Assembly (NCBI GenBank): GCA_030390025.1
Contig: CM059432.1
Span: 62,126,001-62,190,000 of the forward strand
Direction of reading: 5' to 3'
Length of the DNA: 64,000 bases
DNA from: Squalus acanthias
Lineage: Eukaryota
Part shown: one piece after another, positions 1-64,000 of the stretch
Position numbering within the stretch: the stretch's first letter is position 1
Layout of the letters: the number at the start of each line of letters is the position of its first letter
The notes under the pieces: generated by a model
The model's database searches: none
Seen by the model: the letters and a program-made list of their open reading frames with translations, nothing else
What the model was told of the DNA's origin: nothing
Position numbers and translations under genes: made by a program

Positions 1-662
1 GCGGGCTGCTTTGTCCTGGATGGTGTCGAGCTTCTTGAGTGTTGTTGGAGCTGCACTCATCCAGGCAAGTGCATTCCATCACTCTCCTGACTTGTGCCTT
101 GTAGATGGTGGAAAGGCTTTGGGGAGTCAGGAGGGGATGCACTCACCACAGAATACCCAGCCTCTGACCTGCTCTTGTAGCCACAGTATTCATGTGGCTG
201 GTCCAGTTATGTTTCTGGTCAATGGTGACCCCCAGGATGTTGATGGTGGGGGATTTGACGATGATAATGTTGTTGAATGTCAAGGGGAAGCGGTTAGACT
301 TTCTCTTGTTGGAGATAGGCATTGCCTAGCACTTGCGTGGCGCGAATGTTACTTGCTACTTTTCAGCCCACTCGTAAAGGTCATCCAGGTCTTGCTACAT
401 GCGGGCAGGGACTGGATCATTATCTGAGGAGTTGCGAATGGAACTGAACACTGTGCAATCATCAGCAAACTTCCCCACTTCTGTCCTTATGATGGAGGGA
501 AGGTCATTGATGAAGCAGCTTATGATGGTTGTGCCTAGGACACTGCCCTAAGGAGCTCTTGCAGCAATGTCCTGGGGCTGAGATGATTGGCCTGCAACAG
601 CCACAACCATCTTCCTTTGTGCTAGGTATGACTCCAGCCAGTGGAGAGTTTTCCTCCTGATT
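1..662 (-). mobile_element. LINE family 2 (CR1/L2-group non-LTR retrotransposon), RT region; continues at 2964-3410 after a CR1 insertion
   Basis: Closely similar to 55735-56400. The minus strand carries the RT region (QGSVLG...FINDLP...FADD). Confidence 0.85.
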
Positions 663-2963
663 ACATAAGAACATAAGAAATAGGAGCAGGAGTAGGCCAT
701 TCGGCCCTTCGAGCCTGCTCCGCCATTCAATGAGATCATGGCTGATCTTCTGCCTCAACTCTATTCACTGGCCCTATCGCCATATCCCTTGATGCCTTTA
801 CTAGTCAGAAATCTATCGACTTCTGTTTTGAATATATCCAATGACTGAGCCTCCACAGCCCTCTGGGGTAGAGAATTCCAAATATTCACCACCCTCTGTG
901 TGAAGAAATTTCTTCTCATCTCAGTCCTGAATGGCCTACCCTTTATCCTGAGGCTGTGGCCCATGGTTCTAGACTCCCCAGCCAAGGGAAACATTCTCCC
1001 AACATCCACCCTATCAAGCCCTGTAATAATTTTGTATGCTTCAATGAGATCCCCTCTCATTCTTCTGAATTCAAGAGAATACAGGCCTAGTTTACTCAAT
1101 CTCTTCTCATACGACAGTCCCGCCATCCCAGGAATCAATCTCGTGAACCTTCGTTGCACTCCCTCTATGGCAAGTATATCCTTCCTTAGGTAAGGAGTCC
1201 AAAATTGTACACAGTACTCCAGGTGTGGTCTCACCAAGGCCCTATATAATTGGAGTAAGACTTCTTTACTCCTGTACTCAAATCCTCTTGTAATGAAGGC
1301 CAACATACCATTTGCCTTCCTAATGGCTTGCTGCACCTGCACATTCACTTTCAGTGACTCATGTACAAGGACACCCAGGTCCCTTTGAGCATCTGCATTC
1401 CCCAATCTTTCGCCATTTAGGAAATACTCTGCCTTTCTGTTTTTTTTACCAAAGTGGATAACTTCACATTTATCCACATTATATTCCATCTGCCATGTTC
1501 TCGCCCACTCACTGAGCCTGTCGAGATCCCCTTAAAGCCTCTTCACATCTGACACTGCCACCTAGCTTTGTATCATCAGCAAATTTGTAAATGTTACATT
1601 TAGTCCCCTCATCCAAATCATTGATATAGATTGTGAATAGCTGGGGCCCAAGCACCGATCCTTGCGGTACCCCACTAGTCACAGCCTGCCATCCTGAAAA
1701 AGACCCGTTTATCCCTACTCTTTGTTTTCTGTCTGTTAATCAATTCTCAATCCATGCTAGTATATTACCCCCAATTCCATGTGCCCTAATTTTGTTCACC
1801 AGCCTCTTGTGTGGAACCTTATTGAAGGCCTTCTGAAAATCCAGATACACCACATCTACCGGTTCCCCTTTGTCTACTCCACTAATTACATCCTCAAAGA
1901 ACTCCAATAGGTTTGTCAAACAGGATTTCCCTTTCATAAATCCATGTTGACTCTGCCCAATCTTACTATTAGTTTCTAAGTGCCCAGTTATTGCATCATT
2001 TATAATAGATTCCAGCATTTTCCCAACTACTGATGTGAGGCTAACAGGTCTGTAGTTCCCTGTTTTCTCTCTCCCTCCTTTCTTTAATAGCGGGGCTACA
2101 TTTGCTATCCTCCAATCTGCAGGAACCGTTCCAGAATCTATAGAATTTTGGAAGATGACAACCAATGCGTCCACTATCCCAATGGCCACCTCTTTCAAAA
2201 CCCTAGGATGTAGGTCATCCGGTCCTTGGGATTTATCAACTTTTAGTCCCATTAATTTTGCTAGTACTGTTTTTTTACTAATAATTTCTTTAAGTTCCTC
2301 ATTCTCACCACACCCTTGGTTTTCTCGTATTTCTGGAAGGTTTTTGGTGTCTTCCTCCGTGAAGACAAACAAAGTATTTATTTAATTTCTCTGCCATTTC
2401 CTCATTCCCCATTATAAATTCTCCCGTCTCTGACTATAAAGGACCTACATTTACCTTCGCCAGTCTTTTCCTTTTCACATACCTATAGAAGCTTTTACAA
2501 TCCATTTTTATATTTTTCTCTAGTTTGTGCTCATATTGCATTTTCCCTTTCTTTATCAATTTCTTGGTCCCCCTTTGCTGATTTCTAAAAAGATCCCAAT
2601 CCTCAGGCTGACCGCTTTTTCTGGCAACTTTATAAGCTTCCTCCTTTGACTTAATACTAGCTTTAATTTCTTTTGTTAGCCATAGTTGGATCACTTTTCC
2701 TTTTGTGTTTTTATGCCCGAGAGGAATATATGTTTGTTGCAAATGATGCATTATTTCCTTGAATGTTAACCATTGTATGTCCACCTTCATACCTTTTAGT
2801 GTAGTCTTCCAATCTACCATGGCCAACTTGTCCCTCATACCCTTGTAGTTTCCTCTGTTTCGATTGAAGACTTTAGTTTCAGATTGGACTACATCACTCT
2901 CAAACTTAATGTAAAATTCAATCATATTATGGTCACTTGTCCCTTTTTGGTCACTTGTCCCTT
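663..2963 (-). mobile_element. CR1/HER1-type LINE, 5'-truncated, with disrupted ORF2
   Basis: (CATAAGAA)n tail at 663-680. ORF2 fragments 761..1489, 1740..2372 and 2434..~2945 include YRPVSLTSVVGK, QHGFMKGKSCLTNLL, YLDFQKAF and RPHLEYCVQFW. TGATT flanks it at 658-662 and 2964-2968. Confidence 0.95.
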
Positions 2964-3410
2964 TGATTCCCATTGATTTCAATTTTACTAGGGCTCCTTG
3001 ATGCCACACTCAGTCAAATGTTGCCTTAATGTCAAGAGCAGTCACTCTCACCTCACCTCTGGAATTCAGCACTTTTGTCCATGTTTGGGCCAAGGCTGTA
3101 GTGAGGTCTGGAGCCAAGTGGTTCTGACGGAATCCAAACTGAGCATCGGTGAGAAGGTGATTGGCGAGTAAGTGCCACTTGATAGCACTGTCAACGACAC
3201 CTTCCATCACTTTGCTGATGATTGGGAGTGGACTGATGGGGCGGTAATTGGCTGGATTGGATTTGTCCTGTCTTTTATGTACAGGACATACCTGGGCAAT
3301 TTTCCACTTTGTCGGGTAGATGCCAGTGGTATAGCTATACTGGAACAGCTTGGCTAGAGGCGCGGCTAGTTCTGGAGCACAAGTCTTCAGCACTATAGCC
3401 GGAATGATGA
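2964..3410 (-). mobile_element. LINE family 2, continuation of the 1-662 copy (RT N-terminal region)
   Basis: ORF 3010..3432 reads PELAAPLAKLFQYSY...KWKIAQVCPVHK...NYRPIS...QFGFR...ALDIKATFD. Confidence 0.85.
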
Positions 3411-3424
3411 TGTGTTCTCTTCTC

Positions 3425-3930
3425 GGCACCACACCTCAGAAAGGATATATTGACCTTGGAGGGAGTGCAGCGTAGATTTACTAGAATGATACCTGGACTC
3501 CAAGGGTTAAATTACGAGGAGAGATTACACAAACTAGGGTTGTATTCCCTGGAATTTAGAAGATTAAGGGGTGATTTGATCAAAGTTTTCAAGATATTAA
3601 GGGAACAGATAGGATAGATAGAGCAAAACTATTTCCGCTGGTTGGGGAATATAGGACTTGGGGACATAGTCTAAAAATTAGAGCCAGGCCTTTCAGGAGT
3701 GAAGTTGGGAAACACTTCTACATGCAAAGGGTGGTAGAAGTTTGGAACTCTCATCCGCAAATGGCAGCTGATGCTGGGTCAATTGTTAATTTTAAATCTG
3801 AGATTGATAGATTTCAGTTAACCAAAGTGATTAAGGGATATGGGGCAAAGGCGGGCATATGGTGTTAGATTACAGATCAGCCATGATATTGAATGGCTGA
3901 ATCGGGCTAAATGGCCTACTCCTGTTCCTA
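3425..3930 (+). mobile_element. CR1 3' fragment
   Basis: Encodes the KDI..LEGVQRRFTR...FRRLRGDLI region and ends in the CR1 3'UTR (gatcagccatgat...ggcctactcctgttcct). Confidence 0.85.
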
Positions 3931-3931
3931 C

Positions 3932-4078
3932 TGACTATTCTTCATGTGTGAGCTTGATCAGTGAACGCTGGCAGGTTATTCAACTGCAGGGCCATTGCAG
4001 CTGAACCCAATTCTGCCCTTAAGATGATGAACTTAAATGAGGGGTCATTGGCTCGTGATCAGAAGGAAGAACCCTGGC
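3932..4078 (-). mobile_element. LF-SINE fragment
   Basis: The reverse complement resembles recalled LF-SINE core blocks (gccagggttc..ctgatc..atgacccc; gaataacctgccagc..tcactg..agctcacacatgaagaat). Confidence 0.65.
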
Positions 4079-4260
4079 CAATATTTATTCCTCAATCAAC
4101 AAAACAAAAACAGTTTATCTGGTCATTATCACATTGCTGTTTGTGGGAGCTTGCTGTGTGCAAATTGGCTGCCGCGTTTCCCACATTACAACTGTGACTA
4201 CACTCCAAAAGTACTTCATTGGCTGTAAAGCGCTTTGAGATGTCCGGTGGTCGTGAAAGC
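4072..4260 (+). mobile_element. DeuSINE (SacSINE1/AmnSINE1-like), 3' half with L2-like tail
   Basis: Sequence ccctggccaatatttattcctcaatcaac...tatctggtcattatcacattgctgtttgtgggagcttgctgtgtgcaaattggctgcc...aagtacttcattggctgtaaagcgcttt matches the recalled Deu domain and tail. Confidence 0.8.
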
Positions 4261-4281
4261 TTTTCTTTCTTTCTAGTCTAA

Positions 4282-5056
4282 GGGGGGAATTTTGCCAGCC
4301 CTGGGGAGCCGGGTAAGGAGGTGGGACTGCCGGGAAAATGGCAGAATCTGGGGGCGGGTACCCATCCCGCCTCCATGCCATCTTCCCAGGAGGCGGGTAC
4401 CCAACCCCTGCCAGATCCCGTCTCCTCGAGGCGGGAAGGGGATTAGTGCCAATTAACAGGCAGTTTTTTTGGAGAATCCCTATTTTCAGCGCTGAAGTGT
4501 GGGCTTCCCGACGGCTCCAAACCACGCCAGTGTCAGCGAGGCGGGCCGTCGGTCTGCGGGGGTCGGAGGGGTCGAGATGTCCGGTGTGCAGGTGAGTGAT
4601 GGGTGCAAGTGTGGAGGTGAGTGTGTGAGGTGAGTGTAAAGTGTTTACTTCTTCTTGCAGGCTTCAACCCTTCAGGTCTCGGGAGTCCCTCATCTCACCG
4701 GCACAGAAAGCAGAATGGCCGCTGAACTGTCAAAAGCTTTGGTTTCTGCTCAGGAGAGATCTCTAACTGAGCCTGAGTGGAAGTACTCAACTTAGAGGAC
4801 AGACTGTCAGTGTTTGACAGCTTCACAGAGCCATCAAACATCATCTGTCAAAAGCTCTTGACAGGTGAAACGTCACTCGCTGACATCACCTGTAACCGGC
4901 TTTCCCTTAATTGGCCTGCTAAACCCGCTGGGTGGGATTAACAAGGTCAATGAAGGGAAAATAGTGTGGGTTGGCCACAAGTCGATGGAGGCGGGACTAA
5001 AACCCGACAAGTGGGAGTCCCGCCTCCAAAAGCTCCCCATTGACAAAATCCAGCCC
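4282..5056. mobile_element. Non-autonomous DNA transposon (PIF/Harbinger-like MITE)
   Basis: Termini GGGGGGAATTTTGCCA and TGACAAAATCCAGCCC form an imperfect 16-bp TIR. Perfect TAA duplication at 4279-4281 and 5057-5059. GC-rich interior. Confidence 0.8.
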
Positions 5057-5661
5057 TAAGGGTGCTGAGGCTAGATGTAGTGCCTGCACTGCCCTATCTG
5101 GGATCAAATATCTTGGCATTGAGTTGGCCAAACATGAAATCTTCTAGCCTATGCCACACTATAAATATTTACCAACTGAGCTATTGGGAAGCAAGTGTTG
5201 TAGATTTTTATTTGTCCTTTTGGTTTCAGTTGAAACATCAATACTCTGTTTTCAGTGATTAGCCTATTCTCGTTCTGATCCCACCTGAAAGATTAACCTA
5301 TCTTTCTCTTTCAGATGCTGATTGACTCACTGTGTGTTGCCAGCATTTTCTGGTTTTATTTCAGATTCAAATCATGTTCTGCTCAGTTCATATCTCAGTC
5401 GCGGGGAGAGAAAAAGTAAATCAGAATTGCAGGTAGTAGTCCCTGGTGCTTCCAGGTGAGTGGCTGCATGAGGCATTGGTGTCAGTCTAGGAACAGTTTG
5501 TGTAAGACCCCCTCTGCAGCAGAAGCACTAGGTCAGGCAGATGAAGAAGGCGATAAAATATGCAAAAAAAGTGGAAACTTACGGACTGTTCCCATTGACA
5601 AGTCTGAAGTTTAATTCCTAAAAGCAGAATAATAAGAGTATTCCCATCTCTCCTGTTACAG

Positions 5662-5881
5662 GTGGGAAAGCTGGCATTTTGATGGTGAAAGTCTTGGATT
5701 TGCATGAAGAATGTTCAGTGTTTGTAGCTTTGTGTCAGCCATTGCTGGAAACCTACACAGAGCAAGCTGTTGAAAATGATGACTGCACCAGCAAAACCCC
5801 CCTCAAGGTTTTATTCACAAGAGAAACAGCGTCCCACCTCGGAATCAGTGCAGGAGATACTGTTCACATCTATCCACCGTG
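5662..5881 (+). CDS. SPIDR: Internal coding exon of SPIDR (scaffold protein involved in DNA repair), DUF4502 region
   Basis: Translates as GKAGILMVKVLDLHEECSVFVALCQPL...PLKVLFTRETASHLGISAGDTVHIYPPW, matching the recalled vertebrate SPIDR motif (VKILELHEEC...LKVLFTKETA...DTVRIFPPW). It has a pyrimidine-rich acceptor ctctcctgttacAG (ends 5661, phase 1) and a donor TG|GTGAGT (5882, phase 2). Confidence 0.9.
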
Positions 5882-8570
5882 GTGAGTGCCATATATCCTT
5901 CCACAAATACAAGTTGGTGAAGTTGTTTCTTGAACACAATATTAAAATCTGAAATCAACCTATTATAATTTATACCTTACATTAATGTTGTTAAAGATCA
6001 AATAAGGGCTATTTAAAGAAAAATACCCTGTAACTAAATAATGGATGTCACAATGGAAAAAAATGTCATAGCCCTGTAAACTGATGTACTGTGAATTATT
6101 GTGTGTCTAGATAATAGATTCGTCAAGGTTTTATTGAAATATATTGCTCTTAAGGTTGCACTGCCCTGGTGTCTTCCTGAGTTCTATTTGAGATGGAACA
6201 TTTTACATGCATATGACTCCTTTCTGTGCATATTGCAGTTGGCTAAAAGAAAACATAGTATTTTTGCCAACAAATTGTAGCTATTCTTTCACAATGCACT
6301 GTATTGACGGGTAAAGGGACATACTTCAGCAGCTCCTAAAACAGAAAAGCTGTTCAGCTGCTCAATCGTGACTGAGCTGGTCTTATGATGAGGGTGCGCC
6401 TGCTGCTGCAGCTCAGTAGGCTGCCTTGGCTAAGCTTTGTGGTGTTAATGCTTCTTCCTAATTTAACTAGGCTCCCAGCATGTGGAAATACGTGCCCAAG
6501 GTGCTTGGTCTGTAGCGTAGTTGGCTGGAAGGTAAAAAATATCATGAATCAGCAGCTCTTAAAAGCCTGCAGCTTTCCATTAAAAGGAAAGTTGTAGTGG
6601 TAGTAGAAAAGCTTAGTAATTGTTTAGAATGACACAAACCTAAATTGGTAACTCCTGCACCTCTGGCAGGTACCCTTTAAGGATGTCCAACCTTTTGGAG
6701 CTGAGGGCTGAATAAATGTGTCCAAACCAGTGAGTGGCCCACATGATCTCTGATAAATATGAGGCCTGATGCATAGTAAGTCCAAATATCTCCTTATGCA
6801 AAAATCCAAGCCCATACACAAAAAAGCAAGATCCTTCGCCATACATAAAAGACCCCCATACATAAAAAATACAAGCCCCCATAAATAATAAGTCAAGCTG
6901 TACTGTGTATTTCCCTCCCGTCCTAGGTGTTTACCGCAATTGTGATAATAAATTATGACATTCAGATGTTACAACAGCGTGACGCTGCAAATAAGTGTGA
7001 CAACCAAAGTATTTGCTAGACGCAAGATTTTTTACTATATTCTATAGATATAATTACTAGCAGATCTACTATGGCATTGTTAATGGTGAGTTGGAGGATG
7101 CACTATTTTATAAAGAAATGTTATACCATGCAACACATAATGCATTTACAGAACTGAATAAGTGAAATTGCATTTTTATTAGATTTTTGTTCACATTTTG
7201 GGGGTTGGTTGAATTCTCAGATGGTCTCCATATTTCTGTGAACAATTTAAATCAGTGGCCTCCATTATTAATACTTACTCCTTTATTTATGTACTGATTT
7301 TTAATTTGTCACGTTCTTTGAAGCCAAGTATACAAAACAGGGTGATAGGCAAGATGTACCGGATGGAGACCAATTTCAAAAGCTTTAATCAGGTAAAGTT
7401 TCTGATGAGTTTTATTTCAAATTTTGCAGTAAACAAAGTCACTAATTATCTCACCTGTACTTAATTGGTAGTTAGAAAATGTAAACATTCTAATTGTTGA
7501 CACCTGTGAGACAGAGAAATACAGAGAGCAAGGAAGATAGGCAGTGTTTTTACACATCCTAATTTGATTTTAAAAGTGTAAAAAATAAGTTTGCTTTTCG
7601 AATCAAACAAGCATCTTTCAGAAAAAGAAGAACAGTAGGAGAAGGTGGGGTGAAGGCAAATGGTTTGAAGGTGTCTGGGCCGTTTGTGCCTCACCGCCCA
7701 TTCGGGGGAGCATCTGGGAATGATGGGGAAGTGGATTGAAGGTTAACAAAACTCAGGTGATAATTCGAGCTTTCAAAATTCACCTCGTCTTTTTAATTTG
7801 GAATAAAAACTCAAATTTAGATGAGGAAAGACATTGCATGTGTATGTGTCTCTGTGCCCAACAGCTGTTAATAATTAAAATGTTTACATTTTCTAACTGT
7901 CAGCACAGGTGGCAAAGATTTTTGTTTTGAAATTTAACTTTTAAAAAAATAAACTCAAATTATAATGAGGAAAGACACTCCCTCAGCTTAACATGCTTTA
8001 AGAAATGTATGGAATATAAAACAAAATCTACCCTAGGTGCATTAAATAGTTTCTCTTTCTCTCCCACCTCCGTCTTGCACACGCAGTTTAAAAAAAAAAT
8101 AAGCTAACTCTGTTTAGAAAAACACACTCAATATAAACTTTGCTTGCTTAATGCTTTTGAAATTTATCCACTAGCTTGCTTCAAATAATTCTGAAAAGCA
8201 GCTGATCAGAAATTGCTGGAAGCTAAAGAAAAAATTTAAGTTCAGTTGACTGAACAGTATTGATGCATCCTGGAAATTGGGTACATTGCACATGATCAGA
8301 TTGTACAATCCGAATTCAGTTAAGTGTCAGCCCTGGTCAAAAATACCAAGTCCAAGCCCAGCCCTATGGGAATGGCTGAGGCCACCTTTAATGGAGATAA
8401 AAAGACACGAAAGATAATACAGTGGATAAATGTAACACTGTTTGCAATATGTAATTTTATTTTTTTTAAACCCTTGTATTAGACATTAGTAATTACAGTT
8501 ACTGAGGGGAATAAATAACGGGTGAAAACTGTTCAGAAATAATTTCCCGCAATTTGTAGGAAAAGATAAT

Positions 8571-9322
8571 GGCCTAGAAATTCAAGCGCACCCAAAAACG
8601 GGCCCGCAGTGGGTGTAGGGCTCAATCTCCGTGCTTGAATGGATAGGCCTGAGATGTATGTAATACTGGGCCTCTGCCCCCTCATTATCATTGAGCCTAA
8701 AGGGTGTCCCCAGGCAGCTTGCTGGAATAAAGGACTTGAAGATCAGGCTACTGCGACTCTCAAATAAATTCTTTAAAGGCAACCGGGAAGGGTCTGCTAT
8801 GTGGCAGGGGGTGCTATAGAGAGGGGGGGGAGTGGGTAGTGCTGATCGGAGGTGGTGCTGGTCTGGTCAAGATCACGGTGGAGGTGGGGGGCTGCGGTCA
8901 CAGTCAGCGGCCTGCGTGGTTTTAAAGTGGGGTAGGGAGGAGCACTCCTGCTCTTTCAGGCTCCACATTCAGGTAAGCATATTTTAAATGTTTACCTTGT
9001 TTGTTGTGGCCTGCAGCGCACCTGTTGGGCCACATGTTGACCTGGTTTTCCTGAATGCAGCCGGCCGGGCGCTGGCTATGTTCAGGGCAACCCAGTACTG
9101 TAGCGGCGGCTTCAAACAGGCGTTAAGCGCCTTATTTAAATATGCATAGGGCCAAATGCCTGTTTCTGGCGTAGGCCCTGGACACTTTTTTTTGCCGACA
9201 CCAATATGCCGGGAGGTGCAGTTGTGGATTGTATTGTGTGTGTTTCCTGCTCACTATATTGGAAGCTTAGGAGGCCGCTTAGCACAAGAAAAACAGACGC
9301 TGCATGGTTGAATTTCTAGGCC
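8571..9322. mobile_element. PIF/Harbinger-like MITE
   Basis: Perfect 15-bp TIR GGCCTAGAAATTCAA / TTGAATTTCTAGGCC. Flanks AAT/ACT (3-bp duplication, one mismatch). GC-rich block in AT-rich DNA. Confidence 0.8.
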
Positions 9323-10507
9323 ACTGTATCGTCACCTAATAGTCAGATTGTGCACTAACACGATGACAGGTTTACATAGACGAGTTCTATTTTAAATTTA
9401 GCATAGGAATTAATAATAAGTTTGACATGAAGGTATGACAACAAAAAGTGATGAGAAGAACAAAGGTTTTATAGACAGGAAGAGCACACAGACGCAAGAT
9501 TTTTTTAAAAATGAGATAGGTAGGTAAATACCAGTAAAAATCGCTAAATCGTAGGTTGCGTTTATTACACTATTATACTTGTACTGGACTTGCATCACAA
9601 TCAAGCTAAAATACTTAGAATAGGGTATAGTGGAAAGAATAGAGGGGACAGAGACAAAGCAAAGCGGAAGTAAAGTTTTTAATATATAACATTAATATGA
9701 CTCTTATAAATGTTTTTCTGATACCTGAATAACATTGCTACTAAAATACTGCCCCCCTCCTCTTAATTCTGTCACTTAATTCACACCATCTGATTGAATA
9801 TTTTTAGCGCTAAATTCCCAGATGACTACTTTTTACTTTTCTCAATTCAAATTATTGGATAGTTCAGTTTTTATTGGTGCAAACAAGGATTTATAATTAT
9901 CTGGAGTAGACTTCATTAAAGGATATGTTCTAGCATTCAAATGTGAGTTGATTTTTAAAAAATAACTCAGTAAGCACAGAATTCCCTGGCGATGTTGGCA
10001 ATATAAGGGTTAATTAAAGCTTGTATTCTTTGGGGTCTTCACATTGTCCAGTAAGTTGGGAATCTCGTGCAATGCTTAGTTTAGTATATTTTAATTTGAA
10101 CCAAAAAAATCTTCCCATTAAGCTTGTCCAGACATAAGCTTAGGAAATTCCATTCATTCCATCGTGACAGGTTAGATGAGCAAGCCCACCAATGATTTAG
10201 GCAATAGTTCTTCTAGTAGATTGAACAGACTGATTATCTTTTATATGGTACATCACGGTCCCTGTCTATGCAATAACTTTCTCTGGATGACTGGAGGAGA
10301 GAAAAATGTATACCCAACCAGTATCTGAATTACATTATATATGTACAGTACAAACAACCTTATATCCCTGTTCTTCTCACTTAGATTATATCTTTGCAGG
10401 TTGTTATCTTTTATCTGTTCCACAATCAACCTGTTGCCTTTTATCTGTACAACAGACAGTGAGCAAGGGAAAGAATGTAGTGGCTGTCTACATAAATTCA
10501 ATAGTAA

Positions 10508-10602
10508 TGCCGTTGCACACCAGCTACCACACGGGCTTGACAGAGCAAGGTCTTGGTCCAATGGCAAGGGAATCCAAGACGATTGGAGACCAGGCTCTGC
10601 TA
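10508..10602 (-). repeat. Fragment of an unclassified short retroposon (inverted partner of 11150-11348)
   Basis: gcacaccagctaccacacgggcttgacagagcaaggtcttgg is the reverse complement of about 11162-11203. Confidence 0.7.
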
Positions 10603-10990
10603 CATTATATTCTATGCCTCGGCTAATAAAGGCAAGTAGCCCGTATGCCTTCTTAACCACCTTATTTACCTGTCCTGCTACCTTCAGGGATCTGTGGACA
10701 TGCACTCCAAGGTCCCTCTGATCTCCTGCACTTCTCAGTGTCCTACCATTTATACTGTATTCCCTTGCCTTGTTAGCCCTCCCCAAATGCATTACTTCAC
10801 ACTTCTCCAGATTGAATTCCACTTGCCACTGTTCTGCCCACCTGACCAGTCCATTGATATCTTCCTGCAGTCTGCAGCTTGCTTTCTTCATTATCAACCA
10901 CACAGCCAATTTTTGTATCATCTGCAAACTTCTTAATCATACTTCCTACATTCAAGTCCAAATCATTGATATGTACCACAAAAAGCAAAT
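10603..10990 (-). mobile_element. CR1 internal RT fragment
   Basis: ORF fragments read INDLD...KFADDTKIG and WQVEFNLEKCEVMHLG...QRDLGVHVH. Confidence 0.85.
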
Positions 10991-11149
10991 GACAGCTGTG
11001 GTGTCACAAGTTCATTGCCATGTCATTTCTAGATCCAGTGCCTCGTTGTCTCAGTAACACTGTCACTACTCCAGGATCATCCTGGAATGCAAAGATAACC
11101 CCCGGCTTCTCTTTACTACAAACCATCTTCTTAAACCCCACTCCCCTGC

Positions 11150-11348
11150 CTCCGCATTGATCCAAGACCTTGCTCTGTCAAGCCCGTGTGGTAGCTGGTG
11201 TGCAATGGCCACCCCACGTTAAAAGAATTCATGCACAGGCATCTTCCACCCTTTAAAATGAAGTTCGGGCATCAGTCACCTGAGAACTCATTTTTAGTGT
11301 GGAAGCAAGTCATCCTCGGTTCTGAGGGACTGCCTAAGAAGAAGAGAA
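11150..11348 (+). mobile_element. Unclassified short retroposon / LINE 3' end with (AAG)n tail, possibly RTE-related
   Basis: Ends in gagggactgcctaagaagaaga. The same terminus recurs at about 26754-26783. Confidence 0.55.
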
Positions 11349-11494
11349 GAATAGTAATGATGGTCTGAGTGTCAGCTTGCAGTAACTACATCCAATTGCT
11401 GGTAGAAATTTGTGAATGGTATTCTGATTAGTTACATACCATGCATACTATGGTTAGATGCTTCCCCACCAGCTTTATGCTGAAAAAATTGATA

Positions 11495-11770
11495 ATTTGC
11501 ATTTATAAAGGGCTTTTAATGTATAAAATATCCCAAAGCACTTTGCAGAGGGGAGAGAGAAAATAAATAAATGGAGCGAGAGTTAGGAGATGTGACCAAA
11601 GGATTAGTCGAAAAGGCTTTTAAGGGTGGAATGAGAGGTGGAGGAGTTTAGTGAGGGAGTTACGGAGAATAGGGCCAAAACAGCTGAAGACCTTGTCACG
11701 AATGCTGAGGCAAAAGGAGCGGGTTTATCAAGATGCCACAGTTGGAGAACCAAATGTTATGGGAGGGGAT
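11495..11770 (-). mobile_element. Degraded L2-type LINE 3' remnant
   Basis: Diverged match to the 3' end of the L2 at 27830-28100 (atcccaaagcacttt; gtgaccaaag; gggagtt..cagctgaag). Confidence 0.5.
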
Positions 11771-12257
11771 TCAAGGCTCTAGTCTGAGGCTGGCTGGCTG
11801 ACTCTTGCGACACTGTCCAAGGTTATTATTAAAGTGCCACATTAAGATACCTTCTAGCACTGGCACAAACATCATGCCCTCTGTCACAAAAAAACCCGCA
11901 TCTCAAACATCCAAAATATCTTAAATTGCATAAATTTCTGAAAAAAAGAAGCCTTTCTATTTTTGAGGTTTTTTTCTGCTACTCGCACCTTGTGGTTTGT
12001 ATTTTTTTTTCTGATGTTGTCTTGTAGCAAGGTTGTCACGGTGCACTCAATGTATTGTTCCATAGGAGCAGGCCGTGAACTATAACTCCCACAATGCATA
12101 TCTCTCTCTCAATTTGTCAGCAGGAATTGAAAATTGCTCGATCAATTCAAGGCTCCTTTTAAGAACATAACATAAGAAGTAGGAGCAGGAGTAGGCCATA
12201 TGGCCCCTCGGGCCTGCTCCGCCATTCAATAGGATCATGACTGATCCGAACTTAGAC

Positions 12258-15200
12258 TCACGTCCACTTCCCTGCCCGCTCCCCATAACCCTTAATTCCC
12301 TTATCAGCTAGGAAACTGTCTATCTCCGTTTTAAATTTATTTAATGTTGCAGCTTCCACAGCTCTCTGAGGTAGCAAATTCCATAGATTTACTACCCTCT
12401 GAGAGAAGAAGTTTCTCCTCATCTCAGTTTTGAAACGGCAGCCCCTTATTCTAAGATTATGCCCCCTAGTTTCTAGTCTCACCCATCAGTGGAAACATCC
12501 TCCCCGCCTCCACCCGATCAAGCCCCCTCACAATCTTATATGTTTCGATAAGATCGCCTCTCATTCTTCTGAATTCCAATGAGTAGAGGCCCAACCTACT
12601 CAACCTTTCCTCATAAGTCAACCCCCTCATCTCTGGAATCAACCGAGTGAACCTTCTCTGAACTGCCTCGAGAGCAAGTATATCTTTTCTTAAATATGGA
12701 AACCAAAACTGTACGCAGTATTCCAGGTGTGGCCTCACCAGTACCTTGTATAACTGAAGCAAGACTTCCCTGCTTTTATACTCCATCCCCCTTGCAATAA
12801 AAGCCAAGATTCCATTGGCCTTCCTGATCACCTGCTGTACCTGCATACTAACCTTCTGTCTTTCATGCACCAGGACCCTCAGATCCCTTTGTACTGTAGC
12901 ACTTTGCAGTTTCTTTCCATTTAGATAATAACTTGCTCTTTGATTTTTTTCTGCCAAAGTGCCTAACCTCACACTTTCCAACATTATATTCCATCTGCCA
13001 AATTTCCGCCCACTCACTTAGCCTGTCTATGTCCTTTTGCAGGTTTTTTATGTCCTCCTCACTCACTGCTTTTCCTCCCATCTTTGTATCGTCAGCAAAC
13101 TTGGATACGTTGCACTTGGTCCCCTCCTCCAAATCGTTAATATAGATTGTAAAGAGTTGGGGTCCCAGCACTGACCCTTGCGGAACACCACTAGTTACTG
13201 ATTGCCAACCTGAGAATGAACCATTTATCCCAACTCTCTGTTTTCTGTTAGATAGCCAATCTTCCACCCATATATTACCCCCAATCCTGTGATTTTTTAT
13301 CTTGTGCAGTAATCTTTTGTGTGGCACCTTATCAAATGCCTTTTGGAAGTCCAAATACACCACATCCACTGGTTCCCCTTTATCCACCCTGTTTGTTACG
13401 TCCTCAAAGAATTCAAGCAAATTTGTCAAGCATGATTTCCCCTTCATAAAACCATGCTGACTCTGTCCGATTAAATTATGCTTATCCAAATGTCCTGTTG
13501 CTGCTTCCTTAATAATGGACTCCAACATTTTACCAACCACAGATGTTAGGCTAACTGATCTATAGTTTCCAGCCTTTTGTCTACCTCCCTTTTTAAATAA
13601 GGGCGTTACATTAGCAGTTTTCCAATCTGCTGGGACCTCTCCCGAATCCAGGGAGTTTTGGAAAATTACCACCAATGCATCCGCAATCCCTACCGCTGCT
13701 TCTCTCAAGACCCTAGGATGTAAGCCATCAGGTCCAGGGGATTTATCCGCCTTAAGTCCCATTTTCTTACTGAGTACCATCTCCTTAGTGATTTTAATCG
13801 TGTTTAGCTCCTCCCCCCTATAGCCCCCCCCCCGTTTGTCCAGTGTTGGGATATTTTTAGTATCCTCTACTGTAAAGACTGATACAAAATATTTGTTCAG
13901 CGTATTTGCCATCTCCGTGTCCCCCACTACTAATTTCCCGGTCTCGTCCTCGAAGGGACCAACATTCACTTTAGCCACCCTTTTTCTTTTTATATAACTG
14001 TAGAAACTCTTGCTATCTTTTTATATTTTTTGCTAGTTTACTTTCATAATCTATCTTCCCCTTCTTAATTAATCTTTTAGTTATTCTTTGCTGGCTTTTA
14101 AATGCTTCCCAATCTTCTATCCTCCCACTAGATTTGGCTACTTTATATGCCCTTGTTTTCAGTCGGATACTATCCTTTATTACTTTACTTAGCCACAGAT
14201 GGCTGTCTTTTCTTTTACGCCCCTTTTTCCTCAGTGGAATATATTTTTCTTGAAAGTTGTGAAATACCTCCTTGAATGTACACCACTGCTCCTGTACCGT
14301 CTTACACCTTAATCTATTTTCCCAGTCCACTTTAGTCAACTCTGCTCTCATACCTTCATAGTCTCCTTTATTTAAGCTTAGTACGCTGGTTTGAGATCCA
14401 ACTCTCTCACCCTCCAACTGAATTTGGAATTCAACCATGTTATGGTCACTCATTCCAAGGGGATCCTTTACTAGGATATTTTTTATTAATCCTGTCTCAT
14501 TGCACAGGACCAGATCTAAGATTGCCTGCCCCCTGGTTGGTTCAGTAACATACTGCTCAAGGAACCCGTCCCTAATGCACTCTATGAACTCTTCCTCAAG
14601 GCTGCCCTGCCCAATTTCATTTGTCCAGTCAATATGAAAGTTAAAATCTCCCATGATTATAGCTGTTCCCTTATTACAAGCCCCAACTATTTCCTGATTT
14701 ATACTCCGACCAACAGAGTTACAACTGCTAGGAGGCCTATAGACTACGCCCACTAGTGACTTTTTCCCCTTATTATTCCTTATCTCCACCCAAACTGTTT
14801 CACTATCCTGATCCTTTGACCCAATATCATTTCTCACTATTGCAGTGATTCCATCCTTTATTAACATAGCCACCCCACCTCCCTTTCCTTCCTGTCTGTC
14901 CTTCCTAATAGTCAAATACCCCTGGATGTTTAGTTCCCAGTCATGGTCACCTCGCAGCCATGTTTCTGTAATGGCCACCAGATCATACCCATGTGTAGTT
15001 ATTTGTACCGTCAACTCGTCTATTTTGTTACGAATGCTGCGTGCATTCAGATAAAGAACTTTTAAACATGTTTTGTGACAATTTATTCCTGCTTTTACCC
15101 CCTTTACTACTTTATCTTTATATATTCTGTCCCTTCCTGACACGCTCTGGTTTTTAATTTCCCCACTGCTAATTTGCTCTATTGCCTTCTCCGCTGACAT
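12258..15200 (-). pseudogene. CR1 ORF2: APE endonuclease plus reverse transcriptase, broken into four ORFs
   Basis: EN motifs YLNARS, ITETWL, MGDFN, LDLV and SDHN; RT motifs [21 protein letters not shown] and FADD. Confidence 0.92.
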
Positions 15201-15238
15201 TTTTATTCTTCGCTCTCTTGAAACCTCCCCCCCACTAA

Positions 15239-16197
15239 TTAGTTTAAAGCCCTCTCTACAGCCCTAGTTATTCGATTCGCCAGGATTCTAGTCCCAGCAC
15301 TGGCCAAGTGAAGTCCGTCCCAACGGAACAGCTCTCTTCCGTCCCAGTACTGGTGCCAGTGTCCCAAGAAGCAAAACCCATTTCTCCCACACCAGTCTTT
15401 GAGCCACGCATTTAACTCTCTGATTTTATTTACCCTAGCCAAATTTGCTCGTGGCTCAGGTAGTAATCCAGAGATTATTACCCTTGTGGTTCTGTTTTTT
15501 AATTTGGCCCCTAGCTGCTCATACTCCCTCAGCAGAACCTCTTTCCTTGTCCTATCTATGTCGTTGGTACCAACATGGACCACGACAACTGGATCCTCCC
15601 TCTCCCATCCAAGTTTCTCTCCAGCCCAGAGGAGATGTCCTTAACCCTGGCACCGGGCAGGCAACACAACCTTCGGGACTCTCGCTCTCGGCTGCAAAGA
15701 ACCCTATCTATCCCCCTTCTGATACTATCCCCTACCACTACAACATTTCTTTTTACTCCCCCCACTTGAATGGTCCCCCGTTCCACGGTGCTGTGGCCAG
15801 GTTGCTCATCCTCCCTGCAGTCCCTGCTCCCGTCCTCACAGGGAGTAAGAGCCTCGAACCTGTTGGACAAGAGCAAGGGCTGCTGCTCCTCCAACACTAC
15901 CTCCTGGATCCCCGTACCTGCCTCACTCATAGTCACACCCTCCTGTCCCTGACCACGGACTACATCTGAATTAGTTAATCTAATTGGTGTGACTACTTCC
16001 TGGAACACAGAGTCCAGGTAACTCTTTCCCCCCCCCCCGATGTGTCGCAGTGTTTGAAGCTCGGACTCCAGCTCATCAACACGGAGCCGGAGCTCCTCGA
16101 GCAGCCAACACTTACTGCAAATGTGATCACCGTGAGCATCAACGGTGTCCACCAGCTCCCACATATTGCAGCAGTAACACATCACCTGCTCTCCCAT
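15239..16197 (-). pseudogene. CR1 ORF1: zinc finger/leucine zipper plus SGNH esterase, one frameshift
   Basis: CYCC...HICSKC followed by LEELRLRVDELESEL. Esterase blocks VVVGDS, LPGA, VHVGTND and DGLHL are split across ORFs 15556..16197 and 15239..15583. Confidence 0.85.
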
Positions 16198-16885
16198 TCT
16201 ATGTAATTAATTAAATTTATTAATATTTTTTAAATACCCTCTGCCCCGCCTGATGAATATCACACCTTAGAAACTATATACCACAGAGTTTAAGTTTAAA
16301 AAGAGAGAAATACTCACCAACCAATTACTTACCTGCTTTCTGGTGACGTCACACCTCGATTATTTTTTACCTCTCTCCCTCCCTCCGAGTTCGGAGACTG
16401 GTCCCGCCTTACCTGGTCTCTGGAGCCTTTTAAACCCTCTGCCGCCGCCTCGCCTCACGCAGGTCCGCCGTCGCACCAGGAAGCTTTTCTACCTAGTTGT
16501 CATGTAATGTAGGTTGTTCTGAAGCTGTATATTACAGTTCCACAGGAGCAAGGTAATAAGAACTCCCAAAAAGCATCTCTGATATATCAATCGTCCGCAT
16601 TTCACTCTGACTGAATTCTGTAAGGCTTGTCCATGCGTCAATGACAGGCCTCACAAACTGGCGTTTTTGTAGTTTGGGCCGTTGTTTGCTTCAAGTTACC
16701 CCAGAATGTCTAAAAATATTGTGTGCTTGTGCAAATTTCAGGCAATTATGAAATTTGAGTGTGATGTAGTGGAAACATGGTTCCTGAACAAGTTCTGCGA
16801 TGCATTTGGCACCAGACTAGTAAGGGATTAAACTTTTCTGTGGATTGTTTTCCCGTAAGTGATACCTTCTTAGAGGTTTTTTTTT

Positions 16886-17436
16886 TACAAAGAATTTACA
16901 GCACAAAAACTAGTCTATGCTGGTGTTTATGCTCCACACAAGCCTCCTCCCACTCTACTTCATCTAACCCTATCTACATATCCTTCTATTCCTTTCTCTC
17001 TCATGCAGCTTCCCCTTAAATCTATACTGTTCACCTCAACTACTTTATATGGTAGTAAGTTCCACATTTACATAGAATATACAGCACAGATATAGGTCAT
17101 TTGGCCCAATCAGTCCATGCCAGTGTTTATGCTCCACTCGAGCCTCCTCCCATCCTTCATCATCTAATTCCATCAGCATAACCCTCTATTCCCTGCTCCC
17201 TCCTATGCTTATCTAGCTTTCCCTTAAATGCATCTATAATATTCACCTCAACCACTCCCAGTGGTAGCCAGTTCCACATTCTCACCAATCTCTGGGTAAA
17301 GAAGTTTCTTCTGAATTTCCTATTTGATTTCCTGGTGACTATCTTATATTGATGGCCTCTAGTTTTGCTCTTCCCCACAGGTGGAAACACTCTCTCTGTT
17401 TACTCTATCAAAACATTTCATAATTTTAAAGACCTT
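16886..17436 (-). mobile_element. Two adjacent 3' fragments of a second CR1 subfamily (tails at about 16886 and 17071)
   Basis: ORF 17160..17390 reads TRGHQYKIVT...FRRNFFTQR. The 3'UTR resembles those at 44773 and 52903. Confidence 0.8.
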
Positions 17437-18200
17437 GGGCTGGATTTTCATAGGGAAGGTGGGTTGGGGGCGGGGGTTGGGGCTCCAGTGCAGGCGGGAG
17501 ACCTGAGAGAATGGCAGGGCCTGATTTGCATCTGAAGCCTCTGTTTCCTGCCCCCAGCCAGATGAAGAGGCCAGCTGGCTGTGGGCGGGTAGGCCTGCAG
17601 CACCAGGCCGCACAAAGGAGTAAAGGAGGGATCGGGTGGGAGCTGGTGCCGGCCTCCGAGGGGGGTGGGAGGGAGGACGGGAGGTGAGGGCGATCGCGGC
17701 CGTCGAGGGACTGGGGGGGAGGGAAGATGATTGCGGCCATCAAGGGACTCGGCGGGGGGGGGGGATGATGTGAGAGGAGATCAGGGCCGGCCACCAGAGG
17801 ATCCTGGCCGTCCTATTGCTGATCGGGGTGGGGGGGGCGGTGGGGCAAGGGAAGAAGATTGGGGCCGGCCACTGGAGGATTGTGGCTGACCTCTTGCTAA
17901 TCTTGGTGTGGGGGGAGTGGTGGGAGTCTGGGAAGGTGATTAGAGGCCTCGTGTGGAGGTCTACGATCACGGGGGACCCTGTATCCAGGAGGTAGGTGTA
18001 AAGGCACTTACCTCCTGGATGCAGCAGTCCCCGACTTGCTGTAACTGTCGGGTTTTACGAAGTGTGTGAAACCCTTCCAGCTGCAGTTAAAAACAAAATG
18101 TAGGTTAAAGAGACTTCCAGCCTCATTATAATATTTAAATTGACGCCCTCCTCCTGGCAGCGGGTTGGCTATATCCTGTTTGACTGAAGACAGCAAAATT
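17437..18200. mobile_element. Harbinger-like MITE, right end not found
   Basis: Starts GGGCTGGATTTT, the reverse complement of the right terminus of the 4282 element. It directly abuts a CR1 fragment and has a G-rich interior. Confidence 0.6.
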
Positions 18201-18327
18201 AGTGGGTCTCTGACATCTCAAATTAATGATCTTCAGACATGGACGGAGGAGGTATTTTTAACAAAGTAGTTCACTTCGACTCTCCATCCCCTTCAAATAA
18301 AATGTTTTAAAGTATATGACATTGATT

Positions 18328-19776
18328 GGGCCATAATTTGCGGCCCCTACGGGTGCGTACGAGGAGTGCACGCGCCCGTAGGAGCCGCGCAAGTTCTGGG
18401 TTTAGGCATGCGAAGTGCATGCGCTAAAACCCGGAACTTACAATCTTGATGGATCATCCGCCTCCCTGGGAAAAGGGCATCCGCGCGCGGAGAGTTGGGC
18501 TATTTGCCCTACTTCTGCCCAGCGAATGCCCGTGAAATTCTTAGGCCTGGTAAAAGCAGGCGCAAGGCCTGTTTTTACCAGAGTAAGACTTTTAAAGAAC
18601 AGAAAAATAATTTTTTTCCAATAATTTATACATTTAAAAACCTGTGAAATAAGGGGTTTATTTTTAGTCCGTTTAAAATATGTAAATTTATTTTTCAAAA
18701 AATTTAATTTTTGTTTTAAATATTTAATTAAATGCCATTTTGATTAATTTTAAATGTAATTTTTTTAAATTTATTTTATGTGTACCTGTATTTTTGAGGG
18801 TATTCCCATTCATACTTATGGGGATTCCATACATATAGGGGGGAAAAATTCAGTTGGTTGCGCTTCCCATTAGCGCCTTAAGAGGGCGCTAATGGGGCGC
18901 AAATCATCTAGCGCCCAGGCTCGGCGATGTTTGCGCCGCTCGGGAAATTAACTAGACATTTTGCGGCGGCGCTAAACACTACCGCAACGATCTCCTGCGC
19001 CGGCAGATCGTGACGTCAGTCGAGTGCGCAACGCCCCGGTATCGCCCCGGAGCGGATATTGAGTGGCGCCCCTTGCCTTACCGCCTGACGCTAGCAACGA
19101 CAGGTTGAGGGGAGCGTTTTGCAGTCATGAAGGGACTGGGGGAGCGCTATTTAAAGGCGACCGCTTCCTGCCTTTTATTGTTGGTGCCATTTTTGAACCA
19201 CGCATTCTGAGAGAGAGAGAGAGACTTCTGGAGAGATTCAACGCTGTGTGAAGGAGTTTTTGGTACTGAGCAGCACTTTGCAGGTTCATTTTGATTTGCC
19301 ATTCCTTGTATCGATTTAGAAGAGATTGTGGTGGCTGCACTCTGAGCTCTTTCCCTGGTACTCTCCATTGTCCTTTCCAGCAGATTTGATGTGCAGATCT
19401 CTCCAGGCCGAGATTCAAAGCTGCAATGAGCAGGATGTGGATGGAAAGCAAGATCAACCATCCCCTTTAAAAACTGGTCCGTGCCATTGTGTGTGTGTTC
19501 CATTGCTGACTGATATCACATGAGCTTCGCCAGCACTCTGAGGTAGCGCCTCGCTCCTCGGCCTTTGCGCCTTAAGACAGATGTGTAGTGCCTGATTTAG
19601 CGCTTCAATCACCTCCAGGGGCGATAAAAGACAAGTTTGCAAAAGGTGGCGATAATTAGCGCCAGGCGCTAATCTTTGTGCCCGGCCGATAATTGCGCCC
19701 CAAATGGGGCGATACTGAATTTCTCCCCCATGGAATCTCCATAAGTATGAATGGGGATCCCTTTCTTTCATTGGTT
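18328..19776 (+). mobile_element. Harbinger-like MITE family A, truncated, interrupted by a family B element
   Basis: ATT|GGGCCATAATTTG terminus and a subterminal palindrome ctacgggtgcgtac...gcgcccgtagg. Colinear with 43341-44053. Strand is arbitrary. Confidence 0.8.
18839..19729 (+). mobile_element. Harbinger-like MITE family B, nested in family A
   Basis: TIR GGGGGAAAAATTCAGT / ACTGAATTTCTCCCCC. Homologous in inverted orientation to 47518-48265. Internal (GA)n. Confidence 0.85.
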
Positions 19777-19992
19777 TATTGTATTAAATTAATGCTGCAT
19801 ATATGTTACCTGAACATCCTTTAATATTGGATCAAAATTCACATTTTTGTAAGCTTCCACCAAAGCTGTTATTTTGATCTTTAAAAATTCGTTTTTGTCA
19901 GGACAAATCTTGTAACTTGTTTTTTTTAAAACTGTTTTTGGTAAATTTGTGCAATCAAGAGCAAGTGTATTGGTTGAAGAATCAATTTAATC

Positions 19993-20388
19993 GGACTCCC
20001 CAGTGGCTCTGCTGGTTAAGACCCATTACAAAGCTGTAACAAGACGACTCCAGGTTTGATCCCTGACCTCTGCTGAGTTAGCTGACTTCAGCTGTGCCAA
20101 TGGTGGGGATGCTGCAATTGGTTGCAGCCCCTCCGGTCTAGGGAGGGTAGAATTGCAGAGGATTCTGATTGCTTTCCATCACGCCTGCTGGCAATGTAAA
20201 TGTGTGGACATTGGGTGAAGACAAGGTTCGGTTTGTTTGCGATGTCCTCCCAGGTAGAATAGCCTGCGAGACTCATTCTTTAAGCTCCTGATTAATTGCC
20301 ACTTCGGTGAGGTGCGGGAGCCACCCAGCTCCCCTGGAACTGTAGCTCAGCAAAGAGTCAACACGTGCAGCGGAGGGGGAAAAAAAAA
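19993..20388 (+). mobile_element. LF-SINE, near full length
   Basis: tRNA-like head with B-box-like GGTTTGATCCC (20053-20063), then tgctgagttagctga, caattgg..ctagggaggg, gtgtggacattgggtgaagaca, gaatagcctgc and gccacttcggtgagg, as in the recalled LF-SINE consensus. Confidence 0.8.
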
Positions 20389-21436
20389 CAATTTAACCTA
20401 ATTAATTAGAACAATAAAGAATTTCAACCCTTAATTACTGATTTAACGTATTGTTCTCATAAAAGAAATAGTTTGAGGAAGGTTAATTACACTACATTAT
20501 AACTGCAGATATTGGTGCAGATTGCTGCCTTGATGGTGAAGGATCAGGCTGTTGGTTGCTGCCTGATAGGCTGGGGCGCTTTCACTGAAGAGTGCAAGTG
20601 CTGTAGGCTGGAATTTCCAGACACCAGTGACTGCCAATTTTGGAATGTGCTGCTGACGTCAGTAGTTACTCCAGGGAATGTTTTGCATTCCAGTTCCTGG
20701 CAATGGTCAGGTGGCTTACAGCAAACAAGGGGAAAAAAAATCCCATTTCCAGTTTTTTTTAAATAGCAGCCAAGTGGAGACAGCTGTATGTTTATTATTT
20801 GTTAACAGTAAACATATGTTGCTAATGTGGTTGATTATTTTTATGGCTATTGTCACATTTTTTAAAACTACGTTCATAGATGGCATGTTTATTTGTTGCT
20901 GTAAATATGGGTTAAAAGTTAGTATAGCTCACTGTGTTCTTTAGAGCATGCTTTATTGTACTAAAGCCAACAGAATTCATGAACTTGTCAATGAGACTGC
21001 TTTGTGGAGCTTACACTTCCAGTAAAAGGCGGTTGTGTGGGTGGAATCCCTTTAGAAAACATCCCATTAGAAAACATCCCATAAAACATTTTCTTTTCTT
21101 TTATCGATCTCGACCTTTAGTTTAACTGAGCATTTTAAACTTTTTTTCACCTAAGAATTCTTAAGTCGTTTTTGATACAAATAAATTTAAATAATTTAAC
21201 AACAGATGTGACTATTAATGTGCTAAATTTAAATTTAGTAATTTCAGTCCATTCATTATTTAATTTGACTTTACTTCTCCAAGAACCTGCAAATTATGTG
21301 GCACAATCATAACCATGACTTTAAAAAAGCAATTTTGGTATCTTGTAATGTTTAGGAGATGCTGAGCTGTTTCTGCAAAACCCAAAGCCTGAGTTTTAAA
21401 CTGGCCTGTTTTCAATGTGCCATAATCACAATCTTA

Positions 21437-21660
21437 TACTATTTCTTCACTCAGAGGCTTGTGAATCTTTGGAATTCTCTGCCCCAGAGGAATGTGGATG
21501 CTCAGTCGTTGAGTATATTCAAGGCTGAGATTGATAGATCTTTAGATACCAAGGGAATCAAGGGATATGGAGATCGGGCGGGAAAGTGGAATTGAGATTG
21601 AAGATCAGCCACGATCTTATTGAATGGCGGAGCCGGCTCGAGGGGCCTACTGCTCTTACT
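21437..21660 (+). mobile_element. CR1 short 3' fragment
   Basis: FFTQRLVNLWNSLPQR...GIKGYGDRAGKW followed by the 3'UTR. Confidence 0.88.
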
Positions 21661-22234
21661 TGAGTGACCAAAATCAATTATGCAAGTTTGAAGTTGTGGT
21701 TAAAGTTTACAATTCGTGGCAAATTAATTTCAGCAACCTATCTCTGAAAGAATGTGGTTGAAAATGGAACCAAAATAAACTCTGTTCTTTCTTAACCTTA
21801 TCCTGAATGCATAGTATTTTAATGCTGTAAGTTGGCTTGAAAAATAAAGGCTACATTCTGTTGGCTAGACTGCAGCCTGCATTCTGACTTTCCTGCCTTT
21901 TTATAAATGTTTTCTAAAATATCTGCTGCAGTTCAGTTGGAATAATATTTTTTGAACTTATTCCCATACCTTTTTGACTTGGGCTCTGCTGCTGCGTGTA
22001 GGTGGACAGCTTTCTCGAAGATGTTTACCAATGCCTCCTTTGGCCAACAGCAGATCAAAGTTACTGTTCAGCCAGAACATCTTTGTCCAAGTTTTCTTTT
22101 CTCCTGCAGAGAGACATTGCAGCCTCTACCCAATATCTCCCTGACTAACATGGCTCAGGTTAAGAACTGAGCAAAGTGGAAATTTAGCCTGCAATCTTCC
22201 CATGCAGCAGTACTATTTTCACTGAGGAAGACAT

Positions 22235-23170
22235 GGGCTAGTTAAAGACAGCCACCACGAATTTGTAAACAAGAAGTCATGCCTGTCATAGTTATAGAGT
22301 TCTTTGAGGAAATAATAGAGCGTATTGATCAAGGAAATGCCATGGATGTTGTGAATATGTATTTTCATAAGGAATTTTATAGGGGGCCGTATAAGAGGCT
22401 TATTGATAAAATTAAAGCTTATAGTATTAAAAGGAATGTGCAGCATGGATAGGAAGTTGTTTAAGCGACAGAAGACAACGAGTAGTTAATGAATGATTTT
22501 TAAACTGGAGGCATATAAGCTCTGGAGTACCCCATGGGCCAGTATTGGGATCATTGTTCTTTTCCATATATATGTATGATCTGGAATTAGCTATGGGTCA
22601 CATCACAATTTGCTAATAAATGGGGAATATGGTTCGCTTTGAAGAGGACTGTAAGCAACTTCTGGAGGACATAGACAGGATAATAGATTGGGCAGATATG
22701 TGGAATTTAATGCTGAGAAATGTGAGGAGATACAATTTGGCAGGAAGAATAGCGAAGAAATTGTGAAGCTTTACAAAGAGTAGCGGTGCAAAGAGAAAAT
22801 CTTTAATATTGGGAGGATAAATTGATAAAGTTGTAAAACAAAAGCAGACAGGTTCTAGGTTTTATAAATAGGGTAATCAGTTCAAAAGCAAAGAGGCAAT
22901 GCTAAACCTATACACATTTTTGGCTAGAATACGGTTACGAATATTGTGTCTAGTCTTGGATGTCCTACTTTAGAAAAGATGTCATGGCTATGGAGAGGAT
23001 TCAGAAGAGGTTCACTAAGACGATTCATGGGATGACAGGCTTTAGTTATGAGGAGAGACTAGAAAAATGGGGGCCCTTTTCATTAGAACAGAATATGTCA
23101 AGAGGACATTTGATTGAGGTGTTCAAATTAAGAGTTTTGCTAAAGTAACTAGGGGAAAAGTATTTCCATT
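22235..23170 (+). mobile_element. Old degraded CR1 RT fragment
   Basis: Degenerate RT motifs (aagtcatgcctg, atggatgttgtg, ggagtaccccatgggccagtattggga) and ORF 22960 (RKDVMAMERIQKRFTK...YEERLEK). Confidence 0.75.
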
Positions 23171-23307
23171 GGACAATTACAACAACCAATTGCATTTGTA
23201 CATTTTCCTTGCCATCATCCAACTGTTGAAAGCTTATACAGAAATGAACCACAAGACTGATCAAACTACCTTTACTTGAAGCAACAACATTCACCAGGAA
23301 ATACCAA

Positions 23308-23938
23308 AGGGGAGAAATTCCCCTCGAGCCCCGTTTGGGGCGCTAAATCAAAAAAGCTGGAAAAATTAGGCACTAACCTCTTCTAGCCTCTTTGAAATTC
23401 CCATTTTTTGCTCTAAGAGGGGAGGGGAAGTTCATGACCCGGGGCGATGTGCACAGCAGCCCAAGCATGGCACTGCCATGTTGCAGGGGCTCTTCCCTGA
23501 ATTAAAGGAAGGGCCCCACGCTGTGAACCCTGCAGTTTATTTTAAACTTACCTGGACCACTGGGGAGCGGGGGGTGCTGCGCAATCAGCCTGGTACTCAA
23601 GCAGAGTGCCGGGCTGACCGATCGCGGCATGGACCCCTTGTCCGGAGGCGCAAAAAAACGGCCACCTCATCTTTAACTTCCGCTCCGCTAGCAGCCGGTC
23701 GCCCTGCTCGCGTCCCCTGTAGCAGTCGCTGCCATCGCCCAGCGCTGGTGAAGGGGAATTTTTGTGCCAGGGCAATGCGCCCGGAGATGATGTCATGATC
23801 TCCGGGCACATGAGCTCCAGGCGCAACCCGGTAGTGCCACTGCTAACCACCCGCGAAATTTGGCGGGAGGCGCGAAAAGGGTTCTGTGCCCCATTAGCGT
23901 CCCCCACGGGAGGCGCAAAGGAGGGGAATTTCTCCCCT
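23308..23938. mobile_element. Harbinger-like MITE family C (ends related to family B)
   Basis: Perfect 18-bp TIR AGGGGAGAAATTCCCCTC / GAGGGGAATTTCTCCCCT. Perfect CAA duplication at 23305-23307 and 23939-23941. CpG-rich. Confidence 0.9.
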
Positions 23939-24734
23939 CAACTAAATATATCCTTCCTTCCTACAACAACTACTTAACACTGTGACAACCCTTTGTGCCA
24001 ACTAGCAAACTCGAGTTCCTGATCATCATCATCTATGAAGTGCTCACTGAATGGCATGAGGTGAAGGGGTGGGGGGCTGGGATGGTTCCCTTGGAGCGTT
24101 AGAGACCTGAGGTACCTCTGGTCTCAGGGTAGCTGCTGTCCCAAGCTACCTGCACTGGACACAGGCTCAGAGGTGATACTATTCATTGTCATCACAGACC
24201 TAATAGTCCCATTGAGGTCTTGGACCCTTTGAAATGTGTTCTGTTCAAAGCATCTATTCCACTCCTAGACCCTCATTCTTACTAGTGCTTAGTGACTCAC
24301 CCAGTGACAACCCCTCTAACTGTCTAATTTCTTGAGAGTGGGTGTTCTGTGGTGGTGTTTGCGCAGGTAAGATGCCAGGACAGAGTTAGTGAGAACATGA
24401 CAGAAGTTGTGGATCTGGAAGTGTCCGGGCAGTCATCAGAGTGGCTGCCCTCTTCCTCTAAGGCACCCGCTATGATGTGAAAGAAGAGATCGTTTACCTG
24501 TAAAATGAGTGACATTTGGCCTTTAAGAAATAGTAGGTGATAAGGCATTCCAATATGTTAACAACACACAAGAAGCTGAAACTATGCTGAGCCTTGGCAA
24601 GTCTTAGCCAAGGTTCTCTTTCCAACCTCACCCTCTCCTACAGGCTCTTGTATTCATCTGCCGATCAAATCTAGTTGATCCAGTACATGCTCATGAAAGG
24701 GGAATGGGCTAGCACAAGAGAGAAGACTGAGAAT

Positions 24735-25000
24735 TGTCAGAAAGTGAAGAAAGTAGTTAGAAGTGATTTATTTTTCATACAGGTTATGAGAACATGGAAT
24801 GTTTTACAAGTTCCTATTGAGATTGAGACTATGACATTATTTAAAAGGGAATTGGTTAGGTATTTGCAAAAAGAATAATATAGAAGGGTACAGGAAATGG
24901 GCAGGAACGTGCAATGAGAGTAGACAACTCCACTTGAAAAGCTAGTACCGGCACGGATGCATAGGACTGACTCACCTCCTTTTGTGCTGTAATTTCTAAG
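24735..25000 (+). mobile_element. Degraded CR1 3' fragment
   Basis: ORF 24675 reads VRSDLFFIQVMRTWNVL...FKRELVRYL, followed by a CR1-like 3'UTR. Confidence 0.55.
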
Positions 25001-27829
25001 ATTCTGTAAATGATCTTCTTGAAACAAATGATACTGCCTCAGGTGCCATGCCAAAATACCTAATTTATAGGCATGGTCCTGTAGGTATTGGTTACCTGTT
25101 ACAAACTTTTTTTCATGCAAATGTAAAGCAACATAAACTGAAAAATCAAAATGTGCATTCTATGGGAAAGGTAAGATTGTGATTGGCAATATCAACTGGA
25201 CAGTGCTCTCCCTTAATGCTGCTCACCTGTGCTGTTTCTTCCTGTATATAGCTTTCTGTGTACCTTTTTGTCTTTGTCTCTGAATAGCTCTTTTTCTTTC
25301 CCCTTGTATTCTTTGAAAGACCCATGCATGAATTGATTCTGTATTAAGTTCATAATACGAAGGAAAGACTTCTTTGCAGCTCTGTGGCCGCCTTGTTTCT
25401 CTGAGTGAATTTTGAAGCATTGATTTTGTTTCTTGATTTCTGCTTTACCAGTTGTGAATGATGGAAACATCACTCTCCAACTTTCCAATGCAAGGTGGTG
25501 CACCATGCTAAAATATAAAATGAGTAATGGTTAAGGAATAAATATAATGTGCTAGACATTGGCCAGGAATTTCTACTTCTGCACTTGCTAGCTTGTGATT
25601 TTCTGCCTGTCCACTTTAATGGGTGGAAAATCGTGGGTTGACAAGTGCAGGAGCGGTAAACCCTGGCCATTGAGCTGCCACTTTTTTTTTTTAAGCATTA
25701 GAGTTCCAAAAAGCCTTCATGTTGATTTTTTTTTTACACTTCATTCTGACAAGCTAAATGTACCTTAGCGAGGTAGTGCTTTAAAATACTATCAGCAGCA
25801 AGGTTAACCCAAATACAGAAATTAAAATAATCCCCGTTGCTCCTAATGTTGGTGTCCCAGCCTCCTGCTGTAACTACATGATAACTTGTTTTAAGTAATA
25901 GTTAATTGCCCTGGATAGTAATGTTTTCTCACTATTGACCACAAATGGATTATTTGTAGATTCACTAAATTGACCAAAGTTCTTTGTTTATTTTGCCACT
26001 TTATTCAAATTAGTAAAAGAGCAGCAAAGTTTGAAATGGCCCACTGTTTTCATAAAAGAACAACCATTTTTTGTTTACAAATGCATGCCAGGCTTAAAAT
26101 GCATCATTAATCATTTATACATGATGTCAAAATGGTGTGTATCTTCTGGCTTTTACTGTCCCCACAATGAAAGGTTTGCCTAACATTTTTTTAGTGTCAG
26201 ACAGTAAACAATTGACTAAAACTGAGCACTGAGAAAGCTAATCAAGTCACTTTATGACAGATGTGGGCAATCCAAAAGAGAGCAGTAGTGGGATTGTTTG
26301 TTTTGAATTTTAGGTTACAGTGCAATCTAATCCTGATAACCGCATAATTTGTAAAAAAAAAATGAATGTCTAGATGTAAACTTTTGTTTAATGGGAGTAA
26401 ATATAGAGTATATCCAACGTGATGGAAATACTGTAAATGTTTGGATGAGGTATATGTTTGTCCATTGCAGTCATTTGGTGGGCATTTGTAAGTGCTATAA
26501 ACAGACCAAGAGCTGCTTCTATCTGCAGATTTTATGACAGGATGTGTACTTGGTGTGAGGTTACTTCTGTTTTGTGTACTGGGCTTGGGGACATGTAACC
26601 CAGTTTAGGCAAAGTGAAAACAGTAGTAAACAATTCTTTCATGTATTTTTTCAATTCTACTCTCCTGGTATGTTAACGCAGCACACATTTCACTTTCCAA
26701 AAGATTGTTCAAATCACAAGGCTCTTAACCAAAACAAAGTTGTTCTTAAAGCATGTTCCGAGGGACTGCCTAAGAAGGAGAAGATGCTTTGATGTAACAG
26801 TACTATGATGCATTTGAGTACAGTGCATTATTTAAAAATTTGAAGCTTTGCTTTTTACAGGGTGTTGAGTTTGTCTGTCTGTCAAGTTGAAGCATGTTGA
26901 TGCCAGGGTTTTGTCCTTGGTGTCAAATGGGTTAGTTGCAGAATAAAGCTCCCTGCACGTTGCCCTAATAAAGTGTCTCAACCAAAGTAGAGCACTTTGT
27001 ACCGGAGCAAATGTGACATTTCCATTTCTTACATCAGCCGTCTTGTGGCTTGTTTCATGCTAAACTAGCAATTTAGCGCTGATCAGTACAGTTTTCTGCT
27101 GTGAATTCACACCACAAGGACCTGTACTGTGACTGCAGAAAGTAATTTCTCTTGGCACTTTACAGTCAGCATAGAGTCTCTGCTGTCATCATTATTCTGG
27201 ACTAGATTTGAGCCCAAGTCCGAGAGAAGGAAGGACCATTTTCGAATAGGCTGTGGAACCTATTTAACCATCAGTTTTTATTTTTTAGTTTTCTTGATTT
27301 CTATAGGGACTAGGGACATTCAGAGGCAGCAGTGTTAAATTATACCTTAATTAATGGTGTCCTTTACTCTGTTTTTGCCATTACTGGTGCCTGAGATGGT
27401 CCAGTTGGGGGTGGCCTCAATTTGCTCAAAATATTAAGTTTTCTTTCTGCTTATTTGTACTCCAAATACATTATATGGCATTCCACCTTCCTGTGCATTT
27501 TCAGTGTATGCAAATACTGTTGCTGAGCAGAAGCTTTTGCTGTGGCCTTGCTGGAGAGAGCAATGGCAAAAAAAATTTAAATCACATTTACCATTGATAA
27601 TGAATTTCCAAGCCAGTTGTTAACCAGATTTCTGTGAAAGGAACAGATACTTTTTTGGATATACACTATGTAAGGGTATGCTCCTTCACCTTTCCTGTCT
27701 TCCCTTGCAAGCTTCACTCAGGCTATGTACTTCCATTAGCTGAGATGGTGGGGTAGGAGACCATTTTCCCAGCTGTTACCAGTACTGCTGTCAGGTGGTC
27801 ACCTTGAGCAAGTGAGGTGTATACACTAC

Positions 27830-28535
27830 TAGCGCCTTTAACGTAGTAAAACATCCCACTGCTTCACAGGAGCGGTATCAAACAAAATTTGACACCGATC
27901 CATATAAGGAGATATTAAGAGAGATGACCAAAAGCTTGGTCAAAGAGGTAGGTTTTAAGGAGCATATTAAACTAGGAGAGAGGCTGAGAGATTTAGGGAG
28001 GGAATTCCAGAGCTCAGGGCCTAGGCAGCTGAAGGCACGGCCAGCAATGGTGGAGCGAAGAAAATCGGGGATGAGTGAAAGGCCAGAATTGGAGGAGTGC
28101 AGAGATCTTGGATGGTTGAAGGAGGTTACAGAAATAGGGAGGGGCAAGGCCATGGAGGGATTTGTTAACAAGGATGAGAATTTTAAAACTGAGGCATAAC
28201 TGGACCGGGAGCCAATATAGATCAACGAGCACAGGGGTGATAGGTGAACGTGACTTGATGCGAGTTAGGATATGGTAGCAGAGTTTATGTAGAGTGGAAG
28301 ATGGGAGGCCTGCCAGGAGAGCATCGGAATAGTCGAGTCTGGAGGTAACAAAGGCATGGATGAGAGTTTCAGCAGCAGATGAGCTGATGCAGGGACGGAG
28401 TGAAGCGATGTTACGGAGGTGGAAGTAGGCAACTTTGGTGATGGAGCGGATATGTGGTCGGAAGCTCATCTCGGGGTCAAATACAACACCATGGTTGTGA
28501 ACGGTCTGGTTCAGCCTAAGACAGTTGCCACTATT
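27830..28535 (-). mobile_element. L2-clade LINE 3' fragment
   Basis: ORF 28014..28544 reads GVVFDPEMSFRPHI...FHLRNI...LIHAFVTSRLDY...ITPVL..LYWLPV, and a second frame gives GRAFS...LWNSLP. This is a typical L2 ORF2 C-terminus. Confidence 0.88.
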
Positions 28536-28837
28536 GGAATGCACCTCGTATTACACAATCGCATTGAGTCTCCAAAAAACTGGCACGTTCATAAATGCAC
28601 CTCAGCTCCAAAGAGTGGATATATTTTTTCCAGATTAGATAATATTAAGAAAATAGTCCAGGGACTGTGCTCTTTGAACTTCACGTAGACCATAAGAACA
28701 TAAACTTCACCACGTACAATCCACCATTTTATGGACTGTGCCTCATCCATGCTGGGATTCTTTCTTTTCCTGGTATATATAAATGATCCAGAATCTCAGT
28801 CCCAGTTTAATGTCGTTAAACTCACAGCTGATGCCAA

Positions 28838-29895
28838 GTGCTCGATTTTAACTCCTGGGTGTGAGGGCAGAGAAACGAGTGGCAGCAGGCAGGCTGAGCT
28901 CATTTTAACAGCAAACCTCATTAACATGCTGCTTACCGGCTTCCCAATCAAAATGGCCAGGAAGTCAGCGGGAAACATCTGCCTGGCCGTTGAAATTGGG
29001 CAACAGGAGGCCACCACTGGGGACCCAGGGTTATGGTCCCCGGCTTGAGGTTTGTTCCCTGGGAGGCGAATGCTGGTTGGGAGAGGAAGCCTGGTAGGCT
29101 CAAAGTTTCCTCATGGTCCACCAGAAAGCTAAAAGAAATGTTTTAAAAACTTACTTGACTGGGCTTCTTCTGGCCCTGGCTGCTGTTCCCAGCAACTTTT
29201 GCTTGGCGGGGTGCCACCACTGCTCCCCCTGCTCAGGCCTCAGGTTAAAAGGGAAGATCAGGCCCCGATGATGTAATTGGAGTCTGATCTTCATACAGGA
29301 AACTTTCGTTTATCCGGCACCCAAATATCCGGAATTCTCGCTTAACCGGCAAAAATCATCCTCCGAAAACTCCTCTCAAATAACCGGCAATGTTGCCGAG
29401 TCGCAGTCGAGTCTCCGCGAACGCCGAGTGCTCCGAAAAATCCTCTCAAATAACCGGCAATGTTGCCGATCCCGAGTCCGAGTCCGAGAACGCCGATTTA
29501 GTCAGTAGGGGTACTTTTCAAAAGTGCCACTACTCGGCCTCCTGGCGCTGTCGCAAGTCCGAAACATTGCAGTAGCAGGAGTAGATTCTCCTGTGCTGCT
29601 TGGAGTCTCTTTGTTAAAAATAGCCTCGGTAGATATAACTCTCTGTTATCCGGTACTTTCGATAAACCGGCACCACGCCGGTCCCGTCGATGCCGGATCC
29701 GTCGATGCCGGATAAACGAAAGTTTCCTGTATTTAAAGAGGAGCCAGTTTGTGGTGAGTGTCCTTGCCACATGCAATTTAATATTGCAGTTGGCCAGATC
29801 AGGGTGGGAAAGGAGAGTTTATTTCCCCTGCTCCATCTGAAATGCGCCCCCCGGGCCTGGTTTCTGCTCGGTGAAGAGAGTTAAAATTCGAGCCC
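28838..29895. mobile_element. Harbinger-like MITE containing a nested Tigger-like MITE
   Basis: Termini GTGCTCGATTTTAACTC and GAGTTAAAATTCGAGCCC. Flanks CAA/CGA. It interrupts the CR1 (F)ADDTK-MGG segment. Confidence 0.72.
29296..29729. mobile_element. Tc1/mariner-superfamily (pogo/Tigger-like) MITE
   Basis: Perfect 24-bp TIR CAGGAAACTTTCGTTTATCCGGCA. TA duplication at 29294-29295 and 29730-29731. Internal repeats of aaccggca/atccgg. Confidence 0.92.
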
Positions 29896-30130
29896 CGAGA
29901 ATGGGGGCATGGGAGGAAGAAACTGAATAAGATCTTGGAAAGGGAGCTTGACGAAGTCTGCTCCTGGGCTGATGAAGTTCATTGCAGACAAACGCATGGT
30001 TCTGCATATTGAAAAGAATAATAGGAGACATGACCATTCCATGGGTCAGATTGAAAGAAACCTTGAGACGTTGGCTTTCTCATTGTTCAGTATGTCCAAG
30101 CAGTGCGAGGTTCCAATGAACAAAGTAAAC

Positions 30131-30722
30131 CCTGGGCGAACTTGTATTTTGGCGCCTTTCTTAGAGTTTAAGTATGTTGTAATATTAGCGAAAGTTTCAG
30201 AAACAAAGCTGTAATCACAAAAGTTTTTATAATTTAAATAAATGATATAAGTCATAAAAAAATAACATTATAGCTAAGTGACAAATAAACTAAAGATTAA
30301 ATTAAATATTAAACTAATAAATAACAATAACAAATAAAAAATGTGTTCACCAAGATATTTTGAGCCGCATCATTCTCGATAGACAGGATGGCCAGCGAAG
30401 ATGGCCTGTCATCTCCCATGGTCAGTCGCAAATATGTTTTTATGAGCTTCAACTTTGAGAAGCTCCACTCGCTGCTCACCACCGATACAGGCATGGTTAA
30501 CGGGATCCTGAGTGCTATCCATATGTTTGGGAACTTACTCTTTGAACTTGAAGTTTACTCTTCTTGAGGACCACTACAGTCTGTTGCAAGCCGACTTTGG
30601 AGATAGCCAAGTTCTTTGCAGAGGTTGACGCCATTAATGTCGGACCCTCTTGACCACGGCGCGCCCCCCCCCCCCTTGACCACAGTGCCCTGGGCAGTCG
30701 CCCACCTGTGAGGCTGGCCCTG
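30131..30722 (-). mobile_element. hAT (Tip100-like) non-autonomous remnant with transposase C-terminal dimerisation domain
   Basis: Minus strand about 30360-30533 reads FPNIWIALRIPLTMPVSVVSSEWSFSKLKLIKTYLRLTMGDDRPSSLAILSIE (hATC domain). Terminus CAGGGCCAG at 30722. The other end is eroded, and AAACC is seen on both flanks. Confidence 0.85.
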
Positions 30723-31577
30723 AAACCGGATTCTGAGGCATATTGTCAAATTATCTGACTTCAGATTCTCCAGGAATTTTACAGTCTCCAAAATTAGAGT
30801 CCTTTAGTTAGACTGGATGCAGATCTGATTGCTGCAACAGGATGGAGCCAACTAGAGGTGGTGCAAAAGAGAGCAAAGAGGCTGATCCCTAGTGTTAAGA
30901 GGGATAAGCTGGGGCTCTTCAGCTGAGAAAAGAGACATCTTCGATGCGACTTTAGAGTTTTATAGGATACTTAATGGCATAGAGGAAGTAAACCTGTACA
31001 ATGAAACAATTAATTTTTAACATTCCGTGTTTTCCTAAAAAGCATAAACTTTTCTCACGTTTCTCTTCAGATTTCCCATGTTGGAGTCTAACTGTGGTTG
31101 TTGTTGTCAGTTATATGTCAGAAAGATTTTTTTTTGTTTTGGCTGTACATTCCTGCTTGTGTATGTAAATGAATTAGCATTTAACTGAGGATTCAGATGA
31201 GGCTTCCCATAATATCCTGCAGTATTTCCTGATAATGGAATGACTGCTTCCTGCTGCAAGTGTGGATTTAATGTCTGCATTCCGTGGTGAGCTTATTAGT
31301 ATTGCACTTTGGCTCTGAGACAATTAAAAGGCTTAGGGGTGGATCTATGACTGAGACTAGTTTCCAGTATTTTACTCTGAAGGGCCAGGAAAGGGAATGA
31401 ATGGGGAAAAGCAAGAAAGGTCATTGAGTACGAATGAAGTCCGTGGTTTTCATTACAGATTCAGAATACATACAGCAATACTTTAATGGCTTCAAGAACA
31501 ACAGCAACTATAAAACGGCTTTAACATAGTAAAACGTTCTAAGACGCTTCACAGGGGCACACAATTTGACACCGAGC

Positions 31578-31656
31578 CTTCTCCAGGGTAATTAGGGATA
31601 GGCAATAAATGCTGGCCTTGTCAGCAACGCCCACATCCCATGGACAAATAAAAAAA
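31578..31656 (+). mobile_element. Short 3' end of LINE family 2, inserted in an L2 remnant (about 31500-31700)
   Basis: gggtaattagggataggcaataaatgctggccttgtcagcaacgcccacatcccatg is the reverse-complement match of about 55318-55375. Confidence 0.7.
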
Positions 31657-31852
31657 GAGAAATTAGGGCAGGTGACCAAAAGGTAACAAAGGCATGGATG
31701 TGTGCTTTGCAAGATGTCTCTGCAGGAATATTTTCCAAAAATTAATATATCTATAGAAATTGCCTAATCTTTCTATTATTCTGATTGTGACCTCTATTTT
31801 ATAGCTGCATTGAAATAAATGCACTTCTTTTAAAACTTCACTTTTAATTTTC

Positions 31853-32200
31853 TCCGCTCCTCTCCTGAAGGTGTTAATTTATACTGGGATAGATTCCTGG
31901 GTGCACCAGCTATTCACCGGTGCCTCGCCCAAGTGCCCATTCTTAATGTGTAAGCTTAAATTTGCGTGTTGGCAGCTGTTCGACTGCTGCCTTCACCACC
32001 ATGCCTACTTGAGTTCTTGTCTGATGGTGCAGCAAGAGAGCAAACCCTTCGTAGCCCAGTGGCACTGAGGTCAATTGTATTGCCCTTAATGAGGCCGCAG
32101 CTGAGATATGCACAGATGCGGTACTGAACTTGGGGCCTTCTTGGTCTGCATGGCTCTGTTCCACATGAGGAAGAGCACTTGCCACCTCAGCCTTTAGGAA
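31853..32200 (-). mobile_element. LF-SINE, diverged
   Basis: cctctcctgaaggtg, cctcgcccaagtg..attctt..tgtg, agcccagtggcactgaggtcaattgta and cagctgagat are inverted LF-SINE blocks. Confidence 0.7.
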
Positions 32201-33054
32201 CATCTATACTAGATTTTAAAAGATGTTGGAAAGATGAAGGTCGTCAGTGCTAGAGAATTATTTTCTAGTTTTTGTTTGACAGCATTGAGAGCTCTCATCA
32301 GGTCTAGCACAGACCAGACTGAAGAGTAAAGTTCCCATTCAACTGCACCAGTGTGGAATTGCAATTTCTACACACGTCATCTTTTGTGTTCTTTGAGTGA
32401 TATTGCCAATTAGTGTGAAAATTCTCAACAGGTTTGGGTTGTGGCCTCTACTCAGTAAGAACTGAGTTGAAAATATGCAAACACGTTTTACATAGAAGTC
32501 TTGCATCCAGTGGACTGGAGTAGTGACACTTCAATACCATCTAGCTGAGTTTAAACCTAAATACCAGAGGTGAAAGAACAGTGTCCATCAGCCATTCCTC
32601 AATACACTAATTATTAAGCCATTGTGGTAATGCTGACATGAATAGGGGTAGTCAGTGCACTAGGGTACTCAAAGGCATTACTATTCAGCAGTGCAGAATT
32701 ATTTTCAAGATTAATACTTTGAATTTACTTTTGTGGAAATTTGTTTTTGTACACTAATGCTCAAGATCATGCCAGTTAGGAATGAGGTTTCTTTCATTGC
32801 TTGTTTCTTTCATGGAAAAAAAATGTGCTCGGAGTGGAGAATGATTCCTTTGCCACCTTCAAGTTGTCTCACTTAAACCACCTGGTCAAGGCTTGTGAGA
32901 TATCAGTAAGTACAATTATGAAAGTGATTTTGGCTTTCCATGTTATGGTGCATAAACAGGGAACTGTTATTACCAGAAATGAGGGAATAAGTGCTTTTAT
33001 TTGTGTGTGCTAAATAATATTAGTACCACAATGTCAGCTGATGCTAAAAAAGGG

Positions 33055-33505
33055 CCCTACTGACTGTGTTCTGGTCAACAAGATACGAGGCAAACACCCA
33101 AGTTTTGGAGGTGTTGCAGAGAGGAGCCATGAAACTGATCTCTAGTATCAGAGAACTGAGTTATGAGGATAAAAAAAATTCACTCCTCACCCTTGAATGG
33201 AGGCAAATGAAGGTGGATCTTGTAGAGAAGTATGAGACACTTATACTGGAGCACTATTTTAGGTTAAACCTCAACTTCAGGGCAAGGGAACATGGGTACA
33301 ATGTAGTAAAAGGCAAGTTCAGGACTGATGTTGGTAAGCACTTCTTCACGCAAAGAATGATCAGTGCTCAGAATGGCCGTCTGGATAGGGTTGTGGAGCC
33401 AAAAACTCAAAAAAAAAACACTCGAAGCAGTTAGAAGCTGTGATTGGGGAGACTAGGCTCCTGTGGGACAATGAGCTACATGGACTGAACAGCTTCACTA
33501 TCTGT
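33055..33505 (+). mobile_element. Degraded CR1 3' fragment
   Basis: ORF 33066 reads LEVLQRGAMKLI...LSYED...FRTDVGKHFFTQR. Confidence 0.75.
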
Positions 33506-33964
33506 ATAGAGAACCAGGGTTGCTTTCTCTCTTCCTTTTCTCTTCCTGCCTCTCCCCCCCCACCCCCCCCCCTCCCCTCCCACCATACAAACTCATTGTA
33601 GAAGTTAGCCTTCAGTGTTGTGCTTTAGTGCAACTGAGCCACCATTGATTCTCCTATTCTAAACCTAAACATGAAATTGTTCGGTGCTTTCATATTGTGC
33701 GAGACCTGCGCTCGGGTCACTAGGTTCCCTGAGCTCATGCAGCCGGTTGCAAGCCATGTGTAATACTGTCGTCTGACTAACACAGGCTGCTGGAGGACCT
33801 GTTTTTAGTGGGTCTTCCTGGCAGCCAGTGTTGCTGAATGCCGCAACTTTTATGTTTGGCATGCAGTCGCTGCATGAGGCCCATGCTGGCCGAACCTAGC
33901 AACACTGGCACAATATAAAAGTGTTTATTGTTCTTTCACCTGCATAGTTGTAACGCCTAATGAA

Positions 33965-36338
33965 CAAACCAGGGAACAGGCTATTTTAGATCTTGTATTG
34001 TGTAATGAGACAGGGTTAATTAGCAATCTCATAGTAAAGGATCCTCTGGGGCAGAGTGATCATAATATGATAGAATTGCAAGTTAATGTTGAGAGTGACT
34101 TGCCTAAGTCCAAAACTAGAGTCTTAAACTTAAATAAAGCCAATTACATAGGTATGAGGGGCGAGTTGGCTAAGGTAGATTGGAAAAATAGATTAAAAGG
34201 TATGGCAGTAGATAAGCAGTGGCTAGCATTTAAAGAAATATTTCATAATTCTCAACAAAAATACATTCCATTGAGAAACAAAAAACTCCACGAGAAAAGT
34301 GATCCAACCATGGCGAACTAAAGAAGTTAAGGATAGCATTAGATTGAAAGAAGAAGCTTATATTGTTGCAAAGAATAATAGTAAGCCTGAGGATTGGGAG
34401 AGTTTCAGAAACCAGCAAAGGTTGACCAAAAAATTGATAAAAAGGAAAAAAATAGAATGAGAGAAAACTAGCAAGAAATATAAAAGCAGATTGTAAGAGT
34501 TTCTACAAGTATGTAAAAAGGAAAAGAGTAGCAAAAGTAAGCATTGGTCCCTTAGAGGCTGAGACAAGAGAAATTATTATGGGGAATAAGGAAATGGCAG
34601 AAACGTTAAACAAATATTTTGTACCTGTCTTCATAGTAGAAGACACAAAAAGCATACCAAAAATGGTGGGGAACCAAGGGTCTAATGAGGGTGAGGAACT
34701 TAACGTAATTAATATAAGTAGAGAAAAAGTACTAGAGAAACTAATGGGACTAAAAGCTGACAAATCCCCTGGACCAGACGGCCGACATACTAGGGTTCTA
34801 AAAGAGGTGGCTGAAGAGATAGTGGATGCATTGGTTTTGATCTTCCAAAATTCCCTAGATTCTAGAATGGTCCCAGCGGATTGGAAGGTCGCAAATGTAA
34901 CACCGCTATTCAAGAAAGGAGGGAGAGAAAAAACCGGGAACTACAGGCCAGTTAGCCTGACATCAGTCGTCGGGAAAATGCTGGAATCCATTGTTAAAGA
35001 AGTGGTATCAAGTCACTTAGAAAATCATAACATGATTAGGCAGAGTCAACATGGTTTTATGAAAGGGAAATCGTGTTTGACAAATTTATTAGTTTTTTGA
35101 GGATGCAACTAGCAGGGTAGATAAAGGGGAACCAGTGGATGTGTATATTTGGATTTCCAAAAGGCATTTGATAAGGTGCCACATAAAAGGTTATTACACA
35201 AGATTAGGGCTCATGGGATTGGGGGTAATATAGTAGCATGAATAGAGGATTGGTTAATGGACAGAAAACAGAGAGTAGGGATAAACTGATCTTTTTCAGG
35301 TTGGCGGGCTGTAACTAGTGGGGTGCCGCAAGGATCAGTGTTGGGGCCTCAGGTATTTACAATCTATATTAATGACCTAGATGAAGGGACCGAGTGTAAT
35401 GTATTCAAGTTTGCTGATGATACAAAGCTAGGTGGGACAGTAAGCTGTGAGGAGAACACACAGAATCTGCAAAGGGATGTAGATAGACTAAGTGAGTGGG
35501 CAGTAAAGTGGCAGATGGAGTATAATGTAGGGAAATGTGAGGTTATTCACTTTGGCAGGAAGAATAGACAAACAGAATATATTTTAAATGGTGAGAAACT
35601 TTCAAATGTTGGTGTTCAGAGAGATTTGGGTGTCCTCATGCAAGAAACACAGAAAGCTAGCATGCAGGTACAGCAAGCAATAAGGAAGGCAAATGGCATG
35701 TTGGCCTTTATTGCAAGGGGGTTGGAGTATAAGGGTAAGGAAGTCTTGCTATAATTGTACAGGGCCTTGGTGAGACCACACCTGGAGTACTGTGCACAGT
35801 TTTGGTCTCCTTATCTAAGGAAGGATATACTTGCATTGAAGGCAGTGCAACGAAGGTTCACTAGATTGATTCCTGGGATGAGAGGGCTGCCCTATGATGA
35901 GAGATTATGTAGAATGGACCTATACTCTCTGGGGTTTAGAAGAATGAGAGGTGATCTCATTGAAACATACAAGATTCTGAAGGGGATTGACAGGGTAGAT
36001 GCTGAGAGGTTGTTTCCCCTGGCTGGAGTGTCTAGAACTAGGGGGCATCGTCTCAGGATAAGGGGTAGGCCATTTAAGACTGAGATGAGGAGGAATTTCT
36101 TCACTCAGAGGGTTGTGAATCGTTGGAATTCACTGCCCCAGAGGGCTGTGAATGCTGAGTCTTTGAATATATTCAAGGCTGAGATAGATAGATTTTTGGA
36201 CTCTAAGGGAATCAAGGGATATGGAGATCGGGCGGGAAAGTGGAGCCGAGGTCGATGATCAGCCATGATCTTATTGAATGGCGGAGCAGGCTCGAGGGGC
36301 CAGATGGCCTACTGCTGATCTTACTACTTATGTTCTAA
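33965..36338 (+). mobile_element. CR1/HER1-type LINE, 5'-truncated within EN, disrupted ORF2
   Basis: ORFs at 33998, 34579, 35323 and 35755 carry [20 protein letters not shown] and RPHLEYC. The 3'UTR ends in ttatgttct. Confidence 0.95.
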
Positions 36339-37361
36339 TGGAGTCTTATGAGTTGTGTTTTCTGATTCCTGTGGCAATTTGTGTATCTGATGGAGATGAA
36401 TGGGGCCTACAGGGTTTTCCTGTGATGAGATGCTCTATGTATTTGCTTGCAGGAAAATAGAATTACATTTTTGCGAAACATTTTATCATGCACCTTTAAT
36501 ACAAAGCCAATGCAATCTCTAGTTACATTTAATAATCTGACACAAATAGAACCATTTACAACTTAAAGGAATCGCTCAGTGTTATAAGGGACTGCATTTC
36601 CTGTTGAGGCTGTACTTTTGAAGGTATAATGTATGAAAACTATTAGTAAATGTACTGATTATATTCGAATATGCACTTAACACCTAAATCTGAGAAATTA
36701 GCGTGATGTTCTGCATTTTTCCACACTGATGATTATAAGTGATGATATTGGTGACATTTTTGACCATACTGGTGTTAAAACGGAAATAATTGATGAAGAG
36801 ATAAAATATTTCTGTCTATTAGCCTGAAAGCGTAAATAACTTTGGCAGCTGGCATGAGAAGATTATGTAACAAGGTCCTCGATGTTCATAGACGCAAAAC
36901 TATATCAGTGTCTGAATCTGACATTTCTACGCTGCTTTTAATATACCTTGTGGTTACAAATGACGTGATTAATCTTAAAACCAGACCACAGCAGGCCTGA
37001 AAGCAGAGTTAAGTTAACACTTTTGTGATTTCCATTCAAAAGTTTTTGTGAAGAATAATTAGCTAAAGCCACCCTTTTATTGTTCTCTATTTTACAATTG
37101 ATGTTTCAGTATATTCATTGATGGAAAATATTTCAGAGAAGCTTTTTTTTACAAAACATTCATGAGTTAGTTTAATACTCAGTGTGACTAGATACATGTC
37201 AATAAAACAATATATTTTTTCAACAAACAGCTGATGGTGATTTTTTTTTAATCTCTCAAATTTTCTCCTCTCACCCACTTCTTGACTCCTTGCTTGGTTT
37301 AATAGGCAATGGATGCAATCCAAAATCTTACCCAAATGGTCATTATTCAATTATGAGCCTT

Positions 37362-37685
37362 CATAGTGAGTGGCAGTCTATTTAACTTGGGGTGGTGGAG
37401 CGAGGTGGGAGAGGTGATAACTCTATAGCCAAGCCAGATTCTTTCCTCACATTACCCACACATACACTTCCAGCAGTGGTCCCTAGATAGCAATCAGGAG
37501 TGGAAATCCTATCCAATTTTCCCCTCCCTAACACACACAAGGATACTGGACCAACTGCAGTGTCACTACACAACTCTAGCTGAGATCATCTAAATCCTCA
37601 CATATTGGGAATTGAGCTAGGACCTTCTTACCCTGTAAAGCTCAGTTACTCATGAGATAAGTTCACTCAGTGATCAAGGGAGCCA
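37362..37685 (-). mobile_element. LF-SINE, diverged
   Basis: Inverted LF-SINE blocks: agtgagtggcagtctatt, cacttccagcag, gatagcaatcaggag, ttttcccctcccta and agctgagatca. Confidence 0.72.
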
Positions 37686-38920
37686 TGACCTTGACACGTC
37701 ATACATCTACGCATCAACAGGGGAGAAATTATTATGGCTCACTAATTTTATTCCTCCGACCCATACTTATCTCCCTTCACCTCCCGAAGGGATTGACTCA
37801 TGATGGAGTAGAGTTCCTTAATGCCAGCAGTCCTCCAGGACCTTGCCCTCGCAGCCATTGTGTGCATCTAGACACAGTGTCAACCGGCAATTTGACTTTT
37901 TAAGAGTACCACTGTGTTTGATTCTATAAGAACATAAAAACATAAGAAATAGGAGCAGGAATAGGCCATATGGCCCCTCGAGCCTGCTCCACCATTCAAT
38001 AAGATGATGGCTGATCTTCCACCTCAACTTCACCTTGCCGCAATATTTCCATATCCTTTGATTCCCTTCATATCCAAAAATCTGTCGATCTCTGTCTTGA
38101 ATATACTCAACGACTGAGCAATCACAGCTCTCTAGGGTAGAGAATTCCAAAGATTCACCACCCTCTGAGTGAAGAAATTTCTCCTCATCTCAGTCCTAAA
38201 TGGCCGACCCCTTATTCTGAGACTGACCCCGAGTTCTGGACTCCCCAGCCAAGGGAAACATCCTCACTGCATCTACCCTGTCAAGCCCTGTAAGAATTGT
38301 ATATGTTTCAGTGAGATCACCTCTCATTCTTCTAAACTCTTGGGAATATAGCCCTAGTCTCCTCAATCTCTCCTCATAGGACAATCCACTCATCCCAGGA
38401 ATCAGTCTAGTGAACCTTCATTGCACTCCCTCTAAGGCAAGTATATCCTTCCTTAGGTAAGGAGACCAAAACTGTACACAATACTCCAGGTGAGGTCTCA
38501 CCAAGGCCCTATATAATTGTAGTAAGACTTCTTTACTCTTATACTCCAATCCCTTTGTAAGAAAGGCTAACATACCATTTGTTTTCCTAATTGCTTGCTG
38601 TACCTGCATGTTAAATTTCTGTGATTCATGTACAAGGACACCCAGGTCCCCCTGGATACGAACATTTCTGTCTCTCACCATTTAAAAATATTCTGTTTTT
38701 CTATTTTCCTACCAAAGTGGCTAACTTCACACTTATCGACATTATATTCCATCTGCCACCTTATTTCCCACTCACTTAACCTGTCTATATTCCTTTGCAG
38801 CCTCTTTGCGTCCTCCTCAGCTTACAGTCCCAGCTAACTTTGTATCGTCAGCAAACTTTGATACATTACACTCGGTCCCCTCATCTAAGTCATTGATATA
38901 GATTATAAATCATAAGAACA

Positions 38921-39327
38921 TTAGCACTGGTGCCTCACAGCGCCAGAGACCCGGGTTCGAATCTGACCTCGGGTGACTGTCTGTGTGGAGTTTGCACATT
39001 CTCCCCGTGTCTGCGTGGGTTTCCTCCGGGTGCTCCGGTTTCCTCCCACAGTCCAAAAATGTGTGGGTTAGGTTGATTTGGCTATGATAAATTGACCCTT
39101 AGTGTTAAGGGGGATTAAATATGTGGGGTTATGGGGATAGGATGGGATATGTTAGGGGGAATTAAATACGTGGGGTTACGGGGGTAGGGTGGGATATGTG
39201 TACTGTGGGGATTAAAGCAGGGACAGGGTACTGGATTTGGATGATCAGCCATGATCGTATTGAATGGCGGAGCAGGCTCGACGGGCCGAATGGCCTACTC
39301 CTGCTCCTAGATTCTATGTTTCTATGT
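38921..39327 (+). mobile_element. HE1-type V-SINE (tRNA-derived, CR1/HER1-derived tail), 5'-clipped
   Basis: B box GGTTCGAATC (38954-38963), V-domain ctgtgtggagtttgcacattctccccgtgtctgcgtgggtttcctccgggtgctccggtttcctccca, and a 3' tail shared with the CR1 3'UTR. Confidence 0.92.
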
Positions 39328-40803
39328 AACATAAGAACATAAGAACATAAGAAATAGGAGCAGGAGTAGACCAATCGGCCCCTCGAGCCTGCTCCGCCAT
39401 TCAATGAGATCATGGCTGATCTGATCCAACCTCAACTCTAAAGAACACAAGAAGTAGGAGCAGGACCAGGCCACTCGGCCCCTGGGCCCGCTCCGCCACC
39501 CACAGGGCCTTGACCGATCCGAACTCACTCATGTCCAATTTCCAGCCCGCTCCCCGTAACCCCTAATTCCCTTTACTTCTAGGAAACGGTCTATTTCTGT
39601 TTTAAATTTATTTAATGAAGTAGCTTCCACAGCTTCCTGGGGTAGCAAATTCCACAGACCCACTACCCTCTGAGTGAAAAAGTTTCTCCTCATCTCAGTT
39701 TTGAAAGAGCAGCCCCTTATTCTAAGTTTATGTCCCCTAGTTCTAGTTTCACCCATCATTGGGAACATCCTCACCGCGTCCACCCGATCAAGCCCCTTCA
39801 CAATCTTATATGTTTCAATAAGATCGCCTCTCATTCTTCTGAACTCCAATGAGTAGAGTCCCAATCTACTCAACCTCTCCTCGTATGTCCACCCCCTCAT
39901 CCCTGGAATTAACCGAGTGAACCTTCTTTGTACTGCCTCGAGAGCAAGTATGTCTTTTCTTAAGTATGGACACCAAAACTGTATGCAGTACTCCAGGTGT
40001 GGTCTCACCAATACCCTATACAACTGCAGCAATACCTCCCTGTTTTTATATTCTATCCCCCTAGCAATAAAAGCCAACATTCCATTGGCTTTCTTGATCA
40101 CCTGCTGCACCTGCATACTAACTTTTTGATTTTCTTGCACCAAGACCCCCAGATCCCTTTGTACTGCAGTACTTTCCAGTTTCTCGCCATTAAGATAATA
40201 ACTTGCTCTCTGATTTTTCCTGCCAAAGTGCATAACCTCACATTTTCCAATATTGTATTGCATCTGCCAAATCTCTGCCCACTCACCCAGCCTGTCTATA
40301 TCCCCTTGTAGGTTTTTTATGTCCTCCTCACTCTCTACTTTCCCTCCCATCTTTGTATCATCTGCAAACTTTGATACGTTACACTCGGTCCCCCCCTCCA
40401 AATCGTTAATATAGATTGTAAAGAGTTGGGGACCCAGCACCGACCCCTGCGGAACACCACTGGCTACTGGTTGCCAGTCCGAGAATGAACCATTTATCCC
40501 AACTCTCTGCTTCCTGTTAGATAACCAATCCTCCACCCATGCCAGAATATTACCCCCAATCCAGTGATTTTTTTATCTTGAGTAATAATCTTTTATGTGG
40601 CACCTTGTCGAATGCCTTCTGGAAGTCTAAATACACTACATCCACTGGTTCCCCTTTATCCACCCTGTACGTTATGTCCTCAAAGAACTCGAGCAAATTT
40701 GTCAGACATGACTTCCCCTTCATAAAGCCATGCTGACTTTGTCCTATTAAATTATGTTTATCTAAATGTTCCGTTACTGTCTCCTTAATAATAGACTCCA
40801 TAA
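39328..40803 (-). mobile_element. CR1 'B', 5'-truncated, with two tandem 3' ends
   Basis: ORF 39529..40536 is an intact RT C-terminal half. Tails are at 39328 (plus 38911-38920) and at 39441. Confidence 0.93.
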
Positions 40804-40860
40804 TAAAATCCTTGCGGTACCCCACTAGTTACAGCCTGCCAACCTGAAAATTACCCATTT

Positions 40861-43081
40861 AAGAACATAACATAAGAAATAGGAGCAGGAATAGGCCACT
40901 TGGCCCCTCGAGCCTGCTCCGCCATTCAATAAGATCATGGCTGATCTTGGGCTCAAAGCCACTTCCCCGCCCACTCCCCATAACCCTTCACTCCCTTATC
41001 TTGCAAAAATCTGTCTATCTCCACCTTAAACGTATTTAATGACTCAGCCTCCACAGCTCTCTGGGACAGAGAATTCCACAGATTTACGACCCTCTGAGAG
41101 AAGAAATTCCTCCTCAACTCATTTCTAAAAGGGCGACCCTTTATTCTAAAACTGTGCCCCCGCGTTCTAGATTTACCCACGAGATGAAACATCCTCTCTG
41201 CATCTACCTTGTCGTGCCCCTTCAGTATCTTATATGTTTCGATAAGATCACCTCTCATTCTTCTAAATTCCAATGAGTATAGGCCCAGCCTGCTCAACCT
41301 TTCCTCATAAGTCAACCCCCACATATCTGGAATTAACCTAGTGAATCGTCTCTGAACTGCCTCTAATGCAAGTATATCCTTCCTTAAGTAAGGAGACCAA
41401 AACTGTACGCAGTTCTCAAGGTGTGGTCTCACCAATACCCTGTACAGTTGTAGCAGGACTTCCCTGGTTTTATGCTCCAGCCCCTTTGAAATAAAGGCCA
41501 ACATTCCATTTGCCTTTTTGATTGCTTGCTGTACCTGCATGCTAACTTTTTGTGTTTCATGCACAAGGACCCCCAGGTACCTCTGAACTGTAGCATTTTG
41601 AAATCTCTCTCCATTTAAATAATAATTTGCTTTTTTATTTTTCCTGCACTTTCCCACATTATACTCCATCTGCCAAATGTTTGCCCACTCACTTAGCCTG
41701 TCTATATCCCTTTGCAGGTTCTTTGAGTCCTCTGCACAACTTGCTTTCCCACCCATCTTTGTATCATCTGCAAACTTGGCTACATTACACTCGGTCCCTT
41801 CATCCAAGTCATTAATGTAGATTGTAAATAGTTGAGGCCCCAGCACCGATCCCTGTGGCACCCCACTAGTTACCATTTGTCAACCGGAAAATGACCCATT
41901 TATCCTGACTCTCTGCTTTCTGTTAGTTAGCCAATTCTCTATCCATGCTAATATACTACCCCCAATTCCGAGAGCTCTTATCTTATGCAGTCACCTTTTA
42001 TGTGGCATCTTATCGAATGCTTTCTGGAAATCCAAATACACCACATCCACTGGTTTACCTTTGTCCACCCTGCTCGTTACCTCCTCAAAGAACTCCAGTA
42101 AATGTGTCAAACATGATTTCCCTTTCATAAAACCATGCTGACTCTGCCTGACTGCATTATGATTTTCCAAATGCCCTGCTACTGCTTCCTTAATGAAGGA
42201 CTCCAGCATTTTCCCAACGACAGATATTAGGCTAACTGGTCTATAGTTTCCTGCTTTCTGTCTCCCTCCTTTCTTAAATAGGGGTGTTACATTTGCGGTT
42301 TTCCAATCTGCTGGGACCTCTCCAGAGTCCAGGGAATTTTGGTATATTGCAACCACTATCTCTGCAGCCACTTCTTTTAAGACCGTGGGATGCAGGCTAT
42401 CTGGTCCAGGGGACTTGTCATCTTTTAGTCCCATTATTTCCTTAGTAATAGTGATTGTCTTTAGTTCCCCCCTCCCTGTGGCCCCTTGATTATCCATTAT
42501 TGGGATGCTGTTAGTGTCTTCTACCGTGAAGACAGATATAAAATATTTGTTCAGCGTCTCTGCCATTTCCCCGTTCCCCATTATTAATTCCCCAGTCTCA
42601 TCCTCTAAGGGGCCAACGTTTACTTTAGCTACCCTCTTCCTTTTTATATACCTGTAGAAGCTCGTACTATCTGTTTTAATGTTTCTTGCCAGCTTACTCT
42701 CATAATTCATCTTTTCTCTAATATCTTTTTAGTCATCCTTTGCTGGTTTTTAAAAATTTCCCAATCCTCTGGTCTCCCACCAAACTTGGCAACATTGTAT
42801 GCCTTCGTTTTCAATTTGATACCATCCTTTACTTCCTTAGTTAGCCACGGATGGTGCTCCCTTCTCTTAAAATCTTTCTTTCTCACTGGAATATATTTTT
42901 GTTGAGAGTTATGAAATATCTCCTTAAATGTCCGCCACTGCATTTCAATTGTCTTACCCTTTAATTTATTTTTCCAGTCCACTTTAGCCAGTTCTGCCCT
43001 CATGCCACTGTAATTGCCTTTGTTTAAGATCAGGACCCTGGTTTTGAGATACAACTTTCTCACCCTCCAACTGAATTTGAA
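40861..43081 (-). mobile_element. CR1 'C', 5'-truncated
   Basis: Tail aagaacataacataagaa at 40861. ORFs at 40953, 41991 and 42707 (part). ATTT is on both flanks. Confidence 0.93.
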
Positions 43082-43340
43082 ATTTATTCCTATCCCCTCT
43101 TTTCTGTCCCTTAACCAATCCTCAATCCATGCTAATATATTACCCCCAATCCCATGAGCCCTAATTTTGTGTAATATCCTTTTGTGTGGCACCTTATCGA
43201 ATGCTTTTTGAAAATCCAAATACGCTATACCCACTGGTTCCCCCTTATTTACCCTGCTAGTTACAACCTCAAAAAACACTTAGATTTGTCAAACACTATT
43301 TCCCTTTCATAAAACCACGTTGACTCTGCCCAATCATTTT

Positions 43341-44053
43341 GGGCCGGATTTTCTGACCCCCACGGGTGCGTACAAGGTGTGTACGCACCCATAGGGGCTG
43401 AGCAAGTGCCGATTTCAGGCATGCGAAGCGCAAGAGCTAAAACCCAGCACTTGCGATCTGTCAAGAATCCTCTTGACTGATCGCACGCATGCCCAGGAGA
43501 AGGGTCTCCGCGGGCAGGGAGTTGCGCGTTCTGCACAACATCCACCTGCTTTTACCAGCATAAGAGTTTTTTAAAAATAACATTTTTTCACTGATATTTT
43601 TAATTTTAAAATACTTTTTAAAAAGGTAAGTTTATTTTTAGCCCCGTAAAAAACTTGAATTATTTTTTTCAAAAAATTAAATTTTTGTTTAAAATATTTA
43701 ATTTAATGTCATTTTAATACATTTTAAATGTGATTTTTAAAAAATGTTTATTTAATGTTTTACTGTTTTTTAAGTGATCCCCATTCACACTTTTAACAGT
43801 TCTGTGCGTAGAGACCTGTCAAAAGTGTGAAAGGGGATTCCCTTCTTTGATTGGTTCTCCATGGCCCACGTGATCCCAGGGACGCTTGTGAATCGCATGC
43901 GCTCGTTGGGATACCTGGGCCTTTGCACATTTCGTAGAGCAAAGGCCCAGGATCGCAAGCTTCGGGACCTACGGAGCCAGCAGGTAAGTTGGTAGATTTT
44001 TTTCCAATCGGAGGCATCGCCCGCACGAAGCCTACGATCGGAAATTCAGGCCC
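43341..44053 (+). mobile_element. Harbinger-like MITE family A, complete
   Basis: Termini GGGCCGGATTTTCTGA and TCGGAAATTCAGGCCC. Flanks TTT/ATT. It splits CR1 A between the ENHN and DWAES (IGQSQ) segments. Confidence 0.88.
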
Positions 44054-45674
44054 ATTATGATTTTCTAAGTGCCCTGTTATCACATCCCCAATAATAGATT
44101 CTAGCATTTTCCCTACTACTGATGTCAGGCTAACTGGCCTATAGTTCCCTGTTTTCTCTCCCTCCTTTCTTGAATTTTCTCCTCATCCCTACAAATACAC
44201 ATGCTCATTTTCCAGTAGAGGTCCTAATACTCAGGTACAGGAACCTTTGCCCTTCTCTACTAGAGCTCCTTGACACTCTTTCTCCTGCCCCCTCCTCTCC
44301 TCCTCCCCCCCCGCCCCCCCCCCCCTTAGACATTGACAGTAGTTGTAGTACCCCTATTGCTGCTGGGCTGAGGTCAACTAACTAGGTAATAGGCCAGAGA
44401 TTGAATTTGGTTGTCTGCCTTTGCATTTACAGTATATTTACTGACTAACAGAGCCTTATATAGAAAGTGTTTCCAGAATTTATAGACTTGTGTTTTATTA
44501 CATTGTGCTGTGCAGTTTTTAAAGGGCAAACAAATATAAATTATATTTGTGGAGAACCTGAAAAGTTGTATGCAGAATACTTGACAAGGCACTGAAATTT
44601 ATTGGGAAATAAAATTCCAAGTGACAATCGACGCCATAAATAGAACATATTGAACAGAGATTTATTAATTTTACCCATCCTGCTTGTATCATACATATGC
44701 ATGGTGTGGCATTGTTTTTAATTTTCACTTTTAATTACCCTCTTATCTCCTAACTCCAGTTTCTCCCTATTTCATAGTATTTATAGCACAGAAACAGGCC
44801 TTTTGGCCCAACAGGTCCATGCCGGTGTTTAGGCTCCACACGAACCTCATCCCACACTACTTCATCCAACTCCATCAACCTATCCTTGTTTTCCTTTCTC
44901 CCTGATGTGTTTATCTACCTTCCCCTTAAATGCATCTATGCTAGTCGCCTCAACTACTCCTTGTGGCAGGGAGTTCCACATTCTAACCACTCTCTGGGTA
45001 AAGAGGCTTCTTCTGAATTCCCTATTGTATTTATTAGTGACTACCTTATATTTATAGCCCCTAGCTCTGGTCTCCCCCACAGCTGGAAACATCTTCTCTA
45101 CGTCTACTCTATCACACCCTTTCATAACCTTAAAGACCTCTATTAGGTCACCCCTCAATCTTCTCTTTTCTAGAGAAAGGAGCCCCAGTCTATTCAGTCT
45201 TTCTTGATATATATAACATCTCAGTTCTGGCATTATTCTAGTAAATCTTTCTTGCACCTTCTCCATTGTCTCTATATCAGTTTTATAATATGGAGACCAC
45301 ACTGTTCACAGTACTCCCAAGTGTGGTCCAACCAAGGTTCTATACCAGTTTAACATAACTTCTCTGCTTTTCAGTTCTATCCCTCTAGAGATGGACCCCA
45401 GTGCTTGGTTTGGCCTGATTAACCCGCATCGCTACTTTTAGTGATTTATGTATCTCTACCCCTAGATACCTCTGCTACTCTACCCCATTTAGACACTTAT
45501 TTTCCAAGGCGTATGTGGCCTTCTTATTCTTCCTACCAAACTGTACTACCTCACACTTATCTATATTGAAGTTAATTTGCCAATTACATGCCCATTCTGC
45601 AAGTTTATTAATTTCTTCCTGTATTTTATCTCAGTCCTCCTCTGTATTAACTACCCCCCCCCCCCCCCCCCCCC

Positions 45675-45847
45675 ACTGCAACAGCGCAGCCAGTGTCAGA
45701 GCAGTGAATGACTGACAGCAACTTCAGGATTTCCACATTGGGATGCGCATGCGCTACATCCTGAAATTGAAATTGCGGTTAGTTTCAAAGGGGTAATAAC
45801 AGCAAAAGCTGTTCGTTCGCTGTTATTACCCACAGCAAATCCGGGCC
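45675..45847. mobile_element. One-ended Harbinger-like MITE fragment
   Basis: Ends CAGCAAATCCGGGCC|ATT. Internal palindromes ggtaataacagc...gctgttattacc and gcgcatgcgc. It replaces part of the CR1 RT. Confidence 0.6.
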
Positions 45848-46098
45848 ATTACGTCAACTGCATTACCCTTATCTACCCTTTCTGTTACTTCGTCAAAGAA
45901 TTCAATAAGGTTGGTCAAGCATGACCTTCCCTTTTGAAATCCGTGTTGACTACCCTTTATTATATTTTCAGTTTCTAGATGTTTTCCTATTGCATCATTG
46001 AATAAGGATTTCATTATCTTTCCTAGTGCCGACATTATGCTAATTGGTCTATAGCTGCCTGGACTTGTTCTATCTCCCATTTAAATATAGGAATCACA

Positions 46099-46407
46099 TT
46101 CCTCTGGCTGGAGAGTCTAGAACCAGGGGTCACCGTCTCAGAATAAGGGGTCGGCCATTTAGGACTGAGATGAGGAGAAATTTCTTCATTCAGAGGGTGG
46201 TGAATCTTTGGAATTCTCTACCCCAGACCCCACAGGGCTGTGGAGGCTCGGTCGTTGAGTATATTCAAGACAGAGATTGATAGATTTTTGAATATTAAGG
46301 GAATCAAGGGATATGGAGATAGTGCAGGAAAGTGGAGATGAGGTAGATCATTAGCCATGATCTTCTTGAATGGGCCAAATTGTCTACTCCTATTTCTTAT
46401 GTTCTTA
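46099..46407 (+). mobile_element. CR1 short 3' fragment, inserted antisense into another CR1
   Basis: PLAGESRTRGHRLRIRGRPFRTEMRRNFF plus a ttcttatgttctt tail. The host cacatt|agctgtcc resumes afterwards. Confidence 0.88.
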
Positions 46408-46450
46408 ATAGCTGTCCGCCAGTCCTTTGGCACTATTCTAATAAATGTTT

Positions 46451-46475
46451 ATATATATATATATATATATATATA
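46451..46475. repeat. (AT)n microsatellite
   Basis: Visible atatatat run. Confidence 0.9.
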
Positions 46476-46969
46476 ATAGGGCCTCTTCCCTAACTTCTTT
46501 TAATATGCACCTATGGTGTTCTCTGTGGATGCAGTACCTTTGGATAGCAACCTACTCTTAAGCCTTTGATAGTGCAGCTCTGAACTAGATGTCATGAAGC
46601 ACACACTGTGGCTAAGCAGCTATGGTTAATTCTCCCGACTTCGCTCGCCCCCCCCCCCCCCCGCCACAACCTCACTTTCCTGGTAGGGTGTCACCTGGCT
46701 TCTGTGAGACATTAACATAGCTAAGATCGAGAGCTTAGTATCGAGAGGAATTGAAGCTGCATTCCACTATTTTATTTCCAGAGTTGGTGCTCCACAATGA
46801 TGCATTATGATATAAAGAATCATTTTTGATTATTGTCAAGTTATTCTTCTTACTAATTAAAGTAATGTTCATGTTGGGGAATTGAATGATTTCTACTTTT
46901 TGTGCTCAGTGTTAGTACTGAGTACTTCTGGATCAGGTATAGCACAGAACAGATGAAGTACTTCAACAA

Positions 46970-47851
46970 GGAAGGAGACAGAAAGCAGGAAACTATAGAC
47001 CAGTTAGCCTAATATCTGTCGTTGGGAAAATGCTGGAGTCCTTCATTAAGGAAGCAGTAGCAGTGCATTTGGAAAATCATAATGCAGTCAAGCAGAGTCA
47101 GCATGGTTTTATGAAAGGGAAATCATGTTTGACACATTTGCTGGAGTTCTTTGAGGATGTAATGAGCAGGGTGGACAAAGGTGAGCCAGTGGATGTGGTG
47201 TATTTGGATTTCCAGAAGGCATTCGATAAGGTGCCACATAAAAGGTGACTGCATAAGATAAGAGCTCACGGAGTTGGGGGTAATATATTAGCATGGATAG
47301 AGAATTGGCTAACTAACAGAAAGCAGACAGTCGTGATAAATGGGTCATTTTCCGGTTGGCAAACGGTAACTAGTGGGGTGCCATAGGGATCGGTGTTGGG
47401 GCCTCAACTATTTACAATCTACATTAATGACTTGGATGAAGGGACCGAGTGTAATGTAGCCAAGTTTGCGGATGATACAAAGATGGGTGGGAAAGCAAGT
47501 TGTGCAGAGGACTCAAAGGGGGAAAAATTAGGTCGCGCCCCATTTGGGGCGCAAATATCGTCTGGACGCAAATATTAGCGCCTGGCGCTAATTATCGCCA
47601 CCGACTGGAAACTTCACTTTTACCGCCCCGGGAGGTGAGTGGAGCGCTAAATCAGGCGCTGCACACCTGTCTTAAGGCGCAAAGGCCGAGCAGTGAGGCG
47701 CTAACTCAGCGCGCGAGCGCAGCGCAGCTGCTGCCAGTTAGCGAGGGAACACAGACACACTGGCGCCGGCCAGTTCTTAAAGCGGGGGGGGGGCCAACTG
47801 TTAGGATCAGTAGGCAAAACTACCTCACAAAGCGTTGACTCAATGCAGAAG

Positions 47852-47897
<46 letters not shown>

Positions 47898-49120
47898 AAC
47901 GAGTGGTGCAAAAATGTCAACCACAGAAAAAGACAGGAAGAGGCCCCCTTTAAATAGCGCCCCCCCCAGCCCCACAGCGATTGATAGCGTTCCAGTCTTC
48001 CGGTCGTTGGATGCGCCAGGCGGTAAGGCAGGGGGCGCCACTCAATTTGCGCTCCGGGGCGCCACAAGGGCGTTGCACCATGGAATGACGTCACAATCTG
48101 CGCGCGCAGGTGGTCGCAGCGGTAAAGTTTAGCGCCGCCGCACAATGTCTAGTTAAGTTCCCGAGCGGCGCAAACAGCGCTGCGCCCGGGCGTTAGCGTC
48201 TTTGCGCCCCATTAGCGCCCTCTTAAGGCGCTAACGGGAGGCGCAACCAACTGAATTTTTACCCCAAAGAATTTGCAAAGGGATATAGACAGGCTAAGTG
48301 AGTGGGCAAACATTTGGCAGATGGAGTATAATGTGGGAAAGTGTGAGGTTATCCACCTTGGCAGGAAAAATAAAAAAGCAAATTATTATTTAAATGGAGA
48401 GAGATTTCAAAATGCTACAGTTCAGAGGTACCTGGGGGTCCTTGTGCATGAAACACAAAAAGTTAGCATGCAGGTACAGCAAGTAATCAAAAAGGCAAAT
48501 GGAATGTTGGCCTTTATTGCAAGGGGGTTGGAGCATAAAAGCAGGGAAGCCCTGCTGCAACTGCACAGGGTATTGGTGAGACCACACCTTGAGTACTGCG
48601 TACAGTTTTGGTCTCCTTATTTAAGGAAGGATATACTTGCATTGGAAGCAGTTCAGAGACGATTTGCTAGGTTAATTCCAGATATGAGGGGGTTGACTTA
48701 TGAAGAAAGGTTGAGCAGGTTGGGCCTATACTCATTGGAATTTAGAAGAATGAGAGGTGATCTTATTGAAACATATAAGATACTGAGGGGACTCGACAAG
48801 GTAGATGCAGAGAGGATGTTTCCCCTCGTGGGGAATCTAGAACTCGGGGGCATAGTTTCAGAATAAAGGGTCGCCCTTTTAGAAATGAGATGAGGAAGAA
48901 TTTCTTCTCTCAGAGCGTCGTAAATCTGTGGAATTCTCTGCCCCAGTCATTAAATACATTTAAGGTGGAGATAGACAGATTTTTGCAAGATAAGGGAGTG
49001 AAGGGTTATGGGGAGCGGGCAGGGAAGTGGCTTTGAGCCCCAGATCAGCCATGATATTGAATGGCGGAGCAGGCTCGGGGGGCCAAGTGACCTATTCCTG
49101 CTCCTATTTCTTATGTTCTT
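46970..49120 (+). mobile_element. CR1 'D', 5'-truncated, interrupted by a family B MITE
   Basis: ORFs at 47030, 47393 and 48273. Tail ttcttatgttctt. AACAA at 46965-46969 and 49121-49125. Confidence 0.93.
47518..48265 (-). mobile_element. Harbinger-like MITE family B, complete
   Basis: Termini GGGGGAAAAATTAG and CTGAATTTTTACCCC. Perfect AAA duplication at 47515-47517 and 48266-48268; removing it restores the CR1 peptide EDSKNLQR. (TC)n at about 47861-47895. Confidence 0.92.
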
Positions 49121-50569
49121 AACAATGTCCTTCGACCCCATTTCCAAAGAGGATTATCCATGAAGCAGTGTTATCATCTTCCAGGAACTCCGGTGAGATT
49201 GCTTAACTCATTTCAGTTTGGACTCAACTGAACAGTGTAGACATGGGTGCCAAAGTCAAAAGATAGTGTTCAAACTAACCCCCGAAGTCAAATATGTTAT
49301 CAGAGGGAGACACAGAACAACTGAGGCTAAGTGCTGATCTACAAAGTCGTAGGGAATATTAGATGAGCTGACGTAACAGCAATATTGTTGGAGGTGCACA
49401 GTTCTCCCTCTTCCTCCTCTTCATGCCCTCTACCAAGGTAAAAATAAGTTTGTTAAACATACAGGGTTTGCAGGTCAGGAGTTATTTCAGACAAATTGCA
49501 GGTTGGATAGGAGGATCTGGAAACCAAAATTGTGGGGGGGCGGCATAATACCTCAAATTTGATTTTCTTTTTGGAAAATATCTTATGTAATTTATTTTAC
49601 TAAGATGGCTTCTGTTCCTAATTCTACTTCTGTCTCTGTCTGGCACATAGAAGACTTCAACCCAGGTACTAATAATGGCTGTGAAATAGTTAAACAAAAC
49701 ATAATTGGCACATCAGAAAAGGCATAAAATAGTTAGATTTCTCTAATGCCTTTTTGGAGTTGGTCAGAAAGGTGACTTGAAGATCTGCTTTTTCCTGCCT
49801 CCCTGTAGGGGAGCCACTTTTCAATACTTCCTTTTGACAGCATGATGAATTCAGGAATTCATTCTAAAGGCATTGTGGATAAGATGTCCTATGACTCCAT
49901 GGTAATTTCATTGGAATACCAGCCAGTTGTCCTCCATGCTGCAGTCAAACACAATCAATTTTGCACATTGTTTTTAAAAAAAACAAACTGAGTGCAAGTC
50001 CATATTCTTGGTCATTGGTCTGGTGTACTGTTGCTCCAGGCAAAATTGTAATGGTACCATGTTCAGTCATTTTAAGTGAAAGCCACTACAATCCAAATAG
50101 AATTTTTGTTTTTAAAAAAAACCAACTACAGATATATCTCTTTGGACTTTTAGCTTTAGCAAAAATTAATCCATACTCTATTAATATTATTTTCAGAACA
50201 TTTGTAAATGTATGCAGTCTAGAGTTTCCTTTTTTGAGGTCTACAGTTTGCATAGTGGTTCCAAGTACAAATAAAAGTCATATGAGACACCACATCTAAC
50301 GATACATGGCCTACAGTTTTATTTTTGTACCACATCCAGAAATAACAAGATTGAATTTTTCATTTTCGTTGGCGAATAATATAAATTGACAAATTCTTTA
50401 ATTTTTAAGCAATAACAAGTGCATACTGTTCACCCATGAGACTAGACTGAAGGATGGAATCAGTCCTTGCTGTGCCAGTATTTAGTCAGTTTTTAAAATG
50501 TGAAAAACAACGCAAGTCGTCTCCTGCTGTTCAGTCATACCTAACATTTTGTTTCATTTGTTCGCTAAA

Positions 50570-50990
50570 CTTAGGGATTAACTGATGTTTTTAAATTCAT
50601 GAAGAAAATTGACCAAGTTGAATCGGGTAAACTATTCAGTGTGACAAAAGATTCAAATACAAGGGAGGGCACAAGGTACAGAGGCAAAGAATAAGGATCC
50701 TGGGTATCAGAAATTTAAGTTCAGAGGAACAACTAAGGAACTAGAGCTTGCTTTCTTGGAAAATAAACTTTGAGGTGATTTAACTCAAGTTTTCAAAATA
50801 ATACAGTGCATTGACAAAATTGATCCAAGCAAATTGTTCACTACAGTGAAGGATTTAAATACCAGTTGGGCCGAGTTTAAATGTTAGGGAGTTGGGAGTG
50901 AAAACGGAAGTCAGGCAGAGCATTTTTACACAAAGATTAATAGATTTGTGAAATAAGTTGCCAGGGGAGTATAAGAACACTGGAATCAAT
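50570..50990 (+). mobile_element. Very degraded CR1 3' remnants
   Basis: gaggaacaactaaggaactagagcttg, tgaggtgatttaactcaagttttcaaaata and catttttacacaaaga. Confidence 0.5.
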
Positions 50991-52902
50991 ATCCTGTCAA
51001 GAATATTTGTCAAGGAACCATATAAATCCTTAACCCCTTCAAATTAACTCCTCATCAATGAACTGTCTGGTGTTTATCGCCCTGTCTATGGTAGGGAGTT
51101 ATTGATGCTCAGGTTTGACTCGCCAAACTGTCTTAAATCAACCAATTTGGATTATATTAGCATTTACACTACCAACGTCCCATCAAGATTTGCACAAACT
51201 GCTAAGTGAATGAACTAACCCTTTCTTGCTACTTATCTCCGGGAAACAGAGGGAAACTTGTACATCTCAGTGATACACTTATATCTGGCTGGTATAGCTG
51301 TACAATTTTAATTTCTGCAACCTTTCTCTCGCTCTCTCTTGGACAGTGATGTCCTTCTACATAATCCAGAGACAGAACTTCTACATCAACTACATCGACT
51401 ACTAAAAAAACTTGAAATAAATTAAGAACTGAGGACTGAACTTGAGTGTCGAAAAATATCTTGTATATCCTTAATTTCCAGAGAAACCTCCTCAATTTTA
51501 TTGAACGATCTGAGTGACACGTCCTGGTAGAGTTCAGCCCTTCTGGTGTCAGTTATCTCGTACAGTTCCGTTGGTCCCCTTGTTGACCTCCAAATCAATG
51601 AGGTACTGGCACCTAGATTTGCAAAGTCACTTGTTTGCTCCCTGGCTTCTCAGGCCTTTGCTAACAAAGGGGTTGTACACAGGTTCAGATAAAGCAGGAC
51701 AACTTTATGTCCTCCTCAATGAGCTATCTGTGAGCCTGTGGTTTTGATGACTTCCTTTCCAGGTAAGGAATGTTTTGTTTTTATAAGCCTTCATGCTTTA
51801 ATTAGTATTAACCCATTCCTTTGCATTCAGTCTGACTACTGACTCCCTTTTGAGGATACATTTAAGGCAATTTTAGGGCATTTCTCCTACAGAAGACCTT
51901 TCAAGCAAACAGTATAAATTAATTCACGAGATTAAAAAGAAAAAAGGAAGGGCAAGACAGAAAATACTGGAAACTTCTGTAGATCTCTGCTAATGCCTTT
52001 GTTGAGTTGGCTGTATAGGTGACTAGGTGACTTTTTTTCCCTTCCTTTGAAGAAGTCTTTGTATCTTTCAGAGATATGACTTGAGTTCAGGAATTAATTC
52101 TGAGTGCATTGCTGGCAAGACATCCTGCTACTCTATGGTGCAGTGCATTAGAAAACGAACTGATGATGACTCTCATCTGCCCCCTCCCGCCCCCTGAAAT
52201 GTTAACTTCTCTTTTCAGCTGCTGATATACCTGTTGTGTAATACCAGTATATTTTGGTTTTTATTTTAAATGAGTTCAAGAGGCTACTAGATGTCTTTCT
52301 AGACAGAAGAGATTGAGTTATATGGTGAGAAGGTAGTTGTGTGGAGTTGAGATCATTCAAAAGGCTGGCTTCCCAGTGGTCTTTCCTGTTCCTCAAAAAT
52401 CCTGTGTTCTATACAGCCTGTTTTCAATTCTATTATGGCATCATACCTTACCAAATAACATTGTTATTGTTTGATTACAGTTCGTATCACAAACTCATTT
52501 GATGTAATTGCTATTAATGTTAAGGGTAGATTAGCTTTAGACCAAATAAGTAAGTTAGAACTAGTAAAAAAAACACTGGAATGGTGAGCAAGATACAGGG
52601 AATGGAGGGGAAGCTGAGGATGCATGGTAATCTGGTTGGTAAGAAAGTAGGCTGCATAAGAGTAAAGGATATGTGGTGGTAGGTCAGAACCAGAATTGTA
52701 AGAGTGAAACCACATGAATAAAATGTTGCTGTAAAGTTTCCCAACAGAACAACTTAAAAGGATTTCCTTGAAGCTTATGCAGGGACACTGATACTGGTGG
52801 CTTGTTTGTTTGGGTTAAGCAGCTGTAGATTGGTTTCTAAGCCAGTCTTAAATTGTGGCCCCACTAAAAAAATGTTGGATCCACTCCTTGGCACAGGTAT
52901 TA

Positions 52903-54890
52903 CATAGGATCACATAGGATAAACGGCGCAGTAACAGGCCATTCGGCTCAAACAGTCTATGCCGACGTTTATGCTCTACTCGAGCCTCCTCCCATCTTTT
53001 CTCATCTAAATCTATCAGCATAACCCTCTATTCCCTTCTCTCTCATATGCTTGTCTAGCCTCCCCTTAAATACATCTATTCTTTTCACTTCAACCACTCC
53101 CTGTGATGGCGAATTCCACAATCTCACCACTCTTTGGGTAAAGAAGTTTCTTCTGAATTCCCCATTGGATCTCTTGGTGACTATCTTATATTGATGGCCT
53201 CTAGTTATGCTCTTCCCCACAAGTGGAAACATTCTCTCTCTATGCACTCTATCAAAACCTTTCATAATTTTAAAGGCCTCTTTTAGGTCACCCCTCAGCC
53301 TTTTTTCAAGAGAAAAGTGACTCAGCCTGTTCATCCTTTCCTGATACGTATACCCTCGCATTTCTGGTATCATCCTTGTAAATCTTCTCTGCACCCTCTC
53401 CAGTGCTTCTATTCTTTTTATAATATGGCGACCAGAATTGTACGCAGTGCTCTAAGTGTGGTCTAACCAAGGTTCGATACAGGTTTAGCATAACTTCCCT
53501 ACTTTTCAATTCTATACCTCTAGAAATAAACCCTAGTGCTTGGTTTGCTTTTTTATGGCCTTGCTAACCTGTGTCACAACTTTTAGTGATTTGTGTATTT
53601 GTACTCCGAGATCCCTTTTGTTCCTCTACCCCACCTAGACTCGCACCCTCCAAGTAATAAGTGACCTCCCTATTCTTCCTACCAAAATGTAATACCTCAC
53701 ATTTATCTGTGTTGAACTTCATTTGACAATTAAATGCCCATTCTGCAAGATTATTAATGTCCTCCTGTAATTTGTTGCAGCCCTCCTCAGTATTGACTAT
53801 CTCTCTCCCCCCCCGCCCCCCCCCAAATTTAGAAACTGTGTTTTTAATTCCGAAGTCTAAATCGTTAATATAACTTGTGAACAACAGTGGTCCCAACACT
53901 GATCCTTGTGGAACATCACTACCCACCTTCTGCCACTGTGAATAGCTACCTTTTTACCCCTACTCTCTACTTTCTGTCTTGAAACTAGCTAGCTATCCAT
54001 TCTGCTACTTGTCCCCTGACTCCACATTCTCTGACCTTGATCATCAGTCTATTACGGGGTACCTTATCGAAGGCCTTTATGAAAATCTAGATAAATTACA
54101 CCTACTGCATTACCATTGTCTACTCTCTCTGTTACCTCTTCAAAAAATTCAATGAGGTTGGCCAAGCAAGACTTTCGCTTTTGAAATCTATGCTGACTAT
54201 TTATTCATTACTATGTTTTTGGTTTCTAGATGTTCTTCTATTTTCTCCTTCAGTAGGGATTCCATTATTTTTCCTACCACCGATGTTAAGCTGACTGGTC
54301 TATAATTCCCTGGACATGTTCTATTTCCCCCTTCTTAAATATAGGTATTATGTTAGCTATCTGCCAGTCCTCTGGCACTACACCTTTTTCTAACGAATTG
54401 TTAAATAGGTGTAGTAATGCCTCTGCTATCTTTTCCCTAGATTCTTTTAAAATGCATGGTTGCAATCCATCTGGACCAGGGGTTTTATCCTCTGAGTTTG
54501 ATTAGTTTATTTAATATATCCCCTCTTTTTATTTTAAATGCACTTATCTCATTACTAATCTCATCATCCAATGTCATGTTCTATCACTGTCATTGTTTTA
54601 TCTCCCTGGTAAGTACTGAAGCAAAATAATTATTTAATATTTCTGCCATCTCTCTATCATTATCTGTGGTATTATCCTATCTATCCCTTAATGGCCCTAT
54701 TGCCATCCAAACCTTCCTTTTTTTATTGATGTGCCAGTAAAATATTTTACTATTTTGTTTTATGTTCCTTGATAATTTAATTTCATAGTTCCTCTTTGCC
54801 TTCCTAATTGTTTTTTTGACTTCTCTCCTAATCTCTTCGTATTCTCCTTTATCAAGCACTCCCCTGCCGTCTATGTACTTAATGTACAGA
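52903..54890 (-). mobile_element. CR1, second subfamily, 5'-truncated
   Basis: ORFs at 53002, 53306, 53564 and 54677 (part), including PQGSVLGP and RPHLEHCVQFWSP. Tail cataggatcacataggat. Confidence 0.92.
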
Positions 54891-55305
54891 GGTATCTCCT
54901 TCCTGTCAGCCACTTCACTGGAGGGAAGAAAACCAACCCACAATGCTGGGTCTCTTTGGGGCCAGAGGATGAAGTTTTCTTTCAATGGTAATGCCGTTGT
55001 ATTTCTTGTATTTTTCCAAATGAACACTTGTAATTTGAATATAAAGTATTCCCTGTAAACTTCCCTTTTAACTCACCTGGATTCATGCCTTCCTGATTCT
55101 TGCAGAGTTTCTTTTTTAATTATAGCGATTGAAAGTTTGGAGAATAACATTTCATGGATGGGGATGTTCATAGAGCTGCCTCCTCCCATTAGTTGTTTAA
55201 TTGTCCACCACCATTCACGACTGGATGTGGCTGGACTACAACACTTCGATCTGATTGTTGGTTGTGGGATCGCTTATCTCTGTCTATGGCATATTGCTTC
55301 TGCAT

Positions 55306-57075
55306 TTTTTTTTTGTTCATGGAATGTGGGCATCGCTGGCAAGGGCAGTATTTATTGCCCATATCTAATTGCCCTTGAAAAGGTGGTGGCGAGCCGCCGC
55401 CTTGAACCGCTGCAGTCTGTGTGGTGAAGTTACTCCCATAGTGCTGTTCGGGAGGCAGTTCCAGGATTTTGACCCAGCGACGATGAAGAAACGGCGATAT
55501 GCTTCCAAGTCAGGACGGTGTGTAACTTGGAGATGGGGAACTTGCAGGTGATGGTGTTCCCATGCGCCTACTGACCCTTATCCTTCTAGGTGGTAAAGGT
55601 CACGGGCATGGGAGGTGGTGCTGAAGAAGCCTTGGTGAGTTGTTGCAGTGCATCTTGTAGATGGTACTGCAGCCACGGTACACCGGTGGTGGAGCGAGTG
55701 AATGTTTAAGGTGGTGGATGGGGTGCCAATCAAGCGGGCTGCTTTGTTCTGGATGGTGTCGAGCTTCTTGAGTGTTGTTGGAGCTGCACTCATCCAGGCA
55801 AGTGGAGAGTATTCCATCACACTCCTGACTTGTGCCTTGTAGATGGTGGAAAGGCTTTGGGGAGGCAGGAGGTGACACTCGCTGCAGAATACCCAGCCTC
55901 TGACCTGCTCTTGTTGCCACAGTATTTATGTGGCTGGTCCAGTTAAGTTTCTGGTCAATGGTGACCCCCAGGATGTTGATGGTGGGGGAATTCGGCGATG
56001 GTAATACCATTGAATGTCAAGGGGCGGTGGTTAGACTCTCTCTTGTTGGAGATAGTCATTGCCTGGCACTTGTGTGGCGCGAACGTTACTTGCCACTTAT
56101 CAGCCCAAGCCTGAATGTTGTCCAGGTCTTGCTGCATGCAGCATGGACTGCTTCTTTATCTGAGGGGTTGTGAATGGAACGGAACACTGTGCAATCATCA
56201 GCGAACATCCCCATTTCTGACCTTATGTTGGAGGGAAGGTCATTGATGAAGCAGCTGTAGATGGTTGGGCCTAGGACACTGCCCTGAAGAATTCCTGCAG
56301 CGATGTCCTGGGGCTGAGATGATTGACCGCCAACAACCACAACCATGTTCCTTTGTGCTAGGTATGACTTCAGCCAGTGGAGAGTTTTCCCCCTGATTTC
56401 CATTGACTTCAGTCATGTAGTCCTGTGTTGCAGCTTCACCATGTTGGTACCTCATTTTTGGGTACATCCAGTGCTGCTCCTGGCATTCTTTTCTACACTC
56501 CTCATTGAACCAGGGTTGGTCCCCTAGCTTGATGGTAATGGTAGAGTGAGGGATATGCCAGGCCATAAGGTTATAGATTGTGGTGGAATACAGTTGAGCT
56601 ACTGCTGATGGCCCACAGTGCCTCATGGATGTCCAGGTTTGTGCTGCAAGATCTCTTCTGAATCTATCCCATTTAGCACGCTGGTAGTGCCACACAACAC
56701 GATGGAGGGTCTCTTCAGTGTGAAGATGGCACTTTGTCTCCACAGGTAGATTGGCGAGAATGAGGTCAAGTACGTTTTTCCCTCGTGTTGGTTCTCTCAC
56801 CAGCTGTCGCAGGCCCAGTCTGGCAGCTATGTCCTTCAGGACTCTGCCATTAGTGGTGCTACCAAGTCACTCCGATGGACATTGAAGTCCCCCACAGTAT
56901 ATTCTGTGCCAGGACTCTCAGGGCTACTCCTTCCCGACTGTATACCACTGTGCTGCCACCTTTGGTTGGTCTGTCCTGCCTTTGCGACAGGACATACCTA
57001 GGGATGGTGATGGAGGAGTCTGGGACGTTGACTGAAAGGTATGATTCTGTGAGCATGACTATGTCAGGCTGTTGT
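55306..57075 (-). mobile_element. LINE family 2, internally deleted (EN fragment plus RT C-terminus and 3' end)
   Basis: EN-like PDIVMLTESYL...RQDRPTKGG and EPTRGKNVLDLIL; RT QGSVLGPT..FINDLP..FADD and MEYSPLAW. A-rich 3' end at 55306. Confidence 0.88.
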
Positions 57076-59429
57076 ACCATGATCGTATGATTTCCTCCTT
57101 GGACTTTAATGGGCAACAAGGATCTTATTACTTATAATTCAGCTCACAGTTTCATGTCTGCTGCATGCCAGCCTTCCCCATTTTGTACTCATGCCAACTA
57201 TTTCAATAAAATTATCATTAAGAGGAATTTCACCTGCTGTAAAGTCCAACTACTTTCATTATCAGGGAATGGTAGCAGTGTTCAAGTCTTGTACCCTGTT
57301 CAGGAGTGTGATATAGGGATTAGTTTGTTGTCTGACAGGTGATCCATCTTTCATTTCTAAGCACGTAAATATATGTACAGTTTTCTTTCATTTTCTTTCC
57401 CCCCCCCACCCCACCCACCTCTTTTATTGATATTACTCTGGTCATTGGTGCTCCTCTTAAACTGCAAGTACATCTCCAACATGTTCTTCCTCCTCCAGAT
57501 ATGGTCATTTTGTTGAAATCAAGAGACTTATTGTAGAGTTACCTAATCTATTTAATTCTTTCCCAGGACCAGGAAAATTGAATTCCTTACCTTTCTGTCT
57601 TTCCTTCCTCCTATGATCTTCAGACTGTTAAAACTCAAACGTGGCATCATCTGAAACAATATTTCCTGATCCACCACCTCATTTTCACCCTTTCAACTTT
57701 GGTGATGTGCAGAACAATGGGCCTTGGTCTTTCACCTTGGTTTCTTAATTTAAAAAGCATTTAATTAGAATGTGTGTTGTCCATTCCTGTTCCATTCCCT
57801 CCCCTCTCGCATGTGGTACACTGACATATTAATCCTACCTGCTTTTATGTCAATAAAGAAACATGCAGAATGTTAGGATCTGCAGAACTGGGGGACCAAT
57901 AACTAAACTACTTAACAAATGTAAATAATAATTATAAGAGCCAGTTCAAGCACTCTTGTTAAGGTTCTTGTATCAGTTATGAGCAGTGTTTCCATTGACA
58001 ACTCACCTTTCTGCTTAACTGGTAATGGTGTTAGCACATGGGGAGGAAATATAAATGGAAAAAAATGGATTAGAATTATTGAAATTACAGCTCAAAAAGT
58101 GGCCATTCAGCTCACCACGAATTTTCTGGTACTAGCTTTTTAACTGGAGACACCTGTTCTAATTTGATTTCACTGCCCTTTCCCGTATTCCTTTATATTC
58201 TTTATTTTCAAATACATAATGAAAGTAGTGTTGAAGTAAAAACTCTTGAATTGAAATGATGCAACAACAGGTAAGCATAGCACTTGAGATCAGTTTTAAT
58301 CTTGCTGCTGATTAAAGTAGAATTAGAAATTGATCCAGAGGACAAGTATTCAAAAGTCGTTGATGTTAAATGATCTCTTTCCAAGCATTTACTGATTTGG
58401 TTTAAGAAAACTCAACATTTACCACTCGCTTTACAAATAGTTACCCATAAGGGAGGAGGAACTGCGATTGAATGGTTTTGTGAAACTCATCTTGGCCTTT
58501 GTTGAAATTCTGGTTTCAGAAGTGACTTTAAGATAAATAATCATGTTCCAGCAAGAGAAAATGTTATTTAATGGAGATATTTTCTATCAGTTAACATTAT
58601 CGGTACTTTTGTTGCTTAAGAGATAAGAGGTACATTGTTCTGAAGTTGAGGTAAATGGAGTTTAATTTTCTTTGTGACATTTATTCAGTACTAAACATCT
58701 GCTTTTGAGGGGATTTGGGGGTCTGATGTTTTCCATCTCAATGCTTTATTAATATTGGCACAAAGATACAAGGTTTTTTTGATGAATGTCAATACTTTCA
58801 TCTTCAAAATGAAATGTACTAAATTATACGTGAGTATTTCATGTTGCAAATTATTTTATAAGGCTAGTTGTATAGATGAACAGACAAGGTTTGTAGGATT
58901 AAAATGATGGTATAAATACCCAGTTAGTTAAGAATATTTACCTTTTATTTTTATATTTTACCATTTATGTAGATGGATTGCTGTTTTGTTTGTCCATTTA
59001 TCCAAAGTAGTATAAAATTCCAAGAAGCCGAATTGCTGTTAGTGTGGTGATACGTTCAGTGTCTGGTGAGCAAGAAAACCCTGCTTGTACTCCAGTGACC
59101 TCCTCACCAATGCATATTAATATTTTCTATTTTAGCACCGTTATAAATGATCTTTCTCTAATAAATGAAATTTTCCATTATTTGTACAGTTGTAGTGTCT
59201 CTAGCTCTTTGAATGCAATCCCTTGCTTCCAAATGTCCTAACTTTAATAAAGTTATTAGCTACAAACCTAGACCCTCTACTTACAATGCCTTTTGTTGAG
59301 GTCATTAATACATGGGTTGAATAGATGGGATCTGAGGACTGATACCTGAAAGCTCTGTTGGTCACAGCTGCACAATTAAAACTGTTACTATCTGTCCTTG
59401 ATTTCCTATCAGCTAATGTATAATCCATT

Positions 59430-60935
59430 TAAGAACTAACGAACCCCAGAAACACAAAAACACCATTCGGCCCAATCAAGCCTGACCTATTCATAAATAA
59501 GCATTATCCACTCACCTTCTCTCACTCAAAACATTTCCAATTGCCTCTTGAGCCCAATTTATACTGTCTGCTTCAATGGCTCTTCCCTGGTAAGTTATTC
59601 CACAACTTGCACACCTTTGGTGAAAAGGTTCCTTACTCTTAACTCTTTAACTCTTCACCATAGTGAATGATTTGCCTGAATCAGTTTGTCAATTCCTGTC
59701 ATAATGAAGACAAGTCTCCTTTGCCCCCAAAGAAAATAAGTCTGACTTCTTTAACCTTTCCTGAGAAGAATTCCTATAACTAAAATAATTTCATTGCCTC
59801 TGTACTCTAAAAAGCAATAGCATCCACCTTGTGATTCAAAGACCAGACTGCACCCAGTACTTCAGAGCATCTAACCAACCCCTTATAGAGCAACAATATA
59901 ATCTCTTTAGACATATTGGCCCGTAATTTCCGATAGGAGGCTTCCTGCGTGCGGATGCCTCCTATCGGAAAAAAATCTACGCACTTACCTGAGGGCTCCC
60001 GAGGTCCGGACAGTTCCGATGCTGGGCCTCTCCACAGTCGAAATGCGCAGGGCCCACGTATCCCAGAGGCGCATGCGGTTCGCAAGCGTCCCTGGGATCA
60101 TGTGGGCCAGGCGAGCCAATGAAAGAAGGGAATCCCCCTTCATACTTTTGACAGACAGATCTGTCAAAAGTATGAATGGGGATCACTGAAAAAAGACACG
60201 AAAACATTAAATACATTTGTAAAAATCCATCACGTTTTTAAAATGAGTTAAAATTACATTAAATTAAATATTTTAAACAAAAATTTAATTTTTTGAAAAA
60301 ATATAAGTTTTTTACGGGGCTAAAAATAAACTTACCTTTTTTAAAAGTATATTTAAATTATAAATGAGTGGGGAAATTTTTTTTTTTAATTTTAAACTCT
60401 TATGCTGGTAAAAGCAGGCCTTATGCCTGCTTTTACCAGGCGCAATATTTCTCAGGGTTTTCAGCAAGCGGAGGTTTTGCAGAAAGCGGAACTCTCCCCC
60501 CGCAGAGGCCCTTCTCCAGGGCAGGCGTCCGATCTGTCAAGAGCACTTGGCATGCCTGAAACCGGCATTTCCGATGTCCCTACGGGTGCGTACACAGCTC
60601 ATACATACCCGTAGGCATCGGAAAATACGTGCCATTATATCCCTCTGCCGATGTAACTGAGCACCTTATTTTTATTTTGCTAAGCACTATATTGACAGTT
60701 TCACAGATTTATCCACCATAACCCTTAGATTTGTTTCCTGATGAGCATGTTGTACCATTGTCCCATCTTTTGGCTCCTTGCTTCCATACAAATTGTTTTC
60801 TATTTTACCACTTTGAATTGCATCAGTTGCCTATTGGCCCATCCACATATCTAAGGATATTTACTCCTAATGTTATTACATTGTTGCTTGGTATCCTCTG
60901 AATCATTAATCTACCCATATAATTAACGGTTTTAC
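59430..60935 (-). mobile_element. Old degraded CR1 that hosts a family A MITE
   Basis: 3'UTR-like ccattcggcccaatcaagcctg, and the KEIILLLYKGLVR segment in ORF 59807. Confidence 0.65.
59918..60633 (-). mobile_element. Harbinger-like MITE family A, complete, inverted relative to 43341
   Basis: TIR GGCCCGTAATTTCCGA / TCGGAAAATACGTGCC. Perfect ATT duplication at 59915-59917 and 60634-60636. Confidence 0.9.
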
Positions 60936-61357
60936 ATCTGGCACAGCAGCAACTTTCAATTATATATAACTTTTAAAGTAAAAAAAAATGTCCCAAGATG
61001 CTTCAGAAATGAAAAACTTACTGAGCCATGGAGAGAGAGATTAAGAGGTGATTTTTTTTTTTAAACTTGGTAGGTTTTGAGAAATTGAGAGAAAGAACAA
61101 TTTCAGGAGGTAGTTTGAAAGTAGGCCCAAGGTAGCTGATGGCTGTACCCACCAATATGGGGTGGGGGGTGGGGAATGAAGGGATTGGGAAACACACAAA
61201 AGGTCAAAGGAGCAGGGTGGATTATAAGACTGGAAGAGGTTCCAGAAATAGGTAGGGGAAGACCATGGATGGATTTAACAGCAGGGGATCCAACATTCCT
61301 GGAGCTGGGAGGGCAGGACAGTGGCTAACCCTTTCAGGGTGGTGCATGATTTTGGGA

Positions 61358-61670
61358 TAGAATCATAGAATAGTACAGCACAGAAGGAGGCTATTCGGCC
61401 CATTGGGTCTGTGCCAGCTCTTTCAAAGAACAATCCAGTTAGTCCCACTCCCCTGCTCTTTCCTCATATCCCTCCAATTCTTTCTCCTTCAAGTATTTAT
61501 CCAATTCCCTTTTGAAAGCTACTATTGAATCTGTTTCCACCACCCTATAAGGCAGAGCATTCCAAATCCTAACTACTCTTTGTATAAAAAAGGTTTTGCT
61601 CGTGTCACCTCTAGTTCTTTTGCCTTAAATCTGTGCCCTCTGGTTATCGACTCCAGCCTTTGGAAACAAT
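61358..61670 (-). mobile_element. CR1 3' fragment inside degraded L2 remnants (about 60945-61350 and 62050-62400)
   Basis: Tail tagaatcatagaat, 3'UTR ggaggctattcggccc, and the ITRGHRFK motif. Confidence 0.75.
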
Positions 61671-63062
61671 GGACCCAGTTCCTCCAGGAGTCCACCTTTT
61701 GTGCCCTTTCCCAAATTCTTGACATTATTGAAACAGGCGGGATGATGTCCCTGCCTAGACTTCTACCACTTCTGCCTTTTTTAATCCATGGAAAGTATGC
61801 TTGCATGATGCAGGTGTACATGACAGAAACCAGCAGGAGTGAGGCCCACAATGCAGTTTTCTTAATGGCAATCGATCCCAGAGCTATTGACTGGTACTGC
61901 TCCAATATTCTTGGCCCGCCAAGGGGTGTATACCCGGAAAGTGCCATGAATGATGTGGCCCTTCGATCCCTTTATTCTGATGACTGTGTCGACGGGATTT
62001 GGCAATGCTGGGCTACACTAATGGCTGGAAATCCTGCCCCTTCACACTTCCAGTGACAGAGCAGGTCTTGAGGAATTGTGACCTAAAGGACAAGGATTTT
62101 AACCTAAATGGATTGGGGGTCTAGAAACCACTAATAGTCACTGAGGACAGGAGTGATGGGCTGGATGTAGGACAGCATGCAAGTGGCTGCATTTGGAATA
62201 GTTGGAGTTTGAGGGTGGAGGATGGGAGGACAATGAGGAGAACATGAGAAAAATCGAGTATAGAAGGCACAAAAACATAAGTAAAGGTTAGAGTCAGGAA
62301 ATGTTGTACAGATAAAAGAGGCAGTTTTGGTGACGGATGGGAGGTGGGGTTTCAACCCAAGCTCCGGGTAGAACAGGGTGCCAAGGCATACATTTGACAT
62401 GTCTGTCGGCATGAAGTATGTTGATGTACTCAAAAATCATTTTCAATGAATAGTAACCAACTTAAAATATCTCAAAATAATTTTGATTTATGAATAAAAG
62501 GAATCAATGGCATTCGTTAGCAGCACAAATGTAACCTCGAGTGTGAAAAAGATTCTGGTGTTCGAACTTGCTGCTATTATGCAGCAATCGTTGTCTGTAT
62601 AATGTATTTGTAATGAATGCTAGATGTAATCAGTTAAAAGGTGGTCATACTTTAAAAAAAAAGTTAGGGCAAGAAATCATGAGTAGGAACTTGTTCCATG
62701 AAGGGTTTTACTTTTTGCTGTAACCTTTAGAAAGTGACATCAGAGGGCAGCACTAAAGATTAGCTTGTTAACTTTTACCCTTCCATCATAAAATTAAACT
62801 TTGACTTTGGATGCCACAAGCAAGTTCAGAGTCCTTCTATTTACTGACAGAGTTATTGATGTGACTGAAGTACATGTAAAACTGTGACTAGTAATGACAT
62901 CAGCATTTACAGTGCAGTATTGCCTTGTCCTCCTTGCCCTATGATCGCGCCCACACCACACAAGCTTCACCTAAGTCCCTGTCCAAATGTTAAAAAACTG
63001 ATCTTAATTTCAGCCCTGTTAGAAAAAAATGGAAATGTGTTACCAGGAACTACAATGTTTGA

Positions 63063-64000
63063 AGTCGTAATGGCACAGAAGGAGGCCATTCAGCCCATCG
63101 AGTCCGTGCTGGCTCTCTGTAGAGCAATCCAGTCAGTCCCATTCCCCCGCTCTATCCCCGTAGCCCTGCAAGTTTATTTCCCTCAAGTGCCTATCCAGTC
63201 TCCCCTTGAAAACATTGAGTGTGTCCGCTTCCACCACTTCCGTCGGCAGTGAGTTCCAGGTCCTCACCACTCGCTGCGTAAAAATGTTTTTCCTCACATC
63301 CCCCCCTCCCCCCCCCGGAAATCTCTTGCCCAAAACCTTGAATCTGTGTCCCCTAGTCCTTGTACCATCAACTAGTGGGAACAGCCTTTCCCCGTCTAGC
63401 CTATCCAAACTCGTCATAATCTTGTACACCTCTATCAAATCACCCTTCAACCTCCTTTGCTCTAATGAAAACAAATCCAGCTTCTCCAACCTGTCCTTGT
63501 AGCTAAGATCCCCCATTCCCCAGAACAATTCTGGTAAATCTCCTCTGCACCCTCTCGAGGTCCTTCACATCCTTCCTAAAGTGTGGTGACCAGAACTGGA
63601 CGCAATACTCCAGTTGTGGCCTAACCAGCGCTTTGTAAAGGTTCAGCATAACTTCTCTACCTTTGTACGCAATACCTCTATTTATGAAGTCCAAGATCCC
63701 ATATGCTTTGCTATCCACTCTCTCAATATGTCCCGCCACCTTCAGGGACCTATGCACATTAACTCCCAGGTCCCTCTGTCCCTGCACACTCTTTAAAACT
63801 GTGCCATTAAGTGTATATTGCCTCTCCCTGTTCCTTCTGCCAAAATGCATCACCTCACACTTCTCTGTATTAAATTGCATCTGCCACTTGTCTGCCCATT
63901 CTGCTAGCCTTTCTATGTCCTGTTGCAGTCAATTGGTATCGTCCTCACTGTTTGCCACACCCCCAAGTTTGGTGTCATCGGCAAATTTAGAAATTCTACT
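63063..64000 (-). mobile_element. CR1 3' portion, running off the window end
   Basis: ORFs 63133..63528 and 63503..63880 (RPQLEYCVQFWSP). KFADDTKLG at the window edge. Confidence 0.92.

Follow-up and report, generated by a model that had tools for sequence, protein, structure and literature searches.

Short GC-rich elements with a common terminus and 3-bp target-site duplications in Squalus acanthias: probable non-autonomous PIF/Harbinger transposons

Introduction

Within a window of 64,000 nucleotides of the Squalus acanthias genome, which is the whole stretch of DNA analysed here, short GC-rich repeats resemble one another at their ends and differ in their interiors. This raises the question of what kind of transposon they are and what could have moved them. 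An earlier note had read them as about ten MITEs of a candidate uncharacterised PIF/Harbinger system with relaxed target choice. We examined the termini, the duplicated target, the flanks, the coding content and the abundance of these elements, and compared them with the known groups of the PIF/Harbinger (PHIS) superfamily.

Results

Eight elements in the window retain both ends (lengths 631-1058 bp) and three retain one terminus (the left ends of 17437 and 18328, and the right end at 45847); the proposed set of about ten short MITE-like elements with a common end is real. Ten of the eleven starts listed in the earlier note are genuine element ends; the remaining one, 45675, is the edge of a broken fragment whose sole terminus is at 45847. 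An additional element at 25561..25668 had been overlooked. The elements are given below, with the strand where one was assigned; ANNY and RNNT are the flank motifs before the left and after the right target triplet.

4282-5056: two-ended MITE, singleton family, 775 bp; TAA/TAA in the context C|TAA|G; ANNY and RNNT both present
8571-9322: two-ended MITE, singleton family, 752 bp; TIRs identical over their first 14 bases; AAT/ACT; both flank motifs present
17437..18290: MITE left end with GC-rich body in the 3' part of a CR1; left triplet CTT; the right coordinate is a weak candidate
18328..19776, plus strand: family A copy; left triplet ATT; family B insert at its central palindrome; right third and right TIR gone
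18839-19729, plus strand: family B copy inside the family A copy, 891 bp; right triplet ATG, left ATA plus one extra base
23308-23938: two-ended MITE, singleton family, 631 bp; TIRs inverted-identical over 16 of 16 terminal bases; AGGGG start; CAA/CAA; left flank motif present, right absent
25561..25668: hairpin-like 108-bp element; GGCC ends; ATT/ATT; left flank motif present
28838-29895: two-ended MITE, singleton family, 1058 bp, counting a nested TA-flanked 434-bp element (29296-29729); CAA/CGA; both flank motifs present
43341-44053, plus strand: family A copy in a CR1, 713 bp; TTT/ATT; flank motif half present
45675..45847: fragment with the right end of a further family, lying in a CR1; right triplet ATT; RNNT present; left end lost in a deletion that also took about 300 bp of the surrounding CR1
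47518-48265, minus strand: family B copy in a CR1 reverse-transcriptase stretch, 748 bp; AAA/AAA; both flank motifs present
59918-60633, minus strand: family A copy, 716 bp; ATT/ATT; both flank motifs present

Two other boundaries were rejected. Taking 18290 as the right end of 17437 (CTT/CTT) gives a score of 3.3 bits, and the sequence beyond it is no continuation of the host CR1; for 28838, the end at 29895 was preferred to an inner right end at 29265, as it has the higher score and both flank motifs.

All 19 element ends have the consensus RGSSNNNAWWTT in common. Position 1 is A or G, position 8 is A, positions 9-10 are A or T and position 11 is T in every one of them, and position 2 is G in 18. 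Each complete copy has a TIR of one type, 13-17 bp long, in which 10-13 of the first 13 bases pair. With a purine start at all ends and G as the second base at 18 of 19, the elements possess the short A/G-starting TIRs that are described as PHIS group features (PMC4482050). A length of 25-50 bp is given as usual in one teleost paper, which is longer than here and counts against a PHIS assignment. In a leave-one-out test, the end profile gave at least 11 bits for 15 of the 19 ends, and shuffled windows contained about nine such sites (both strands summed). The 13-bp profile is degenerate: 19 sites reach at least 13 bits, three of which are not element ends, and shuffles yield 2.8. High-scoring end pairs accompanied by a duplication occur 0-2 times per shuffle.

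The interiors, which are GC- and CpG-rich, differ as had been described, and form two multi-copy families and six singletons. Family A (18328, 43341, 59918) is 69-82% alike and family B (18839, 47518) 82% alike; the remaining six elements have no similarity above noise.

The seven duplications quoted in the earlier note were all found as described (TAA, CAA, AAA and ATT perfect; AAT/ACT, TTT/ATT and CAA/CGA imperfect). With three bases taken as the duplication, 19 of 24 bases match and four of the eight pairs are perfect, the other four being imperfect; the null values are 6.85 and 0.19, and neither observed value was reached in 20,000 draws. Lengths of 2 and of 4-9 bases are at chance level, and P is ~1e-4 when the right triplets are permuted across elements. 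Uninterrupted CR1 paralogues within the window provide empty sites: for 47518, the two flanks have an overlap of exactly 3 bp in five of six, the sixth having a local deletion, and for 43341 in 6/6, i.e., in 11/12 for both elements pooled. The target triplet of 43341 is ATT in four of its six empty paralogues. A 3-bp target-site duplication is therefore well supported.

The triplet spectrum at the 11 sites is loose (NWN) and fits none of the named PHIS groups well, which counts against a PHIS assignment. The TWA duplication of PIF/Harbinger in the strict sense (Han et al. 2015) was found at 1/11 sites, the CWG of NuwaI at none, and the C|TNA|G of NuwaII at 4282 alone. The ANT of Pangu occurs at five sites, every one in GGCC-ended elements. 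The 2-bp AT in A|AT|T of ISL2EU does not agree with the data (8/16 bases match with two bases taken as the duplication, P 0.07; paralogue overlap of 3), nor does the AAATTT insertion without duplication of Spy, since a duplication is present. Taken by itself, 8571 fits a 2-bp or a 3-bp reading with one mismatch.

Outside the triplet, the sites are much more uniform. ANNY precedes the triplet in 14 of the 19 half-sites versus a background of 14% (P ~6e-9; small flank samples, with 3 of the 11 sites from one family), compared with 3/20 control sites; the signal peaks only with three bases taken as the duplication, and the motif played no part in choosing the element ends. Both half-site motifs are present in five of the eight two-ended elements, and ANNY is missing in five half-sites, including both halves of 43341. 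The insertion site is a palindrome of about 11-15 bp, ANNY-NWN-RNNT. The supposed relaxed target choice was not supported: looseness is confined to the central triplet, and the flanks are strongly constrained. A palindromic target preference beyond the duplication is likewise found in PHIS: an extended preference is described as a trait of all characterised members, with 15 bp in vertebrates (PMC2836001), and flank constraint around the triplet is known for the superfamily (PMC2836001, PMC3016246).

When the half-sites were compared with the printed target half-site of zebrafish Harbinger3_DR, 60/114 bases matched (null 35, P ~1e-5), although a further, smaller maximum lies at offset 5 (50/114). 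Harbinger3_DR and Harbinger3N_DR are also alike in having a 3-bp duplication, an A/T centre and a longer palindromic target (PMC3016246, PMC2836001). The likeness to the Harbinger3_DR target is strongest at -4 (A) and -1 (pyrimidine) and weaker at the outer positions -6 and -5, and the triplet CWG of Harbinger3_DR is absent from our 11 sites.

The statement that no transposase lies in the window was borne out: 98 open reading frames of at least 90 aa, through which the whole window was covered, had no DDE or Myb match, and a six-frame Pfam scan of seven of the twelve elements and one flanking stretch detected no transposase or Myb domains in those seven elements. The window gave no Rfam matches. 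Short (631-1058 bp), devoid of coding capacity and high in copy number, the elements have the properties of MITEs. Their summed depth ranges from hundreds to about 100,000 times the single-copy depth, a rough figure and not a copy number. In four runs the depth is high and family-specific, and family A copies with empty centres are present. The bin over the right end of 4282-5056 reaches a depth of about 370,000 in the species itself and 9,900 in organism D, and the 8571-9322 element is present in organisms G and H as well. Family B is hugely amplified in its own species and two close relatives and hardly at all in a more distant one.

Among the matches listed, the joint of 18835 to 19732 appears in 4-5 contigs in each of four runs, and other family B copies have foreign DNA joined at exactly 18839 in 6, 6 and 8 contigs. 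The copy at 18839 carries about 200 extra bases, which are absent from 47518 and, among the matches listed, from 5 contigs in one run and 9 in another. The idea that they are the start of a Myb-like gene found no support, as a protein search with frame residues 17-62 gave no candidate among proteins of 67-214 aa and Pfam detected nothing. One organism D contig has a match that starts exactly at 5056 after 230 unplaced letters, as expected of an empty 4282 site, and the left part is absent among the matches listed; no organism D contig covered 8571 among the matches listed. Exact family B patterns were found at no loci in viral contigs and at no loci in metagenome contigs.

Discussion

The 3-bp duplication and the short purine-starting TIRs agree with the earlier reading of several families of non-autonomous PIF/Harbinger elements, and we consider it highly probable that the elements are Tourist-like MITEs of the PHIS superfamily, in about eight independent families, presumably mobilised by related elements that encode two proteins and lie outside the window. 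If they move as other members of the superfamily do, an autonomous element at another genomic locus would supply a Myb/SANT protein that binds the MITE ends and recruits a DDE transposase, and this enzyme would excise the MITE and reinsert it at a target cut with a 3-base stagger. The common terminus and the common flank motif could be explained by related transposases whose target recognition falls mostly outside the duplicated triplet. The interiors may differ because the families descend from different parents or different deletion derivatives and were amplified at different times.

Comparable elements have been described. The Tourist-like MITE mPing and the short Harbinger-Snek variants are likewise short, non-coding and high-copy, with TIRs and a 3-bp duplication, and are reliant on two proteins made elsewhere (PMC2836001, PMC8437027); the non-coding Harbinger-Snek variants keep their duplication and terminal motifs (PMC8437027). 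Unlike mPing, with TTA at its shown site and a 9-bp preference (PMC2836001), the elements reported here are longer, at 630-1060 bp, and rich in GC and CpG, and their triplets are loose. Pangu, NuwaI and NuwaII have 3-bp duplications and TIRs of 11-61 bp starting with GG, GGG or AG, but their defining targets are ANT, CWG and C|TNA|G (PMC4482050), which occur here at 5, 0 and 1 of 11 sites. Table S1 of that paper gives one family as NNN.

The concentration of ANT triplets in GGCC-ended elements (ANT background 8.4%, P ~0.001) raises the question of whether two or more PHIS groups are mixed in the window, with Pangu-like GGCC-ended AWT inserters (family A, 8571, 45847 and 25561) beside Nuwa-like or Harbinger-like GGGG/GGGCT-ended elements. 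The ATT/ATT of the additional 108-bp GGCC-ended element points the same way, as does the NuwaII pattern at 4282, and Table S3 of PMC4482050 contains Pangu families with AWT or ATT targets. We nevertheless regard such a mixture as unlikely, for both end-type sets have the ANNY/RNNT flanks, another family B copy also ends on ATT, the association concerns four families only, one of which supplies three sites, and there is no vertebrate among the species named for Pangu in PMC4482050. Were it true, the common terminus would be an old superfamily trait, not the mark of one radiation; it is a refinement of the PHIS MITE reading, not its exclusion.

Another superfamily with 3-bp duplications is Zator, whose ends start with G, and the elements could be its non-autonomous members. 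The 3-bp duplications of amphioxus Zator-1 are TAA/TTA and its TIRs are 33 bp long (PMC12905397), whereas here TWA occurs at 1/11 sites and the TIRs span 13-17 bp; the flanks moreover resemble the Harbinger3_DR target, which makes a Zator origin very improbable. The passages available from PMC3014272, PMC8872380 and PMC7386202 contained neither TIR sequences from vertebrates nor data on Zator targets, and the available part of supplement 1 of PMC4482050 contained no TIR sequences.

That unrelated GC-rich repeats were grouped on a loose motif and owe their triplet matches to AT-rich flanks is largely refuted and hardly credible: the degenerate end profile, with its non-end sites near the shuffle level, and the imperfect half of the duplications would suit it, but a permutation that retains the AT-rich triplets is still significant, empty paralogues overlap by exactly 3 bp, a flank motif unused in end choice recurs, and shuffles seldom contain high-scoring end pairs together with a duplication.

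For the PHIS MITEs favoured here, the designation as an uncharacterised system was overstated, given that PIF-Harbinger has been reported in whale shark (PMC8455134) and grey reef shark (PMC12498223), in the latter among the commonest DNA transposon types. These genome papers differ from our analysis in giving class-level labels, without families, termini or target motif in the text available. The genome survey in PMC4482050 covers elephant shark, with no elasmobranch among the rows listed, and we found no publications on these particular families. The elements look like ordinary miniature Harbinger-type elements, not a new system. More speculatively, they might represent an undescribed cartilaginous-fish PHIS lineage, with transposases nearly without triplet specificity that read the flanks only (ANNY-NWN-RNNT), and perhaps with a Pangu-like branch that targets AWT and would be the first in vertebrates; the MITEs of this lineage, foremost family B, would have scattered CpG-rich pieces bearing TATA-like boxes and splice-donor motifs, of the order of 100,000 in number, through one small species group. 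We hold this to be doubtful.

The curated ends and the target motif are of modest value for abundant repeats that shark genome papers know by class label, and could serve as an annotation aid and as presence/absence markers between related species. The underlying mechanism is the known two-protein Harbinger cut-and-paste. Classifying PHIS elements solely by their duplicated triplet (TWA, ANT, CWG) does not work here, and it is the flank motif that unites these families.

Elements and their ends

The earlier note had listed eleven MITE starts, ten of which proved to be true ends. A search for the best reverse complement to each listed start gave eight elements of 631-1058 bp that keep both ends.

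Elements in the window, named by their start positions
4282-5056, two-ended element
8571-9322, two-ended element
17437, one-ended element, left end alone surviving
18328, one-ended element of family A, left end alone surviving
18839-19729, two-ended element of family B, inserted into 18328 at its central palindrome
23308-23938, two-ended element
25561-25668, extra element of 108 bp with GGCC ends and ATT/ATT
28838-29895, two-ended element, contains a 434-bp TA-flanked element of a different kind
43341-44053, two-ended element of family A, inside CR1
45847, one-ended fragment (listed start 45675), right end alone surviving
47518-48265, two-ended element of family B, inside CR1
59918-60633, two-ended element of family A

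Position 45675 was rejected as a terminus, the sole surviving end of this fragment being the right one at 45847; its left part is missing along with ~300 bp of the host CR1. The 19 surviving ends read RGSSNNNAWWTT, then mostly C, and 15 of them reach a leave-one-out profile score of at least 11 bits, while shuffled windows contain ~9 such sites. The end profile alone is loose, as 3 of the 19 window sites scoring at least 13 bits are not element ends, matching the chance prediction.

The interiors differ as had been claimed. The three copies of family A (18328, 43341, 59918) are 69-82% alike and have an AT-rich middle with a central palindrome, the two of family B (18839, 47518) are 82% alike, and the remaining six listed elements show no likeness to each other above noise. 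No match to a transposase or Myb domain came from six-frame Pfam scans of seven elements in which stops were treated as X. Two motifs picked after sequence inspection are common to unrelated families, i.e., a splice-donor-like GTAAGT (8 seen vs 2.5 expected) and a TATA-like TATTTAAA (8 vs 1.7); such shared internal motifs were noted in 8571, 17437, 18839, 23308, 28838, 43341, 47518 and 59918. In family B, TATA-like boxes face inward from both ends, a pattern that a two-promoter parent would leave. Some 200 bases at 19308-19523 of copy 18839 are absent from copy 47518 and, among the matches listed, from contigs of relatives G and H. The 434-bp element at 29296-29729, nested in 28838, has 43-bp inverted arms with CAG...CTG ends, TA on either side and an internal 68-bp duplication; from its end pattern we take it to be Tigger/pogo-like.

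Duplication and target site

The proposed 3-bp duplication was borne out. Across the eight complete elements, 19 of 24 duplicated bases match with four perfect pairs, against 6.85 bases and 0.19 pairs under a null drawn from the flanks; lengths of 2 and 4-9 stay at chance level, and permuting the right triplets among elements, which keeps AT richness, gives P ~1e-4. The window contains uninterrupted paralogues of the CR1 copies in which elements 43341 and 47518 sit. The flanks overlap by exactly 3 bp in all six such paralogues for 43341 and in five of six for 47518, the sixth having a local deletion. Since four of the six paralogues read ATT at the 43341 site, its left TTT is a later change.

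Relaxed target choice, also suggested earlier, holds for the triplet and fails for its flanks. The triplets at 11 sites, tallied with the right-hand copy for 18839 and 43341, are TAA, AAT, CTT, ATT (four), ATG, CAA (two) and AAA; all have a central A/T, five are ANT, one is TWA and none is CWG. A flank motif, A-N-N-Y-[duplication]-R-N-N-T, occurs in 14 of 19 half-sites (the flanks outside the triplet at each surviving end) that were fixed before the motif was known (background 14%, P ~6e-9). It occurs in 3 of 20 control profile matches outside the listed element ends, one of the three being the extra element 25561. Its count is highest with three bases as the duplication, the runner-up being 8/19 at offset 5. 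Both halves fit in five of the eight complete elements; the motif A is absent on both sides of 43341, and the motif fails on the right side of 23308. In place of a relaxed target, we propose a loose triplet set within conserved flanks.

Copies, relative age and setting

Contigs from four runs were compared over 4120-24110 at 85% likeness: the own species (A), relatives G and H, ~3% different, and D, ~6-7% different. Summed depths, to be read as orders of magnitude and not as copy numbers, reach 2.2 million for family B in A; G and H give 0.9 and 1.8 million, and D 2,700. Single-copy contigs lie at a depth of 5-20. Family A totals 116,000, compared with 32,000 in D, and the end of 4282 totals 369,000, compared with 9,900 in D; 8571 and 23308 have ~2,000 and 9,000, respectively. 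Position 18835 is joined to 19732 by at least 4-5 contigs in each of the four runs, representing family A copies that lack the B insertion, and foreign DNA is joined at exactly 18839 by at least 6-8 contigs in three runs, which fixes the family B end there.

Among the matches listed, G and H contain 8571 and the left end of 23308, yet lack the long CR1 at ~12160-16480, so both MITEs are older than the split from G and H; these matches include no outright orthologous empty site. The CR1 itself is near full-length, with long open frames for esterase-like, endonuclease and reverse transcriptase domains, and one listed D contig skips it together with a LINE piece at ~10480-11350.

The window is CR1-rich, CpG-poor, vertebrate-type DNA, and Pfam matches over the cut-off among its 98 ORFs of at least 90 aa are the reverse transcriptase, endonuclease and GDSL-like domain of LINEs. 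CpG observed/expected is 0.75 in the 11 listed elements (7,822 bp) vs 0.30 outside them; it reaches 0.86-1.11 in families A and B, yet their copies differ by 18-31%, which reflects either differences between subfamilies of younger copies or escape from methylation decay. The sole DNA-transposase trace seen is a remnant of a hAT C-terminal dimerisation domain at 30369-30545, minus strand (PF05699, E 1.7e-11), a kind not expected to yield 3-bp duplications. The AT-rich stretch 7372-8164, where several inverted arms of 46-54 bp are nested (I4, I5, I7) and depth is modestly raised, is possibly an old fold-back element. Directly left of 4282 lies a very high-copy SINE-like repeat (~3900-4259), from which more than 1000 contigs per run continue at 4259 into a common tail absent from the window copy.

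Relation to known groups and mechanism

The earlier PIF/Harbinger call stands in the broad sense of the superfamily, a placement well supported at the sequence level by the 3-bp duplication, the short purine-starting TIRs and the extended target. Every characterised PIF/Harbinger element is described as having an extended target preference, over 9 bp for plant elements and 15 bp for vertebrate ones (PMC2836001, in the part available). As far as the accessible texts define these groups, ISL2EU and Spy (PMC4482050) and Zator (PMC12905397) do not fit the set, and it departs from the triplet definitions of strict PIF/Harbinger (TWA, 1/11), NuwaI (CWG, 0/11) and NuwaII (PMC4482050). The ANT triplet of Pangu is present at five sites, all GGCC-ended; these and the extra element 25561 belong to four families only, and on these four families the substructure hints at the Pangu group (PMC4482050, accessible text). 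The target printed for Harbinger3_DR (PMC3016246, available part) resembles the half-sites, matching 60 of 114 bases (35 expected, P ~1e-5).

In the accessible parts of the respective reports, PIF-Harbinger is recorded for the whale shark (PMC8455134), ranks with the commonest types of DNA transposon in the grey reef shark (PMC12498223) and went undetected in the elephant shark (PMC9179366). We found no description of these families or their target in the accessible literature on shark Harbingers and MITEs.

The elements are TIR-bounded, non-coding and high-copy, and their insertion sites have the form ANNY-NWN-RNNT, with a 3-base stagger. By analogy with the superfamily, the mechanism is the one already known: a Myb-like protein would bind the element ends (PMC2836001, PMC9179366, available parts) and recruit a DDE transposase, both presumably encoded by autonomous elements elsewhere. 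Related transposases would account for the common end and flank motif, and separate parents and bursts for the differing interiors and depths.
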